A DNA stretch of 64,000 nt from an uncultured Bdellovibrio sp. Lineage in GTDB: Bacteria; Bdellovibrionota; Bdellovibrionia; Bdellovibrionales; Bdellovibrionaceae. The notes under the pieces were generated by a model. The model had not been told where the DNA came from. It worked only from the letters and a program-made list of their open reading frames with translations, and did no database searches. Made by a program: the position numbers and the translations under genes. Location: assembly GCA_963932905.1 (NCBI GenBank), contig CAWVRN010000021.1, forward strand, positions 11,799 to 75,798, given 5' to 3'. Of this stretch, positions 1 to 64,000 are shown in pieces; positions within the stretch are counted from its first letter, which is position 1, and every line of letters begins with the position of its first letter.

Positions 1-231
1 AGTTCAGGGGTTAAATGGACTGCGGTCGAAGATCGGCATAATGTCGTATATGCTCCATTATTTGCACCCAATGGGCGCTTGTTGGCTCTTCATGCTAAAA
101 ACGGAGACGCGTACAGTCCCCATATTGTCCCATTTGTTGTAGGCAATACGGTCAATTTGGAATCAGCTATTCATGCTTTAAACAACAATTCAATAACAGA
201 TTCATTCGGGCGGATGGGTTGGTTTGAATAA
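1..231 (+). CDS. 3' end of a hypothetical protein (partial, runs off window start)
   Basis: Frame 1 is open from base 1 (SSGVKWTAVED...RMGWFE) to TAA at 229-231. Confidence 0.6.
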   Translation, partial: SSGVKWTAVEDRHNVVYAPLFAPNGRLLALHAKNGDAYSPHIVPFVVGNTVNLESAIHALNNNSITDSFGRMGWFE

Positions 232-345
232 GGACAAATTTTGCCTATGTGCATGATTAATTACAAATTTTTGGATGAGATGCGCCTCATTTTATTTCCT
301 GATTTTTTGGTTGCTCGATCACCGGGCACTTGCTATCCAATTTAA

Positions 346-1857
346 ATGACTAAAAATAATTTAAATCAAAAAAAATCAATCACGGGTTCAGATAAAAATT
401 CTAGCATTGAGAAAAAGGCACTGGTTGTCTTATTGGTTATTTTCGTTGCTGTCTTATTCGGTGCGTGGGGATACGCAATGAAGTTAAGACAAACGGTCAT
501 TGCTAATAATGCGACAAGCGCTGTCGATGTAGGTTCATTAATCGAAATCGAGCGCATGCGTAACTTGGCTGAAACACAAATTTCTAACAGCCGTTCATTT
601 TTTCTTTTAGGCTCAAAAGTTCTTTACGATAAATCAAAACAAGATAAACAAAATTTGATGGAAGCGCTTTCTAACTTTCAGAAAAAATATTCCCTGCCTC
701 AGATTCCTGAAATCGCTCGTCGATTTGATACAATTCAAAATCAACTTCAGGATTTCTTTGAACAAGGTATGGAATTCAGAGAAAAACAGACAGAATCAAA
801 AATAGTTGGACAATTCTATCAATCGAAATCATCTCCATTGTTAAAACAGATGAACGACAATCTGGACGAGATGAAAAATCTACATTCGGCAGAAATCAAT
901 CGTGTTCAAGCGGAATCACGTGCCGCTGCTTTGGGTGTTGAAAGAAAAATTCCAGAAGGAATGACAGTGTTGACGGCACTACTTGCCGCGATCTTTTTAG
1001 GGATGTCGGTGCTGGTAGTTAAAGTATTAAGCGAACGTCGTCGTCAACTAGCGGAACGCGATCGCCTTGTTAACGAAGCGAAAAATGCGACTCAGGCGCG
1101 TGACGAATTTATTTCGGCTATCAAACATGACTTTAAAGAACCATTAGAACACTTAAATCAAATTGCTGAAATTCTAACTAACTTTTCAGAATCAAGCCCC
1201 ATTCAGGACAGTGGTGAATTAGTTAAAACAGCCGTCGCTGAAATTGAAACATTGATCAAAGACATCTGCGATCAAAAAATGGCGGATCAAAATGGTTTAA
1301 CACTGCGTTTAGATCAAATGGGTGTGGATGATGTACTTGATGATGCACGAGTCATGATGCAACCGCTAGCGAAGCAGAAAGGGATTCGATTGCAGTTTGA
1401 ATCTGCGAATCCTCCGGTACTAGCTTTCATGGATAAAGAACGTGTACTGCGTGTTTTAGCAAACCTTCTTGGAAACGCTATTAAATTTAGTCCGCGAAAT
1501 AGCAAAGTAACGGTTAAAGTTCGCGGTGATCAGCAGTTCGTAAATATATCCGTATCAGATAATGGCCCGGGTATTCCTGAAAGCAAAATTCCAAGTTTAT
1601 TCACTCAATTTTGGCAATCACGTAAAACTGCAGAACAAGGTGCAGGGATTGGCTTAGCGATTGTGAAAACAATCATCGAGGCCCATGGGGGAACAGTTAA
1701 AGTCGACAGCCATAGTGGATCGGGAAGTACGTTTACGTTCTCGCTTCCGAAACGTCGTCCAGCTGGTGCCGAACTAAAAAAAGCAGCACCGATTCGTTAT
1801 ACAACGAAATCAAGAACTCAGTCAGATATCTTCGCAGAAGGACCTGCCCCGCTATAA
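346..1857 (+). CDS. Membrane sensor histidine kinase with periplasmic helical sensor domain
   Basis: Two TM segments; atypical H-box (SAIKHDFKEPL); HATPase N-box NLLGNAIKF, G1 DNGPGI, G2 GAGIGL. Confidence 0.85.
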   Translation: MTKNNLNQKKSITGSDKNSSIEKKALVVLLVIFVAVLFGAWGYAMKLRQTVIANNATSAVDVGSLIEIERMRNLAETQISNSRSFFLLGSKVLYDKSKQDKQNLMEALSNFQKKYSLPQIPEIARRFDTIQNQLQDFFEQGMEFREKQTESKIVGQFYQSKSSPLLKQMNDNLDEMKNLHSAEINRVQAESRAAALGVERKIPEGMTVLTALLAAIFLGMSVLVVKVLSERRRQLAERDRLVNEAKNATQARDEFISAIKHDFKEPLEHLNQIAEILTNFSESSPIQDSGELVKTAVAEIETLIKDICDQKMADQNGLTLRLDQMGVDDVLDDARVMMQPLAKQKGIRLQFESANPPVLAFMDKERVLRVLANLLGNAIKFSPRNSKVTVKVRGDQQFVNISVSDNGPGIPESKIPSLFTQFWQSRKTAEQGAGIGLAIVKTIIEAHGGTVKVDSHSGSGSTFTFSLPKRRPAGAELKKAAPIRYTTKSRTQSDIFAEGPAPL

Positions 1858-1858
1858 A

Positions 1859-4621
1859 TTAGCTGGGCAGTTCGGAAAGTAACTGAATTAAATTATTCTT
1901 ATCAATGGGCTTTGTGACATGCTCATTAAAGCCGTTTTCTAAACAGCGCTTGCGTTCTTCTTTCATCGCGTGAGCCGTCAAAGCAACAATAGGTCGAACG
2001 AAACCTCGTTTGCGTAGTTCACGAGTCGCTTCGTATCCATCCATTTCTGGCATTTGAAGATCCATCAATACCGTATTTACATTTTCGCCAAGTGCCTTGT
2101 GAATTCCCTCACGTCCGTTACTCGCGGTCAAGACTTCGGCGCCAGCCATTTTCAAAATCCATTTTATTAAAGCTACATTGTCAGGGCTGTCGTCAACAAC
2201 AAGGATTGTTTTTCCAGCTAACTCGGATTGTTTGCCTAAACTATTGGAAACGGCAATTTTAACGGCTGCTTTCTGAGTATCAATGGCAGGCGATAAAAAT
2301 TTATCGTCAGACTGTCCATGTTCGATTGTAACCGAGAATGTACTGCCTTTCCCTAACTGGCTGGCCACCAGTTGAACATCGCCACCCATTGCATTCGCTA
2401 ATTTTTTTGAAAGTACAAGCCCTAAACCAGTGCCTCCAAATTTACGAGTCGTGGTAACGTCGGCTTGGGTGAATGGCGAAAATAATCGTTCAGCATGTTC
2501 TGCGGCAATGCCCGTTCCGGTGTCTTGAATTGAAAATTCGATTTTTGTTGGGTCAGCAGCACGAGCAATTTTTAACTTCACTGTACCTTTTTGGGTGAAT
2601 TTGATCGCGTTGCCAACGATGTTGAATAAAATTTGCCGCAAGCGCGTGGGATCTGTTTTGATTGTAGACGGAATCGAGCCCTCGACGGTGACATTTAATT
2701 GAATTCCTTTTCCCGCGGCTTCCATATTCAACAGCGTAGTGATGTCATTCACAGTTTCCATCAAATTCACGGCAACGCGTTCAATTTCCATTTTGCCCGC
2801 TTCCACTTTAGATAGATCCAAAATATCGTTGATAATAGTAGAAAGAAGGCGGCCGTTTCTTTTAATGATTTCGATTGTCTTGGAGCGGTCCGAAGCAGAC
2901 ATATTATCATCCGCTAGTAGCTCTGAAAAACCAATGACCGCACCTAGAGGCGTTCTAATTTCGTGAGACATATTAGCTAGGAATGCGCTTTTGGTTTCGT
3001 TGGCAACTTCGGCTTCGATTTTTGCTGCTTTTAGTTCTTCTTGGATACGCTTGTAATTGGAAACGTCGGAGGCCAGAACAATAAATCCTTCGGTTTCACT
3101 ATTTTCATCAAATTCAGGAACAATAGTAATATTCAAAATTGATTGACGATTTCCACTGCGTGAATTGCGTTCGTAGGTAACTGTCTCGCCGGATAGGGCC
3201 CTGTCTATATAGGGTTTGTTATCTGGATAGCGGTCTTCGCCTAAAACAGAACGAAAGTTTTCTTTGATTATTTCATCCTGGCTGCGTTGAAACCAATCAC
3301 AAAAGAAATTATTTGCAAATAAAAACCGTTCGTTTTTGTCCAGCTGAGCTACCATAACGGGCATCGAGTTAGTGATGATGCGTAACTGCGATTCGCGTTC
3401 TTGCAATTCCAACGTACGTTCACGAACACGTTTCTCAAGTTCTTCGTTATTTATGCGGGATCGTTCCGCTGAATTTTTAAATTCGGTAATGTCGCGAATA
3501 ACTTTGGAATAACCAGTTAATTTACCTTCTATATCAAGCAAAGGATCAAGTACGATGTTCGCCCAAAACGTTGAACCATCTTTTTTCTTACGTATAGCTT
3601 CACCTTCGAAATGCCCATCGCGGATAGCTGTGGCAAGTTCGATGTCGGCTGCATCGGCAGATTCGTCTTTTGTGTATAACGTGGAAACATGTTTTCCAAC
3701 GATGTCGCTCAGCTTGTAACCCGTGATTCGCTCGGCTCCGCGATTCCAAGTTGTAATGAAACCTTTTGGATCCAGCATGAAGATGGCGTAGTCTTTTACG
3801 GCTTCAACTAAAACACGATATTTTTCCTCCGTACTGCCAATAATATTTTCACTTTTTTGCTGTTGACTTGCCAAGATCCGTTGGCCAATGGAGCCGACCA
3901 GCGCGATACCTAAAACCAAAAGTGTAGTTGAAATTGTCGCCATCGTTAGGCTGGTCGTTACAAGTAGATCCGATTCGTTAACTACGGCCGCATGATCATG
4001 AATAAATGTGGCCGCCAACATACCTGTGTAGTGCATTCCCGCAATAGCAAAACCCATTATTGTACTTGCTAGTAAAAGTTGAAAGAAACGGTCTGGAGTA
4101 TATCTTAAACGAACCGATATGCTTAGCGCTCCGTAAGACGCGGCAACGGCAATGGCAACGGAAAGCACAACCAAAGCATAGTTCCATTCGATTCGAGCCG
4201 GCATACGCATGGAATACATACCGATATAGTGCATTCCACAAATGGCAGCAGCCATTGAAATTCCACCCCAAATCAAGTATCGAGGTTGAACTGTGGGGCG
4301 ACTAACGACGTACAATGCTAGTAAGCTACCAATGATAGCAACAATTACGGAAAGGATCATCAGCGGAATATCGTAACCCATTTCCATACCCGGCATTTCA
4401 AAAGCCTGCATTCCAATAAAGTGCATGCTCCAAATGCCAATCCCCATCGCTAATGATCCCCCGAAAAGCCATGCTAATTGAGTCCTTCCGGTAGCTTGAG
4501 TAATACTGTAGGCTAAATTCAGAGCTGCATAGGATGCCAAGATAGCAACGCCGATGGACAGTAGAATGAGGTAGGGATTGTAAACGATTTCCATTTCTAG
4601 GCAGACCGTACCATAGTTCAA
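1859..4621 (-). CDS. MHYT-PAS-PAS hybrid histidine kinase/receiver (likely start 4594)
   Basis: MHFIGM, MHYIGM and MHYTGM motifs; two PAS domains; SHEIRTPL H-box; HATPase; receiver DD...MDLQMP...KP. Confidence 0.92.
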   Translation of the reverse strand: MNYGTVCLEMEIVYNPYLILLSIGVAILASYAALNLAYSITQATGRTQLAWLFGGSLAMGIGIWSMHFIGMQAFEMPGMEMGYDIPLMILSVIVAIIGSLLALYVVSRPTVQPRYLIWGGISMAAAICGMHYIGMYSMRMPARIEWNYALVVLSVAIAVAASYGALSISVRLRYTPDRFFQLLLASTIMGFAIAGMHYTGMLAATFIHDHAAVVNESDLLVTTSLTMATISTTLLVLGIALVGSIGQRILASQQQKSENIIGSTEEKYRVLVEAVKDYAIFMLDPKGFITTWNRGAERITGYKLSDIVGKHVSTLYTKDESADAADIELATAIRDGHFEGEAIRKKKDGSTFWANIVLDPLLDIEGKLTGYSKVIRDITEFKNSAERSRINNEELEKRVRERTLELQERESQLRIITNSMPVMVAQLDKNERFLFANNFFCDWFQRSQDEIIKENFRSVLGEDRYPDNKPYIDRALSGETVTYERNSRSGNRQSILNITIVPEFDENSETEGFIVLASDVSNYKRIQEELKAAKIEAEVANETKSAFLANMSHEIRTPLGAVIGFSELLADDNMSASDRSKTIEIIKRNGRLLSTIINDILDLSKVEAGKMEIERVAVNLMETVNDITTLLNMEAAGKGIQLNVTVEGSIPSTIKTDPTRLRQILFNIVGNAIKFTQKGTVKLKIARAADPTKIEFSIQDTGTGIAAEHAERLFSPFTQADVTTTRKFGGTGLGLVLSKKLANAMGGDVQLVASQLGKGSTFSVTIEHGQSDDKFLSPAIDTQKAAVKIAVSNSLGKQSELAGKTILVVDDSPDNVALIKWILKMAGAEVLTASNGREGIHKALGENVNTVLMDLQMPEMDGYEATRELRKRGFVRPIVALTAHAMKEERKRCLENGFNEHVTKPIDKNNLIQLLSELPS

Positions 4622-4730
4622 TTTAAATTTCTGCTAATTTTTTAGACCTTTAAAAGACTTTTTGTAGTTATTTTTATATAAATGACTCGAACTGAATTGC
4701 CGGTATAAAAGAATGGAAGGAGATACTTCA

Positions 4731-5378
4731 ATGATTTTAGTTATCGGCAACAAGCGTTTATCAAGTTGGTCTTTGCGACCTTGGTTAGTAGCGACCCATT
4801 TTGAAATTCCATTTCAAGAGAAACTAATATTTTTAGATCAACCGACTACGACTAAAGAAATTATGGCATTTTCTCCGACAGGAAAAGTTCCTGCTCTGGT
4901 TGATGAGGGGCAAGTGATTTGGGATTCTCTCGCGATCTGCGAATATCTAAATGACAAATTTCCACATAAAAATATGTGGCCAACTGATCTAAAGAAAAAA
5001 GCATGGGCTAGATCCGTTGCTGCCGAAATGCATTCTGGTTTTCAAACAATGCGACAAGTGATGAGCCACGATTTACAGAAGCAACACACGGAGTTTAGTT
5101 CTGACGCCGCAAGCGAAGATATCAAGCGAGTAAAACAAATTTGGACAGAGTGTTTAATAAGATGGGGTGGTCCATTTTTGTTTGGCTCTTCTTTCACAAT
5201 TGCTGATGCGATGTACGCGCCAGTAGTAAATAGATTTGTATCCTACGCAGTTCCAATTGATCCAGTGACCGAATCAAGCGTCGGCAAATACATAAAAAAA
5301 ATTCGTGAATTACCGGCTCATCAGAAATGGATTCAAGCTGGTTTGAAAGAAACCGTTGAAGCGCCCTTTCACCCTTAA
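4731..5378 (+). CDS. Glutathione S-transferase family protein
   Basis: SSWSLRPW, SPTGKVP, WDSLAI, ADAMYAP motifs; GGAG SD before ATG 4731. Confidence 0.9.
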   Translation: MILVIGNKRLSSWSLRPWLVATHFEIPFQEKLIFLDQPTTTKEIMAFSPTGKVPALVDEGQVIWDSLAICEYLNDKFPHKNMWPTDLKKKAWARSVAAEMHSGFQTMRQVMSHDLQKQHTEFSSDAASEDIKRVKQIWTECLIRWGGPFLFGSSFTIADAMYAPVVNRFVSYAVPIDPVTESSVGKYIKKIRELPAHQKWIQAGLKETVEAPFHP

Positions 5379-5484
5379 AATCGTTTAAGGAACTAGCCAA
5401 TTAGGCATGTGATTTTCAATCATTCGCATTTAAAAACTGTGGAAGCGGTTTTAGATCGTATTTACTGTCCGCAAGAGTACGCCC

Positions 5485-5505
5485 TGCCATGCACTTCGCA
5501 TGGCA
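5485..5505. terminator. Hairpin between convergent GST and doxX-like genes
   Basis: TGCCATGC-acttc-GCATGGCA perfect 8-bp stem; no U-tract. Confidence 0.45.
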
Positions 5506-5519
5506 TAGACGCAGTCTGA

Positions 5520-5963
5520 TTATTTAGATAATGCTTTATCTGCAGATAAGTTTCCCGCACCGGTAATCATCAAACTAACTGACAGACCGATAGCTAATAT
5601 GAAGTATTCGATACCCTCGCCTTTTTGATTTCCAAACCAGTTCATGAAAAAGCCGTGTTGTGCATGAACGGTTAAGGCTGCGACCAGCATAGTAAAACCG
5701 ACCCCAAAGGCGGCGACGCGAGTTAATAACCCCGTTATTAAACCTAAGGCCCCAAAAAATTCAGCGATAATAGGTAGAAGAGCAATCACATACGGCATGC
5801 CTTGAGATGTAAAAAAGTCCATTGTTCCTGTAAAGCCATAGCCACCATACCATCCGAGTAGTTTCTGAGCTCCGTGAGGGAACATAGTAACTCCCAAAGC
5901 AACGCGGGCAATAAGTGGTCCATAAGAGTCATTTGTTTTCATTAGTTTCTTTAGAGCGCTCAT
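5520..5963 (-). CDS. DoxX family membrane protein
   Basis: HGAQKLLG, AEFFG, GEGIEY, GAG.LS.D motifs. Confidence 0.9.
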   Translation of the reverse strand: MSALKKLMKTNDSYGPLIARVALGVTMFPHGAQKLLGWYGGYGFTGTMDFFTSQGMPYVIALLPIIAEFFGALGLITGLLTRVAAFGVGFTMLVAALTVHAQHGFFMNWFGNQKGEGIEYFILAIGLSVSLMITGAGNLSADKALSK

Positions 5964-6046
5964 AGTGATTACCTCCGTAATTCATTCTTTCATGACATAA
6001 GTATGGCTTGAAAAACCTATTTGCAAAACTAGACAAAATTGGTAAT

Positions 6047-6070
6047 CATTTTTGCATATATGCAAAAATG
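6047..6070. promoter_or_regulatory. Perfect 24-bp palindrome, probable LysR operator
   Basis: CATTTTTGCATATATGCAAAAATG between divergent doxX-like and lysR genes. Confidence 0.6.
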
Positions 6071-6079
6071 GAGTAGGAA

Positions 6080-6991
6080 ATGGATTTAAATCTCTTGAAT
6101 ACGTTTGTGGCGGTGGTTGAAGCGGGTTCAATGACTCAAGCCGCCCGCAGATTGAAACAGCCGATTTCCAGAGTCAGTCGTGCTTTAGGTCGACTTGAAC
6201 GCGATTTAAATCAGCACCTTATTTTACGCACAACTCGGTCGTTTAAGATCACGACGGCTGGGCAAAAGTTATTTCGCGAAGTTCAACCGTTGATAAAAAA
6301 AATCTCGGGTTTAGAACAATCGATCACTAGTGAAAGCGAAGAACTGACGGGGGTGGTGCGTATTACCGCACCAGCAGATTTTGCTCATACGATGTTGTCT
6401 TCCATAGTGACCGAGCTCAGTATCCTACATCCGGGATTGCAATTGGATCTAAACCTAACGGATGACTACGTCGATCTGGTTCGCACTGAAACTGATATCG
6501 GTATCCGAGGTGGCAGGTTAAAAGATTCATCGCTGAAAGCAAAATATGTGGGTGAATCCATTTTTTCGTTTGTGGCTTCACCAAACTATATAGAAAAATT
6601 CGGCGCACCCAAAAAACCTGACGATTTATCTAAACACCGCTGTATTTATTCGCCTTTGGGTTCCAGCAGTCAGCGTAATGAATGGGTTGTAACAAATGGA
6701 ACACGAACAGAGAAAATTCCATTAAAAGCGCAATGGAAAATTAATCACAAGGGTCTGTGTGCGACTCTATCAAAAGAGGGACTAGGAATTTCACTTCTGC
6801 CATGGCCGATGGTGGCTCGCTATATTGAAAGCAAAGAACTAGTTCATATTCTACCAACATGGGGATTGGAATCCGCTCCGGTACATTTGGTTTTTCCACC
6901 GCAGAAAATAATGTCACGCAGGGTGCGTGAAGTTGCTAATTTTATAGAGGTAAAACTAAAGGAATTACTACCAAAGACAAAATACACCTAG
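6080..6991 (+). CDS. LysR-family regulator (CrgA/DmlR-like)
   Basis: N-terminal HTH (GSMTQAARRL...RTTRSF); LTTR substrate domain; divergent from doxX-like gene. Confidence 0.92.
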   Translation: MDLNLLNTFVAVVEAGSMTQAARRLKQPISRVSRALGRLERDLNQHLILRTTRSFKITTAGQKLFREVQPLIKKISGLEQSITSESEELTGVVRITAPADFAHTMLSSIVTELSILHPGLQLDLNLTDDYVDLVRTETDIGIRGGRLKDSSLKAKYVGESIFSFVASPNYIEKFGAPKKPDDLSKHRCIYSPLGSSSQRNEWVVTNGTRTEKIPLKAQWKINHKGLCATLSKEGLGISLLPWPMVARYIESKELVHILPTWGLESAPVHLVFPPQKIMSRRVREVANFIEVKLKELLPKTKYT

Positions 6992-7105
6992 TTAACCCTT
7001 AAGCTGTGTCGTTTGACCATAAGTCTATATTTAAATGATTTATTCCAAATTTGATTGGACGTCGTCTTTATTTTTACATACCTTTTAGTATGTAAAGGAG
7101 GATTT

Positions 7106-7990
7106 ATGCAGAAAATTTATCCATGTATCTGGCTTAATGACCGAGCTGATGAAGCCGCAAAGTTCTACGTATCGTTATTTGAAAAATCCAAAATAGTGTT
7201 TACTTCGTTTTATGGAAAAGCAGGTGCCGAAATATCTGGACAAAAAGAAGGCTCGGTACTGACGGTGGATATGGAAATTGAGGGAATGCAAATACAACTT
7301 CTAAATGGAGGTCCACATTTCAAATTGAATCCATCCACGTCCATGTATGTTTGGTGTAAAACCGAAAAAGAAATAGATAAATTGTGGAAGCGCCTATCAG
7401 ATCAAGGGGCTGTGTTATTTGAATTGCAAAAATACCCCTGGGCAGAAAAGTATGGCTGGTGCACAGATCGCTTTGGCTTGTCTTGGCAGGTTATGATCGG
7501 TGATGGACCAGCGAAAATCGCTCCCGCACTTTTATTTACTGGCAAAGCATTCGGCAAGGCGGAAAAGGCCGTGAATTTTTATTTGTCACAGTTCAAAAAT
7601 TCAAAACTAGAATTCATGCACAAAGATCCAACTACAAATGCTGTATTACACTCGGTATTTAAATTGGATGGTGTTCCGTTTGTTCTGATGGAAGGACCTG
7701 CCAAGGGCAAAAGCGATATGACTCTTAATGGGGCCATGTCATTTGCAGTGAACTGCAAGGACCAGAAAGAGATTGATTTGTACTGGGAATCAATTAAACG
7801 TAAAGGAAGCCCAGAAAATTGTGGGTGGATCGAAGATGATTTCGGAGTTTCATGGCAAATAGTTCCAGCTGTTCTGTCAGAAATGTTAAAAAGTCCCGAT
7901 ACTAAAAAAATCGAATCCATGATGAATGCTATGTTTAAAATGGAAAAATTAGAAATCGAAGTCCTAAAGACAGCGTTTGATAAAGGCTAA
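7106..7990 (+). CDS. Two-domain VOC/PhnB-like (3-demethylubiquinone-9 3-methyltransferase family) protein
   Basis: QKIYPCIW, LNGGPHF, YGWCTDRFGLSWQ, CGWIEDDFGVSWQIVP; AAGGAGG SD before ATG 7106. Confidence 0.88.
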   Translation: MQKIYPCIWLNDRADEAAKFYVSLFEKSKIVFTSFYGKAGAEISGQKEGSVLTVDMEIEGMQIQLLNGGPHFKLNPSTSMYVWCKTEKEIDKLWKRLSDQGAVLFELQKYPWAEKYGWCTDRFGLSWQVMIGDGPAKIAPALLFTGKAFGKAEKAVNFYLSQFKNSKLEFMHKDPTTNAVLHSVFKLDGVPFVLMEGPAKGKSDMTLNGAMSFAVNCKDQKEIDLYWESIKRKGSPENCGWIEDDFGVSWQIVPAVLSEMLKSPDTKKIESMMNAMFKMEKLEIEVLKTAFDKG

Positions 7991-8670
7991 ACCAGCCTAT
8001 AACCGACACCAGGTTCTGTTAGTAGGTGCTTGGGGTCGGCCGGGTTTTTCTCGATTTTCTTTCTAAGTTGCTTAACATAGATGCGTAAATAGTGTGTTTC
8101 GTGTTCAGCTGTTACACCCCAAATTTGTTTCATCAATTGAGTTTGTGAAATGACTTTTCCTTGATCACGAACTAGTCGCGAAAGTAATTCGAATTCTGTT
8201 TTGGTCAGCTTAACTTGATTTCCTGCTATTGAAACTTGCTTTTGATTTATATCGACTTTCAAATCGCCTGATTCAAAAACAGGGGTAGCCTCGGCAAGGC
8301 CATGATGGCGGAGGCCCACGCGAACTCGCGCAAGTAATTCAGACGGACCAAAAGGTTTAGTTAAATAATCATCGGCACCGGCATCAAGCAGTCGCACTTT
8401 TGTTCCTTCGTCATCCTTCACTGTTAAAATTACGATCGGAATAGTTGTCCAAGTTCTAAGTTCCCTTAAAACTTGAATGCCGTCCATATCTGGTAAGCCT
8501 AAATCCAAAATAATTAGATGAGGATGAAATGTTTTTGTTTTCTCGATGCCTTCTTGACCGGTACTGGCTTCCGCGACTGTGTAACTTTGGGATTTCAAAT
8601 TGATTCCTAAAGCAGCACGAATAGTAGCCTCATCGTCTATCAACAGCACTCTGAGTTCGCTATTAGTCAT
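7987..8670 (-). CDS. kdpE: Response regulator KdpE
   Basis: OmpR-type receiver plus winged helix (YLRIYVKQLRKK, TEPGVGYRL); overlaps kdpD stop. Confidence 0.93.
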   Translation of the reverse strand: MTNSELRVLLIDDEATIRAALGINLKSQSYTVAEASTGQEGIEKTKTFHPHLIILDLGLPDMDGIQVLRELRTWTTIPIVILTVKDDEGTKVRLLDAGADDYLTKPFGPSELLARVRVGLRHHGLAEATPVFESGDLKVDINQKQVSIAGNQVKLTKTEFELLSRLVRDQGKVISQTQLMKQIWGVTAEHETHYLRIYVKQLRKKIEKNPADPKHLLTEPGVGYRLV

Positions 8671-11360
8671 TCTTCCTCCGCAGGCATGGTGGGTTGCTCT
8701 TCGATTGGCAGAGAAATTACAAATCGTGCTCCATGTGGCGAATTGGCTTCAAAACCAAGTTCACCGTGATGTAAGTTCACAATTTCTTTTACAATAGATA
8801 GTCCTAATCCAGTTCCTCCCGGAGGCGCCCCAGGGACGCGATAAAATTTTTCAAAAATATATGGTACGGATAGTTCTGGAATTCCAGGACCGTTGTCTTC
8901 CACCAAAATTTTTAGAACAGAATTATGTCGATGTGCCTTTATTAATATTTTGCTGCCTTTTGGTGTGTACTGAGTTGCATTTAAAATTAAATTAGAAATA
9001 GCATGCTCAAATAATCTGAAATCAATTTTTATCATTGCTAGGTCGGCAGGAACTTCGACTACGATAACGTGATTGGCAGTTGAGGTTTTAATTCGCTTAA
9101 GGACAACTCCAACTAAATCGCTTGGATCATGCCATTCCAAATTTAACGCCAAAACACCGGAACTAAGGCGACTCATATCTAAAAGATTTTCGATCACCTG
9201 ATTTAAACGAGTACCCGTATCGTTTAGACTTCGAGCAATGTCTTTCACATAAGGATCCTGTATTAGATCGCTATCCAATGCAGCTGTTGCGCCTAACATG
9301 GCGGTCAGCGGCGTGCGCAGTTCATGAGAAATAGAATTCAGTAGAGTTTGATGAAGCACTTCGGAATCTTTCAATCTTTGTGCTTCTTGCAGACGACGGC
9401 CTAGGAAATGGCGTTCAATTGAAATGCCAAGCTGGCCAACAATAGCGAACAGCAAAGTGGAATGCTCGCTTCCCATCTTTTTGATTTTACGATTAGGTTT
9501 GAAAACGAAAACACCCACCACCTCATTGGCACCACGAAGTGGTATGTACAAAGATCGTGACTGGCTTAATGTGTCGGTAGACCATCCCGCAGATTTTCTA
9601 TTTTGAAAACACCAGATGGCAACGGCTTGTTCTTTGTCATCCAGTTTCCATGGCATATGTTTATTGGATTCAACATCCAAGTTTCCCTTCTTGGATTTTA
9701 AAATGATGCCGCAATCTGCGTCAAATGTCTTATCGACTCTAGAAACTGTTTTCTCGATAAATTCGCGCTTGTCTTTTGCGTTTGAGATATCTTGTAAAAT
9801 TTGAAATAGCATATTTGTGCGATCTTCACGGTCACGAATTACTTTTTCATGAAAACGAATTCGATTAGTCAGAAATCCTGTAATGATGGCAACGACGAAA
9901 TAGGCGATACATAAAATAAAATCTTCAGGTTGAGAAATTGTTATTGTGAATTTCGGAGGAATAAATCCAATGTTCCAGGTAAGAGCACTTACCGCTGCCG
10001 CCATTAAAACCGCACCTAGACTGCCAAACAGGCCGACGGTTAGAACACCTAGCAAGAAAATGAAACCGACGGTGCGGTATCCGATGAAAGGCTCAATAAC
10101 AGTACTTAGCGCGGTTATTGCAGCCAGAAACCACAATGTATTCCAATATTTTATCCAGCCTGTAGCGGAACGGTAATGTTTTAATTCTTGCCACACCGAG
10201 GGACGGAACTGACTTTTTTGATCTTGACGAATAATGTGTATATCGACTTCAAGACTTTCTTTGATGAAATGATTCAACAGCGATCCGCCTTCAAGTAAAT
10301 CGCGAAACCATCGCCGAGTAGGTCTGCCGACGATGACTTGTGTGACATTTTTTTGTCGACAAATACGTTTTAAAGCTTCAGCTAGGCTGGTGTCCACCAT
10401 AGTTACAACTTCGGCCTTAAGTTCTTTTGCCAAAGATAGGTTTCTATTTAACTGCGCTTGATCTTCACTGTTTAGCTGAATACCAGTATCGACGTGAACT
10501 GCAATCCACGGCGCTTCTAAGCTATATGCGATTCTTCGCGTGGCGCGAATTATTTTTTCAGAGTAGGGACTATGCGAGACCGCGACCAACAATCGCTCAT
10601 TTGTCTGCCACGGTTGTTGATCGCGGGCCGCCGAAAATTTTTGTAAATCCTGATCAACTCGTTCGGCGGTAAAACGCAAAGCAATTTCGCGTAGTGCAGT
10701 TAATTTGTCTTCTTTGAAAAAACCGGCGGCAGCGGCAGCGGCTTTGTCGCCAAGATAGACTTTGCCCTCTGACAATCGTTTTAATAATTCAATTGGTGCA
10801 ATGTCGACAAGTTCGACTTGCCCAGCTCGTTCGATGATACTATCTGGTACTGTTTCGCGAATTGAAATACCGGTAATGGATTCTGCTGCATCTTTGCGAC
10901 TTTCCAAATGTTGCACATTAAGCGCGGTCAAAACATCAATTCCATGGTCTAATAATTCAAGTACATCCTGATATCGTTTTTGATGGCGTGATCCTGGGGC
11001 ATTCGTGTGAGCCAATTCATCAACGACGACTAATTCGGGCTTGCGCCTAATGATAGTATCGATATCTAACTCTTCCAAAACAGTTTCGCGGTATTGAATT
11101 TTTTTTCTGGGAACAATTTCTAAATCATTCAGCAATGCGGCCGTTTCTGAACGGTTGTGAGTTTCCACGATACCAACAACTACATCTACTCCTTCATTCT
11201 TCTTTTGATGAGCTGCTTTTAGCATGGCAAATGTTTTACCGACTCCTGCGGACATGCCTAAAAACACGCGCAGCTTAGCTGACGTACGAGCTTTTTCTTC
11301 GGCGTTGATGGCAGACAATAGCGAGTCAGGGTCTATTGGTCCGCGATATTTAGAGTTCAA
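8667..11360 (-). CDS. kdpD: Sensor kinase KdpD
   Basis: KdpD domain (GVGKT, DELAHTN), USP domain, 4 TM, GAF, SHELRTPL kinase. Confidence 0.95.
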   Translation of the reverse strand: MNSKYRGPIDPDSLLSAINAEEKARTSAKLRVFLGMSAGVGKTFAMLKAAHQKKNEGVDVVVGIVETHNRSETAALLNDLEIVPRKKIQYRETVLEELDIDTIIRRKPELVVVDELAHTNAPGSRHQKRYQDVLELLDHGIDVLTALNVQHLESRKDAAESITGISIRETVPDSIIERAGQVELVDIAPIELLKRLSEGKVYLGDKAAAAAAGFFKEDKLTALREIALRFTAERVDQDLQKFSAARDQQPWQTNERLLVAVSHSPYSEKIIRATRRIAYSLEAPWIAVHVDTGIQLNSEDQAQLNRNLSLAKELKAEVVTMVDTSLAEALKRICRQKNVTQVIVGRPTRRWFRDLLEGGSLLNHFIKESLEVDIHIIRQDQKSQFRPSVWQELKHYRSATGWIKYWNTLWFLAAITALSTVIEPFIGYRTVGFIFLLGVLTVGLFGSLGAVLMAAAVSALTWNIGFIPPKFTITISQPEDFILCIAYFVVAIITGFLTNRIRFHEKVIRDREDRTNMLFQILQDISNAKDKREFIEKTVSRVDKTFDADCGIILKSKKGNLDVESNKHMPWKLDDKEQAVAIWCFQNRKSAGWSTDTLSQSRSLYIPLRGANEVVGVFVFKPNRKIKKMGSEHSTLLFAIVGQLGISIERHFLGRRLQEAQRLKDSEVLHQTLLNSISHELRTPLTAMLGATAALDSDLIQDPYVKDIARSLNDTGTRLNQVIENLLDMSRLSSGVLALNLEWHDPSDLVGVVLKRIKTSTANHVIVVEVPADLAMIKIDFRLFEHAISNLILNATQYTPKGSKILIKAHRHNSVLKILVEDNGPGIPELSVPYIFEKFYRVPGAPPGGTGLGLSIVKEIVNLHHGELGFEANSPHGARFVISLPIEEQPTMPAEEE

Positions 11361-11361
11361 A

Positions 11362-11931
11362 TTAGTTCCTCAACCTTTGCAACGTATCTAAATTCAAATT
11401 CAATTTCAAAACATTGATTTTGGTTTCACCTAATATACCTAATTGAGGGGACTCCGTCAGTTCATCGATAGCGTTGCGCACGGCGATGATATCTAAACCT
11501 CGCGCCTTAGCTACGCGACCTATTTGGTAATTGGCAGACGCCAAAGATATATGGGGATCTAACCCACTGGCCGAATTGAAAATTAAATCTTGAGGTGCTG
11601 TGGAATCTGTTCCGTGCTTTTGTTTTAGAAATTCCACGCGTATGTCATAGTTTTTCTTTAAAGCTGTGCTAACAGGACTCAGATTAGAGCCTCCGGAAGG
11701 GAGGGGGTTGTAGTCGGTCGCGGACGGCCGAGCCCAGAAGTAGCGGTCCGATTCAAATTTTTGAGCGATCAAGCTGGAACCAATAACGATACCATCTTTT
11801 GTGATTAGACTTCCGTTCGCTTCTTTTGAAAACAGACCTTGCGAAATTCCGGTCACTAGCAAAGGGTAAATGAAACCTGTTAAGAGAGTCATAAAGCCCA
11901 GCATGCGAAATGAGATAAGAAATAACTTCAT
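11362..11931 (-). CDS. kdpC: K+-transporting ATPase subunit C
   Basis: ANGSL, YFWARPSA, SGGSNL, SASGLDPHIS. Confidence 0.95.
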   Translation of the reverse strand: MKLFLISFRMLGFMTLLTGFIYPLLVTGISQGLFSKEANGSLITKDGIVIGSSLIAQKFESDRYFWARPSATDYNPLPSGGSNLSPVSTALKKNYDIRVEFLKQKHGTDSTAPQDLIFNSASGLDPHISLASANYQIGRVAKARGLDIIAVRNAIDELTESPQLGILGETKINVLKLNLNLDTLQRLRN

Positions 11932-11943
11932 AAAAGTCTCCGG

Positions 11944-14028
11944 TTAAATTAGACCTGTTTTGGTGATCAAGATATCGATTAATTTAATGCCAATAAAGGG
12001 AACGATAAGGCCACCAAATCCAAAAATAAGTAAATTACGACGAAGCACGTCCGCAGCACCCATCGAACGATACGCGACACCCTTTAGTGCTAAGGGAATT
12101 AACGCTACGATGATCAGAGCATTAAAAATCACGGCGCTAAGGATCGCGCTATGTGAAGAATGCAAAGCCATGATATTTAGCTTTTCTAACGGACCGTGAT
12201 TTTGTCCTGCTGTTATGTAGAGTGCGCTAAAAAGTGCTGGCAAAATGGCAAAATATTTCGCCACGTCGTTGGCAATACTGAACGTCGTTAAACTTCCTCG
12301 GGTCATTAATAACTGCTTTCCGATTTCTACTATTTCAATTAGCTTGGTAGGATTGGAATCTAAGTCCACCATGTTGCCGGCTTCGCGTGCGGCCTGGGTG
12401 CCCGTGTTCATTGCCACACCCACATCGGCTTGAGCTAGCGCCGGGGCATCATTAGTACCGTCTCCAGTCATGGCGACTAAGTGTCCTTTGTTTTGTTCTT
12501 CGCGAATTCGATTGAGTTTTGACTCTGGTGTCGCCTGGGCCATGAAGTCGTCGACTCCAGCTTCGGCGGCAATGGCTGCGGCTGTAATAGGATTGTCACC
12601 AGTAATCATCACAGTGCGAATTCCCATTTTTCTAAGTTCGGCAAATCGCTCTTTTATGCCTCCCTTTACGATATCTTTTAAATAAATCACGCCAAGGATC
12701 GCATTCCCTTGGGAAACGACTAGGGGCGTCCCACCTTTTTTTGCAACGGTTTCAATTAATGAATCTAGCTGTGCGGGGATCGAGCCTTTATCTTTTTTTA
12801 CAAGTTCTTTGATAGAATCGCCGGCTCCTTTACGAATGGACACAGAAGTCGTATTCGCATCTAAGAAATCGACGCCACTCATTCGTGTCTGTGCAGTAAA
12901 GGGAATAAAGGTCATGGATCGATGGCTTGCCGAATCTGCACGTAAATTAAATTTTTCTTTTGCTAAAACAACGATGGATCGGCCTTCCGCTGTTTCGTCG
13001 GCTAGTGAAGATAGTTGCGCGGCCTCTGCTAGTTGAATTTCAGTTACTCCTTTGATGGGTAAGAATTCCGATGCCATGCGGTTACCCAGCGTAATGGTAC
13101 CTGTTTTATCTAGTAACAAAACATCAATATCACCAGCAGCTTCAACCGCACGGCCACTGGTCGCAATTACATTTCTACTGATAAGGCGATCCATACCGCT
13201 GATGCCGATAGCACTTAACAAACCGCCGATCGTCGTTGGAATTAGGCAAACCAAAAGAGAAATTAATACGGGGACGGTAATGATGTTAGATAGGTCTTGG
13301 CCCATTGTCGTTCCCGCAAAATCCGTGAACGGTTTGATTGTCATTACGGCAAGTAAAAATACAATGGTTAAACCGGACAGAATAATACTGAGTGCAATTT
13401 CGTTCGGCGTCTTTTTACGAGTCGCACCTTCGACCAGGGAAATCATTCTATCTAAAAAGCTGCTTCCCGGTTCGGCGGTAATTTTAATTAGAATTTTGTC
13501 ACTGAGAACTTTGGTTCCGCCGGTGACGGCACTGCGATCACCTCCACTTTCACGTATGACTGGCGCCGATTCACCGGTAATGGCGGATTCGTCGACACTG
13601 GCAATGCCCAAAATAATCTCACCGTCGCTGGGAATGATGTCGCCTGCTTCGCAAACGACTACATCATTCTTTTTTAATTCTACAGCGGAAACCAAAGATT
13701 CTTTCTCATTTACTAGTAATCTAGCCTTGGTGGACGTTCTAACTTTCTTCAAACTTTCGGCCTGTGCTTTGCCTCGTCCTTCAGCGATTGCTTCGGCAAA
13801 ATTGGCAAACAGTACTGTAAACCATAACCAAATCGAAATTTGAAACTCAAATGACTTTGAACTGCCGCTACCAAAAATCAATATGAGAGTCGTTAAGACG
13901 GCACAGATCTCGGTCACAAACATAACTGGATTTCGTGCTTGTGCTCGAGGATCAAGTTTTATAAATGCGCCTTTCATTGCTGGTAATAGGATTTGTGGAT
14001 TCGTCCACTGGCTCTCTGTTTTTTTCAT
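11944..14028 (-). CDS. kdpB: K+-transporting P-type ATPase subunit B
   Basis: TGES, IPTTIGG, DKTGT phosphorylation site, GDGTNDAP. Confidence 0.97.
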
Positions 14029-14038
14029 ACATACCTCG

Positions 14039-15730
14039 CTAGTAAATCGTTCCGTTTGACATCATAAAGTGTTCGACAATGGGACCTAAAGAAAGCGCTG
14101 GGAGAAAAGTTAAAGCACCGACAATCAGAATCACGCCAATTAATAGAATAGCGAAAATAGCTGTATCAGTGGCAAATGTTCCTGCTGATGGCGGAGAGGT
14201 TTTTCTTCGGACTAAACTACCGGCAATCGCCAACACGGGAATGATAACTACAAATCGTCCGATCAACATCGCAAGACCTAAAATTAGATTGTAGTAAACG
14301 GTGTTCGCGTTTAAACCCGCAAATGCACTTCCATTATTTCCGGTCGCCGATGTGAATGCATACAGAACTTCAGAAAATCCGTGAGGGCCTTTGTGGGACA
14401 AACTTGAAAGTGCAGTAGGCAACATCACCGACAAGGCGGTGCCAGTTAAAATCGTGGCGCACGGACCAAGTATGCCGAAAACGGCCCACTTCATTTCATA
14501 AGCTTCGATTTTTTTACCAAGATATTCTGGGCTACGTCCAACCATCAAGCCCGATAAAAATACGGTCAATAGAACGAATAGCAACATGCCGTACATTCCG
14601 GCACCTACACCACCGAAAATGATTTCACCAAGCATAATATTAAACATCGCAATCCCGCCAGCTATTGGAGACAGGCTAGAGTGCATTGAATTCACGGAAC
14701 CGTTGGAAGCAACAGTTGTTAGAGTGGACCAGATTAAACTGTTAATAACACCAAATCGAGTTTCCTTTCCTTCCATTAAACCAGGTTGATTATATATCGG
14801 ATTTACTTGATATTCCGCAGCCGATGACGCGGCCAAGGTTGCTAACCAAATTCCTAGCATCACAGCAAATATTGTCCATCCGTGGCGCTGGTGTCCCGTC
14901 ATGCGACCATAGGTAAATGTAAGTGCTGCTGGCAAAAGAATGATGGCTAACATCTGCAAGAAATTTGAAAGCGGAGTTGGATTTTCTAACGGATGTGCTG
15001 AATTTGCATTGAAAAAACCGCCGCCATTTGTTCCTAATTGTTTGATTGCTACCTGCGATGCCGCCGGACCAGAGGGGATGATTTGTTTTGCGCCTTCTAG
15101 AGTCGTTGCCTCTGTGTAACCTGAAAAATTTTGCACAACTCCTTGGCTTACTAAAATAATAGATAAAACAATCGATAAAGGTAGCAGTACATACACTACA
15201 CTTCGTGTAAGATCGGTCCAAAAGTTACCTAACGTCGCCGCGTTCTTTCGGACGATCCCTCGGGTTAAAGCTAAAAACACGGCAATGCCAGTGGCTGCAC
15301 TTACAAAGTTTTGAGTGGTCAATGCAAGCATTTGAGTCAGAAATGACATTACAGTTTCACCGGCATAACCTTGCCAGTTAGTGTTTGTCATAAAACTTAT
15401 CGCCGTGTTGAAGGCCGAATGCCAAGAAACTCCCGGCAGCTGCTGAGGATTTAGTGGCAAAAACGACTGAATCATTTGCAAAATGAAAACAACCAAAAAT
15501 CCGATGAAATTAAATATAAGAAGAGCTTGAGTGTACTGACGCCAATTCATTTCTTCTGTTGAATCCACACCCGCGAATTTATAGGCCAAATTTTCTAGCC
15601 ATCCAAAAACTGGTTTTAAAATATGTTTTTGCCCTTCGAAAACTTGGGCCAAATATTTTCCTAGTAATGGTGTAAGTAAAATAATCGCAGTTACAAATAT
15701 TGCAATTTGAATAAAATCTGTCGCTTTCAT
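14039..15730 (-). CDS. kdpA: K+-transporting ATPase subunit A
   Basis: [21 protein letters not shown] selectivity-filter motifs. Confidence 0.97.
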
Positions 15731-15743
15731 ATCGACTCCACAG

Positions 15744-15827
15744 TTAAAATTTTTCTGGATTGAATAGTGCGTATACTAAATAGCCCAGAACTAAAATTCC
15801 GATTAAACCTGATAGAAAAAAATCCAT
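15744..15827 (-). CDS. kdpF: KdpF small membrane subunit (27 aa, not in ORF track)
   Basis: Manual translation MDFFLSGLIGILVLGYLVYALFNPEKF*; typical YLxYALxxPEKF end; GGAGG SD; directly upstream of kdpA. Confidence 0.93.
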   Translation of the reverse strand: MDFFLSGLIGILVLGYLVYALFNPEKF

Positions 15828-15839
15828 AAAGCCTCCCTA

Positions 15840-17138
15840 CTAAAATCGAACCATCATAGCCGCAGTTAAACGATCTTCTGTTTGAACTAAATCTGGATTC
15901 CAATTTGTGACCGCCGAACCAAGTGATCCTTGGTTTCCACCCGGAGGAGTCATGCCATTAGGTCCTGCAAAATAGGGAACGCTGGCCCAGCGACGAGTGT
16001 ATTCTAAACGGAAAGTCAGATTGCGAGTCGGCATATAATCACCAGCGATTTGCGCATCCCATGCCGAAAAATCATCACCAGGATTGGCGGTGAAGTAGGG
16101 CGTTCCCGAATAGGCGGTAGCGCCATTTATTGGCGGCATTAAAACTAGATAGCGACCCGGATTTCTGATTTGCCCGCCGCCGATTGTTAATCCATAGGTG
16201 TCTTTTTCAAACCACACGCGATTGTAAGCCATGAAGCCTACAAAGTACTGACCATCGCAATTAACTCCGCCGCCTTGTTCACAGCCAGCATCAATAGTGA
16301 GTGAAGCAGCCGCTTTACTTAACGTAGCAGACTGATTTTCGTAGTATTTTGTCATGATGCTGTTGTCACTATGAACGCGAACGCGACCAGAATTACCTAG
16401 CGTATCGGCGCCGTAGTATTGATTGGATACGATAGCTAATGAATCAGTAGGACGATAAGAAATTTGAACACCAGCACCGGGCTGTTCATTGAATTGTCCA
16501 TAAGACTGCCATCCATTGATCAACCAAGGTTCAATTTTAAGTTTATCATTTGGAAAAAATTGAAGACGAACACCGTTGAAAAACCAAGGTGTATTGGATG
16601 AAACGTACGAAGGTTGATAGGTCCAATTGTCGAAGTTGTAGTAGCTCCATAAACCAATGTAGGACATGAAAATCCCGGCTTGGATATTTGTCCCATTGGC
16701 TAATTTGTAAGTGCCATAGGCTTCGGATACATATCGGTAAGCATTGTCAGTCTGCCATTGTCCACGTGACGTGCTGGGGTCATTGCGTGGCGTAGTCATG
16801 GAATACATTCCAAACTGAGTCATTAAACGAAAGCCCACGTTGTTATAATTAAAGTCGCCACCAGCACCAATTTGGGTTAGTTGAAGTTCATTGTGTCGAA
16901 ATACTTCGCTTGATCCCGATATGGTGTGGTCGGATGGTTTGTTGAATGAATAATGATAAGCAGAATCAAGCCTGATTTCCGGTGTGAAATACTTTGTAGC
17001 CATCGGGGATTCGGTGGGAGCATAGTTTCCCGGCATCCAAGAATAGTCTGCTGTTTGGGCGTGTAATACAGTCGATGTAATCAGCATAAGTTTCATCAGA
17101 ACAATGGAATAAAGAGATTGAGTTTTGAGAATTGACAT
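15840..17138 (-). CDS. Outer-membrane beta-barrel/porin family protein (DUF1597/OEP-like), first gene of kdp operon
   Basis: Signal peptide, aromatic-rich beta strands, C-terminal Phe (MMVRF); GAAAGGA SD before ATG 17138; 12 nt from kdpF. Confidence 0.75.
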   Translation of the reverse strand: MSILKTQSLYSIVLMKLMLITSTVLHAQTADYSWMPGNYAPTESPMATKYFTPEIRLDSAYHYSFNKPSDHTISGSSEVFRHNELQLTQIGAGGDFNYNNVGFRLMTQFGMYSMTTPRNDPSTSRGQWQTDNAYRYVSEAYGTYKLANGTNIQAGIFMSYIGLWSYYNFDNWTYQPSYVSSNTPWFFNGVRLQFFPNDKLKIEPWLINGWQSYGQFNEQPGAGVQISYRPTDSLAIVSNQYYGADTLGNSGRVRVHSDNSIMTKYYENQSATLSKAAASLTIDAGCEQGGGVNCDGQYFVGFMAYNRVWFEKDTYGLTIGGGQIRNPGRYLVLMPPINGATAYSGTPYFTANPGDDFSAWDAQIAGDYMPTRNLTFRLEYTRRWASVPYFAGPNGMTPPGGNQGSLGSAVTNWNPDLVQTEDRLTAAMMVRF

Positions 17139-17182
17139 AACGATCCTTTCAATGACGTTACAGTCAGGATGCATCCAATGAG

Positions 17183-17202
17183 CGTAAAAAAGATGTAAAA
17201 AA
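17183..17202 (-). promoter_or_regulatory. Putative KdpE-binding direct repeat
   Basis: Minus strand TTTACA-TCTTT-TTTACG, 11-bp period, resembles the E. coli KdpE box (TTTATA-N5-TTTACA). Confidence 0.7.
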
Positions 17203-17391
17203 CTGACCTCAAGGTATCTTGAAAAAGACCAATTCAAAATTCTCAGAACGAGGCTTCGTAAATATGGTTAATAGCTATGGATTCCCTGTCTGGAGCGGCT
17301 CTGGTCAGAATCCTGGAATTCACCACTCTTTGACAATTTTGAGGGTACACTGGAGGAAAGCCTTTGAAGGAATCAAGGAGCGAAAGTTAAA

Positions 17392-18615
17392 ATGAAAAAG
17401 TTTTTTTGCCTTGCACTGTTGTATGTATTCTCAGCTGCGCAAAAAGTTGAAGCTAACACCGATGGAAGCTCTTCGATTTACCTGGTTTTCCGGGAATTTG
17501 ATGTCAAAGCCGAGGTGAGCTTGGCTTTATCAGAATTAGAAGCCGCGTTTGGAAAGGAATTGCAGACTGATCCAACGGAAAAAATTAGGGATCTAAAAGT
17601 TGAGTTACGTAGTTATATTTTATCCCATATATCCGTTAAAGGCCAAGACGGCCTACCATGGCAAATCAATTTAACTGATGATTTCTCTATTGAGAATCTC
17701 CCAGGCGAACCGCGTAGCCTTGTTTTTAGTATCTCACTGCATTCAACAAACGTTCAGTCGCCGCGTGCATTTTCGATTTTCACCGATCTTATTGTTCATA
17801 AAATTTTAAGTCATAGAATTTTAGTCTTTGTAAAATCTGACTGGGGAACAGGTGTCTCTTCCGAACATACAGAAGGCATAGGCATTGTTTACTCCGGACA
17901 AAATGAAATTATTGTAAATCGAGGTGAAGGCAGCAATTGGGTTGGTTTTCTGAGCGTATTCAAACTTGGAATGGATCGTGTAAAAACAGAGTTCTATCAC
18001 CTTATGTTTATCTTTGTCTTGTTATTATCAATGACTGTCTCTTATAAAAATAGTTTTTTTGATTTCTTTAGAGTTTTAAGTGCATTTACGGTAGGTCATT
18101 TCCTTAAGTTGCTTATTGTGGCTGCCGGCGCCAAGAACCTGCCTCTTCGATGGGATGAAGTTCTCTTTTCAGTTACGATAATTATTTTTATTTTCCATTC
18201 ATTTCGTCCTCTCTTTCCGGGACAAGAGTGGATTGTAGCGTTCGTATTCGGATTAGTTTACGGCTTTGTTTCTTCAAATGTAATTTCTGATTTCGGTTTG
18301 TCGGCGGGGAACCTGATCATTGGTTCCCTTGGTCTAAGTTTGGGAGTATTATTTATGCAATTGGTGATCGTCGCACTTTTTGCTCCGTGGTACTATATTG
18401 CCGCCAAAGGAAAATTTTATCCCGTATTTAGAAATCTGATTTTGTTGGCCGCTTTAATAATTTGCATTGTTTGGTTGTCGACACGCTTGTTAAATACCGA
18501 AAATTTCTTGCTGCCATATTTAAATACGATAGTAGAACACCTCGAATGGAGTTTTCTTTACACTGCGGTAGGTTGCTTACTAGTGCGCTATCAAAAGCCA
18601 GACAATATTAAATAA
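17392..18615 (+). CDS. HupE/UreJ-like membrane protein with periplasmic N-domain (degenerate)
   Basis: Signal peptide; AFTVGH and FGLVYGF motifs; multiple C-terminal TMs. Confidence 0.65.
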   Translation: MKKFFCLALLYVFSAAQKVEANTDGSSSIYLVFREFDVKAEVSLALSELEAAFGKELQTDPTEKIRDLKVELRSYILSHISVKGQDGLPWQINLTDDFSIENLPGEPRSLVFSISLHSTNVQSPRAFSIFTDLIVHKILSHRILVFVKSDWGTGVSSEHTEGIGIVYSGQNEIIVNRGEGSNWVGFLSVFKLGMDRVKTEFYHLMFIFVLLLSMTVSYKNSFFDFFRVLSAFTVGHFLKLLIVAAGAKNLPLRWDEVLFSVTIIIFIFHSFRPLFPGQEWIVAFVFGLVYGFVSSNVISDFGLSAGNLIIGSLGLSLGVLFMQLVIVALFAPWYYIAAKGKFYPVFRNLILLAALIICIVWLSTRLLNTENFLLPYLNTIVEHLEWSFLYTAVGCLLVRYQKPDNIK

Positions 18616-18675
18616 ATTATGCTTGAGCTTGCCGCCTAGACGTGTTTTTTTAAATAAAAATGTAAAGGATGCGCA

Positions 18676-19587
18676 TTGAAATCTATTGTCATATTCTTAT
18701 TATTGAGTCTTTTTTCAGAAGCTAAAATTCAAATGGCAATCACTGTTGACGATTTACCAGCTCACGGACAATTGCCAGGTGGGTATAATCGTCTTCAAAT
18801 TACTAAAAAAATGTTAGATGTTTTAAAGTCTCATCAGATTCCAGAAGTTTATGGTTTTCTAAACGCTAGTAAAATTGGCGACGATAAAATATTAATGGAA
18901 TCCGTTAAACTATGGACGGATACTGGTTATCCATTAGGTAATCATACGTTCACCCACAAGAGCATAAACAAGGTGTCCCTTGCAGAATTTAAACAAGAGA
19001 TCGACAACAACGAAAGCGCGCTACAAAACTATGGTGGAAAATTTGACTGGAAATATTTTCGCTATCCTTATCTGCATGAAGGTAATACATTAGAAACGCG
19101 TAATGCAATTCGTGATCATTTGAAAAGCAAAGGATATAAAATTGCTCAGGTCACCGTGGACTTTGAAGATTGGTCTTGGAATGATCCTTACGCTCGATGT
19201 CTAGATAAGAACGAAAAGAAAACTATTAAGTGGTTGAAATCGACATTTATCGCCAATGCGAAAGAACATTTACGACGCGAAGTAAAGTTATCAAAATTTT
19301 TATTTCAGCGACCAGTGAAACATATTTTACTTCTGCATGTAGGCGCGTTTGATGCTGATATGATGGATGAATTACTACTCATGTATAAAAAAGAAGGCGT
19401 GGAATTTATTCCTTTGTCCGAAGCGATCAGTGATGAAATCTATACAATCGATCCGGCCTTGGCTGCCGAACATGGTTCAGAATTAACTTTTCAGATATTG
19501 AAATCAAAAAATTTGAAACTAAAAGATGCCGGTCTAAAAAAGTTTAGCATGTATCCGAAAGAAAAATTAGATAAGGTGTGTCGATAG
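18676..19587 (+). CDS. Secreted polysaccharide deacetylase (CE4/NodB-like)
   Basis: TVDDLP, GNHTFTH, FRYPY, DWSW, ILLLH. Confidence 0.88.
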   Translation: MKSIVIFLLLSLFSEAKIQMAITVDDLPAHGQLPGGYNRLQITKKMLDVLKSHQIPEVYGFLNASKIGDDKILMESVKLWTDTGYPLGNHTFTHKSINKVSLAEFKQEIDNNESALQNYGGKFDWKYFRYPYLHEGNTLETRNAIRDHLKSKGYKIAQVTVDFEDWSWNDPYARCLDKNEKKTIKWLKSTFIANAKEHLRREVKLSKFLFQRPVKHILLLHVGAFDADMMDELLLMYKKEGVEFIPLSEAISDEIYTIDPALAAEHGSELTFQILKSKNLKLKDAGLKKFSMYPKEKLDKVCR

Positions 19588-19648
19588 AAAATCTGGCTAA
19601 TTAGAAAAGCGCCAGTATACTAAAAAAATAAAGAAAGTGAGGCTTTAA

Positions 19649-20200
19649 ATGGCTGCAAATATTTATGATTTTTCAATTCCTAAAATCGACGGTAAACCAT
19701 CAACTTTGGCAGAGTATAGAGGAAAAGTAATGTTGATAGTAAACGTCGCTTCGGAATGTGGTTTGACTCCGCAGTATGAAGCTTTAGAAAAAACTTATGA
19801 AAAATATCGCGCTCAAGGTTTAGAAATTCTTGGGTTTCCAGCGAACGAGTTTGGCGCTCAAGAGCCTGGTACAAATCAACAAATTCAAGAATTTTGTACA
19901 TCTAAATTTGGAATTAAATTTCCCATGTTTCAGAAAATTGTTGTTAAGGGCCCTGGCCAGCATCCGTTATATAATTATTTAACTACGGCAAAACCGGATG
20001 CCATTCAAATTCCAAATTCAAAACTGGAACCTGATTTAGTTGAATATGGATTTAAACGCGAAATAAAAAAAGATATTTTGTGGAATTTTGAAAAATTCCT
20101 TGTGAACCGTCAAGGCCAAGTGGTCGCACGATTTGCGCCCGACATGACCCCTGACGATCCAACTGTCACCAAGGCTATTGAACAGGAGCTCCGTTCGTAG
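19649..20200 (+). CDS. Glutathione peroxidase (Cys type, BtuE-like)
   Basis: NVASECGLT, GFPANEFG.QEPG, WNFEKFL. Confidence 0.93.
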   Translation: MAANIYDFSIPKIDGKPSTLAEYRGKVMLIVNVASECGLTPQYEALEKTYEKYRAQGLEILGFPANEFGAQEPGTNQQIQEFCTSKFGIKFPMFQKIVVKGPGQHPLYNYLTTAKPDAIQIPNSKLEPDLVEYGFKREIKKDILWNFEKFLVNRQGQVVARFAPDMTPDDPTVTKAIEQELRS

Positions 20201-20432
20201 GAGCCGGATTTACTTGTTCGACTGGCTGATTCATTTTTGGTTCTGGAGGCGTTTCCACGGGAAAACTGTATGTTTCGCCTGCTGGAGATGCGATCCAGCG
20301 ATCTCTCATCATCGATATTGTAAGACCCAATCCAATAATAACGGCAAATGCAATTAACCAATAGACCGCTTTTGCCGGGAAAGATTCCGCAGCTTGCGAT
20401 GGAGCATTGGCTTGTTGTACCGTTGTTGCCAT
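20175..20432 (-). CDS. Small single-TM, Pro-rich hypothetical protein
   Basis: AAGGAGG SD, one TM, Pro-rich tail. Confidence 0.7.
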   Translation of the reverse strand: MATTVQQANAPSQAAESFPAKAVYWLIAFAVIIGLGLTISMMRDRWIASPAGETYSFPVETPPEPKMNQPVEQVNPAPTNGAPVQ

Positions 20433-20478
20433 AGATCCTCCTTTTAAAGTGCTTTAATAAGCTTTTTAATTAAGAAGG

Positions 20479-20494
20479 TGCAAATCTAGTTCCG
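20479..20494 (-). promoter_or_regulatory. Putative sigma54 promoter
   Basis: Minus strand CGGAACTAGATTTGCA (GG-N10-GC) upstream of ORF 20432. Confidence 0.45.
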
Positions 20495-20518
20495 AAATAG
20501 ACTGATAGCTAACAGATT

Positions 20519-21187
20519 CTAAAAAGAATAGCCTTTGTTCTTAAAAGCTTGGATGAAATTATTTTTTCCGTCGCTAGTTACCACGTCCCCATGAGCCATA
20601 ACGATTTGATCAAAATTCCAATTTAAAATACTTTTTACTGAATTTTGAAAAGCGGTACGATCTTTCACAATACTCATGGTAAGTCGACTAACACCAAATT
20701 TTTTATAAGTGCCGACAATTCGTAACATTATAGGAGCCGCCCATCCCTTAGGATGAGTCATATTAAACAAAAGATCGGTGACAATCAGTGATCGCGTGGC
20801 TTTATCAAAAAATACGACCTCGTTTAATCCGGGCATTCCTTTTAGTGTAACAAGATCAATTTCATCAGAATGCGGCCATGAATCCTGACCAAAAATTTTA
20901 TTCCATTTTATTTCGGGCAGTTTTTCTTTGCAACCTTCGGGGCCCCAAATATTCGCGCTTTTAAAACGTTGGACCGTTTTAGGTAAATGCAAATGATGTA
21001 GTAGTGAGGGAGCCACAAGATCAGTGACTGGACCTAGTTCTTCAATTTGTCGATATTGTTCATCGGTGAATCTGATAGGTGAAATTATGACCACACCTTT
21101 GGCCGTTTTAATTACTGTCGAGCGAAGAGGTAAAATCACCATTTTCGCTGGCATATTTAGCTCAGACTCAAAAAAATGAATACTCAT
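20519..21187 (-). CDS. DUF4336-like metallo-beta-lactamase-fold protein
   Basis: APSLLHHLHL, EVVFF, LIVTDL, MAHG. Confidence 0.8.
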   Translation of the reverse strand: MSIHFFESELNMPAKMVILPLRSTVIKTAKGVVIISPIRFTDEQYRQIEELGPVTDLVAPSLLHHLHLPKTVQRFKSANIWGPEGCKEKLPEIKWNKIFGQDSWPHSDEIDLVTLKGMPGLNEVVFFDKATRSLIVTDLLFNMTHPKGWAAPIMLRIVGTYKKFGVSRLTMSIVKDRTAFQNSVKSILNWNFDQIVMAHGDVVTSDGKNNFIQAFKNKGYSF

Positions 21188-21300
21188 AGTATGAGCTTAA
21201 ACATTCTAAACATGCGTCGGCAAGAGGATATGTTGACCTCATTGGTGTCCAGAGTTAACTATTTCCGTAACAAAATATCGTTATTACTTTTGGAGGCAAA

Positions 21301-21900
21301 ATGAACAACAGAAAACCAGACTATCCTATTGATCCGCAATTTATCGAGCGTTGGTCAACACGCGCGTTTTCTAATGAAGAAATTTCTGATGAAACTCTAC
21401 GAACGGGATTCGAAGCCGCTCGTTGGGCTCCATCGGCTAGCAACAGTCAACCTTGGAGGTTTTTGTTTTCACGCCGCGGAACACAAACGTGGGATTTGTA
21501 CACTAGTTTTCTAGTGGAAGGTAATCGCGTGTGGGCTTCTAAAGCAGCAGCATTGATAGTGGTTTTGTCTAAAAAGGATTTTAAATCGGGCGATAAAATT
21601 TCTGTTTCAGATAGTCATTCTTTTGATACGGGATCAGCATGGATGAGTTTTGCATTGGAGATGAATAAAGTTGGTTGGTACACGCACTGTATGGCGGGTA
21701 TTCATCATTCTCAGATTAAATCTGAATTTAAATTGCCTGATAACTTCACGGTGGAAGCTATGGTTGCTGTGGGTAAATTGGGTGATAAAAAATCACTTCC
21801 CGATTTCCTTCAAGCACGTGAAGAACCAAATGCGCGCAAGCCTGTAAAAAGTTTCGTAAATGAAGGCGGCTTTCCTGCGGATTGGCTTAAAACAGAGTAG
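21301..21900 (+). CDS. Nitroreductase family protein
   Basis: RWSTRAF, AARWAPSASNSQPWRF, FDTGSAW. Confidence 0.92.
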   Translation: MNNRKPDYPIDPQFIERWSTRAFSNEEISDETLRTGFEAARWAPSASNSQPWRFLFSRRGTQTWDLYTSFLVEGNRVWASKAAALIVVLSKKDFKSGDKISVSDSHSFDTGSAWMSFALEMNKVGWYTHCMAGIHHSQIKSEFKLPDNFTVEAMVAVGKLGDKKSLPDFLQAREEPNARKPVKSFVNEGGFPADWLKTE

Positions 21901-21965
21901 GCGCCTAGGCGTACTATTTGCTGAACCCTAAGCGGGCGTTTCTTAAACGAAATAAGGGGTACTTT

Positions 21966-22673
21966 ATGCTTAGGGTTTTGAAATTAATACCGTTACTTGT
22001 TGTGGCCGTAATTCATATCGGCTGTAACAAAGATGCAGGTAAATCGGCACCAGTGGCGGTACCACTGAATGCGGCCGGGCTTAATATAAAAAATGAATGC
22101 CCATCTATCCGTCAAAATTTAGAATCTAATCGCCACTCGTTAACTCCGGGAGTTCGCTTAACGCCATTGATGAAAGCGTCTTTCGAAGGTAACACATCCA
22201 GAATTCGCTCTTTGTTAATGCATGATAAAAATATCGATATGAAAGATCGCTATGGAAGAACTGCATTACAATATGCGATTCTAGGTGGAAACGTGGACGC
22301 GTTTATGATTCTGTTTCGTGCAGGTGCCAATATCAACCTGCAAAATACATTCAAAGCTTCGTCGGTGCATTTAGCTGCTGTTTGGAACCGTACTGAAATG
22401 GTTAAGGTGATGGTGTCGTCTGGCCGATTAGACGTAAATTCAACAAGTAAATTTCAAGGTCTAACTCTGCTTCATTCGGCAGCTGCAAATTGTAATTTGG
22501 AACTGATTCAATTCCTAATTCAGAAAGGTGCGGATATAAACAAAAAAAGTGCTGATGTCCGAAAAAATGAAGTGATGGTTTCAGGGAGAACGCCTTTGAA
22601 AGAGGCCGTGGCTGTAAGTGCCGGCGAATCGATTGATTTACTTCTGCAGCTAGGGGCTGATCCAAGTCTGTAA
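21966..22673 (+). CDS. Ankyrin-repeat lipoprotein
   Basis: Lipobox-like IHIGC; TPLMKA, GRTALQYA, TLLHSAA, GRTPL ankyrin repeats. Confidence 0.85.
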   Translation: MLRVLKLIPLLVVAVIHIGCNKDAGKSAPVAVPLNAAGLNIKNECPSIRQNLESNRHSLTPGVRLTPLMKASFEGNTSRIRSLLMHDKNIDMKDRYGRTALQYAILGGNVDAFMILFRAGANINLQNTFKASSVHLAAVWNRTEMVKVMVSSGRLDVNSTSKFQGLTLLHSAAANCNLELIQFLIQKGADINKKSADVRKNEVMVSGRTPLKEAVAVSAGESIDLLLQLGADPSL

Positions 22674-22749
22674 CTTGTTCGATAACAGTTTGCAAAAGGT
22701 CTGCCTATTTATCTTTACAATAAAAGTAGACCTTCATAAGCTTGATCGG

Positions 22750-23043
22750 ATGAAAGATTATCAAAATATTTTCAGCGTCTTAATCACATTGTTCCTATCA
22801 ACGTCTTATTCGAAATCACCTACAAAGGAAGTCAAACCCAAAGAAGCCGCTGTGGCGGTTACAAGTTCTTTTGATTTGCCAAAAGGTTTTGAGGCTTCTG
22901 AAGTTCAAAAAAAAGAAATTCAAGATTGGTTTACAAAATATGTAGACATACTGGTTCGTGAAGGAGGTAAATGGAAATTCCAAACAATGGCCCAGGCCGG
23001 TTGGGGTGATTTGCTTAAAACACGAAAGAAACCGACTCAATAG
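22750..23043 (+). pseudogene. Secreted NTF2/SnoaL-like protein apparently lacking its core
   Basis: N-terminal helix (IQDWFTKY) is fused directly to the family C-terminal strands (VDILVREGGKWKFQTMAQAGWGD). Confidence 0.5.
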
Positions 23044-23053
23044 TGGAGGCTGC

Positions 23054-23467
23054 ATGACGTTTTTAAAAACCTTTGGCGTATCCATAGTGTCCTTTGCCGT
23101 TCTTGATTTTTTGTGGTTTAAATTTGTGGTGAAAGATTTTAATTCGCGTGAGCTCGCAGAGATTGGCCGAATTAAAGACGGTGAATTTGATATACTGCTA
23201 GCGCCGGCGCTAGGAACGTATGTCTTAATGGCGTTAGCAATGGCTTTGTTTGTGGTGCCAAATTTGTCTGGCGATAGTGCGTGGTGGAAAGCTTTTCTGT
23301 TAAGTGCGTGCATGGGATTAATTATATATGGCATATTCGACATGACTAACTTGGCAATACTAAAAAATTACCCTATCAAGTTTATGCTTGCAGATATGGC
23401 TTGGGGAACTTTTGTATTTGGACTTGTTGGTTGTCTAGCTCACTGGGTGGTCAATGTACGTACCTAA
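23054..23467 (+). CDS. DUF2177-like membrane protein
   Basis: LDFLWF, YGIFDMTNLA, ADMAWG; GGAGG SD. Confidence 0.8.
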   Translation: MTFLKTFGVSIVSFAVLDFLWFKFVVKDFNSRELAEIGRIKDGEFDILLAPALGTYVLMALAMALFVVPNLSGDSAWWKAFLLSACMGLIIYGIFDMTNLAILKNYPIKFMLADMAWGTFVFGLVGCLAHWVVNVRT

Positions 23468-23540
23468 ACATTTTTCTGGATCCGAAGAAAAAAACTGGAA
23501 ATTTTGTTACTGAGCTAGTTGTCCTAGCCAACATGTTCTG

Positions 23541-24371
23541 TCAACTTGATCTGGACAATTTGATTATAGTCGGCAGACTTTCTATCAAATCTAGCGGACG
23601 CATGCTAATGACATCATTTCCATTTCTTAGAAACCGTTTGGAAGCCAGTCCGTGAAGATAGGCTCCCAAGGCGGCTGCGAGGCTGGGTTTTAAACCTTGA
23701 GCAAGTAATCCTCCTATGATTCCAGCCAGTACGTCACCTGTTCCTGCTTTCGCTAATGCTGGCGTTCCTGATTTTGATTTCCAAATAATTTCACCGTCGG
23801 CGATATAGGTGATTGTGCCTTTAAGTAAAATAGTGCATCCATATTTTTTTTGTGCGAGATCTGCATAGCGACTGGGACTTCTTCTTATTTCGTCAGAAGA
23901 AATGTTCAATAGTCGAGCAAGTTCGCCTTCATGAGGAGTTAATATCCAACTTGAAGGAATTTTAGGTTCTTTAATTTTAGATAAAAGTGTTAGGCCGTCA
24001 GCATCAAGTATGACATTTTCTAATTTATTTTTAATAAAATAATTTAGATTGGATTTTGCTTTTATTGAAATGCCTAAACCAGGCCCCAAAACGTAAGCCG
24101 TAGCCTTTATTTTTTTCAACAATTCAATTTTAGGTCTTAAAAACAAAATATCAGGATGTTTAAGTAGTTGCGGATTGGTCCAATCCATCATTAGGTATGT
24201 ATACCCGGCACCTGATCGAGTCGCCGCCAGCGCTGATAAAATGCCAGCGCCATACATTCCTGCAGACCCCGCGACTATAACAAGTTTACCAGCGTGTGTT
24301 TTATTGGATTTTTTAGTGCGTGTAGGAAGATATTTTTTAACCAGTGCTTTCGTTACCAAACTTGTTTTCAT
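23541..24371 (-). CDS. nnrD: NAD(P)H-hydrate dehydratase (stand-alone YjeF-C)
   Basis: GPGLG, DADGL, TPHEGE, LLKG, GTGDVLAG. Confidence 0.88.
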   Translation of the reverse strand: MKTSLVTKALVKKYLPTRTKKSNKTHAGKLVIVAGSAGMYGAGILSALAATRSGAGYTYLMMDWTNPQLLKHPDILFLRPKIELLKKIKATAYVLGPGLGISIKAKSNLNYFIKNKLENVILDADGLTLLSKIKEPKIPSSWILTPHEGELARLLNISSDEIRRSPSRYADLAQKKYGCTILLKGTITYIADGEIIWKSKSGTPALAKAGTGDVLAGIIGGLLAQGLKPSLAAALGAYLHGLASKRFLRNGNDVISMRPLDLIESLPTIIKLSRSS

Positions 24372-24508
24372 ACATATCATTTTGAGCTTAAAAGAAACGT
24401 TTGTCCACAAAAGGGGACAAGTGCAGTGACAAATAAGGAGTTTGCGGGTCGGCTAGGAACTTAGCAACTATCAGCTTGTGGCATTGATTATGCAACTTCA
24501 GTTGTTCT

Positions 24509-24940
24509 ATGAGGCCGGATTACCACGTTTTCTTTGCAACTTATGTGGATTCATACAATCAAGCCCTTACGGGAAAGCTTGATACCGACCTTATTCGCAG
24601 TTTTTTTGCTGACAAATTTCTATCGGCGGGTCCTGAAACTGTTTCGACAGGAAAAAATGGATTCCTTTTTTCAATGCTTTTAAAAAAAGGATACGCGTTT
24701 TATAAAAAAATGGGTGCTCGGCATTTACGAATTAAAAAACTGGCGGTAACAGCCATCGATTACTTTCATGATATGGTAAAAATTCAATACAACGCAGAAT
24801 ACGTTAAAAAATCGGGGGAACCATTTTCTATGGATTTTGAGGTTACCTATTTTGTACAGCATCCAGATGACGTGCCAAAGATATTTGGATTTGTCGCCGG
24901 TGATGAAATGCGGATGTATAAAGAGGCCGGCTTGATTTAG
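24509..24940 (+). CDS. Hypothetical protein, probable NTF2-like fold
   Basis: 143-aa ORF with helix/strand pattern ending KIFGFVAGDE. Confidence 0.6.
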   Translation: MRPDYHVFFATYVDSYNQALTGKLDTDLIRSFFADKFLSAGPETVSTGKNGFLFSMLLKKGYAFYKKMGARHLRIKKLAVTAIDYFHDMVKIQYNAEYVKKSGEPFSMDFEVTYFVQHPDDVPKIFGFVAGDEMRMYKEAGLI

Positions 24941-24949
24941 CGGAATGAT

Positions 24950-25552
24950 TCAAGCTTGAATAGTTTGAAAATAACGCTTCAGTGAATCATACAAAGTATC
25001 AAATGCTTTCGGTTCATCTAAACCTTTCAGCATACCGTAAATACCTTCATGAACCATTACTATAAAATGTGCCACTTGACGGGTGTTTACATCAGATTTT
25101 AGTTGTCCTTGTTTTTTTGCTTTCTTAAGAATGAAATCTGTTTCATCAATCCAAAGATTCAAAGCAATTTGTAGGCGTTTTCTAAATCCTTCATCAACAG
25201 GTGACATTTCTTGTACTAAATTATTTAGAGGGCAGCCCAATCTTAAATTTTCCATACTGGACTTGCCGATCAAAGTTTTCATTTGTTTTAAAATTCCATC
25301 TAGAGGATTTTCATATTCGGCAAGAGGAGTAATCCATCGATCGATAATCATTGGCTTGATCACATCATCCACAAGAGCATAACCAAGATCTAGTTTAGTC
25401 GGGAAGTGATGATAGAATGCACCTTTTGTTAACGATGTTTTTTTAACAATATCGTCGACACTGACGCCTTGGAAACCACGGCTGAAGACTTCCATGAATG
25501 CTACATCTAAAATTTCTTTTCTAGTTTTTTCTAGGTCCCTACTTTTTCGCAT
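24950..25552 (-). CDS. TetR-family regulator
   Basis: HTH GVSVDDI...TKGAFYHHF; GCPLNNL C-domain. Confidence 0.92.
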   Translation of the reverse strand: MRKSRDLEKTRKEILDVAFMEVFSRGFQGVSVDDIVKKTSLTKGAFYHHFPTKLDLGYALVDDVIKPMIIDRWITPLAEYENPLDGILKQMKTLIGKSSMENLRLGCPLNNLVQEMSPVDEGFRKRLQIALNLWIDETDFILKKAKKQGQLKSDVNTRQVAHFIVMVHEGIYGMLKGLDEPKAFDTLYDSLKRYFQTIQA

Positions 25553-25581
25553 GTTGAAAGTCTAGCAAGCTTAACCCGATT

Positions 25582-25609
25582 TGACAACATACTAATCGGT
25601 ATGTTGTCA
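25582..25609. promoter_or_regulatory. TetR operator overlapping a TTGACA -35 box
   Basis: TGACAACATAC-N6-GTATGTTGTCA perfect 11-bp inverted repeat between divergent genes. Confidence 0.8.
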
Positions 25610-25633
25610 TGTTTGAAGAAAAAGAGGTTAATT

Positions 25634-26182
25634 ATGGCAAAAAAAATAGGTTTAGCGGTATTGGTTTTAGTAATAGTATTTTTAGGGTATGTATCGACTC
25701 GCGAAGGAAAGTTTCGCTACGAGCGAAGCGGATTGATAGACGCACCAGCGGATAAAATATTTCCATATATTAGCAATTTCAAACTGGGCGGCGAGTGGTC
25801 ACCTTATGAAAAAGTAGATCCCAATATGAAAAAGACATTTGGTGGAACCGATGGGCAAGTCGGTGCGACCATGGATTTTGATGGAAATGCTGAAGCTGGT
25901 TCTGGAAAACTAGAAATTTTAAAAATAGTGCCTAATCAGTTGGTGGAAATTAAGTTAACAATGACAAAACCGTTCTTTGCGGAAAACTTAGTTACATACA
26001 CATTAACCTCCGAAGGCGCATCGACTCGATTTTCATGGGCCATGTCAGGTGATGGTGGTTTCCTAGGAAAACTAATTGGTACTTTAATAGATTGCGAAGC
26101 CATGGTCGCAGGCTCATTCAGCCAGGGTATTGCTAATTTGAAAGCAATTATTGAAGGACAAAAACAAAGCGCAAATCAATAA
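25634..26182 (+). CDS. SRPBCC (START-like) family protein
   Basis: N-terminal TM; WSPY..DP, AGSG, TRFSWAM, GIANLK. Confidence 0.85.
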   Translation: MAKKIGLAVLVLVIVFLGYVSTREGKFRYERSGLIDAPADKIFPYISNFKLGGEWSPYEKVDPNMKKTFGGTDGQVGATMDFDGNAEAGSGKLEILKIVPNQLVEIKLTMTKPFFAENLVTYTLTSEGASTRFSWAMSGDGGFLGKLIGTLIDCEAMVAGSFSQGIANLKAIIEGQKQSANQ

Positions 26183-26185
26183 TCC

Positions 26186-26201
26186 TGGCATTTACGTTGC
26201 A
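26186..26201 (+). promoter_or_regulatory. Putative sigma54 promoter
   Basis: TGGCATTTACGTTGCA fits TGGCA-N6-TTGCA (GG-N10-GC). Confidence 0.6.
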
Positions 26202-26267
26202 CACTCTTTTACAAACTGAATTTTTCTTCTTGTTTTGAGGAATAGTTCTACAGAGTAAAGGAGTGCA

Positions 26268-26456
26268 GTGATGGAAACTCAGCAAATGTCCCCAGTTTCT
26301 AATGAAGGAACTTGGAAACGCGAAGAGGCTTACGAAAAACGTAAAGAGCCGTCTCCAAAGCCAGATGTTTCAAATCCAAATAAACCGGAAGTCGTTGAAC
26401 CTCAGTTCGATAAACCTGATGTCGGTGTGCCAAAACCTATTAAATCCCAATTTTAG
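26268..26456 (+). CDS. Small Pro/Lys-rich hypothetical protein
   Basis: AAGGAG SD; three KP(D/E)V units. Confidence 0.6.
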   Translation: MMETQQMSPVSNEGTWKREEAYEKRKEPSPKPDVSNPNKPEVVEPQFDKPDVGVPKPIKSQF

Positions 26457-26491
26457 GAGTTGAATGTGTCCCAAGGAAGTAAAGCCAAATA

Positions 26492-28096
26492 TTAGTGAAC
26501 GCTATAGGCATGGCCGGCAATGCAGGAGATCAGTTCTTTGGGGTTGATTGGTTTTGTCAGGTGATCGGTGTAGCCAACAGAAAGACATTTTTTTCTGACT
26601 TCGCTCATCGCATGAGCCGTTAGTGCAATGATCGGTTTTTTGTACCCGTTGTCACGTAGCCGTTTAGTAGCTGTGTACCCATCCATCAATGGCATTTGCA
26701 CGTCCATTAATACCAAGTCATAATTTCCATTGATCGCTTTCTCAAAACCATCGAGTCCATTTTCAGCTGATTCTAAAAGAGCACCCGCTTTAGTTAAGAA
26801 GTGCCAAATTAAAAGCTGGTTATCTGGGGCATCGTCAACCACCAGGACTTTTACATTTTTTAGGAGTAGGCCGCCATCAGTGAGAGCACTGATGGTGTAA
26901 TCCTTCTTTTTCTCTGCCATCTCGAAAGACATTTCTCGTTTTTCTGGGCAGTCGTCAAAGGTGAACAAGAAAGTACTTCCAAGATCAGGTATAGAAGATT
27001 TAACAATAACATTTCCGCCAAGAGCCTTAGCTAGTTTCCTCGATAACGCTAAACCCAAGCCAGTACCGCCGAATCGTCGTGTCGTCGAGGTTTCGCCTTG
27101 GACAAACATTTCAAAAAGTTTTTCTTCTTGGCCAGGCGTAATCCCAAGTCCTGTATCGGTAACTTCATACGCAACAAGTTCGCGACCATTCGCGTTTTTC
27201 AATTTCAAACTTCTAATAGTAACAGAACCATTTTCTGTAAATTTGATCGCGTTGCTGACTAAATTAGTCAGCACCTGACGAACCCTGACTGGATCTGAAA
27301 CCATTTCATTCGGAGTCGAAGTGTCGGCAATATATCTTAGATTCAGATTTTTCTCTTTGGCTTTAACTTGGAATAAAGAAACGACTTCTTCTGCAATTTG
27401 TCTCGGTTTAGTTGTCAAGTACTCAAGTCTTAAATGACCAGCTTCTACTTTTGAAAGATCTAAAATATCGTTAATGATAAACGACAGCTGTTGTCCATTT
27501 TTTATTAAAATATCCACGCAGCTGATTCGTTCTTCTGAGGTTAGGTTTTCTTCGCGCAGAAGATCAGCAAAGCCAATCATGGCACTCAGTGGGGTTCTAA
27601 TTTCATGTGACATATTTGCTAGGAACGCTGATTTCAATTCATTAGCTCGTTCGGCTTCTTCTTTAGCACGACGATATTTCGCAATCGCTACCACTTTTTC
27701 GGTGACGTCCGTAATAGTTGAAAAAAGGCCGATGATTTTGCCTTCTGAATTTTTATAGGGCTGACAAACAAAATCTATAAATAATTTTTTTGTGGTTCCA
27801 TCTTGAAGATAAACTTCAAATGGATATTCTTTTCCATCAAACGGTTTTCCGTTAAGGAATGCGTCGTCTAGAAAGGGTTTGAAGCCTTGGGCAAGAACTT
27901 CAGGAAGCGCGTCAAAAATAGATTTACCAATTAAGTCAGATTCAGAAACGCAAAGTAAGTCTGCATAGTGAGGATTAGCCAGCTTGAAAATGTGATTAGG
28001 GCCTTCCAAAAGACAAACAGCCACCGGTGCTTCCATAAAAAAAGCATACGATTGTGCTGGATCCATCTGTAAAATTTTATCCCCAAATTTTGACAT
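26492..28096 (-). CDS. Cytoplasmic PAS hybrid histidine kinase/receiver
   Basis: PAS domain, SHEIRTPL, NAIKF, GGTGLGL, receiver MDVQMP. Confidence 0.92.
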   Translation of the reverse strand: MSKFGDKILQMDPAQSYAFFMEAPVAVCLLEGPNHIFKLANPHYADLLCVSESDLIGKSIFDALPEVLAQGFKPFLDDAFLNGKPFDGKEYPFEVYLQDGTTKKLFIDFVCQPYKNSEGKIIGLFSTITDVTEKVVAIAKYRRAKEEAERANELKSAFLANMSHEIRTPLSAMIGFADLLREENLTSEERISCVDILIKNGQQLSFIINDILDLSKVEAGHLRLEYLTTKPRQIAEEVVSLFQVKAKEKNLNLRYIADTSTPNEMVSDPVRVRQVLTNLVSNAIKFTENGSVTIRSLKLKNANGRELVAYEVTDTGLGITPGQEEKLFEMFVQGETSTTRRFGGTGLGLALSRKLAKALGGNVIVKSSIPDLGSTFLFTFDDCPEKREMSFEMAEKKKDYTISALTDGGLLLKNVKVLVVDDAPDNQLLIWHFLTKAGALLESAENGLDGFEKAINGNYDLVLMDVQMPLMDGYTATKRLRDNGYKKPIIALTAHAMSEVRKKCLSVGYTDHLTKPINPKELISCIAGHAYSVH

Positions 28097-28246
28097 AGGC
28101 CTTTCAAGTTGATAGACAAATTAAAGTAAAATAGTTTTGTGCCATGATTGTTTTCCTTTTGCAATTCTAGTTTATCAATCATCAAGAACAATTTTTTTTA
28201 AACGGTTACTTGACTAAAGTAAAATGGTTTAGTTTTGATATCAAGA

Positions 28247-28980
28247 TTAATTTATAGGAAGTCCGCCAGTCTCTGCCAGTATGGCCCCCGTGATATAACT
28301 CGAATCGGCTTCTGAAGCCAAAAATACATAAGCCGGTGCAATTTCTTCGGGCTGCGCAGGGCGTTTTATTGGTTGTTTGATTCCAAATTGTTTAACTTTT
28401 GATGTCTTCGTTCCTTTGTCAAAAACATTCAGTGGTGTCCACACGGGGCCAGGTGCAACTGCATTCACTCGGATTTGTTGTCTACTAACATTTGTGCTAG
28501 TGATTTGGTGAAGGTATTGATAGCTCCTTTTGTGGCTGAATAGTCTGGAAGTTCTTTAGGTCCAAGCATTGCTGACCAAAATGTCGATTCCACCTAACTT
28601 AGATACAGTTTTTTCCACGCTTTTTTACAGAAGTTTTCTTTACATAGGTCGCCTGGTATCAAGACACAGATTCGTCCTAACGCTTCCACATGTTCCTTTG
28701 TTACTTGTGCATCCTTAATTTCTTCGGGAAGAAAAGTAATCGCAATATCTGCGCCTTCACGGGCATACAGAACAGCGACGGCACGACCGATACCGCTATC
28801 ACCACCAGTGATTAATGCTTTTTTTCCAAATAATTTTCCGGCCGGTCGATAATCAGGAGCCGCGAATTGAGGTCTGGGATTGATTTTCCATTCTAGTCCT
28901 GGGGATTTTTGTTTTTGTCCAGGGAACGGTGGTTTAGGTTTTCTGTGATTTTGGGGTGTCTTGTGTGCTGTCTTTATCAT
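28247..28980 (-). pseudogene. YhdF/YghA-like SDR, disrupted
   Basis: TGGDSGIG, YSATK and VNAVAPGP lie in different frames; 1-nt losses near 28619 and 28480; segment between VSNA and GPKELPDY missing. Confidence 0.85.
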
Positions 28981-29078
28981 GCTTTCCTCCGACATTTGAA
29001 GTAAGCACATACCAAGGTTTCATAGATTCTTCTGATGGACAGTGTGGCTGCAACACCAATAAGAACTGCGTTTAGAAC

Positions 29079-29488
29079 TTAAAACCAACGTTTGTGTTCA
29101 ATGATAAGACAACGATTTGAGACGACTTTGATTCCTGCATTTTCCGCTTTTAGTTCCGCTTCGGGGTGCGAAATTCCCAATTGCAACCAAAGAACTTCGA
29201 CGCCGCCGGTGTTGATCACTTCATCAACCACGTCAGGTATTTTATCAGAGCTTCGAAATACATCTAAAAACTTTCTGTATTCGGGAGGAATATCACTTAG
29301 CTTGCTGTAAATTTTAAAACCACAACTGAATGATTTTTTGGGTAGGTACCTACCATATCCCAACCATGATTTTTCATGTATAAGGGAACATAGTGGCTGG
29401 GTTTATCTTCATCAGGACTAAGTCCATACACCGCAAATTTTTTGTAGTCGGAAAGAAGTTTTTTAATTTCGTTGTCTTTTACGTTCAT
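29079..29488 (-). pseudogene. CoA-binding protein (YccU-like), frameshifted
   Basis: N-half (AVYGLS...PSHYV) and C-half (DVFR, WLQLGI, NRC) are joined by a 1-nt loss near 29322. Confidence 0.8.
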
Positions 29489-29564
29489 TTATAACCTCGA
29501 TGAGAGTTTAAGTAGTTCGGAAGGTACTCTGCAAAACCTTTAGTTTTTGTATGGCGATATACAA

Positions 29565-30167
29565 TCATTGTGAATGAATCAGTTTTTTTTCAATTCTTCT
29601 GTCAGGAACCAGCCATATTAATGCTGCGATTATGTATAGCGCCATAGCAACTCCTTCTAGATAAAAAGCAGCGATCATAGCTAAGCAGTATAGGGCCGGA
29701 GAAAGTTTTCCTTTCCAATCTTTTCCGACAGCCTGCTTTAGAATTGAATTTGGGCCCTGTGAACGAATGATTGTCTGTTGCAATAACCAATAAGCGATAG
29801 CTGACATCAATAGTGTTAGGCCATAGATCGCTGTTGGCATGGCCGCAAAATGGTTTTCACCCATCCACCCAGTCGAAAACGGAATCAGGGACAACCAAAA
29901 TAACAAATGCGAATTTGCCCACAGAATGCTGCCCGTAACATTTTTGCACATATGTAACATATGGTGATGATTGTTCCAGTAAATGCCTAGATAAATGAAA
30001 CTTAAAACATAGCTTAAGAAAACGGGAATCAACGGTTGCAGTGTTTCTAAGGTGTCACCATGAGGAACTTTTAATTCCAGCACCATAATAGTGATCAAAA
30101 TAGCAATGACTCCGTCGCTGAATGCTTCGAGTCTGGTTTTTCCTATGCCTGCGTGTTTGTCTTCCAA
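29565..30167 (-). CDS. TMEM175-family (DUF1211) K+ channel
   Basis: RLEAFSDGVIAI, YWNNHH, LIPF motifs. Confidence 0.9.
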   Translation of the reverse strand: MEDKHAGIGKTRLEAFSDGVIAILITIMVLELKVPHGDTLETLQPLIPVFLSYVLSFIYLGIYWNNHHHMLHMCKNVTGSILWANSHLLFWLSLIPFSTGWMGENHFAAMPTAIYGLTLLMSAIAYWLLQQTIIRSQGPNSILKQAVGKDWKGKLSPALYCLAMIAAFYLEGVAMALYIIAALIWLVPDRRIEKKLIHSQ

Positions 30168-30179
30168 ATTTTACCTCTT

Positions 30180-31550
30180 TTATACCTGAATGTTTTTCCA
30201 TTTGCCTTTTTTGAAATAGTACCAAGCCAACAGCGCTAATAAAACTTCCGAAACAGGAATAGCAATAACCGCCCCTGTTGCATTTAAGCCTGCGTATTTT
30301 GCTAGAAGGTACGCAAACGGAGTCTGGAATAACCAGAAGCATATAAAATTTAGGCGTGTCGGAGTTTTTGTATCGCCAGCCCCATTCAGTGCTTGATTCA
30401 TCACCATCGCGATACCGTAGAAAATAAAACCAGAGCCTAAGATTCTCAGAGTCTGAATTCCATGGCCTGCGACTTCGGGGTCATCAGTATATATTTTAAT
30501 AAGCGGTTCCGCCAGAAAGAAGAAGAAAAGGGTAACAAAAATCATTAAGACAACACAATATTTTGCAGTTGTGTAAACGCTTTGTTCGGCACGTTCAATT
30601 TTCTTAGCACCGATGTTCTGGCCGACAAGTGTCGCGGCTGCGTTGCTTAAGCCCCAAGCTGGCAATATAAAAAACGCAAAATTTCTAAATGCTATTTGAT
30701 AACCTGCAGACGCTGCTGTTCCACCAGTTTCTGCAACCAGCCTTGTGAGTAAGATCCAACTACCGCTGCCAATTAAAAATTGCAGCGAGGCCGGCCATGA
30801 AATTGTGAACAATGATTTCATAACTGACGTATCGATTTTAAATTGTCCCAGACTAAATTTCAGCAAACCATCACCTTTATATAAATGGTAGCATTGATAA
30901 ATGACCCCCACACTGCGACCTAAAACAGTGGCAATAGCCGCACCTTTCAAACCCCATATGTGGATTAGTATCGGGCATAAAATGATATTAGCGCCACTGG
31001 CAAGCCACAGGCTGCGCATAGCCATAGCGGCGTTTCCGGCCCCGCGAAAAATTCCATTTATAAGGAACAGTAAAAGGATCACAATATTGCCGCCAATTAA
31101 AATCTGGGCAAAAATGGATCCTTCGTTGACCACTTCAGTGCTGGCGCCCATTAGTTTCAAAATATCTGAAGCATATACAACTCCTAGAACACCCAAAACA
31201 ATTGAAGCAATTAGCGCAAGAATTATAGATTGGGCTCCGGCGTGGGCTGCAGCCGCCGGATTCTTTTCGCCAACTCTACGTGCTACAATAGCCGTCGCTC
31301 CCGTGCTCAAACCAATTGCAATACAATATATGATGCTAGCAAATGATTCGGTTAGGCCAACCGTTGCAATGGCGTTCTGACCCAATTTACTTACGAAAAA
31401 CATGTCCACTACCGCAAAGATACTTTCCATACTAAGCTCAAGAATCATTGGTATAGACAACAGGACTACGGCGTCCGAAATATTTCCTTCTGTATAGTCG
31501 TGCTCTTCACCTTTGAGGGCTTTTTTTATTTGGCTGAAAAATTTGTTCAC
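30180..31550 (-). CDS. MATE efflux transporter
   Basis: VDMFFV, RGAGN, NIILCP, GAGDTKTP; about 12 TM; GTG start after AAAGG. Confidence 0.92.
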   Translation of the reverse strand: MNKFFSQIKKALKGEEHDYTEGNISDAVVLLSIPMILELSMESIFAVVDMFFVSKLGQNAIATVGLTESFASIIYCIAIGLSTGATAIVARRVGEKNPAAAAHAGAQSIILALIASIVLGVLGVVYASDILKLMGASTEVVNEGSIFAQILIGGNIVILLLFLINGIFRGAGNAAMAMRSLWLASGANIILCPILIHIWGLKGAAIATVLGRSVGVIYQCYHLYKGDGLLKFSLGQFKIDTSVMKSLFTISWPASLQFLIGSGSWILLTRLVAETGGTAASAGYQIAFRNFAFFILPAWGLSNAAATLVGQNIGAKKIERAEQSVYTTAKYCVVLMIFVTLFFFFLAEPLIKIYTDDPEVAGHGIQTLRILGSGFIFYGIAMVMNQALNGAGDTKTPTRLNFICFWLFQTPFAYLLAKYAGLNATGAVIAIPVSEVLLALLAWYYFKKGKWKNIQV

Positions 31551-31662
31551 GCATAGACCTTTCTTGTAAATTTTCATTGTTAGATACCAGTTAGTATGCT
31601 GTCAATCAAAGTTGACCACGTCTAGTTGAACAAGTAATGATAGATACCTGGAGGAATCAGCA

Positions 31663-32001
31663 ATGTACACCCTTTATGGAATTCCTAATTGCAATACAGT
31701 AAAAAATGCTCGCGCTTATTTAGAGCAGAAAAAAGTTCAATTTGAATTTGTCGATTTTAAAAAATACACGCCAACTGAATCAGATATCAAACAATGGTCT
31801 AAAAAATTTGGTGGTCTACCAGTAAACAAGTCTGGATTAACTTACAAAAAACATAAAGAAGTGTATGAGAAACTGAGTGACTCTGCTAAAATTAAATTTA
31901 TTCAAGAAAATACATCTATGATTAAGCGGCCTATTTTAACTAACAAGACGCGTGTCCTGGCATTTGGTTTTAGCAAAGATGCGTATGCGGATGTGGTGTG
32001 A
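31663..32001 (+). CDS. ArsC/Spx (YffB-like) family protein
   Basis: YGIPNCNTVK, IKRP. Confidence 0.88.
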   Translation: MYTLYGIPNCNTVKNARAYLEQKKVQFEFVDFKKYTPTESDIKQWSKKFGGLPVNKSGLTYKKHKEVYEKLSDSAKIKFIQENTSMIKRPILTNKTRVLAFGFSKDAYADVV

Positions 32002-32750
32002 AACTAGTAATCCTAATCAGTCTTTTTTTTACATTTCAGTTTAGTTTTGCAGAAAAATCGTCGGAAAATGCGGTAAAATTTTTGATTGTGGAATCTTGGC
32101 CAGAGCCCTATGCTTTTTTTGATCAGGAAAGAAGTCTAACAGGCGGAGCGCTTAGAGAAATTATCGAAGAAATTTCTAAACGCATGGGTGTTCGTGCAGA
32201 GTATGTCTATTTTTCTAGAAATCGTGCTGATGCTGCAATCGAAAAAGGTAGCGCTGAAGTTCGTTGTTATATCAATGAAGCTTGGGCCACGAAACCAGAT
32301 TTGTATTTATTTACACAACCCATTTTCTTAACCACGAATTCCGTCATTTGGAAAAAGGGTCGCACACCTTTGACCAAAATGAGTGACCTTCATGGTAAGA
32401 CTATCGGGACCGTCTCTGGATATATATATAAAACTGTCGATGACTTGTTTAAATCTGGAAAGGCAAAGCGATCCGATTTAAATAATGAAGGAATGAACAT
32501 CACGTTGCTAATGAAGGATCGAATCAATTACGCAATTGTCGAAACAGCATCGTTTAAATCGTCTATGACCAAAAAAAATGACCATATTCTGAAAGACATT
32601 GAATTTTTCCAAATCGATTCTATACCGGTAAAATGCGGCGTTTTAAAAAAAAATATGGGTTTGTTTAAATTAGTTGATTCCGCTATCGAAAAAATGAAAC
32701 AAGACGGCACAATTAAGACTATTGCGACCAAATATAATCTAAAATACTAA
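31998..32750 (+). CDS. Periplasmic solute-binding protein (family 3-like)
   Basis: Signal peptide; WPEPY, DLHGKTIG, MKQDG. Confidence 0.8.
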   Translation: MKLVILISLFFTFQFSFAEKSSENAVKFLIVESWPEPYAFFDQERSLTGGALREIIEEISKRMGVRAEYVYFSRNRADAAIEKGSAEVRCYINEAWATKPDLYLFTQPIFLTTNSVIWKKGRTPLTKMSDLHGKTIGTVSGYIYKTVDDLFKSGKAKRSDLNNEGMNITLLMKDRINYAIVETASFKSSMTKKNDHILKDIEFFQIDSIPVKCGVLKKNMGLFKLVDSAIEKMKQDGTIKTIATKYNLKY

Positions 32751-34090
32751 GCAGCTACCGGTAAGACGTTAGAAAGCGATTTTCTAAGTCTGATTTCGAA
32801 ACGTGTATTGTGGTGTTCGGGACAATAAGTCAGCGATCCACCATGAGATTCGATAATTCCTAAAGAAATACTTAGTCCTAGTCCAGTCCCTTTTCCTAGC
32901 TCTTTAGTAGTAAAGAATGGTTGAAGCATTTTAGTGTGGATTTCTTCCGGAATACCTTTTCCTGAATCGGTTATAGTAATTAAGATATGTTCATCTTCGA
33001 TAGTACAATCAACGGTAATCCACTTTTCGTCTAAATTTTCTACCGCATCGGCGGCATTGTTGATCATGTTAATTAGTACTTGAGAGAGTTGAACTTCCCG
33101 ACCAGAAATAACGATAGAAGGATCTTCGATAAAAAAACGGATGTCGACTTTTTTGTGAACCAAATTAGCATGGCACAGATCTGAGATATCACTAAAAAAC
33201 TTATTGATAGGGAATTGAGTAATTGGTTCTTGGCTTCCATCGCGAGAAAACGCGCGTAAACCATTTACTATTTTGGTAATCCTAACAACCATTTTCGAAA
33301 TTTTGGTTAAATAGGCATCTAGTTTTTTCATATCAATTTCCATGTTAGCGGCAATGGATCTTGAAATGAGGCGAGTCGTTCCATCGATAACCGCTAGTGG
33401 ATTATTAATTTCGTGGGCGATCCCGGCAGACATTTCGCCAAGTGAAGCCAGGCGTGATGAATTTACCATAGCCATACGTTGCGAATCTAGTTGCTGAGTA
33501 CGTTCGTCGATTTCCCTCTGAAGTTCTTTAGAAACACGACGCAGATGAATTGTTAAAAAGACAAACAAACATAAGGCAGAAAAGAATAACAAAGCAGAAG
33601 CTAGCAAAAACGAAATTTGAAATATTTCTTGTTGAGCCTCTGCAGTTGAAAAAATAACTTGTATGGTTCCAATTTGAGAACTTTTATAAACAACTACTGA
33701 TTCCCAAAGCATGTAGTTGTTATCATTTTTTAATTCGTCAAATGTAGCTTCAACCCAGTTGCTACCAGTTCGGTCTAAAGTGTATTTTGGATTTTCTGGT
33801 GTGCTATCTGGTTCGAGTACGCGGATCGCTGCGATAGAATTAGATTGTTGAAGCAAAATAGAGTCAACAATTTGGCTCATTGATTTATAGTCTAAATTCC
33901 AAAATGGCTGAATAATGGCCGCTTTGATAATTTGCATTTGGTTGAAGGTATTTAATTTAATGTTTTCTTTAGCTTTGTATTGATAAAGAGCAACAAGCGA
34001 AAAATTGACCGCAATCATAATCAAAGAAAGGCAGCATACCTGAATTACGAGTGACTTAGAAAAACCTTGGAATTTTTTGAGCTCTTTCAC
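32747..34090 (-). CDS. Membrane sensor histidine kinase (NtrB-like)
   Basis: AHEINNPL, NAADA, PFFTTK, GTGLGL. Confidence 0.9.
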   Translation of the reverse strand: MKELKKFQGFSKSLVIQVCCLSLIMIAVNFSLVALYQYKAKENIKLNTFNQMQIIKAAIIQPFWNLDYKSMSQIVDSILLQQSNSIAAIRVLEPDSTPENPKYTLDRTGSNWVEATFDELKNDNNYMLWESVVVYKSSQIGTIQVIFSTAEAQQEIFQISFLLASALLFFSALCLFVFLTIHLRRVSKELQREIDERTQQLDSQRMAMVNSSRLASLGEMSAGIAHEINNPLAVIDGTTRLISRSIAANMEIDMKKLDAYLTKISKMVVRITKIVNGLRAFSRDGSQEPITQFPINKFFSDISDLCHANLVHKKVDIRFFIEDPSIVISGREVQLSQVLINMINNAADAVENLDEKWITVDCTIEDEHILITITDSGKGIPEEIHTKMLQPFFTTKELGKGTGLGLSISLGIIESHGGSLTYCPEHHNTRFEIRLRKSLSNVLPVAA

Positions 34091-34151
34091 ATATATCTAG
34101 TCGTATCATAGAGGGATATTGTTGAGTCTGGAAGTTTAAAACTCGACTAAA

Positions 34152-34691
34152 TTACTGACACGACCGCAACAGTAATTTGAAATTAAGCTGACGTAGAGTG
34201 AGGCTGGCATCCTGCTGCGTGATCGCAGATAGATTCATACGCAAATTGGTTGCCTGACCACATCGACTCCAGGCCAAAGTATTTGCCGAATCACCAATCG
34301 AGACAGCATGTTGTCCAGGTCTGTATACTTTTGAATTCTTGACGCCCGTTGTGCCGACGTAAAACGCTTCCATATTTACAGTAGCCCGTCCATTGCTGCG
34401 AACAATCGCATATCCGTCTGATTCGGTGGCTAACGTCATTTGGTAGCCAGCCGGTACTTGGATTGGTAGCGCCAGAGAACATGCTTTGCGATCCAGAGTT
34501 TTGTTGGCGCCAGATCCACTGCGGACCACGAATTTAGTGTAGTTAAGCACCAAGTTTTTCTGATTTCGATCAAACGAGTACTTTAAGCTGCCTTTTGGAC
34601 AACCGGTTCCACCATACGTTAAACCACCAATAGTTTGTGCGTGAAGTGACAATGACAGGACAGATAAAGCTAAAAGTATAACTGATTTCAT
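34152..34691 (-). CDS. Secreted DUF4360-like protein
   Basis: Signal peptide; YGGTGCP, RKAC, WSRC cysteine pattern. Confidence 0.75.
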   Translation of the reverse strand: MKSVILLALSVLSLSLHAQTIGGLTYGGTGCPKGSLKYSFDRNQKNLVLNYTKFVVRSGSGANKTLDRKACSLALPIQVPAGYQMTLATESDGYAIVRSNGRATVNMEAFYVGTTGVKNSKVYRPGQHAVSIGDSANTLAWSRCGQATNLRMNLSAITQQDASLTLRQLNFKLLLRSCQ

Positions 34692-34828
34692 TTCGGCCCC
34701 CTTATAAGAAGAATCATTCTTCTTAACCAGGGTTTATTCCTTGAATATAAATAAAACAATAATTTTCATGAAGGTATGCTTCAAGACACCCATAAGAAAG
34801 CGATCTGTAGCGAATTTCCCTAACCGAT

Positions 34829-35137
34829 TTAGAGTAATTCTATTCCCAAAATTTTTTTACAAGAGTCCATTTGTTTATTAATTTCATCTATTGATTTACG
34901 TAGTTGGCGTAGATCGCGTTCATCGAGTTCAGTCTCTAGGGCCGCTTTTACCATGGGAAGCTTTTTTAGCCATTGACCTTGTCTGGTTGCATAGGTTTCA
35001 GGAATTCCAGAGCGCAGGGCTGCTTGTTTTGCATTGCCGTCATCTAAAAATTCTACAATGAATTTCAGAGTTTCTAGCGTCAGGATATTTCGATGCGCCT
35101 TTAGCCGTGAAGAAAATCCCATCTGGCGAATCCTCAT
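34829..35137 (-). CDS. Terminase small subunit-like HTH protein (orphan)
   Basis: FIVEFLDDGNAKQAALRSG...GQWL resembles the TerS N-terminus (FxxEYxxDxNATQAAxxAG); AAGGAG SD. Confidence 0.55.
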   Translation of the reverse strand: MRIRQMGFSSRLKAHRNILTLETLKFIVEFLDDGNAKQAALRSGIPETYATRQGQWLKKLPMVKAALETELDERDLRQLRKSIDEINKQMDSCKKILGIELL

Positions 35138-35211
35138 AGTGTCTCCTTTTCGTAAAGCTTGCAGATCTAGACTATCGCAAATATAATCGAAATCTAAAGG
35201 ACAAAATCATC

Positions 35212-36333
35212 ATGAGCTCATTTTCCAGTTTCAAATTGTTGCCCAGTTTAGTAGCGACTCTAAAAGAAAAAAACTTTTCAACACCGACAGAAATTCAAAA
35301 CAAGGCGATACCTTTGATTATCGAAGGCAAATCTGTGGTGGGTGTTTCGGAAACTGGCAGCGGTAAGACTTTGGCGTATGCATTGCCACTGCTTCATATG
35401 CTGAAAACGCTTGAAAATAGCGGTGATGCGGTCGAAGTAGATTCACAGCCACGTGCTGCTGTTATTGTTCCGACCCGGGAACTCGGTGAGCAAGTGTCCA
35501 AAGTTTTTAAGCCATTCACACATACCACCCGACTGCGCGTTCGCACGGTTCTGGGGGGAACAGCGTTAGATGTTGCTAAACGCAATGTGAATGGGCCATT
35601 TGAAATTTTAGTGGCGACGCCGGGGCGGCTGGTTCAATTGATCGAACGCGATTTGGTGAAAATGGGCGACATTCGCACACTTATTTTCGACGAAGCTGAC
35701 CAAATGTTAGACCAAAGTTTTTTATCTGAGGCTATGGCGATTGAAGATCATTGCCCTAAGAATTGTCAAAAGGGATTGTTTTCGGCGACGGTGTCATCCG
35801 TGGTGCAGGAATTGATTAACAAGCTTTTCTCGGGAGCCCAAGTTATTCGCAGTTCTGGCAGCCAAAAATTAGTTCCTACGTTGAAGACAATTAATAAAAC
35901 GGTAGTGGATGGAAAGCGTTTTCCATTGATGCAGAAGTTACTGTCAGAAAAAGTAAAAGGTGGAACATTGGTTTTCACGAATACTCGTCAGCAATGCGAT
36001 ACGCTAGCTCAGCTATTAAAGGACAAAGGCATCAAGTGTCTTATCTATCGCGGTGAAATGGATAAAATTGAACGTCGATCAAACTTAAAAGCCTTTCGTG
36101 ACGGCAAAGTGGATTTGTTGATAGCCACCGACTTGGGTTCACGTGGACTGGATATCGAACATGTTGATCGCGTGATTAACTATCATTTGCCAAAAGAAAT
36201 GGAGAATTATTTACATCGTGCTGGCCGCACGGCGCGTGCCGGACGTAGTGGCGTTGTTATTAATTTTGTGACCGAACGTGATGAGTCGTTAATTAAGAAA
36301 TTAGAAACTGTAAAATCGAACCCAAAAAAATAA
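35212..36333 (+). CDS. DEAD-box RNA helicase (minimal core)
   Basis: TGSGKT, PTREL, TPGR, DEAD, SAT, RGLD, HRAGRTAR. Confidence 0.95.
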   Translation: MSSFSSFKLLPSLVATLKEKNFSTPTEIQNKAIPLIIEGKSVVGVSETGSGKTLAYALPLLHMLKTLENSGDAVEVDSQPRAAVIVPTRELGEQVSKVFKPFTHTTRLRVRTVLGGTALDVAKRNVNGPFEILVATPGRLVQLIERDLVKMGDIRTLIFDEADQMLDQSFLSEAMAIEDHCPKNCQKGLFSATVSSVVQELINKLFSGAQVIRSSGSQKLVPTLKTINKTVVDGKRFPLMQKLLSEKVKGGTLVFTNTRQQCDTLAQLLKDKGIKCLIYRGEMDKIERRSNLKAFRDGKVDLLIATDLGSRGLDIEHVDRVINYHLPKEMENYLHRAGRTARAGRSGVVINFVTERDESLIKKLETVKSNPKK

Positions 36334-37329
36334 TTAGAGTTGAATCGCGGCTGCTTCAGAATTTTTTGTTGCGGTCGATGATGATATAGTTGTCGATTTA
36401 AAACGTTCGATGTATTGGCATCGCTGACAAAGACCTTCAAGAAGTTTCTTGTTTTTAAAACCGTCCAATATTGCTTGTGCGCGAGGACTATCCAAGATTT
36501 CCAGCAATGGTTGCTCTTCAACAGAGCCCAGCGTAATTGAGGCCTCTTTATCCAAACAGCAAGGAACGACGCGACCATCAGCCAATATACCAAAATGCGA
36601 AGATAATCCGTAACAACGACCGATTGTACCCAGAACAGGCAAATCCATCGAAGGCCAAATAAATTCGGTATCGAAATGTAAATAGAGACGATTTTTTAGG
36701 TGAACACTTTTTTTCTGACGAACATCGACTTCGGATTTAACATTAACCTCAAAATGATCCTCAATTCGTTTTAGCATATCCAGATTCTTGTTCGAGGTGC
36801 CGCGCACATCCTGCAGATTCCATAAACGATAGTTAATATACAAATCAGGTCGTTCGTTCATTGCGCGATCCGTGTATTGAAAAATACGTTTTAAATAGTC
36901 TGCTGGATCGCGGTCAGGGAAATTGTCAGGAAAACTATGTAACGAGAAATTCACTTGGCGAAATGCAGGATTCAAAAGCAATTCGGTTTGTTTTTCCCGC
37001 ATCAAAAGGCCATTTGTGACAAAGAATATTTTAACGTCGAATTCCTGGCAGATCGCTACCATTTCTTCTAATTTTGGATGAACTAAAGGATCACCCATCA
37101 AATGAAAGCAAACTTGATCTGTTAAAGGTGCTACTTGCTGAATAATTTTACGAAACAAATCTAACGACATTAGTTTTTTAGTGCGAATGACTTCTGGGCA
37201 AAAGCTGCATTGTAAATTGCAGATGTTGCTAATTTCGATATTAACTTTTGTAAATCGTTTAGGTGCCCTTGAATCCACAGGCCATACATACCTTATCCCG
37301 CGTGGGATTGGAAATAACTTATTTTCCAC
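36334..37329 (-). CDS. Radical SAM protein with SPASM/twitch domain
   Basis: CNLQCSFC; C-terminal CYG...PCC...CQRC. Confidence 0.9.
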   Translation of the reverse strand: MENKLFPIPRGIRYVWPVDSRAPKRFTKVNIEISNICNLQCSFCPEVIRTKKLMSLDLFRKIIQQVAPLTDQVCFHLMGDPLVHPKLEEMVAICQEFDVKIFFVTNGLLMREKQTELLLNPAFRQVNFSLHSFPDNFPDRDPADYLKRIFQYTDRAMNERPDLYINYRLWNLQDVRGTSNKNLDMLKRIEDHFEVNVKSEVDVRQKKSVHLKNRLYLHFDTEFIWPSMDLPVLGTIGRCYGLSSHFGILADGRVVPCCLDKEASITLGSVEEQPLLEILDSPRAQAILDGFKNKKLLEGLCQRCQYIERFKSTTISSSTATKNSEAAAIQL

Positions 37330-37748
37330 ACATTTTCACCTACCCGGAAGAATCGCACCTCAAAAAGAATCAACCCCTGGCCGGGTTTTCCTCTAATGGT
37401 GTAGTCGATCGAGATTTTGTCTTCGTCGATCTTACGGCTAGCTAGCCAACGACGAAGTCGATTTCCATAGGTCTGACCGCTGCGAACATAGTTAATCTGT
37501 TTAGATTCGATTTGGTCATGCCTCATTGGGAACTGAATAGCCGCTCGTTCTGAAAACGCGGCCAGGTTTGTACCGACAGCCTTTGTTTTTAATGTCATTT
37601 CAAAGGCTGATTGGGTATCGCCATTTTGTAAAAAAGTAATGAATTGGTCCGCTTGCTTAATAACTCGAGCCGGTCGATATTCTTGTTTTAGGAACCAGTA
37701 CAGAATTCCGCAACTAAATGCTGCAATGATAGCCATGGTTAGTTTCAT
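37293..37748 (-). CDS. Hypothetical protein with N-terminal membrane anchor
   Basis: 151-aa ORF overlapping the radical SAM start. Confidence 0.6.
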   Translation of the reverse strand: MKLTMAIIAAFSCGILYWFLKQEYRPARVIKQADQFITFLQNGDTQSAFEMTLKTKAVGTNLAAFSERAAIQFPMRHDQIESKQINYVRSGQTYGNRLRRWLASRKIDEDKISIDYTIRGKPGQGLILFEVRFFRVGENVWKISYFQSHAG

Positions 37749-37812
37749 AGATTCTACTTTGTAAAACTAGTGATGACTTGTCACTTGAATTTTATGATGT
37801 CACTATGGGGTC

Positions 37813-38343
37813 ATGCTCTATCACTTTCAACTCGATTTATCTGATATCGATCAAGGCGTATACGAAACTTTGGATTTCAGATTGTATCAACATCCTTCAG
37901 AAATTCCGGCGTATTTGTTAACTCGTGCGTTGGCCTATGCACTTAGCTATGCACCAGGATTGGAATTTTCGGCCGAAGGCTTAAGTGATCCAGAAGCGCC
38001 AGCAATGCGGTCGCTTGGTAATCATGGTGCGGTTGATTTGTGGATCGAGATTGGCAATCCTTCAGTTAAAAAGCTTCACAAAGCTGGCAAGACAGCCCGT
38101 CAGGTAGTTGTATATACGTATAAAAGTGCCGATGTTTTAATGGACGATATCAAGAAAAACAATGTTCATCGTGCAGAAGAAATTGATATTAATGCTTTGG
38201 ATATGAAGTTTTTAAGTCAGCTTGAAGGTAAGCTAAAATCAAATAATAAGTGGTCCGTGCTACTACAACAAGGTCATGTAGATATAGGAATAGGCCTCGA
38301 TACCGTATCGACAGAAATTCGCAAATATAGAATTACTAAGTAA
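37813..38343 (+). CDS. yaeQ: YaeQ family protein
   Basis: LSDID, QHPSE, GLSDPEAP, WIEIGNP. Confidence 0.85.
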   Translation: MLYHFQLDLSDIDQGVYETLDFRLYQHPSEIPAYLLTRALAYALSYAPGLEFSAEGLSDPEAPAMRSLGNHGAVDLWIEIGNPSVKKLHKAGKTARQVVVYTYKSADVLMDDIKKNNVHRAEEIDINALDMKFLSQLEGKLKSNNKWSVLLQQGHVDIGIGLDTVSTEIRKYRITK

Positions 38344-38992
38344 TCAGCTGATAAATCACGGCAAAGTGCAGGATGGCACCGATAATCGTGAACAGATGAA
38401 ACAATTCATGGTAGCCAAAAACCTGAGGCGCCATGCGAGGTCGTTTCGTTGCGTAGAACAATGAACCTATGGTGTATACAATTCCACCCGCAACTACTAG
38501 TGAAACTTTGACCGTTCCTAGAGCTTTTCCCAACTCAGAAATATAGGGAAGCGCAATCCATCCCATAACTACGTAAAATATTGCCGTTACAAATTTGGGT
38601 GCTTTCACCCAAAAGATAGATTGCAGAATTCCAGCGGCCGCAGCGGCCCAAATAACTTTAAGTAAGAAAATACCGTCAGGTTCACTTAACGCTAACAAGC
38701 ATATGGGCGTAAATGTTCCTGCAATTTGAATAAAAATAGCCGAATGATCTAAGCGTTTCATAAACGCACGTGGTTTAGGCTGCCAGTGAACGCGATGATA
38801 AATCGTGCTTACGCCCAACATAAGCAATAATCCTAGTGAATACACTATGGCAGCGACCAGCGTAATAGATTGCGAACTTTTTGCGATAAGCAAAGTACAA
38901 GCGCCAAGGGCGATAAAAAAGGCTTCTTGGTGTAAATAGCCGCGTAATAGAGGTTTTTGCAAAGGAGTTTGTGAGGACGTTGAGTTTGACAT
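38336..38992 (-). CDS. Hemolysin III/PAQR (TrhA-like) membrane protein
   Basis: STIYH, RLDHSAIF..IAGT.TP, GYHELFH. Confidence 0.9.
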   Translation of the reverse strand: MSNSTSSQTPLQKPLLRGYLHQEAFFIALGACTLLIAKSSQSITLVAAIVYSLGLLLMLGVSTIYHRVHWQPKPRAFMKRLDHSAIFIQIAGTFTPICLLALSEPDGIFLLKVIWAAAAAGILQSIFWVKAPKFVTAIFYVVMGWIALPYISELGKALGTVKVSLVVAGGIVYTIGSLFYATKRPRMAPQVFGYHELFHLFTIIGAILHFAVIYQLIT

Positions 38993-39037
38993 GCACGAAC
39001 TATAGCGTTCAAATCCTACTAAAGTAAAAGAATAAAT

Positions 39038-39589
39038 ATGGAAAAAATTAAGAGCTATAACTTTAAAAACAAACGAAATGAATCCGTGGTTATTAGAACC
39101 GCCGATGTTTTTGATGCTAGGCAAATCTTAGAACTTTCGAAAACGGTTGTGGCCGAAGACATCTATCAATTACTAACTCTTAAGGAATTAGACATTACGG
39201 TCACTAGCGAAGAAAATTGGATCGTATCTCACCGTGACCATCCTAATCGGATTATCTTAGTGGCTGAAATTGACGACGAAATTGTCGGCCTGTTGGATTT
39301 CTCAAATGGTAATAGGAACCGCACGGCTCATATCGGTGAATTCGGAATGTCGATGGCCAAAGCGTTTCGTGGCCAGGGGATTGGCACACGGCTGCTTCAA
39401 TCCTTAGTTGATTGGGCTCAGGAAAATAAAACGATCGAGAAAATAAACTTAACAGTTCACAGTGACAACCAACGAGCAAGAGCATTGTATGAGCGTATGG
39501 GTTTTATTGTCGAAGGTATTAAAAAAAATGAAATTAAATATGAGGACGGTCACTACGTGGATGCCGTTCTTATGGGACGGTTTGTTTAA
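39038..39589 (+). CDS. GNAT N-acetyltransferase
   Basis: FRGQGIG motif A; NQRARALYERMGF. Confidence 0.9.
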   Translation: MEKIKSYNFKNKRNESVVIRTADVFDARQILELSKTVVAEDIYQLLTLKELDITVTSEENWIVSHRDHPNRIILVAEIDDEIVGLLDFSNGNRNRTAHIGEFGMSMAKAFRGQGIGTRLLQSLVDWAQENKTIEKINLTVHSDNQRARALYERMGFIVEGIKKNEIKYEDGHYVDAVLMGRFV

Positions 39590-39874
39590 ATGAAAATTCC
39601 AGAAAAGCAAGTGACGCTTAAAAATGGTATGACTGTGACAATCAAGTCAGTAAAAGCAGACGATGCCGATTTGATGTTGCGGCATCTACAAATCAGTCAT
39701 CGTGAATCTTATAAAAATTTGAATCAATCTGCTGATTTTTGGACTAAGTTTTCGATCGAGGAAGAAAAAAGAATTTTGGGTGAATTTGAAAGCGGCAGAA
39801 ATAAATTTATGTTGTCTGTTTGGTTAGATGGCAAGTACGTTGATGAATATTCGTATCAACTTATTCTAAAATAG
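39590..39874 (+). pseudogene. GNAT paralogue lacking its central acetyl-CoA-binding region
   Basis: N-terminus and C-terminal DGKYVD parallel the upstream GNAT; motifs A and B are absent. Confidence 0.7.
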
Positions 39875-39878
39875 TTCT

Positions 39879-40588
39879 ATGAAGTTATTCATTTTTATAT
39901 CTCTAATTTTTAATCTGGCAAACGCAGCAAAAGAAATCAGTATTACAATGGATGATCCTAAAGTGAAAGAATCGCCGCTAATGACAGCGAGCGAACGTAA
40001 TCAGAAAATATTAGCTGCTTTAGACGCACATAAAGTCAAAGCTGCTTTGTTTGTTTGCGGAATGCGGATCGACAATCCTGAGGGTAAGGTTCTTCTTAAA
40101 ACTTGGGATGACAAAGGACACTTGATTGCCAATCATTCGTATTCACACCTGTATTTTCCGGGAAAGAAAAATACACTTGATGTTTTCAAAGATGATTTTA
40201 AAAAAGTAGAGCCATTTATTTTAGGTTTAAAAAACTTTACTCGTCTATTTCGATTTCCTTATTTAAAAGAGGGCGACACAAAAGAAAAGCGCGATGGTAT
40301 GCGCGCTTTTGTAAAATCAAGCATACCTTACTTGTTCACCATAGTTTGCTAAATGCTTTGTTTCTAGGTGATGTGATTTCTGCGCTTAAAAAGGATGGCT
40401 GGAAAATCATTGCGGCCAAAGAAGCTTACAGCGATCCTGTGTATCAAACAGAACCAGATGTTCTGCCGGCGGGCGAAAGTATAGTGTGGGCGACCGCTAA
40501 ACATCAGAATAAATACTCTGAACTCCTGCGCTATCCTGCTGAAGACGCCATGTACGAGAAAGAAAAAATGGATAAGCTGGGCTTATAA
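39879..40588 (+). pseudogene. Polysaccharide deacetylase, internally deleted and frameshifted
   Basis: TMDD, NHSYSH, FRFPY in one frame; KHTLLVHH...LNALFL continues in another frame from ~40312; the VTxD..DW segment is missing. Confidence 0.8.
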
Positions 40589-40644
40589 GTCCATAAAAAT
40601 TATTTAGTAACGTTTCAGTGCGCTTGTACGATATGATGTAAGCA

Positions 40645-40704
40645 ATGAAGGCATTCGTCTTTTCTTTTATCTCTAAGTTTTTGCTAACCACCCCGCGCGG
40701 GTAA
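40645..40704 (+). CDS. Putative thrS leader peptide MKAFVFSFISKFLLTTPRG
   Basis: 19-codon ORF with ACC ACC at 40687-40692; TATGAT 7 nt upstream; hairpin at 40717-40737. Confidence 0.5.
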   Translation: MKAFVFSFISKFLLTTPRG

Positions 40705-40805
40705 TATATTTCTTTCGCGTTACCTTATAGGTAGCGCACTCACGACAGTTGTTCGCATTTTTATAAAAACTAGCATTTAAAATTTAAAAACTTATGGAGA
40801 TATTT

Positions 40806-42023
40806 ATGTCTTTTCAATTTGATCATCGGCAGTTAGCCGATGAAATGGAGATCTTTTTTCTAAACGAAGAAATTGGCGCCGGTTTACCAATTTGGCTGCC
40901 CAACGGGGTCGCTATTCGCGACAGTTTAGAGTCATTTATCAAAAACTTAGAACGCAAAGGTGGTTATCAACGGGTAGTGAGTCCACATTTGGCCAAAGGC
41001 AGTCTTTACGAACGGTCCGGTCATTTACGTGCGTTTGATGGAAACATGTATCCACCATTAAAAGGAATCGATGAAAACAACGACTACTATTTAAGACCGA
41101 TGAATTGCCCTCATCATCACAAAGTTTTCGGATCAGGTTTGCGCAGCTATCGACAGTTGCCATTAAGGATTGCTGAATATGGACAAGTCTATCGTTTTGA
41201 AAACAGCGGATCATTAAAAGGCCTAAGCCGCGTACGTGGACTCTGTCAGAATGATGCCCATATATATGTCGATCCATCAGATGCAAAAAAAGAAATTATG
41301 TCTGTGCTGGAATTACATGAACATTGCTATCGCGCCCTTGGATTAAAGGGCTACCGTTATCGACTATCTAAATCGGATCCAAATCGACCTGGTGATTTCG
41401 ATGGACCGCCGCAGCTATGGCAAGAATCAGAAGATATTTTACGTCAATGTTTAATAGAAAAGAACTTACCATATTTTGAAGCGGACGGCGAAGCTGCGTT
41501 CTACGGACCCAAGATTGATGTTCAAATGCAAATGAGCAGCAGCCAAGAAGAATCGATGGCAAGTATTCAACTTGATTTCAATTCCGCAGATAAATTTGAT
41601 CTTAATTTTGTTTCTAGTTCTGGAGAAAATCGCAAGCCTTGGATTATTCATCGTGCTCCGCTGGGTAGCCATGAACGATTTGTGGCACTGCTTTTGGAAT
41701 TTTTCGATGGTGCATTGCCGGGTTGGTTGTGTCCGGTACAGCTTTATATTTTACCAATGAATGATGATCACTATTCTTTCGCGAAAGAACTAGCAGATGA
41801 TTTAGCTGATAAAGGTATCCGCGTGGTTGTGGATAGATCTGTGGGAAGCTTGTCGAAACGAATTTTGTTTGCTCATAAATATCGGCCGCTATTTAAGTTA
41901 GTGATTGGTAAAAATGAAATTTCATCAAGAGAATTTTCGATGCAAGGACGTGATGGAGATCGTGTTGTGTATCAACAGCAGATCGCTGAGTTTCTATTAA
42001 AAAGAATTGCTATTCCCGAATAG
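40806..42023 (+). CDS. thrS: Threonine--tRNA ligase, short form lacking N-terminal TGS/editing domains
   Basis: Starts at DHR; RPMNCPHH, RVRG..QNDAH, FYGPKID, SIQLDF, IHRA..GS.ERF; anticodon-binding domain; GGAGA SD. Confidence 0.9.
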   Translation: MSFQFDHRQLADEMEIFFLNEEIGAGLPIWLPNGVAIRDSLESFIKNLERKGGYQRVVSPHLAKGSLYERSGHLRAFDGNMYPPLKGIDENNDYYLRPMNCPHHHKVFGSGLRSYRQLPLRIAEYGQVYRFENSGSLKGLSRVRGLCQNDAHIYVDPSDAKKEIMSVLELHEHCYRALGLKGYRYRLSKSDPNRPGDFDGPPQLWQESEDILRQCLIEKNLPYFEADGEAAFYGPKIDVQMQMSSSQEESMASIQLDFNSADKFDLNFVSSSGENRKPWIIHRAPLGSHERFVALLLEFFDGALPGWLCPVQLYILPMNDDHYSFAKELADDLADKGIRVVVDRSVGSLSKRILFAHKYRPLFKLVIGKNEISSREFSMQGRDGDRVVYQQQIAEFLLKRIAIPE

Positions 42024-42104
42024 AATATAATTTTTAATCGAGACTAGACTGACGATAATTTCCCGCCAAAAATATTTTTTGTGGTTTTTTGCCACAAGGC
42101 AAAA

Positions 42105-42146
42105 GCTCAAGTCTATCTAATCGAAATAGACTTGAGCCGGTTTTTT
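42105..42146 (+). terminator. Probable intrinsic terminator after thrS
   Basis: GCTCAAGTCTAT-N9-ATAGACTTGAGC 12-bp stem, followed by cggTTTTTT. Confidence 0.6.
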
Positions 42147-42195
42147 GCACTCACTTTATGTGGATATTCTAACGTCATATAAATAAGGAGTGTTT

Positions 42196-42405
42196 ATGGA
42201 AAATGAAATTATCCCAACAATTAAAGCTACTGACCGTGATAGTCGTTTAAATGCAGGCAATCGTTCCGATGAAAAAGAGAAAGATGACAGCGGCGTAAAA
42301 CTACCGGAAAAAGATCTGGTGATGAAACGTCCACCAGCGGGCCACGCGCCAGATCCATCACGAAAACAAGAAGAGACTGATTCATCGGAAATGAATCAGC
42401 ACTAA
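42196..42405 (+). CDS. Small hydrophilic hypothetical protein
   Basis: TAAGGAG SD; charged, probably disordered 69 aa. Confidence 0.6.
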   Translation: MENEIIPTIKATDRDSRLNAGNRSDEKEKDDSGVKLPEKDLVMKRPPAGHAPDPSRKQEETDSSEMNQH

Positions 42406-42441
42406 CGGAAAGTGTAACAGGAAAAGTTCTAGGAGATAAAT

Positions 42442-42714
42442 ATGAATATCATAGTATTTCTTCTGGTCGGTTTATTAGCTGGCTGGATAGCAAGCTCATT
42501 GATGAGGGGCGAAGGCCTTGGTATTTTAGCTGACATCATAGTTGGTGTGATCGGTGCGTTCGTTGGTGGATTTATCTTTGAAATGGCCGGTGTGGGCATC
42601 TATGGATTTTGGTCAGCCCTAGGCATGTCGGTAATAGGCGCTATGGTTTTTTTGTTTATCGTCGGACTTTTCTCTGGAACTTTAAATACGCGGCACACGC
42701 TAAGGAAGTTTTAA
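42442..42714 (+). CDS. GlsB/YeaQ/YmgE (transglycosylase-associated) stress membrane protein
   Basis: GLLAGWIA, DIIVGVIGAFVGG, IGA. Confidence 0.9.
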   Translation: MNIIVFLLVGLLAGWIASSLMRGEGLGILADIIVGVIGAFVGGFIFEMAGVGIYGFWSALGMSVIGAMVFLFIVGLFSGTLNTRHTLRKF

Positions 42715-42797
42715 AGTGGACATGAAGAAAAAAATTAAATTTCAGATGCTACTTCTTTCATTGAAGATGGTTATTATTGCTTATAACATTAAAACCA

Positions 42798-43076
42798 ATG
42801 AACGACGAAAACAAGCCAGCACAAGAAATACCGATAGAAATTACGCCTAGTCAGTTATCACCGGATGCTTTAAACGGAATTATCGAAAACTTCATTCTGC
42901 GCGAAGGAACCGACTACGGAGTTGTTGAAGTTGAATTTGAAAAAAAGAAAAGTCAGATTCAAAAACAAATAGATCGTGGCGATGTTAAAATAGTCTACGA
43001 TCAAAGCACTGAAACGGTCAGTCTATTAACAGCTAACGATTTTAAGAAATTACAAAAAAAAATGGACCCGATTTAG
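42798..43076 (+). CDS. YheU/UPF0270 family protein
   Basis: LSPDAL..IIENFILREGTDYG. Confidence 0.88.
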   Translation: MNDENKPAQEIPIEITPSQLSPDALNGIIENFILREGTDYGVVEVEFEKKKSQIQKQIDRGDVKIVYDQSTETVSLLTANDFKKLQKKMDPI

Positions 43077-43087
43077 GGCCCATTTTT
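43058..43087. terminator. Probable bidirectional terminator
   Basis: AAAAATGGACCC-gattta-GGGCCCATTTTT between convergent genes. Confidence 0.55.
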
Positions 43088-43111
43088 CATTTAGCTATAT
43101 AAATCTAAATA

Positions 43112-44314
43112 TTATCTTAAAAGATCAGAACAACGGCTCATGCGAGCTACGTTGCCTAGTGCGTAGTTACGAGCTTCTGCTTGGCTTAAGTACAAACCAT
43201 TGTATGAAGTAGCGAATTGGTATTCTCTGTTGAATTGATCCCACATCATTTGGATTTGAGATGAATTTTCACAGTTGTTTCTGTCCACCCAGTTACGAGC
43301 AATACGACCAGCTTCTGATTGAGATTTGTAAAGACCATTGTACGAAGTTACAAAGTTTTTCAATTTAACAATCGTATTTGTCATTTCGGCTACATCAGAA
43401 GTAGTTAGATATTCGGCTTTTTCGGCAGCGTAGTTACGAGCTTCAGATTGGCTTAGGTATAAGCCGTTATATGAAGTTGCTAATGACAATGCCGCTTGGA
43501 AACGTGATGAGTATTCAGTGATAGTTCCGCAACGGTGTTCACGGTTGTATTCCATGGCCCAACGAGTGGCTTCAGACTGTGATAAATAAGGTCCGTTGTA
43601 AGAAGCTGCAAATTGCTTAGCGATCATAAATTGCGAGTGATCGTAGTCTTGGCAATATCCACGCAACGAAGCATAGTTATAATTTGGAGTAGGAACTACC
43701 ACTGGTGGGCGGGGACTTGGGCGTACTGGTTCAACGGGACGAACTCTTCCTCGACGACCGTTGTTGCCAACAACGACTGTTTCATTGCGAACTGAAGAAC
43801 CGTCTCTGAAAACAACTTCAGTTGAAGTTACTTCTCTCCAAGATCCGTTAGCGCTTGAGCATGCGATACCTGTTTTAGTCTCTGTTTTTTGACGAGTGAT
43901 GATTGTTGATTCATATTCACGGCAGATTTCGCGTGAATTTGTGCGTAAGTAACCTTCACGAGTTGTTCTGAAGTTACCACGTGCTCCGGTTCTAGAACCG
44001 TAGTTGTTTCCATCCCAGTCAGTTCTCTGACCGATTGGGCGACGGAAAGCATCTCGTTGTGCTTCTTCTAAGGCGCGGCGATCGTTGTTATCTAAATCTC
44101 TACCGATATCAGCACCTACAACAGCACCTAAGATAATTCCTATACCAGTAGCAACAGTTTTACCGTTACCTTTACCAACTTGATTACCTAAAATTCCACC
44201 AACAATAGCGCCTAAGATAGCTCCGTTGTCCTCTTTGTCAGCTAAAGCTGTGAAACTTACACTTGTAGTTAGCATTGCTGCCACTAAACTTAACGTTAAA
44301 ACACTGCGATTCAT
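43112..44314 (-). CDS. Secreted glycine-zipper/17-kDa surface antigen-like protein with four C-terminal SYNGLYLSQSEA repeats
   Basis: Signal peptide; GAILGAIVGGILG...GAVVG; CREY...GIAC...GSW; Pro-rich linker; repeats. Confidence 0.8.
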   Translation of the reverse strand: MNRSVLTLSLVAAMLTTSVSFTALADKEDNGAILGAIVGGILGNQVGKGNGKTVATGIGIILGAVVGADIGRDLDNNDRRALEEAQRDAFRRPIGQRTDWDGNNYGSRTGARGNFRTTREGYLRTNSREICREYESTIITRQKTETKTGIACSSANGSWREVTSTEVVFRDGSSVRNETVVVGNNGRRGRVRPVEPVRPSPRPPVVVPTPNYNYASLRGYCQDYDHSQFMIAKQFAASYNGPYLSQSEATRWAMEYNREHRCGTITEYSSRFQAALSLATSYNGLYLSQSEARNYAAEKAEYLTTSDVAEMTNTIVKLKNFVTSYNGLYKSQSEAGRIARNWVDRNNCENSSQIQMMWDQFNREYQFATSYNGLYLSQAEARNYALGNVARMSRCSDLLR

Positions 44315-44357
44315 TTTGGCTCCTTTAAATTATGAATTGAGTACGGGGAGGTACTAA

Positions 44358-44373
44358 AGCAAACAACGGGCCT
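44358..44373 (-). promoter_or_regulatory. Putative sigma54 promoter
   Basis: Minus strand AGGCCCGTTGTTTGCT (GG-N10-GC) upstream of ORF 44314. Confidence 0.5.
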
Positions 44374-44585
44374 GGATATTTTGGCACTAGGAAAAAAATC
44401 TATAAGTTAAGTAGTCGCCGATGAAAATCTTGAACAAACAAGCAGTTGAGTGATTTTCATTTTGCAAAAATGAGCGAGAAAATCGAACAAGTACCTTTGA
44501 CTGACGCGATATGTTGAAAAACTTTCAACCGAGATAGAACATAAATACAGTGCAATTTTAGCCCCAGTTACAGGCGTTGACTGAT

Positions 44586-44975
44586 TTAATTCAGAGGTTT
44601 CCAATTTAAATCTGGATGTCGTTTACCCGTATTAAAGAATTCTTTAATCACACTATAAGTAGTGAAAGGATCCATAACCATTTCAGGTGGGAACTTGCCG
44701 ACCGTGTGGCCTGTTCGAATCAGGATAATGTCGCCGCCTCGATTCATCGGGTTGTTAAGTTCGTAAAATTTACTATTATCGGAAAACATCACTATATATC
44801 GTTCGCGTCCACCAGAAACCGTTAGAATATTTTGATTAGAATAAACCAGACATAGATTCACATATTTCTCGGCATCTAGTTTTAACATTAGTGATTCTAG
44901 TTCGGCGGCACTTTTAGCGACACCATCTTCTGATTCTAATGATCCATTTTCTAAATATTCTAACGTGTATTTCAT
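44586..44975 (-). CDS. Imm1-like immunity protein (orphan)
   Basis: LTVSGG..RY, C-terminal FP....EFFNTGKRHPDLNW pattern as in the Imm1 family. Confidence 0.55.
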   Translation of the reverse strand: MKYTLEYLENGSLESEDGVAKSAAELESLMLKLDAEKYVNLCLVYSNQNILTVSGGRERYIVMFSDNSKFYELNNPMNRGGDIILIRTGHTVGKFPPEMVMDPFTTYSVIKEFFNTGKRHPDLNWKPLN

Positions 44976-44978
44976 AAC

Positions 44979-45653
44979 CTACTCAGTCGCGGAATCTTCT
45001 ACTTTTTGTTTTTCCATTTTCGGAGGGGGTGGAGGATTAATGCCTTTCATTGGTGGTGGTCGATGGTCTTTTTTTGAAGACTCGATAATTTTAGCGATTT
45101 CTGGATCTGGTTTTTTATCTACTTCTTTCAGGACATCGGCGATGCGATTTAAGTTAGATGTCCAGTCGCTAAAAATGATTTGGTTGGTAGCAGAGTGAAC
45201 ATTCATCTCGCCGTCTTTTGAAGGAAGGATGCGCAAATCACGAATAGCTGATTCTGCTGAAATATTTTTGAAGGTATATATCCAAGAGTACATACGTTCC
45301 GGTTTCAATGACGGTCTTTGAGTGCTGACCTCGATTAGGTCGCGTTGAATATTACGACCCGTTTTAACGACCATCGTGTCGCCTTGCTTGCTGATGCCAA
45401 AGCCATTGATGGCTAGAGCTGATGAAAGTTGGTTGAAGGCGTCTTCTATGGTTACTTCTTCTTGAATAAAAATAGAAACGCGCCCGCGAACGCCAGGGTC
45501 GACTACAAATTTCTGTCCAGATGCTTTGGAATATTTCTCGATAATTTTGACGATCTCTTCATTATTAAAATACATTTTCATTTTAGTATCAGCGGCAAAA
45601 ACAGAGAGAGATAAGAAAGATATAAATCCTACTAACACTGCGGACATTTTCAT
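44979..45653 (-). CDS. Stand-alone secretin N-terminal (GspD N0-N1) domain protein
   Basis: Signal peptide; F.NEEI..II...SGQKFVVDPGVRGRV N0; TNQIIFSD...IADVLKEVD N1; no secretin barrel. Confidence 0.75.
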   Translation of the reverse strand: MKMSAVLVGFISFLSLSVFAADTKMKMYFNNEEIVKIIEKYSKASGQKFVVDPGVRGRVSIFIQEEVTIEDAFNQLSSALAINGFGISKQGDTMVVKTGRNIQRDLIEVSTQRPSLKPERMYSWIYTFKNISAESAIRDLRILPSKDGEMNVHSATNQIIFSDWTSNLNRIADVLKEVDKKPDPEIAKIIESSKKDHRPPPMKGINPPPPPKMEKQKVEDSATE

Positions 45654-45725
45654 AAACTACTCCTTTTTATTTTTAGATTACAATAGGGTAGCGAATCTGT
45701 TCCTAGCCTCCAAGTCAGATTCTAG

Positions 45726-46862
45726 ATGACAACGTTTGTTAATAAAACTAGCGTTTATGAGATGGAAATTGAAAGTAATTGGAAACGCATTCCTAAAACT
45801 TCGGAAAGCAGGACGGAAAATCGACTGACTCAACCATTGCATTCGTATAAAGTTTTTAACAATCCAAACATTGTTACAGAAGCTTGGTATCCCGTTGTTC
45901 CCAGCAGAAAATTAAAAAAACTGAAATCGCATTCATTTAAAATAGGTTCGCAAAGGATCGTAATTTTTCGCGGAGATGACAGTAAAGTCAGAGCCATGGA
46001 TGCGTTCTGCCCTCATATGGGTGCAGACCTTGGTCGAGGAGAAGTGACGGGAAATGAAATTCGCTGTTACTTTCATCGCTGGAAATATGATGGTGAAGGG
46101 AACTTAAATGAAATTCCCTGTAAATCTAAGTTACCTTTTAATTTGAAAATTCAAAATTATGATTCTGAAGAAGCTTATGGTTTCATCTGGGTTTATTCAG
46201 GAAAGAAAGCGCCTTACCCGGTGCCAAAACCAGCCGGCTTAGAAAATGTCGAAGTCGAAGGTCGTCTATTATTAAAGACGAAATTATTTGTACATCATCA
46301 TGTTTTGATGGCTTCGGCAATTGATCTGCAACATTTCTCTAGCGTTCATAACCTGCACGCCGATTTCAAACATGAAATCGAACAGCCGGTAGAAGATAAT
46401 TTCTATTGGAAAGTAACTGGTAAACTAGATAATAACGGCATTCGAAATAAATTTGCACGGTGGTTGCTAGGTAGCGAGTTTGGTTACCGTGCGGTATTTG
46501 CAGGCGGATCTATCGTTGCGTTGACGTATGGAATTGATCCACATTTCAGGGGTGATCTTAATAATTTCAAACTGCCAACATTGCACGTATTGTGGGGTTG
46601 TCTACCTGATGAATCAGGAATCAGCGATGCCTATGTGTTTGTAATTCAAAAAAAATCTTTGGGTTTATTTGGCAAAGTGAAATCACTTCTGCAATTCGGA
46701 TTGAGTGTTGGTTTATTAGCATGGCTGAAAGATGATGATGTGAAGGCCTTTCCTCGTATGCGCTTTCAGGCTCAGAATTTAATTGATCTAGATGGCTCTG
46801 TTGGAAAATTAATTTCATTAACGGAAAAACTAAAGGTGTCGGCGTGGTCTTACAAAAATTAG
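45726..46862 (+). CDS. Rieske non-heme iron oxygenase 1 (likely start 45762)
   Basis: CPH...CYFH; DLQHFSSVH mononuclear Fe motif. Confidence 0.9.
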   Translation: MTTFVNKTSVYEMEIESNWKRIPKTSESRTENRLTQPLHSYKVFNNPNIVTEAWYPVVPSRKLKKLKSHSFKIGSQRIVIFRGDDSKVRAMDAFCPHMGADLGRGEVTGNEIRCYFHRWKYDGEGNLNEIPCKSKLPFNLKIQNYDSEEAYGFIWVYSGKKAPYPVPKPAGLENVEVEGRLLLKTKLFVHHHVLMASAIDLQHFSSVHNLHADFKHEIEQPVEDNFYWKVTGKLDNNGIRNKFARWLLGSEFGYRAVFAGGSIVALTYGIDPHFRGDLNNFKLPTLHVLWGCLPDESGISDAYVFVIQKKSLGLFGKVKSLLQFGLSVGLLAWLKDDDVKAFPRMRFQAQNLIDLDGSVGKLISLTEKLKVSAWSYKN

Positions 46863-47629
46863 AATTACATGAATGGTTCTTGGCCTATCAGTTGGACCAT
46901 ATCAAACGGAAATGTAATCATTTGCCTGGGCAAATTCAGCTAGACATTTCGGCGCATGCCGATTTCTATGAAAAGCGTGGGCAAAAAATTCCAATCAATG
47001 CTTTATTTTTAAAACTGGTAGGTAAATGGGCTGCAGAAAATCCAAGTGCTCATAAAATGTTATTTAGAACTTGGTCCGGATGGAAGTTTCTTTATGGGGA
47101 CGAGATCAGGATAAATATCCCATTAGAAATTAAACACAAAGATCGATCGATCATTACGGCAATAGTTATCAAAAACCCTCAGAACAAATCTGTCGATGAA
47201 ATCAACCAAGAGATTAGAATGGCGAAAGAGAAATCTGTCGACCATTTTCCAATCACTAAGTTTGCTAACTTCAAACCCAATACGTTTTATAATCGGTGGC
47301 TTCTAAAAGGTTTGCACACGTTAATAAATGCATGGCCATCCTTGTATTGGAAAAAAGGCGGCGGTTGTTTAAGTGTGTCCTCGTTGTCAAACTTGGCAAA
47401 AACAGGAACTCTGTTCTCGACATATTCATTTGGTCCGACGGGGTTTACATTTTTTTATAAAGATATTGTTAGGCAGAATGAAAAAACCTACCTAAACCTT
47501 AGTATAGCTGTTGATCACAATTGTTATACAGGAATTGAAATGGTTAATCTGATGAATCGCTTTATTGACTGTGCCCAGACCGGCGAACAAAAAAACTTTA
47601 GCAAGTTAACACAGGATGTTCATATATAA
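46844..47629 (+). CDS. Stand-alone 2-oxoacid dehydrogenase E2/CAT-like acyltransferase domain
   Basis: IKNPQNKSVDEI.QEI, LSVSSL, VDHNCYTG (DHxxxDG variant); no lipoyl domain. Confidence 0.6.
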   Translation: MVLQKLELHEWFLAYQLDHIKRKCNHLPGQIQLDISAHADFYEKRGQKIPINALFLKLVGKWAAENPSAHKMLFRTWSGWKFLYGDEIRINIPLEIKHKDRSIITAIVIKNPQNKSVDEINQEIRMAKEKSVDHFPITKFANFKPNTFYNRWLLKGLHTLINAWPSLYWKKGGGCLSVSSLSNLAKTGTLFSTYSFGPTGFTFFYKDIVRQNEKTYLNLSIAVDHNCYTGIEMVNLMNRFIDCAQTGEQKNFSKLTQDVHI

Positions 47630-47698
47630 ACTGTTTAAACACAACGGTGTATTGGCTATACTCACAGTATTGAAAAATAAAATATACAAGGAGCGTAT

Positions 47699-49240
47699 AT
47701 GATTTTGAAAAGTATTTGCACGAGCGCATTACTATTGAGCTTAGCTCAAGCGGCGCCTCAACCGGTGTCTTTCTTCCCAGAAGCACCAATGGTTAACGAA
47801 ATCCCAGATTTCAAAGCTGACAATTACGCAGAGGTAAACAAGAAATGGAAAGCGAGTAGTCGCAAGATCGCCAGTGATTTTTCTGAAAGTTCATTATCAG
47901 ATGATTTCAAAAATAAACTTCGTAAGCAGTGGCTGGAAACAACAACCGCAGACGGTGTTTTTCAGTTATTAGTACAATCGCGCAAAGATTACGCTAAATA
48001 TTCACCAGACGTGCAATATTTCTTAACTCAAATGCACACGATGATTCCTTTAAAAGGTATTGTTTGGCGTTTAAGACCAATTTTTGAGGCGGGTGGTTTA
48101 TTTAAAGGTAATAAAGCAACGCATATGTCGGCGATTCAATTCGTACGCACGGCGGTTACGGGTTTAAGTGCTGCATTCCCAACATCACAGACCGATGCGA
48201 TGATTGCCTACTTCACGCAGCCTGGTCCTGAGATGTCTGAAAAATCGCAGTTTAAAACCGTCGCTGAATTTCAAAATTTTTTAGTGGATTCGTATATTCC
48301 TTACTTATTTGAAAGTGTAAAAAACATCGACGCTCTTTTGAAAAACTACAGTGAAGCCAAAGGTCGTCCTCAAGCAGAAATGGTTTGGGACAATCAAATG
48401 TTTTTTGGAACAGGGTCTTTCCGAGATGGCTTTAATCGCTACGTAGGTCATGGCCCAGCCGAGATGCACATTGCGATGGCGTTGGGATGGGAAGCTATTC
48501 ATGATGCTTATGTTTTCAGTTCATACAATCAAGATGATCTAGTTAATGTCGCGGGTCGTTTGGGTCGTGCCTTTGGTATCGACGCTTTAAAAAGCGATTC
48601 TAACGATATTGGTTTGACCGACAAAGAGCGTGCAAAGATTATCGCAAGCTACACGTCTAAAGGTTTCTTAAGCTTAAGAAAAAATAGAGATCCTAAAGCA
48701 AAAGGTGATGAAGGCTACGGTAAGAGGAATATGAAATTGGCTCTTCCGGCTAAGCGTCAGTCGGTTAATCATTTTAATCAAGCCTACATTAAATTAGAAG
48801 GCAAAGGCTCGAATTCTTCAATGGCGATCAATCCGGCTTTATATCAAAAAGATATCCAAAATCGATTGAATGCGGGTGTGAGCAAAATGGTCAGCGCAAT
48901 GGATGGCGTGACTGAATTCAAAGATCCGATGTCTTCCGAAGTCATCACAATCAACGTTCCGGCATTTTACAATGAACCGCCTCAATCTTTAGCTATACTC
49001 ATGGCAAATGACTGGGAAGGTGGCGAGTCGACAAAATCGATCACGTCAACTTCAGGAGAACAACTAAAATACAGAAACTATTTTAGTGGGCGCGCAAAAT
49101 CATGGAATAACAACGCGTGGGCAAAATACGTGACCAGCGCAAGCGGGCAAAAAGCTGACTACATGATGACTGCAAAACGTATTATGCACTATTCGCCGGG
49201 TGCGACTGTGCTTGGTGCGGTAGATCTTTTCGTAAGATAG
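47699..49240 (+). CDS. Secreted hypothetical protein (513 aa)
   Basis: AAGGAG SD; signal peptide ending AQA; no family motif recognised. Confidence 0.8.
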   Translation: MILKSICTSALLLSLAQAAPQPVSFFPEAPMVNEIPDFKADNYAEVNKKWKASSRKIASDFSESSLSDDFKNKLRKQWLETTTADGVFQLLVQSRKDYAKYSPDVQYFLTQMHTMIPLKGIVWRLRPIFEAGGLFKGNKATHMSAIQFVRTAVTGLSAAFPTSQTDAMIAYFTQPGPEMSEKSQFKTVAEFQNFLVDSYIPYLFESVKNIDALLKNYSEAKGRPQAEMVWDNQMFFGTGSFRDGFNRYVGHGPAEMHIAMALGWEAIHDAYVFSSYNQDDLVNVAGRLGRAFGIDALKSDSNDIGLTDKERAKIIASYTSKGFLSLRKNRDPKAKGDEGYGKRNMKLALPAKRQSVNHFNQAYIKLEGKGSNSSMAINPALYQKDIQNRLNAGVSKMVSAMDGVTEFKDPMSSEVITINVPAFYNEPPQSLAILMANDWEGGESTKSITSTSGEQLKYRNYFSGRAKSWNNNAWAKYVTSASGQKADYMMTAKRIMHYSPGATVLGAVDLFVR

Positions 49241-51357
49241 TCTTTTATTTTCAGGAGGCCTTTGAGAATCCAAAGGTCTCCGAACAAGTTAATTAAAAAT
49301 CCTGCGCTAAACAGCAATCCTAGGATTTTCATCGGAATCAAAGTCTGAAATAAGAAAAATAAGCTACTGATCACCGTAATAATTCCAATTATAATACTCG
49401 CTGGTCCGTTTTCTTCAACGCCTTCATCCAAATTTCCGGCATCGTTTACAAATAGATATTGAATGGCATTGTCCCCGGTTATGCCGACTAATATAGCTAG
49501 GAACATACTGTTGAATGGGCTGATCGAAATGTTTAGGATGGACATACCTGAAATCAAAAACAGTGGCCCCCCTAACAGGGACAGCGGCAGAACAAAATAG
49601 TGTTTATTTCCAAGTTTCCTTTGGAGATAGAAAATAATGAAAATTACGATAATCAAACTGACTAAAAAGCTTTCGCTTAGTGTACGACTCAGTACCTCAG
49701 AAGCTTCTCGGTAGACATCGCTTTGTCCTACAACGTGGGTTTCATCTGGGCACGACTTCTTGGTAATGGCATGTAAGTCTGATATATCGCTGGGAGAATT
49801 AGATTTAAGAAATGCAATCGCCCGAATGGAATCACGAGTTATATAACTCTTTAGAAGACCAAATTCAGTCAGTTCCCATTTAACGGAATCTCTACGTAAT
49901 GGTTCTAGTCCTTTTAGAAAATAATTTTCAATGGCGATTGGATTGTCAATTGAATGAACAGCTGGTGATTTAGCAACTTCGTTCAAGCATTCTGAAATAG
50001 CTTTTTCAGGAGTCGATGCGGGCAGTTGTATAAAGACTGTATTTTGCCAGCCCAACGAGCTATTGAATTTCTGCAGACTTTGTTTAACTGGATGAGATTC
50101 CGGGAAATTATTTGATGGATTTTCTTCAAACTTTAAATGGAAGAAAAGAAATGGTCCGGCGAATACGAACAAACTAAAACCAATGGTTAACCACCGTGAC
50201 GGTGTCCAATGATTTAATGTTTGCACTTTTTTGAAAATATCATCATTTGACTTTGTCGATACGAATTCAGAATCTAATTTCAGCGTCTTTAAAAAGGCCG
50301 GTAGCGCCATAAACGTGAAGAACCACTCTAGCAAGGCACCGATGGCGGCCGCTAGGCCAAATCGCTGAATGGTATGAAGATCAGAAATGCATAACGAGAA
50401 AAATCCAACAATTGTTGTAAGTGTTGTAAAAAATCCGGCGCGGCAATATCGGAGGGCACTGTCTTTTAAAGTAAAACCGCGGCTCATTCCCCAACATATA
50501 AAAATATAATCGGCCGTACCGGCAATTGCTGTTACTAAAAACAAACTATTGGTTAAAATATCGATGGGTAACCCGAACAGAGACATAAAGCCAGCTAAAC
50601 AACTCAAAGTCGCTACTACCGTGAACAGGAAATACATTCCTGTACGCCAAGTTCCAAAGAAGACCTTAAAAAATAACAAGAAGAAAATAATCGTTAGAAT
50701 ATGCAGTACGGAATCTTTTTTCAGAATTTCATTTACGTAGTATTGAAAAACAGAAGGGCCGACCGCACTGATAGAATAGTCGCTGCTTTTTAAATCGTTG
50801 ATCCAATGACCAACCGCTCTTAAATCAAAGTCAGGATGCAGCTTTATTTGCAGTAACATTTGTTTGTTCGTAGGGGACATTCGGTAGAACGGGTGATTGG
50901 GGTCTAAATCTTTCTTAAGTGAGGCCAGTGTCTGGCCAGTTTGTTCGCATGGGTCTGGCAGGCTCAGTGGGTACCAGAAATGCCTTGGTTGTGATTCCAC
51001 ATGTCTGAGTTTGAATAAATGAAACGTCGATTTTGTCCCGTCTATCGTTGATTCTAGTTTTTTAACTGTTTTTAAAAAGGTGCAGACTTTTTCTGAACTT
51101 GGCTCTTCATGCCACTCTACAAGAACTGACAAATTTGAAAAATCTTGGAATTCGTCCATCATATTCCACAGACGCGTCAGTGATGGAAAGTCAGAATTAT
51201 GAGAATTATATAAATCTAGCTCCACTTTAATGGATTTGAAGACCGAGAAAGACAAAAGCAGGACCAAAGTACTTATTGCCGCTACGATTCGAGGATAAGT
51301 AAATGCAGTTCTGGTGATGGTTTCAATAATTTGGAACGGCTTTTTTTTCTGCGTCAT
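49189..51357 (-). CDS. MMPL/RND-family lipid exporter
   Basis: Two repeats of TM + periplasmic domain + 5 TM; IAGTADY and GITGDN (GxxxD) motifs; TTIVGF.SL. Confidence 0.8.
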   Translation of the reverse strand: MTQKKKPFQIIETITRTAFTYPRIVAAISTLVLLLSFSVFKSIKVELDLYNSHNSDFPSLTRLWNMMDEFQDFSNLSVLVEWHEEPSSEKVCTFLKTVKKLESTIDGTKSTFHLFKLRHVESQPRHFWYPLSLPDPCEQTGQTLASLKKDLDPNHPFYRMSPTNKQMLLQIKLHPDFDLRAVGHWINDLKSSDYSISAVGPSVFQYYVNEILKKDSVLHILTIIFFLLFFKVFFGTWRTGMYFLFTVVATLSCLAGFMSLFGLPIDILTNSLFLVTAIAGTADYIFICWGMSRGFTLKDSALRYCRAGFFTTLTTIVGFFSLCISDLHTIQRFGLAAAIGALLEWFFTFMALPAFLKTLKLDSEFVSTKSNDDIFKKVQTLNHWTPSRWLTIGFSLFVFAGPFLFFHLKFEENPSNNFPESHPVKQSLQKFNSSLGWQNTVFIQLPASTPEKAISECLNEVAKSPAVHSIDNPIAIENYFLKGLEPLRRDSVKWELTEFGLLKSYITRDSIRAIAFLKSNSPSDISDLHAITKKSCPDETHVVGQSDVYREASEVLSRTLSESFLVSLIIVIFIIFYLQRKLGNKHYFVLPLSLLGGPLFLISGMSILNISISPFNSMFLAILVGITGDNAIQYLFVNDAGNLDEGVEENGPASIIIGIITVISSLFFLFQTLIPMKILGLLFSAGFLINLFGDLWILKGLLKIKDYLTKRSTAPSTVAPGE

Positions 51358-51406
51358 CGATCTAGATTATTGGACTGGGTTTTGGTTTGCGCAATATAAT
51401 TTTAGG

Positions 51407-52453
51407 ATGTCATTTGCAGATAAAATAAAAAAATTTGGGCATGCGGAATTTGTACCCGATGGTTGGTACTGGCTAATTTCATCGAACGAATTAAAAAAAG
51501 GTCAGGCGCGTCCTGCTAAATTTTTAAATCACGAATTAGTTGTTTATCGTGGTGACGATAATGAAGTGCACGCCTTAGATGCATACTGCCCACATATGGG
51601 TGCGCATCTGTGTGATGGTAAGGTAGAAGGAAACTCGATTAGGTGCCCATTTCACTTTTGGAAATTCAATGCCGATGGCATTTGCGAAGATATTCCTGTT
51701 TTAAAGGAACCCGTTAAAGTTGAACAATTAAAAAAATACAAATGTGGTGAAAGATATGGTTTGGTTTGGATTTGGTACGGTGACAGTAAAAGTTCAGTTG
51801 AAATTCCAGTCGTTCCAGAATTAGAAGGATTTCAATTAGATAGTTCTTTGGGAAAGCCATTCACAAAAGAATGTCATCCCAACGTGATGATGATTAATGC
51901 TATTGACGCTCATCATTTTAGATCGGTACATAATCTAGTTATCGATTTAGAAATGGAACCAAAGATTTTAAGTGATAATTGCATCCAGTTTTCTAACACA
52001 ACACCCATGCCACAAAAGAATTGGTTTCTTAGATGGGCGACACAGTTTTACGCGAAAGCTCTTACGTATGAATTAACGTACTGGTGGGGACATACGGGTT
52101 CAGTTATGGTGGGTCCCGATTTCTTGCATTTCTATATCATTTTTTCTTTAAGACCTAATTCTGAAGGCAAAGCAGAAGGACAAACGATACTATTAACTAA
52201 ACATCGTTCAGGTGTTACGGGCGCTTTGTTTAACAAAGTCGTTCTATATTTAACGAAACTTGTGGGAAATTATTTTGCCACGGGCGATACCCTGATTTTC
52301 TCAAGAATTAAATATAAATTCAAAACGCCGATTAAAGCAGATCGTGCGATCCTGCACTTTATTGATCACTACGAGAAACTTTCGCAAAACGGATTTGCGA
52401 AAAAAGAAAAGGAATTCAAGGCATGTTACCCAAACGATCAAATGACTCTTTAG
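51407..52453 (+). CDS. Rieske non-heme iron oxygenase 2
   Basis: CPH...CPFH; NAIDAHHFRSVH; ATG 51407 follows TATAAT-N6. Confidence 0.9.
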   Translation: MSFADKIKKFGHAEFVPDGWYWLISSNELKKGQARPAKFLNHELVVYRGDDNEVHALDAYCPHMGAHLCDGKVEGNSIRCPFHFWKFNADGICEDIPVLKEPVKVEQLKKYKCGERYGLVWIWYGDSKSSVEIPVVPELEGFQLDSSLGKPFTKECHPNVMMINAIDAHHFRSVHNLVIDLEMEPKILSDNCIQFSNTTPMPQKNWFLRWATQFYAKALTYELTYWWGHTGSVMVGPDFLHFYIIFSLRPNSEGKAEGQTILLTKHRSGVTGALFNKVVLYLTKLVGNYFATGDTLIFSRIKYKFKTPIKADRAILHFIDHYEKLSQNGFAKKEKEFKACYPNDQMTL

Positions 52454-52833
52454 AAAATTGGGATTTGTTCGTGCTTCGACATCAGCAATTAACCAATGTT
52501 CTAGTTCATTTCGTTTCATTTCTAATGTTTTGGCTAGGACCTGTATTGGGAATCCTAGTTCACCCGCTATTTTGGTTGATGTTTTTTTCGTCTGGAATGG
52601 TGGGTGTTGCGGGTCACTACTTTTTAAAAGATGGAACCGTTGATCGCAAAGAAGCGACGTCCAGTGTAGAAGTCGTCGTATTTTCATCGCTGATGGCTAT
52701 TCTGTTTGTTTGTAATTCGTATCAAAAAGAAATCGATAGGGTTAAAAAGAAATATCAGCAGTATCTGTCTGGTAATATTCCCAGCCATGCAGATGCTGAG
52801 TTATTTAAAAAACTAGGACCGCAGGTGATATAA
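52423..52833 (+). CDS. DUF962/Mpo1-like membrane protein
   Basis: HQQLTNVLVH and GHYF motifs with TM segments. Confidence 0.6.
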   Translation: MLPKRSNDSLENWDLFVLRHQQLTNVLVHFVSFLMFWLGPVLGILVHPLFWLMFFSSGMVGVAGHYFLKDGTVDRKEATSSVEVVVFSSLMAILFVCNSYQKEIDRVKKKYQQYLSGNIPSHADAELFKKLGPQVI

Positions 52834-54023
52834 TGGACGTATCTTTTGCAAGAGACCCCTCATTTAAATCCTTGAAAGACGATATCAAAACCATGAAGCG
52901 CATGGAACTAGCACTGAAGAAAAGTAAGCAGCTGGATCAAACGGTTAATATGGATATCGCTGGGCGTGAATTTCAATATATTGATTGCAATAAATCGTTT
53001 TGGAATCCTGAGCGTTTTTCATTATTGTACGGAACTTGGATTTGGGATCAAAGTTCCGCTTATCAAAAAACGATTTTAAATCAGCTATACTGGGTGGCTT
53101 ACTATTCGCAAATTATTTCGGCCGAGATTGCTACCATATTTTTTAATCAAACTTGCGCGGCCTCTTTGTATGGGATCGAAGATTTCAGGATTGTATGTGA
53201 TACTTTAGATCTGGAGTCAGCTCAAGAGCGCGCGCATATCAATGCTTTTAAAAATGTTTCTGAAGAATTAGAAAAGACATTGTTTGGCCAACGCATCTTT
53301 ACTTACCCAATGCGTACACCATTCGTGAAAACGATGATGTATTCTGATTTGAACAAAATCCAAGAATGGTTGCGGACCCAGCAACTACGCGCTTATTCAC
53401 TATTGTCAGCAAATTCGGCTTTTATTGGGTGCCAATATTTTACTGTACGTGGATTGCGGACTTTGAATGGCAAAATTGTTCAGCATCAGCTTTCAAAATT
53501 TTATTCGGGAATGGAAAATCCAGAGTTAGCGCCGATTCCGGCTAAAATTTCTTATTATCATTTTATCGATGAAAGTTTTCATTTTAATACATCAACGGTG
53601 ATTTCGCACGACGTAGTGAACAGCTTGAAGGCGCCTAACAAGTGGGAATCGCATGTTGCAAATATGACGCTGCATGGTTGTCAGAAGGATCACTTTAACT
53701 TCTCAACGGCTATCAATGGAATCTTTTGGTTTGATCCGGCTTTGTACGCACCCATGTATAAGATATTTCGAAGTGATGTTTTTGGTATGTCGCATGAAGA
53801 TGCACTAACGGCGATTTACAAAAGTTTCTGCGAAGAATCGGAAGGTGCGGTGGCATCGGCCAAAACTCATTCCGAAGCTGTGGATTCGTATAAAGCTTAT
53901 TTGGCTGATTTCAAATACATTACTAAGCAAAATAAAGAAATGCAGATCATGTCGCAAAATAATTTACAGCGCCACCTGGCGACTAATAGAAAGCATTTCG
54001 AAAAGTTTAAAAAATCTATATGA
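52833..54023 (+). CDS. CylC/AurF-like dimetal-carboxylate enzyme (candidate halogenase)
   Basis: SAE, ESAQERAH and HFIDESFH ligand sets; WNPERFSLLYGT, LYWVAYYSQIISAEIATI and RGLRTLNGK segments recalled from cyanobacterial CylC homologues. Confidence 0.7.
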   Translation: MDVSFARDPSFKSLKDDIKTMKRMELALKKSKQLDQTVNMDIAGREFQYIDCNKSFWNPERFSLLYGTWIWDQSSAYQKTILNQLYWVAYYSQIISAEIATIFFNQTCAASLYGIEDFRIVCDTLDLESAQERAHINAFKNVSEELEKTLFGQRIFTYPMRTPFVKTMMYSDLNKIQEWLRTQQLRAYSLLSANSAFIGCQYFTVRGLRTLNGKIVQHQLSKFYSGMENPELAPIPAKISYYHFIDESFHFNTSTVISHDVVNSLKAPNKWESHVANMTLHGCQKDHFNFSTAINGIFWFDPALYAPMYKIFRSDVFGMSHEDALTAIYKSFCEESEGAVASAKTHSEAVDSYKAYLADFKYITKQNKEMQIMSQNNLQRHLATNRKHFEKFKKSI

Positions 54024-54316
54024 GTAAACGACGCATTTCTTTTACCGATGATAGTTATGAGCCGGTAGAACTGCCAGACGATGCATGTTTGTCTGAACAT
54101 CTAACGGTACAAAACTCGCCAATCCTATTTGGTTGTCGTATTGGAATTTGTGGAACGTGTTTGGTCGAAGTCGTTAGCGAAGCCGACCCCTTGACAGAAC
54201 GAACAGAAAACGAAGAGGAATTTTTAGAGGCATTGTTGCCAAATAGAAAAGAATGCCGCTTGGCTTGCCAGGTGAATATTAACACCGATATCAAAATTAA
54301 AAAGATCGAGCTGTGA
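54020..54316 (+). CDS. 2Fe-2S ferredoxin
   Basis: CRIGICGTC...RLACQ. Confidence 0.92.
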   Translation: MSKRRISFTDDSYEPVELPDDACLSEHLTVQNSPILFGCRIGICGTCLVEVVSEADPLTERTENEEEFLEALLPNRKECRLACQVNINTDIKIKKIEL

Positions 54317-54317
54317 C

Positions 54318-55319
54318 ATGAATCAAAAGCAATTCTGGTACATAGCTTGTGAAAGTCGCGAGCTAAAAAATAACAAGCCACTTTCAGCTAGCATCATGGA
54401 TGAATGGATCGTTTTATTTCGCGATAAGGCCGGAAATCCAGTGGCTATGCAAGATCGGTGTTTGCATCGTTCGGCACGTTTGTCCACTGGGCGTGTTGAA
54501 GGTGGTCATATCAGTTGTCCGTATCATGGTTGGAAGTACAACTCGCAAGGTGAAGTGATTTCTATTCCTTCGGAAACTGAAGTAGGGCGCAAACGGTGCG
54601 CCGTTAAATACAATGCGATAGAAAAAGACGACTATATTTATGTTCAGTTGCAGGAACATATTATCGAACCGTTTACGATGCCTCATTATAAAGATAAAGG
54701 TTATACTACGATTCGATTGCAAAACGTTTTTGAAAACACCGTTACTAATTGTGTAGAGAACTTCTTAGATATTCCTCACACAACCTATGTTCACCCCACT
54801 ATATTTAGAAATGCATCTAGACAGAAAATGGGTGCCGTTGTCGAACGTCGTAAGGGTCACGTGAAAGTGACTTATTTGGAAGAAAAATCTGATTTCGGTA
54901 TTTTTGCATGGTTTTTAAATCCTAAAAAAGAAAGTGTCGGACACACTGATGAATTCTTTATGCCGAATGTATCGACTGTTAATTATTTTTTTGGAAAGAA
55001 ACATTTTATCATCACTTCGCAATCCGTCCCGGTAGACGCCAAGACAACCAAGGTCTATACAGATTTGACTTACAATTATGGTATATGGAACTGGATCTCG
55101 CGGCCGATCGTTCGCTGGCAGGGGCAGACTATCATTGATCAGGATATTGTGATTTTAAAAAATCAGTCAGAAACGATTCAGAAATACGGGCAACAGTTTC
55201 AAAACTCGCCATGCGATATTATTCATACCTATATTGAAAGCATTAGAAACGAAATTGAAAATGATCGAGATCCTATGACTTTGAATGAAAAAACCGAAAG
55301 GATTGAATTTTGGGTTTAG
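54318..55319 (+). CDS. Rieske non-heme iron oxygenase 3 (VanA/CAO-like)
   Basis: CLH...CPYHGW; ENFLDIPHTTYVH; C-terminal QD. Confidence 0.92.
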   Translation: MNQKQFWYIACESRELKNNKPLSASIMDEWIVLFRDKAGNPVAMQDRCLHRSARLSTGRVEGGHISCPYHGWKYNSQGEVISIPSETEVGRKRCAVKYNAIEKDDYIYVQLQEHIIEPFTMPHYKDKGYTTIRLQNVFENTVTNCVENFLDIPHTTYVHPTIFRNASRQKMGAVVERRKGHVKVTYLEEKSDFGIFAWFLNPKKESVGHTDEFFMPNVSTVNYFFGKKHFIITSQSVPVDAKTTKVYTDLTYNYGIWNWISRPIVRWQGQTIIDQDIVILKNQSETIQKYGQQFQNSPCDIIHTYIESIRNEIENDRDPMTLNEKTERIEFWV

Positions 55320-55984
55320 TGGATGTTTGGCAACGTCGATCATTAAGCGAAAAATTTATCGATGTCGTTGGACTATCCATGCAGTCGCTTTTAGTACCAG
55401 TGGTTGCGACCTATTTAGGAACTCATCTTCTTCCTAGCCTAGTGGCAATAGATAAAGAGACGTTTTCGATTCCAAATTGGATTCAGTTTTTATTGCCGTT
55501 CACTTTGGTTGATTATCTGTACTATTGGAATCATCGTCTGATGCATAGGCCAGAATTTTGGTGGCTGCATCGAGTTCATCATACATCACGTCAGTTAGAT
55601 GTTTTTGTAACATCAAGAAATTCGATTTGGACCGTATTTTTCTTTATCTACATTTGGTCGCATGCATTTCTTATTTTTTCGCAGAAAGATCCAAGTGGAT
55701 TCCTATACGGAATGTATTTATTGGCCGCGATGGATTTGTGGCGCCATTCAAATATTAAGACGCCGCAATGGGCACGTGCCTTTGGTGCTGTTTTCATTTT
55801 ACCCGAAGATCATGAATGGCATCATGCTCGGGATAAAGTCGGAATCAACTACGGCGCGAACCTAAATCTATGGGACCGAATGCACGGTACTTTTTATCGT
55901 AGTTGGGAAAAGCCTAAAGACTTAGGCGAAGAAGAAAATTATTCTGTATGGCTAAATTTGTTTTTTCCGTGGAGAGCTAAATAA
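55310..55984 (+). CDS. Sterol desaturase/fatty acid hydroxylase family protein
   Basis: His boxes HRLMH, HRVHH, HSN, HEWHH; NYG...WDR..GT. Confidence 0.9.
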   Translation: MGLVDVWQRRSLSEKFIDVVGLSMQSLLVPVVATYLGTHLLPSLVAIDKETFSIPNWIQFLLPFTLVDYLYYWNHRLMHRPEFWWLHRVHHTSRQLDVFVTSRNSIWTVFFFIYIWSHAFLIFSQKDPSGFLYGMYLLAAMDLWRHSNIKTPQWARAFGAVFILPEDHEWHHARDKVGINYGANLNLWDRMHGTFYRSWEKPKDLGEEENYSVWLNLFFPWRAK

Positions 55985-56592
55985 TGACGGTCGGAGGAAT
56001 TATTGCCAGCCTTTTTCCAGCTTTTTATTTTATTTTAAATGCCGCCGTGTTGATCGGTTTTGTTCAGCAGCCGGCGGTATCAAGTTTCCTAATCGTATTG
56101 TTTTGCGTCTATTTAATACCGCTAATCCTATATCGCATCCATTCGGTCTTTTTTAAAATCGAGGAAGGCGAGTATGATTTGTCTAAAAAAGTCTATAGCC
56201 CATGGTGGACGGCTCATATGCTGCAATATCCATTTATTGCTCTTCCTTTTTTAGAATCTCTGCTGCATTTTTTTCCGGGCCTGTATTCGATTTGGTTACG
56301 TGCATGGGGGTCAAAAATCGGAAAGAAAATTTTTTGGACACCTAGAACAGAAATTTTGGATAGAAATTTAGTAGAGATTGGTGATCAAACTATTATTGGC
56401 CACCTATCGATAATGGTTTCTCATTTAGTTGAAACTCGTTCCGGCGTTCCCAAGCTAGTGATAAAAAAAGTCCGTATCGGCGAGAAATGTTTAATTTCAG
56501 CCGACGCTCAGTTGGGCCCCGGCGCAGAGGTTCCTAGCCGCACACAGTTAAAACCAAAAACAAGACTGTATTGGAAAGGCGAATGGAAGTGA
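55984..56592 (+). CDS. Membrane-anchored hexapeptide-repeat (LbH) acyltransferase
   Basis: Two TMs; WLRAWGSKIGK, VEIGDQTIIG, VRIGEKCLI. Confidence 0.75.
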   Translation: MTVGGIIASLFPAFYFILNAAVLIGFVQQPAVSSFLIVLFCVYLIPLILYRIHSVFFKIEEGEYDLSKKVYSPWWTAHMLQYPFIALPFLESLLHFFPGLYSIWLRAWGSKIGKKIFWTPRTEILDRNLVEIGDQTIIGHLSIMVSHLVETRSGVPKLVIKKVRIGEKCLISADAQLGPGAEVPSRTQLKPKTRLYWKGEWK

Positions 56593-57950
56593 GTCTAAGG
56601 TTTAATTTTGTTCGCCTTTTTGTCCATGCACTGGCCTGGAAAGCGCGCCGAGATTTTAACTCGGCTTTGGAAAATCCTAAGCGAGCACAAGAAAAAGTAT
56701 TACGAGAAATTTTAAAGCTATCTGGAACAGACCGCTTGCCTAATCTTCCGACCTACTATTCTGATTATCCACTCCAGCAATCATGGACGTCAGAGCCGGT
56801 CAAATTCTTTGAAACGACATCTGGGAACTCAGAGAAAAAGAAACAGATTCCTTACACCGCTTCTTTACTCAAGAGCTTTCAGTCGCTATTTTTGATTTGG
56901 ATCGATGATGTGTTGACTCATCAAAAATTGAAGTCAGGGAAATTGTTTATTTCTATTTCACCTAAATTTGAATCTTTGGGAATGAATTCTGATTTGGATT
57001 ATCTGAATCCGTTTATGCAAAAACTGCTGAATCGATTTTTGGTTGTCCCTCAAAAAGATTTCGTTGCTAAAGATGGAAAAGAATTTTTTGCGCAGTTATC
57101 CGAACGGTTACTAGCTTGTCGTGAACTGGAAAGCATTTCCATTTGGAGCCCAAGTTATTTGATTTCGCTACTTGATTTTATGAAAGCAAATTATAAAGTC
57201 GGAAGCTGGCATTCCGTGTGGCCGAATTTGAAATTGATTTCTTGTTGGGTTGACGGCAGTTCACGGGAACAGGCCGCTCAGTTAAAATCTATTTTTCCAT
57301 GGGCGGTCATCCAAGCTAAGGGGCTGTTAGCAACGGAAGCACCGATCAGTGTTCCGTGGACTCAAGCTATGGGCTGCGTGCCTTTGTGGAATCAAGTCTA
57401 TTTAGAGTTCATAGATGACGATGGCAGTATTCATCCTTTGTATGAAATGAAGGCTGGAAAAAGCGGCGAAATTTTGGTGTCTACTAAGGGTGGACTGCTT
57501 CGTTATAAATTAGGTGATTTAGTTGAATGTGGCTATCGTTTCAAGAATAGCCCCGTTATTAAATTTGTCCGTCGGGTCGGCGACGTTTCAGATTTAGTCG
57601 GAGAAAAATTGGATTCCACTACGTTAATGCGCATCTTTGCCGACTATTCTGGTGTAAACTGGATTTTGATAGCGAATTGTGATCATTATGTGTTTGCTGC
57701 TGACCGTGCCATAAACCAAGACGACGTCGAAAATAAATTAAAAGAAATATTTCATTATGCTTTGGCTCGTGAACTGGGGCAGCTAAAACCGGCGTTCAGT
57801 GTTTACGTCGAAGATTTATCTGCGCAGATAAATGAATACTACGCAGCTAGAAAAATTAAATTCGGCGATATTAAAGCGAAGCTGCTTTGGACTGACCCTC
57901 AGATTCTAAATGAATTTCAGAACTTGCAATGGCATGACTCATCTCTGTAA
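56589..57950 (+). CDS. GH3-family acyl-adenylate/amide ligase
   Basis: Motif I ETTSG....KQIP; motif II KGLLATEA; motif III LRYKLGD; GEKL; GTG overlaps upstream stop. Confidence 0.85.
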   Translation: MSLRFNFVRLFVHALAWKARRDFNSALENPKRAQEKVLREILKLSGTDRLPNLPTYYSDYPLQQSWTSEPVKFFETTSGNSEKKKQIPYTASLLKSFQSLFLIWIDDVLTHQKLKSGKLFISISPKFESLGMNSDLDYLNPFMQKLLNRFLVVPQKDFVAKDGKEFFAQLSERLLACRELESISIWSPSYLISLLDFMKANYKVGSWHSVWPNLKLISCWVDGSSREQAAQLKSIFPWAVIQAKGLLATEAPISVPWTQAMGCVPLWNQVYLEFIDDDGSIHPLYEMKAGKSGEILVSTKGGLLRYKLGDLVECGYRFKNSPVIKFVRRVGDVSDLVGEKLDSTTLMRIFADYSGVNWILIANCDHYVFAADRAINQDDVENKLKEIFHYALARELGQLKPAFSVYVEDLSAQINEYYAARKIKFGDIKAKLLWTDPQILNEFQNLQWHDSSL

Positions 57951-58803
57951 TTGAATAAGGCAACCAGTTAAATTTCGCCAGTTCGTCATTTGAAAATATT
58001 TTGCTTAAGTTTTGATGAATTAGCTTTAGTTTGGCCGTAGTAGTTTGTTCGGCCTGAATAGATATTAGCATTTCACTGATTTCATGATTTGAGGTTAAGC
58101 GATTCATTTTCGCAAGTAACATAGCTACTTGGAAAGGTCCAATGCGTACGGCATCAATAACGGATTGAATGGTATTTACAAGTCCGTCTGATAACTGAAA
58201 TCCATAACTTTGGCTCAAGATTATGCCACCACCGTGATGACGAACTTCATCGAATACTATTTTAGAAAACACAGATTTTAGTTCAGTATTATCAGTACCA
58301 GATAAAAGCGATTGATAGTGATGGATACCCCAGCCTTCCAACAGTACTTGAATTAAAATAACGGAGTCACGCTTTGGTTCATTTTCAATTAATTGTGCGA
58401 TCATTTGTGAAAAATCGGGGGCCTGTGTTTCTACTGGGAACTGAAAATAGGGTTGCAGCATATACAGATGGCTTAGCTCTTCATTAGCCACCGTCGTGTA
58501 ATACTGCCGTTCTTCTTGAGTTTCAGCTAGCAAAGCCATTTTATTCGCGTAGGCAATTCCTGCATGTTCGATGGCAATAGCTTCTTTCAGCAACGCCTTG
58601 GACATCGCATTTAAGAAATCGACCTGTTGAGACTGATTTAGTTTCGACCAAAATCGGCTACTATCTATGTGAAAAAAATCGGGGCGCCAAACAGGCAGAG
58701 GTTTTTTTTCTGTAGGTGCAGACTCCAGCGATTGATGAATCAACCGCTGTAACCGATGTCTAAGTTCTGCAGGCGCTTCGGGCAATAGAACGTTAAAAGT
58801 CAC
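57871..58803 (-). CDS. Ferritin-like diiron protein
   Basis: IEHAG, EELSH, LLEGWG..HY, DEVRH ligand pattern. Confidence 0.8.
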   Translation of the reverse strand: MTFNVLLPEAPAELRHRLQRLIHQSLESAPTEKKPLPVWRPDFFHIDSSRFWSKLNQSQQVDFLNAMSKALLKEAIAIEHAGIAYANKMALLAETQEERQYYTTVANEELSHLYMLQPYFQFPVETQAPDFSQMIAQLIENEPKRDSVILIQVLLEGWGIHHYQSLLSGTDNTELKSVFSKIVFDEVRHHGGGIILSQSYGFQLSDGLVNTIQSVIDAVRIGPFQVAMLLAKMNRLTSNHEISEMLISIQAEQTTTAKLKLIHQNLSKIFSNDELAKFNWLPYSITEMSHAIASSEIHLESEGQSKAASL

Positions 58804-59652
58804 TTATTGTTCCTTCGTAAAAGCTTTGTTTAAAAATGTTCCAGAGACTTTGTGGAAAACAGATCTTGGGAAAACTTTCTTAAGAAAACGAACGGAAAAA
58901 GCGTCTTTTCCGAAACTGTAATTCAGTTTTGGGTTATGCGATTTGATGATGCGAACTACACCGCGAACGACATCTTCGGGGCGTTGTGGATTAGGACGCT
59001 TCGAAAGTTTTTCTCGAAGAGACGTGTAATTTGAAACTTGGCGATGATAGACCGATGTCGGCAGAGTTTCGCTCATTCCCCATTCGGCAGCATTATTGAA
59101 ATTGGTGCGGTAAGCACCTGGTTCAATCACGGTCACTTTGACTGAATGTGGTTTTAGTTCGTAAGACAACGATTCCGAGAACCCTTCCACCGCAAATTTA
59201 CTGGCGCAGTAGGCGCTAGATAATGGAAATCCCATAAATCCAAAGACGCTAGAGAAATTAATGATGTGGCCTTTGGCTTGTCGAATGGATGGTAGTAATT
59301 TTTGCGTTAGTAGTATCATCCCAAACACATTCACCTCAAATTGGCGACGTAGCTTTTCTTCACTGCATTCTTCCGCTGGTCCAAACACTGCAAATCCTGC
59401 GTTGTTAATCAAAACATCTAGTGGGCGTTCTAAAAAATAGTTTTCAATCGCTTTTAAGTCGGCTTGTGATGTGACATCTAAATCAAGCTCAACTAGTTTG
59501 CCTTTGTATTTTTCCCGTTCGCTTGCGAAAATTTCTTTTCGACCCAGAATGTTTCGGCCAGTGGCGATCACTTGAAAATCGTTTTCTAGCAGACTAGTAA
59601 CTAAACCCTTGCCGAAACCCGACGTCGCACCGGTTACTAATACTGTCTTCAT
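58804..59652 (-). CDS. Short-chain dehydrogenase/reductase
   Basis: TGATSGFG, NNAG, YCASK, EPG. Confidence 0.93.
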   Translation of the reverse strand: MKTVLVTGATSGFGKGLVTSLLENDFQVIATGRNILGRKEIFASEREKYKGKLVELDLDVTSQADLKAIENYFLERPLDVLINNAGFAVFGPAEECSEEKLRRQFEVNVFGMILLTQKLLPSIRQAKGHIINFSSVFGFMGFPLSSAYCASKFAVEGFSESLSYELKPHSVKVTVIEPGAYRTNFNNAAEWGMSETLPTSVYHRQVSNYTSLREKLSKRPNPQRPEDVVRGVVRIIKSHNPKLNYSFGKDAFSVRFLKKVFPRSVFHKVSGTFLNKAFTKEQ

Positions 59653-60446
59653 GTGGCCTTCTTTTTAAATAGAGTTTTTTTCAGGAAATATTGAAGCGGC
59701 ATTAACAATGTCATTTCCGCTATGCATGCCAGTTCATCACCACGATCCCAGTGAGGATTCATTTTAGCAAAGAACTGAATTTTTTTGTTTTTGAATAGTT
59801 CATCCGATATTTCTGCTACTTTTTCTTTTAGGCAGCAGGCTGTGTCGTCGAATTCAATAGTGCCTTGGTTAGCTTTGTAGCTTTTTGAAAATCGGTGGCC
59901 ATAAAACGCGTCCATCAAGCTTCGATATCGAGTTGGAGTTGATTTTTCGACTCTAGGGTAGTGAGTTTTAAAATTATTCGCCATCAACAAGTACGTTTTG
60001 TAACCTTTAGAAATTAAGAACCAGTAAACAGGGCGAGTTGGGCTTTTGACTTTTTCAGACCAAAGATATTTTAAAAAAGCCACGCCCAGTGCTTTGTTGC
60101 CCCAGTATTCTTTTTCTAAAACGGTGTCGCCGCTGTAAATTCCGATAGCGTTATGTCCTAATTGTCTTAAATCGATTTTTAGTAGCGTAGAAAATCCTTG
60201 GATTGTTTTTTGATGTGTATCTCTTAAAAGAATAACTTGGTCTTTTTCAAATAAATCAGAAACAAACTGTTCTCTATTGTGATTGATATAGTATTTAGAA
60301 AAAATCGAATACATGCGTTCTATTTCAACGGTGCTTAAAGTCGGAACTGACTTCATTTCTGCGAAAACAGATGGGCGTTCGCCACGAACCGTTTTTGTAT
60401 CAATAGTTTTAGGCTGTGTTTGAATCGAACGCGTTTCAGTGATCAT
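59649..60446 (-). CDS. Hypothetical protein, probable GNAT-like fold (GH3-associated type)
   Basis: QGFST, YSGDTVL..EYWG, YWFLISKGYKTY, GDEL.C; ATGA overlaps on both sides. Confidence 0.6.
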   Translation of the reverse strand: MITETRSIQTQPKTIDTKTVRGERPSVFAEMKSVPTLSTVEIERMYSIFSKYYINHNREQFVSDLFEKDQVILLRDTHQKTIQGFSTLLKIDLRQLGHNAIGIYSGDTVLEKEYWGNKALGVAFLKYLWSEKVKSPTRPVYWFLISKGYKTYLLMANNFKTHYPRVEKSTPTRYRSLMDAFYGHRFSKSYKANQGTIEFDDTACCLKEKVAEISDELFKNKKIQFFAKMNPHWDRGDELACIAEMTLLMPLQYFLKKTLFKKKAT

Positions 60447-61504
60447 TGGCTTTTCCCCCACTGGCTGGTTGGAATTTTGTTTACATATTGGATGTATTGA
60501 CCGACAGGACGGTCGATAGGTAGTAATTTATTAGGAGCAAAGCGCATATTTTCATACACTTCACCGTCTTCGCCTTGAAGGGATTTAAAACCCATACGAG
60601 TAATAGCGATCAAAATTTTTGATGTTATTTTTCCCATCCATCCCGAACGTTTTCTGGTCAAGAAAATCGGTTGAACCGAAGACTGACCGCCCGCTAGAGG
60701 GCGGTACGCAAAGATCATGTATAGGCTTGGAATTTTATTTTTGCCACCAAACCAGTGGCTATCTTTCACTAAAGTCAGAAATCCAGTTGAGGCATGATCG
60801 TACAACATCGAATAGGAGTAAAACGGACCGATGAAAAACTGGGTCATTCGTGCGATCCAATTCGCATTTCCAATGGCTCCGGCTAGGGAAATTTGCATTT
60901 GACGATCCGTTGCTCTGGCATCGACTTCCATTTCGATATCAATATTATGGACTGTTTTTAAATGCTGAGGATCGATACCGTTGATCATCGTAACATGATG
61001 GTGGCAGCGACGTTGATACGAAGTCCCGAAGGAAACTTCAAGGTCCTGTCCCACTAGTTCTGGAAAACACGTCAGCGGTGTGGGAGACGTCGATTTAGGA
61101 AATACCCAGATGCTTTCAAAATGTTCGGCAACGGCGTACGATTTTGTTTTTACCGATTTGCAAAAAGACGGATCAGCCGGAATGTCTTTACACTGGCCTT
61201 CAGAATCATATTTCCAGTGGTGGAAAAAACATTGGATATTTTCTTTCTTTACCGTGCCTTTTCCTAAATGTGTTCCCATGTGAGGACAGTAGGCATCGAC
61301 GCAGCCTAATTTACCGGATTCAGTTCGCCAGATAACTAGATCTTGGTGACCGATGGAAAAGGAATGAACTTTCCCGGTTTTTAATTCTTTTGAGCGCATG
61401 ACAAAATACCATCCTTCGGCGACCACATCAGGATTGTTAAAGACAGTCATCCTTACTATCGGCTGTGAAAGCTGATTTTTTGTAAACTCTTTTTGGATTT
61501 CCAT
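60443..61504 (-). CDS. Rieske non-heme iron oxygenase 4
   Basis: CPH...CFFH; NGIDPQHLKTVH; C-terminal ED. Confidence 0.9.
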   Translation of the reverse strand: MEIQKEFTKNQLSQPIVRMTVFNNPDVVAEGWYFVMRSKELKTGKVHSFSIGHQDLVIWRTESGKLGCVDAYCPHMGTHLGKGTVKKENIQCFFHHWKYDSEGQCKDIPADPSFCKSVKTKSYAVAEHFESIWVFPKSTSPTPLTCFPELVGQDLEVSFGTSYQRRCHHHVTMINGIDPQHLKTVHNIDIEMEVDARATDRQMQISLAGAIGNANWIARMTQFFIGPFYSYSMLYDHASTGFLTLVKDSHWFGGKNKIPSLYMIFAYRPLAGGQSSVQPIFLTRKRSGWMGKITSKILIAITRMGFKSLQGEDGEVYENMRFAPNKLLPIDRPVGQYIQYVNKIPTSQWGKSQ

Positions 61505-61723
61505 TGGATTATTTTAAGCAATACGCCTTCCTTAAACCAATAACGAATTCGATTAAACGTCGTATTATCGCGTAGTTTTATGAAAAACTAGACCTCCTAG
61601 ACGTGTGCGAATTTTACCGAAATTTGTGAAATGAGTGTATTAGAAAAATAGATAATACAATTAAAATGATTAATTTTATTTATATCTAGTAAGTCGGTAT
61701 AAGTGCCGTGATAGGAGGCATCT

Positions 61724-63217
61724 GTGGTTGCTGATGTAGTTTCGAAATATCTTCATTTAATTCTAGTGTTAACTGTTCTGTATGCGATGGATGTTCTGGC
61801 TCAGCCCGGGTGTTTAGTTTCCACATCTAAAGGACAACGCGCTGTCGTTCAAAATGATTCGTTTTTCAAACTGCTTTCACTGGCTCCGAAATGCCCGCAA
61901 AATATTGACGAAGTGAACGGATTGCTAGCGCAGTTTCAAAACCGAAAATTTTTGGTCGCCAATCGAGGGCGAAATAATCCTAAGCAAGGAAGTTTCAGCT
62001 TTTTTGAATCCTTCAGTAGTAACGCAAGGACTGGTGAGGCCGGAATTTTCTTAGGACACTTTACGGGATTAAAAAATATCGCAGGAAAGTCGGTGATTGA
62101 TTTAGATCAATCACCAGATAAAGGGAAACTAGTGATAGAGCTCATCGCGTGGGATGAAAAAAAGGGCTACTACAATTTTTACGAGTTAATCGGACAAGGC
62201 ACCACGAACCAATGGTTTTATCGAGGTGATTCAAAAGACATTTTGCAAGATAACCAAGCCATCTATTTGAGTCAACCCGCGCAATTTGGTCAACGCCTAA
62301 GATGTTCAGGTTGCCATGTTTCTGGCGGTCCTATCATGAAAGAAATGGCATTCCCTCACAATGATTGGTGGATTAAATCAAGGCCTCTTGTGTTTGAAAA
62401 CCCTCAGTCCGAGCCATTTTTAAAACGGCTCAGAGTTGTCGATTCGGCAGAGAATTTCTCAACTCAAGTTCAAATGGGAATTCAAAAACTGGAAGCAAGT
62501 ACCCAATATCAGTCATTGAAAAAATCATTTAGTATTCCTGCGCAGCTAAGACCATTGTTCTGTGATTTAGAAATTAACATTCAATCAGATATCAATCCGT
62601 CTGATAGAGCTGGAAATATTCAAATCCCCATCGCTAGTATCGGTGGTCCTTTTACGGGGATGAATTCTATTGCTATCCCAAAGGCGGCATATCAGGGTCT
62701 AATGCAAAAGTACGGAATGCAGTTTCCAGAAACTCATCTTCAAGATGCTGATCATGCGTGGTTAACACCAGTCAAAGGGTATTCAGATTTGCTTGCTGTC
62801 GCGAGTTTAAAAGCGAGCGGTTTAGTGGATGATAAAACAATTTTAGATGTGTATTTCGCAGCTCAAATCGGTGTGTTGATGAATAAAGAGCGATGTCAGT
62901 TGTTGAAACTAGTACCGAATACTGGCAATTGGAAACCAGGATTCTTGCAAAATTTAAAATTGCAAACTTCGGCGGTTGCCAAGTCATTGTATCAACGAAT
63001 GACTAACCCTGAATTAAACCCTCAAGCATACCAAAAAGCTATTGGTGAGTGGTACATTCAAACGTCTAAAAAACTGCAATCGGGTGATGTGGAATCGGCC
63101 TTTGTTCAATTGCTTAAAAATCGAAACGCAGTGTTTGAGAGCGATATTTCAAAGAACCCAAAAGGCCAAATCCTGGAGCCTGGCTTTAGGGTCATCTTCC
63201 CAGTGAAAAGATTATAA
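61724..63217 (+). CDS. Secreted hypothetical protein with one CxxCH motif (possible c-type cytochrome)
   Basis: GGAGG SD, signal peptide, CSGCH. Confidence 0.7.
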   Translation: MVADVVSKYLHLILVLTVLYAMDVLAQPGCLVSTSKGQRAVVQNDSFFKLLSLAPKCPQNIDEVNGLLAQFQNRKFLVANRGRNNPKQGSFSFFESFSSNARTGEAGIFLGHFTGLKNIAGKSVIDLDQSPDKGKLVIELIAWDEKKGYYNFYELIGQGTTNQWFYRGDSKDILQDNQAIYLSQPAQFGQRLRCSGCHVSGGPIMKEMAFPHNDWWIKSRPLVFENPQSEPFLKRLRVVDSAENFSTQVQMGIQKLEASTQYQSLKKSFSIPAQLRPLFCDLEINIQSDINPSDRAGNIQIPIASIGGPFTGMNSIAIPKAAYQGLMQKYGMQFPETHLQDADHAWLTPVKGYSDLLAVASLKASGLVDDKTILDVYFAAQIGVLMNKERCQLLKLVPNTGNWKPGFLQNLKLQTSAVAKSLYQRMTNPELNPQAYQKAIGEWYIQTSKKLQSGDVESAFVQLLKNRNAVFESDISKNPKGQILEPGFRVIFPVKRL

Positions 63218-63270
63218 TTATTTAACTAACAGTTCGGGAAATAGAGCTCCGGTGGTAATTATAGAAGCTC

Positions 63271-63945
63271 ATGGATCAAGATACTCTATCAGCTCTTAAA
63301 GTTGAAATTTTGATTCCGCAACCTGATTATGCGGATGCCAAAGTCCATTCTAAGAAAATCGATGATCAATTGGGTCTAAGCTGCGATCAAATCGAAGATG
63401 TTTTGTTCGAAGAAAACAAAGATTCCTTGTTTTTATCTGATGCTAAAGAATTTTGGTATGGACTAGAAATTCAGTCATTACAAACGCCCTACTCTGAAGT
63501 CGTCGAAATGATTCAATACGTGAAACCTAAATGCGGCGACACATGGGTGGATCTGGGTGCTGGTTATGGACGTATGGGAATGACCCTTGGTTTTGTCCAG
63601 CCCGAGGTTAAGTTTATTGGTTACGAATTTGTGCAGTCGCGCGTGGATGAAGGCAATCGTATTTTGCAGGAATGGGATTTGAAAAATGCCGTTATGAAGC
63701 AGGCGGATATTGCGAGTGATGATTTTCAGTTGGATGTTGCGGACCTGTATTTCCTTTATGATTTTGGGTCGAAAGCGGACATCTACAAGGTGTTGGAAAA
63801 ATTGCGGGTGCTGGCGCAAGATCGATCGATTCAGGTTGTGGCGCGAGGGCGTGGTGTTCGTAGCTGGATTTTTATGGATTGTCCTTGGCTTAGCGAAATT
63901 AATTCTCCGGTACAATTTAAAAATTGGACATTCTTTAAGTCCTAA
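63271..63945 (+). CDS. Class I SAM-dependent methyltransferase
   Basis: QTPY, VDLGAGYGR, GYE, ADI, FLYD. Confidence 0.85.
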   Translation: MDQDTLSALKVEILIPQPDYADAKVHSKKIDDQLGLSCDQIEDVLFEENKDSLFLSDAKEFWYGLEIQSLQTPYSEVVEMIQYVKPKCGDTWVDLGAGYGRMGMTLGFVQPEVKFIGYEFVQSRVDEGNRILQEWDLKNAVMKQADIASDDFQLDVADLYFLYDFGSKADIYKVLEKLRVLAQDRSIQVVARGRGVRSWIFMDCPWLSEINSPVQFKNWTFFKS

Positions 63946-63946
63946 T

Positions 63947-63958
63947 CCCCCCCCCCCC
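63947..63958 (+). repeat. C12 homopolymer
   Basis: 12 consecutive C one base after the stop codon. Confidence 0.9.
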
Positions 63959-64000
63959 GTTTTTTGCAATTGCCTTGATCTCTTTTTCTTAAGCTTGGTT

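Follow-up and report, generated by a model that had tools for sequence, protein, structure and literature searches.

Background

The closest described systems are the 36 orphan 'Rieske-containing' CylC clusters of Eusebio 2021, which carry 2-4 Rieske proteins and mostly also a sterol-desaturase-family protein (PMC8406957). The original prediction described this class accurately, as far as the sections of that paper used here describe it. Occurrence outside cyanobacteria is not new: the class was first described in cyanobacteria, but the same sections already list a few proteobacterial members, and report homologues from Melainabacteria and from proteobacteria, mostly delta, in contexts with Rieske proteins and fatty-acid hydroxylases. 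The cluster described below belongs to this class as a new member.

Concerning the enzymes, Wang 2025 contrasts a Gln with the Asp in AurF, and E252 of NocO is essential for chlorination (PMC12101540, in the parts consulted). OlsH, a bacterial GH3 enzyme (2025), forms N-acyl ornithine when given free fatty acid, ATP and Mg2+; according to the portion of the report used here, it requires neither ACP nor CoA (PMC12493201).

The gene cluster

The window, that is, the whole stretch of DNA that was analysed, comprises 64,000 nucleotides. The cluster's host is Bdellovibrio, a predatory bacterium, in agreement with the Bdellovibrionota-like host that had been proposed. When the open reading frames of the window were checked, the 16 genes of positions 45726-61504 had their coordinates, order and strands all as first listed, and most gene pairs meet by overlaps or 0-4 nt gaps; the observation of a tight cluster stands. 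The genes are as follows.

A, 45726..46862, plus strand: Rieske oxygenase 1, 378 aa (Pfam Rieske 7.2e-22)
B, 46844..47629, plus strand: CAT/E2-like acyltransferase candidate, 261 aa (2-oxoacid_dh E 0.0023); its start overlaps the end of A
C, 47699..49240, plus strand: secreted, mostly helical protein, 513 aa, with a signal-like N-terminal segment; accompanies the RND gene
D, 49189..51357, minus strand: 12-TM RND-superfamily (HAE3/HpnN-like) transporter, 722 aa (12 hydrophobic segments; sub-cut-off matches)
E, 51314..52453, plus strand: Rieske oxygenase 2, 379 aa, core member (Pfam Rieske 1.6e-23)
F, 52423..52833, plus strand: small 3-TM Mpo1-like (DUF962-like) membrane protein, 136 aa (alignment with a fusion protein's Mpo1-like portion)
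G, 52833..54023, plus strand: CylC-family ferritin-like diiron protein of the Rieske-type clade, 396 aa (both family motifs)
H, 54020..54316, plus strand: 2Fe-2S ferredoxin, 98 aa (Pfam Fer2 9.4e-9)
I, 54318..55319, plus strand: Rieske oxygenase 3 with a VanA_C-type catalytic domain, 333 aa (Rieske 1.2e-26, VanA_C 1.1e-7)
J, 55310..55984, plus strand: membrane His-box protein of the fatty-acid hydroxylase / sterol-desaturase family, 224 aa (FA_hydroxylase 8e-25)
K, 55984..56592, plus strand: membrane-anchored left-handed beta-helix (LbH) acyltransferase, 202 aa (Hexapep E 0.0014)
L, 56571..57950, plus strand: GH3-family ATP-dependent amide synthetase, 459 aa (Pfam GH3 and GH3_M)
M, 57871..58803, minus strand: second ferritin-like diiron-carboxylate protein, 310 aa (sub-cut-off AurF/Ferritin_2, ExxH)
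N, 58804..59652, minus strand: short-chain dehydrogenase/reductase (SDR), 282 aa (adh_short 5e-47, PRK06914 3e-66)
O, 59649..60461, minus strand: GNAT-fold acyltransferase of an unnamed family, 270 aa (AF2 model and fold comparison)
P, 60443..61504, minus strand: Rieske oxygenase 4, 353 aa (Rieske 2.4e-24)

Assignment of the proteins

The four Rieske genes that had been claimed are indeed all there: A, E, I and P match Pfam Rieske with E from 7e-22 to 1e-26, and each has CxH..CxxH and HxxxxH. The same motif scan found intact metal sites in J, M and G. A, E and P are paralogues, A being 27-32% identical to E and P. Among solved structures, E is closest to SxtT/SxtDIOX (8.5e-24) and KshA (3e-21), I to NdmA (3e-20), DdmC, SxtT and KshA, and P to KshA (8e-20) and SxtDIOX; these relatives (SxtT, KshA, NdmA, DdmC) are sp3 C-H monooxygenases and demethylases. 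Among the related loci compared, A occurs in Bdellovibrionota versions only, E orthologues sit in cyanobacterial and Sericytochromatia loci, and a relative of I adjoins GH3 even in clusters without G. H always comes after G in related loci and is probably the electron donor; the 16 genes include no ferredoxin reductase.

L matches Pfam GH3 with 54 bits (N-terminal domain, 1.9e-14) and GH3_M with 43 bits (middle domain, 3.7e-11), both above the 23.6 cut-off, and matches no NCBIfam model. A pattern search gave a clear match to motif III and a divergent motif I, and did not find motif II. The start of L overlaps the end of K by 22 nt, and L is the sole GH3 protein in the host genome.

For B, K, M, F and D the assignments rest on sub-threshold matches. 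We keep B as an acyltransferase, a real but weak label: its 2-oxoacid_dh match is below the Pfam cut-off, and 2/10 homologues found (29-31% identical) carry PF00198; in the loci compared, B too is confined to Bdellovibrionota versions. Likewise the LbH label of K is real and weakly based, the Hexapep match being joined by a Pls/PosA terminal domain (1e-9) and WcaF (5e-6) behind three N-terminal hydrophobic segments. O has no Pfam match, yet both Foldseek (E about 3e-5) and VIA (Z 13.2) assign a GNAT fold to its AF2 model (pLDDT 89.7), as had been suggested; a homologue search gave 1284 relatives. F itself has no Pfam match either, and its DUF962 label holds through alignment (E 2e-8) with the Mpo1-like C-terminal portion of a cyanobacterial fusion protein (L018:4794-7067:-); two F orthologues match Mpo1-like weakly (E 0.046 and 0.19). 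The ferritin-like label of M, too, is real and weak: its AurF (3.4e-4) and Ferritin_2 (8.7e-4) matches both fall below their Pfam cut-offs, and it has ExxH at residues 109 and 186, out of four ExxH matches; M is kept in related loci. J has three His boxes, and its best NCBIfam match is OlsE (55 bits, cut-off 475).

Transmembrane segments are present in J, K, F and D. What had been called MMPL, D, is a 12-TM RND/HAE3-like transporter that scores 19.7 bits for MMPL, under the Pfam cut-off of 20.5; its HAE3 match (1e-10) is far below cut-off, and its best NCBIfam match is HpnN (TIGR03480, 7e-12). Its companion C adjoins it in the three related loci L040-L042 and has 327 representative relatives, but matches nothing in Pfam or NCBIfam; its AF2 model (pLDDT 89.9) has no fold match in the PDB (best values: Foldseek E 0.26, VIA Z 7.2).

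Conservation of the gene set

We count 23 related loci in which the gene set recurs. One of them (L040), from another Bdellovibrionota family, has all 16 genes, rearranged and 28-69% identical, and L041 and L042 have 14/16. A 10-gene core, G-H-I-J-K-L plus M-N-O-E, recurs in loci of Sericytochromatia, Melainabacteria, Oculatellaceae (Cyanobacteria) and Bacteriovoracaceae. The cluster had been taken for a rearranged relative of the cyanobacterial class, which the synteny of this core with Oculatellaceae, Melainabacteria and Sericytochromatia loci, and the place of G in their clade, bear out.

Co-occurrence was followed in 301 Cyanobacteriota and 301 Bdellovibrionota genomes, and the genes are found together across other genomes far beyond chance. 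In the former sample, a strong GH3 match is present in 29/30 genomes with a G orthologue against 2/271 without, and some of these G-GH3 pairs are unlinked in the genome. In the latter, GH3 is present in 15/15 G-positive genomes against 3/286 without G, O is present in the same 15/15, and GH3 accompanies O in 49/50 O-positive genomes, often within 2 kb. Related GH3-GNAT-Rieske clusters without G also exist. The widespread heart of the system is the GH3-GNAT pair, with the CylC homologue as an accessory that some of the genomes have.

Proposed pathway

The 16 genes form one functional unit, the Bdellovibrionota version of the 'Rieske-containing CylC-homologue' cluster, and in our opinion it is an even call, and the most likely reading, that this unit makes and exports an oxidised fatty-acid amide lipid. 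In an ATP-dependent step, L would couple a free carboxylic acid, fatty or oxidised, with an amine that is probably an amino acid, giving, by analogy with OlsH acting on ornithine, an N-acyl amide lipid; O, K and, in Bdellovibrionota, B may attach further acyl or acetyl groups. Unactivated C-H bonds of the hydrocarbon chain would be oxidised by the four alpha3-type Rieske monooxygenases, fed by ferredoxin H, together with the His-box hydroxylase J, the diiron proteins G and M, and the Mpo1-like F. The SDR N would interconvert hydroxyl and keto groups. The product would reach the envelope through the pump D and the secreted C.

A lipid or acyl amide that is oxidised and exported would be in keeping with the presence of membrane anchors, an RND pump and a GH3 enzyme, and the N-acyl ornithine synthesis by OlsH points, as an analogy, to a product of the aminolipid type. 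The host genome has three OlsB/OlsF-type (Acetyltransf_5) genes elsewhere, hence a second aminolipid route is not required a priori. The carboxylate activated by GH3 could just as well stem from methyl oxidation as be a fatty acid.

Does G halogenate?

A canonical CylC-type pathway, in which the diiron enzyme would put chlorine on a fatty acyl chain on the way to a halogenated lipid natural product, is in our view unlikely, though it is the most serious of the alternatives. The label 'CylC-like' itself is real: G has both dimetal-halogenase motifs (ExxQExxH at 128, HxxDExxH at 243), has 1146 relatives in a homologue search, and aligns end to end with FAAL-ACP(-PKS)-linked homologues at 27-29% identity, sharing with them E98, E128, Q131, E132, H135, H243, D246, E247 and H250, nine residues that include the Gln contrasted with the Asp of AurF (PMC12101540). 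The label is weaker in that G has no match in the local Pfam at E <= 0.01, a relaxed threshold giving a weak AurF match (E 0.013).

On the contrary, the column that corresponds by spacing to NocO E252 holds Q in 127/127 Rieske-type sequences and E in 7/7 halogenase-context sequences, and the next residue is H in 126/127 of the Rieske-type; G has Q217-H218 where the halogenase-context homologues have E. The spacer between the motifs is 108-110 residues in the Rieske type against 150-171 in the FAAL-ACP type, so the Rieske-type clade is without the 40-60-residue insert of the carrier-dependent, halogenase-context homologues. Halogenation is doubtful because of these two features, and the earlier claim of a possibly halogenated product is weakened by the first of them as well as by the want of a carrier protein: Pfam finds no FAAL, ACP, PKS or NRPS among the 16 genes, while 5/5 distant homologues fetched lie in FAAL-ACP(-PKS) contexts. 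In the tree, G falls among homologues from Oculatellaceae, Melainabacteria and Sericytochromatia clusters, and the longest branch divides the Rieske type from the FAAL-ACP group with 100/100 support. The absence of G from related GH3-GNAT-Rieske clusters also speaks against such a pathway. Under the fatty-acid amide pathway that we prefer, the substrate of G would not be carrier-bound, and G may hydroxylate or desaturate instead of chlorinating.

Other explanations

Catabolism or detoxification of an external hydrophobic compound (steroid, alkyl or aromatic), with the RND pump as importer or efflux system, seems to us rather improbable. KshA and demethylases are indeed among the nearest solved Rieske relatives, the cluster does have an SDR and a sterol-desaturase-family protein, and Pfam finds no scaffold-building synthase among the 16 genes. 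But it finds no thiolase, beta-oxidation or ring-cleavage enzyme, CoA ligase or regulator among them either, an amide synthetase and three acyltransferase-like proteins are building functions, and the same core is shared by phototrophs, non-photosynthetic Sericytochromatia and Melainabacteria, and predators.

We regard sterol or hopanoid tailoring and transport, by SdmA/SdmB-like methyl oxidation and HpnN-like export, as very improbable. SdmA is the best NCBIfam match of all four Rieske proteins (E 8e-19 to 4e-23), HpnN that of D, and J is in the sterol-desaturase superfamily; however, the SdmA matches reach 68-82 bits where the cut-off is 600, the HpnN match reaches 44 where it is 752, a PF13243 search of the 98.6%-complete genome found no C-terminal domain of a squalene-hopene or oxidosqualene cyclase, and such pathways have no place for the GH3, GNAT and LbH proteins.

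That the genes are neighbours by chance or shared ancestry only is, despite many weak assignments, hardly credible, being contradicted by cross-phylum conservation in spite of rearrangement and by the co-occurrence of G and GH3 even where unlinked, with overlapping coding ends as a further argument.

Comparison with known systems

D shares 12 TM segments and RND-type homology with the lipid-exporting HpnN, HAE3 and MMPL transporters; it differs in scoring far under every family cut-off and in its pairing with the secreted helical protein C. The cluster's Rieske proteins have the Rieske domain and mononuclear-iron catalytic domain of the alpha3 monooxygenases SxtT/SxtDIOX, KshA, NdmA and DdmC, with identity mostly within the first ~160-250 residues.

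The OlsH-OlsI-OlsG pathway of Singulisphaera (Rivera-Najera et al. 2025; PMC12493201, in the parts used) likewise has a bacterial GH3 enzyme in a lipid-type operon with acyltransferases. L is shorter than OlsH (459 aa vs 526 aa); neither the OlsI alpha/beta-hydrolase nor OlsG has a counterpart among the 16 genes, the sole nearby methyltransferase (63271-63945) is outside the conserved set, and the Bdellovibrio cluster has eight iron enzymes attached.

With CylC, NocO and BrtJ, G has in common the ferritin-like diiron scaffold, the two motifs and 27-29% full-length identity. Where they have E-Y/Q/H, G has Q217-H218; compared with the FAAL-ACP type, its spacer is 40-60 residues shorter and it has no FAAL/ACP neighbour. 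It belongs to a separate, fully supported (100/100) clade.

The nearest likeness is to the cyanobacterial 'Rieske-containing' clusters (PMC8406957, as far as described in the sections consulted). In both, a single CylC homologue from the same clade occurs together with 2-4 Rieske proteins, acyltransferases, a ferritin-like protein and a member of the sterol-desaturase family; both lack a carrier protein, and both are orphans; the Bdellovibrio cluster is directly syntenic with Oculatellaceae and Melainabacteria loci. It differs in host and in its rearranged gene order, and Bdellovibrionota versions add Rieske 1, the CAT-like acyltransferase, the RND pump and the secreted helical protein, where the cyanobacterial locus L018 has instead a GT2 glycosyltransferase, a SnoaL-like protein and an amidohydrolase-Mpo1 fusion.

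Gene content and surroundings of the cluster

The cluster consists of 16 open reading frames, designated A to P, in four units. The majority of adjacent genes abut (M/N) or overlap, the overlaps being 19 nt for A/B, 31 for E/F, 1 for F/G, 4 for G/H, 10 for I/J, 1 for J/K, 22 for K/L, 4 for N/O and 19 for O/P. The features of the window discussed here are the following.

7987-15730, - strand: complete kdp potassium-uptake set (KdpA, a P-type ATPase in the KdpB position, KdpC, sensor kinase KdpD, response regulator)
15840-17237: beta-barrel porin gene, adjoining the kdp set
36334-37748, - strand: radical SAM/SPASM protein (331 aa) and a 151-aa ORF overlapping its start, the latter with no Pfam match
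44586-45653, - strand: 224-aa protein made up of secretin N-terminal (GspD N0/N1) domains only, and an Imm1-like immunity protein; both lie just upstream of the cluster
45726-61504: the cluster, in the units A-B-C (+), D (-), E-F-G-H-I-J-K-L (+) and P-O-N-M (-)
61724-63217, + strand: Q, 497 aa; hydrophobic segment at the N-terminus and one haem-c-type motif (CxxCH, residue 194); neither Pfam nor PDB gives a match
63271-63945, + strand: R, a class-I methyltransferase-like protein

The radical SAM/SPASM protein and its 151-aa neighbour could be a peptide-maturase pair. The 224-aa protein has a full-length secretin paralogue (783 aa) on another contig, C14. Q and R were considered as cluster members and rejected, because they adjoin it only within the genus, in the related locus L008 (Q alone also in L011, at 43% identity), and neither is found in loci L038-L042. 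The 3' end of the window is the end of the contig (C21, 75,798 bases). The G+C content of the cluster (0.39-0.41) lies inside the range of the window (0.36-0.45), and therefore composition gives no sign of recent import. Within its own genome every cluster gene is single-copy except the SDR gene N and the pump gene D, while the Rieske proteins resemble one another. G is patchy in the 41 nearest genomes, being present in five, the genome under study included. Of 17 sequencing runs listed, the best DNA ones are groundwater and wastewater metagenomes, and no RNA run is among them.

The gene labels of the original prediction proved right in kind, but those of D, K, B, F and O are weaker than stated, with sub-threshold or no Pfam matches. 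Pfam finds a Rieske domain in A, E, I and P, with the VanA_C catalytic domain additionally in I, as well as Fer2 in H, FA_hydroxylase in J and SDR in N. By pattern, the CxH..CxxH and HxxxxH iron motifs are present in all four Rieske proteins and three His boxes in J. The second ferritin-like protein, M, has four ExxH matches, of which we read those at 109 and 186 as the diiron pair. The closest solved structures to the Rieske proteins are SxtT, KshA, NdmA and DdmC, that is, enzymes of hydroxylation or demethylation at sp3 carbons. The top NCBIfam match of J is the ornithine-lipid hydroxylase OlsE, well short of the cut-off. A PDB sequence search was uninformative for G, M, O, C and B.

D was labelled MMPL, which its 19.7 bits against PF03176 (gathering threshold 20.5) do not sustain; its top matches, HpnN and HAE3, are both well short of their family cut-offs, and together with 12 transmembrane segments they point to an RND-superfamily protein. 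K is predicted to be an acyltransferase of the left-handed beta-helix type; it has three membrane segments at its N-terminus and a likeness to the Pls/PosA terminal domain. B is probably a diverged acyltransferase of the CAT/E2 type. F, with three transmembrane segments, has no PF06127 match even at E <= 10, and its orthologues match weakly (E 0.046 and 0.19); it does align pairwise (E 2e-8) to the PF06127-positive, Mpo1-like part of an amidohydrolase-Mpo1 fusion in a cyanobacterial cluster. O has no Pfam family, and a confident structure model predicts a GNAT fold.

The sole non-enzyme is C, secreted and mainly helical, with 327 representative relatives at the 50% clustering level. The ESM Atlas gave Bdellovibrionota hypotheticals for C and no more than 'GNAT (putative)' for O. 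Against solved folds the confident model of C (pLDDT 89.9, pTM 0.89) reached at best E 0.26 in Foldseek and Z 7.2 in VIA, the latter on helical repeats. A bacterial sterol transporter stands at VIA Z 5.1, which is noise level, and we assign C no fold. C could represent a new type of partner for RND lipid pumps, located in the periplasm or the outer membrane.

Conservation and co-occurrence

Synteny and genome-wide co-occurrence both argue that the cluster genes belong together. A locus from another Bdellovibrionota family (L040) has all 16 genes, reordered and at 28-69% identity, and two further loci (L041, L042) have 14 each; the C-D adjacency is kept in all three. A near-identical architecture is found in a near-complete genome of 6 contigs (G392). 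The core G-H-I-J-K-L, usually with M-N-O-E close by, recurs in loci of Sericytochromatia, Obscuribacterales, Oculatellaceae and Drouetiella, and Bacteriovoracaceae, and in a Verrucomicrobiales MAG the contig covers J-G-H and stops within I. Two orthologues have in-frame stops, which could reflect decay or assembly error: one TGA in a GH3 gene (G001:C120:72921-74336) and two TAA in an O gene (G493:C376:3023-3745, locus L011).

We queried samples of 301 genomes each. G orthologues occur in 30 Cyanobacteriota (the phylum of locus L018; 50-57% identity, E <= 1e-130) and in 15 Bdellovibrionota. A strong GH3 match, that is E <= 1e-33, a threshold chosen after a gap in the E-value list was visible, is present in 29/30 Cyanobacteriota with G versus 2/271 without it, and in 15/15 Bdellovibrionota with G versus 3/286 without it. 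The lone cyanobacterial exception (G159) is a fragmented 2.3-Mb assembly. The two genes are sometimes megabases apart, for example in genomes G250 and G157. The original prediction proposed co-occurrence as a check, and the genes indeed travel together. Gene content, integrity of the metal sites, conservation and co-occurrence can be regarded as established.

In our opinion, it is probably the GH3-GNAT pair, and not the CylC homologue, that forms the conserved heart. In the Bdellovibrionota sample a GH3 match (here at E <= 1e-5) is found in 81 of 301 genomes, an O-type GNAT in 50 and G in only 15. GH3 accompanies O in 49 of the 50 O-positive genomes, often within 2 kb, and all 15 G-positive genomes have both. 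Further, two reduced loci have neither G nor the ferredoxin: one (L043, G470:C1:3681000-3697000) with an O-like GNAT, GH3, a protein like the third Rieske oxygenase (Rieske/VanA_C) and a D-like fragment, the other (L044, G027:C1:187000-203000) with J-, I-, O-, M-, K- and L-like genes consecutively. Since GH3 and O are commoner than G and such G-less loci exist, the CylC homologue and the ferredoxin look like a later addition to an older GH3-GNAT-Rieske module. In a large protein collection G has 1146 relatives (precomputed Pfam label PF28091) and O has 1284, which suggests a family larger than 'rare' implies. Among the relatives listed for these two proteins the majority are nameless, and the few named ones come from Bdellovibrionota, Bacteriovoracia or Blastocatellia MAGs.

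The CylC homologue and the question of halogenation

The suggestion that the product is possibly halogenated finds some basis in G, which carries both ExxQExxH (residues 128-135) and HxxDExxH (243-250), the motifs described as defining dimetal-carboxylate halogenases (PMC12101540; also a 2026 preprint). Besides the 30 orthologues, the Cyanobacteriota sample holds a second, sharply separate set of about ten genomes with distant G homologues (27-37% identity, frames of about 420-475 residues). Eight of these loci were fetched and six scanned (all but L032 and L036). Five have a FAAL-ACP(-PKS) context (L030, L031, L033, L034, L037), the setting in which proven halogenases occur, with the PKS adjoining in L030, L031 and L034, and the sixth (L035) has KAS III, glycosyltransferase and ABC-transporter neighbours. 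G aligns end to end with the FAAL-ACP-linked homologues at 27-29% identity, and E98, E128, Q131, E132, H135, H243, D246, E247 and H250 are common to both.

The difference lies elsewhere. Position 217 is Q in 127/127 Rieske-type sequences and E in 7/7 from a halogenase context; position 218 is H in 126/127 of the Rieske type; and the spacer between the motifs is 108-110 residues in the Rieske type versus 150-171 in the FAAL-ACP type. In the halogenase NocO, the Ala variant of the second-sphere E252 is reported to lose chlorination while keeping iron (PMC12101540). We infer that position 217 of G corresponds to this residue from spacing only (30 residues ahead of the Asp), since NocO itself is absent from the alignment. 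The Q-H column, the missing spacer insert and the absence of a carrier protein all weaken the case for a halogenated product, which we hold to be less likely. Conceivably, the Rieske-type homologues with these three features form a distinct non-halogenase subfamily, a reading that we consider rather doubtful at present.

A maximum-likelihood tree (midpoint root, with one long row, L037, flagged) separates 24 Rieske-type rows from seven others on its longest branch, with support 100/100. G falls among homologues belonging to clusters of Cyanobacteria, Melainabacteria and Sericytochromatia, while the FAAL-ACP and Brt-like rows stand apart. Within the Rieske type, three Bdellovibrionota genomes of Bacteriovoracaceae type (L016, L038 and L039) have CylC homologues that join Sericytochromatia and not the clade of the window (L012-L017, L023 and L024 being the rows compared), with support 92/90 and 98/96. 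With thin sampling and a midpoint root only, this suggests transfer of the CylC homologue between phyla.

The likely product

L matches GH3 with 54.0 bits and GH3_M with 43.4, against a Pfam cut-off of 23.6. OlsH, a bacterial GH3-like enzyme, is described as forming N-acyl ornithine from free fatty acid with ATP and Mg2+, without ACP or CoA, after which a second enzyme O-acylates the product; its authors suggest that further N-acyl amino acids are made by GH3 homologues of other bacteria (Rivera-Najera 2025, PMC12493201). Several features of the cluster fit such a route, namely the GH3 protein, the lack of a carrier protein, membrane-bound oxygenases, the RND pump and three acyltransferase-like proteins, of which one has a membrane anchor and is coupled in translation to GH3. 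Because of this fit, the OlsE-like J and the sp3-acting relatives of the Rieske proteins, we favour by analogy, as the product, an envelope lipid of aminolipid type, namely an N-acyl amide tailored by oxidation. The individual reactions, the substrate and the direction of transport are all inferred.

Certain points stand against the aminolipid reading. Of the GH3 nucleotide-binding motifs (as defined in PMC12493201), motif III is present at 307 by pattern, but motif I is divergent (a stretch near residue 82 recognized by eye only, the specific pattern being blank and the loose SG[ST] matching only SGT at 51), and the pattern search gave no motif II. Of the OlsH operon, the alpha/beta-hydrolase OlsI has no counterpart among the 16 genes by Pfam, and none was identified there for OlsG. 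Moreover, the genome already has three genes of the OlsB/OlsF type.

Catabolism of an external compound seems unlikely to us, as degradative enzymes are absent from the 16 genes by Pfam and building enzymes present. Sterol or hopanoid tailoring, to which the Rieske proteins and the HpnN match of D might point, is likewise unlikely, because no PF13243 cyclase match was found in the genome (98.6% complete) and the matches to SdmA and HpnN reach only a small part of the scores required. The Rieske proteins score 68-82 bits versus the SdmA equivalog cut-off of 600, and a match to the bacterial sterol C-4 demethylation pathway (SdmA/SdmB) is not borne out. One SQS_PSY gene is present on another contig.

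The favoured N-acyl amide lipid can be taken further, as a proposition that we consider rather doubtful at present. The Rieske-type CylC homologues would be diiron oxygenases or desaturases acting on free, membrane-embedded N-acyl amide lipids, and with the GH3-GNAT pair, Rieske monooxygenases and export by an RND pump and a helical protein they would yield a new class of poly-oxygenated aminolipids in the envelopes of predatory Bdellovibrionota, Sericytochromatia, Melainabacteria and many cyanobacteria.

Significance

Among the CylC-homologue clusters of cyanobacteria, the Rieske-containing ones are given as the most abundant category (36 of 95), with no product (Eusebio 2021, PMC8406957). 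We found no later paper assigning one. In our literature searches the phrase 'Rieske-containing' and a gene cluster with most of this set (Rieske, GH3, fatty acid hydroxylase, ferritin-like) were met only in Eusebio 2021, and papers on dimetal-carboxylate halogenases and on Bdellovibrio Rieske lipid clusters yielded no product assignment. The original prediction emphasized a non-cyanobacterial genome; the host is indeed Bdellovibrio, but such occurrence is not new, as the network of that paper is described as including a small number of homologues from Proteobacteria (mostly delta) and Melainabacteria, in contexts with Rieske proteins and fatty-acid hydroxylases (PMC8406957). Its supplement (cluster drawings and a list of non-cyanobacterial homologues) may already show Bdellovibrionota members.

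Since the class, its orphan status and its proteobacterial members are already in Eusebio 2021, the window adds leads and not a new category. It presents all 16 genes, including an export module of their own, in a lineage of predators that is not photosynthetic, and makes Bdellovibrionota a second, independent lineage in which to seek the product. The new leads are the GH3-GNAT pair as the probable conserved heart, an aminolipid-type product as suggested by the OlsH analogy, and a one-column signature (217) that parts the carrier-independent clade from the halogenase-context homologues. A diiron enzyme acting on unactivated C-H bonds of a free substrate would also be of interest for biocatalysis, as that paper points out (PMC8406957).

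Comparison with known systems

CylC-type halogenases share both diiron motifs with G. However, their ninth conserved active-site residue is the second-sphere Glu (NocO E252), for which G has Q217 at the column assigned by spacing, and they act on ACP-tethered acyl substrates with FAAL and ACP encoded alongside, whereas AMP-binding and PP-binding domains are absent by Pfam from all 16 genes.

The cyanobacterial version of the cluster at L018:4794-9215 encodes three proteins that the Bdellovibrio version lacks, namely a 757-aa fusion of an amidohydrolase with an Mpo1-like domain, a GT2 glycosyltransferase and a SnoaL-like protein; these extra genes give a hint that the product there may be a variant form, glycosylated or deacylated.

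The closest likeness is to the Rieske-containing class of Eusebio 2021, as originally predicted. That class has a single CylC homologue of the Rieske/PriA clade, where G also falls (100/100), two to four Rieske proteins with a sterol-desaturase-family protein, for which the window has four and one FA_hydroxylase, and no FAAL-type activating enzyme or carrier protein beside them, as here. The host is the difference: the class is described from cyanobacteria, chiefly Nostocales and Oscillatoriales, whereas the window comes from Bdellovibrio and its nearest loci belong to Bdellovibrio sp., Bdellovibrionaceae or Pseudobdellovibrionaceae.
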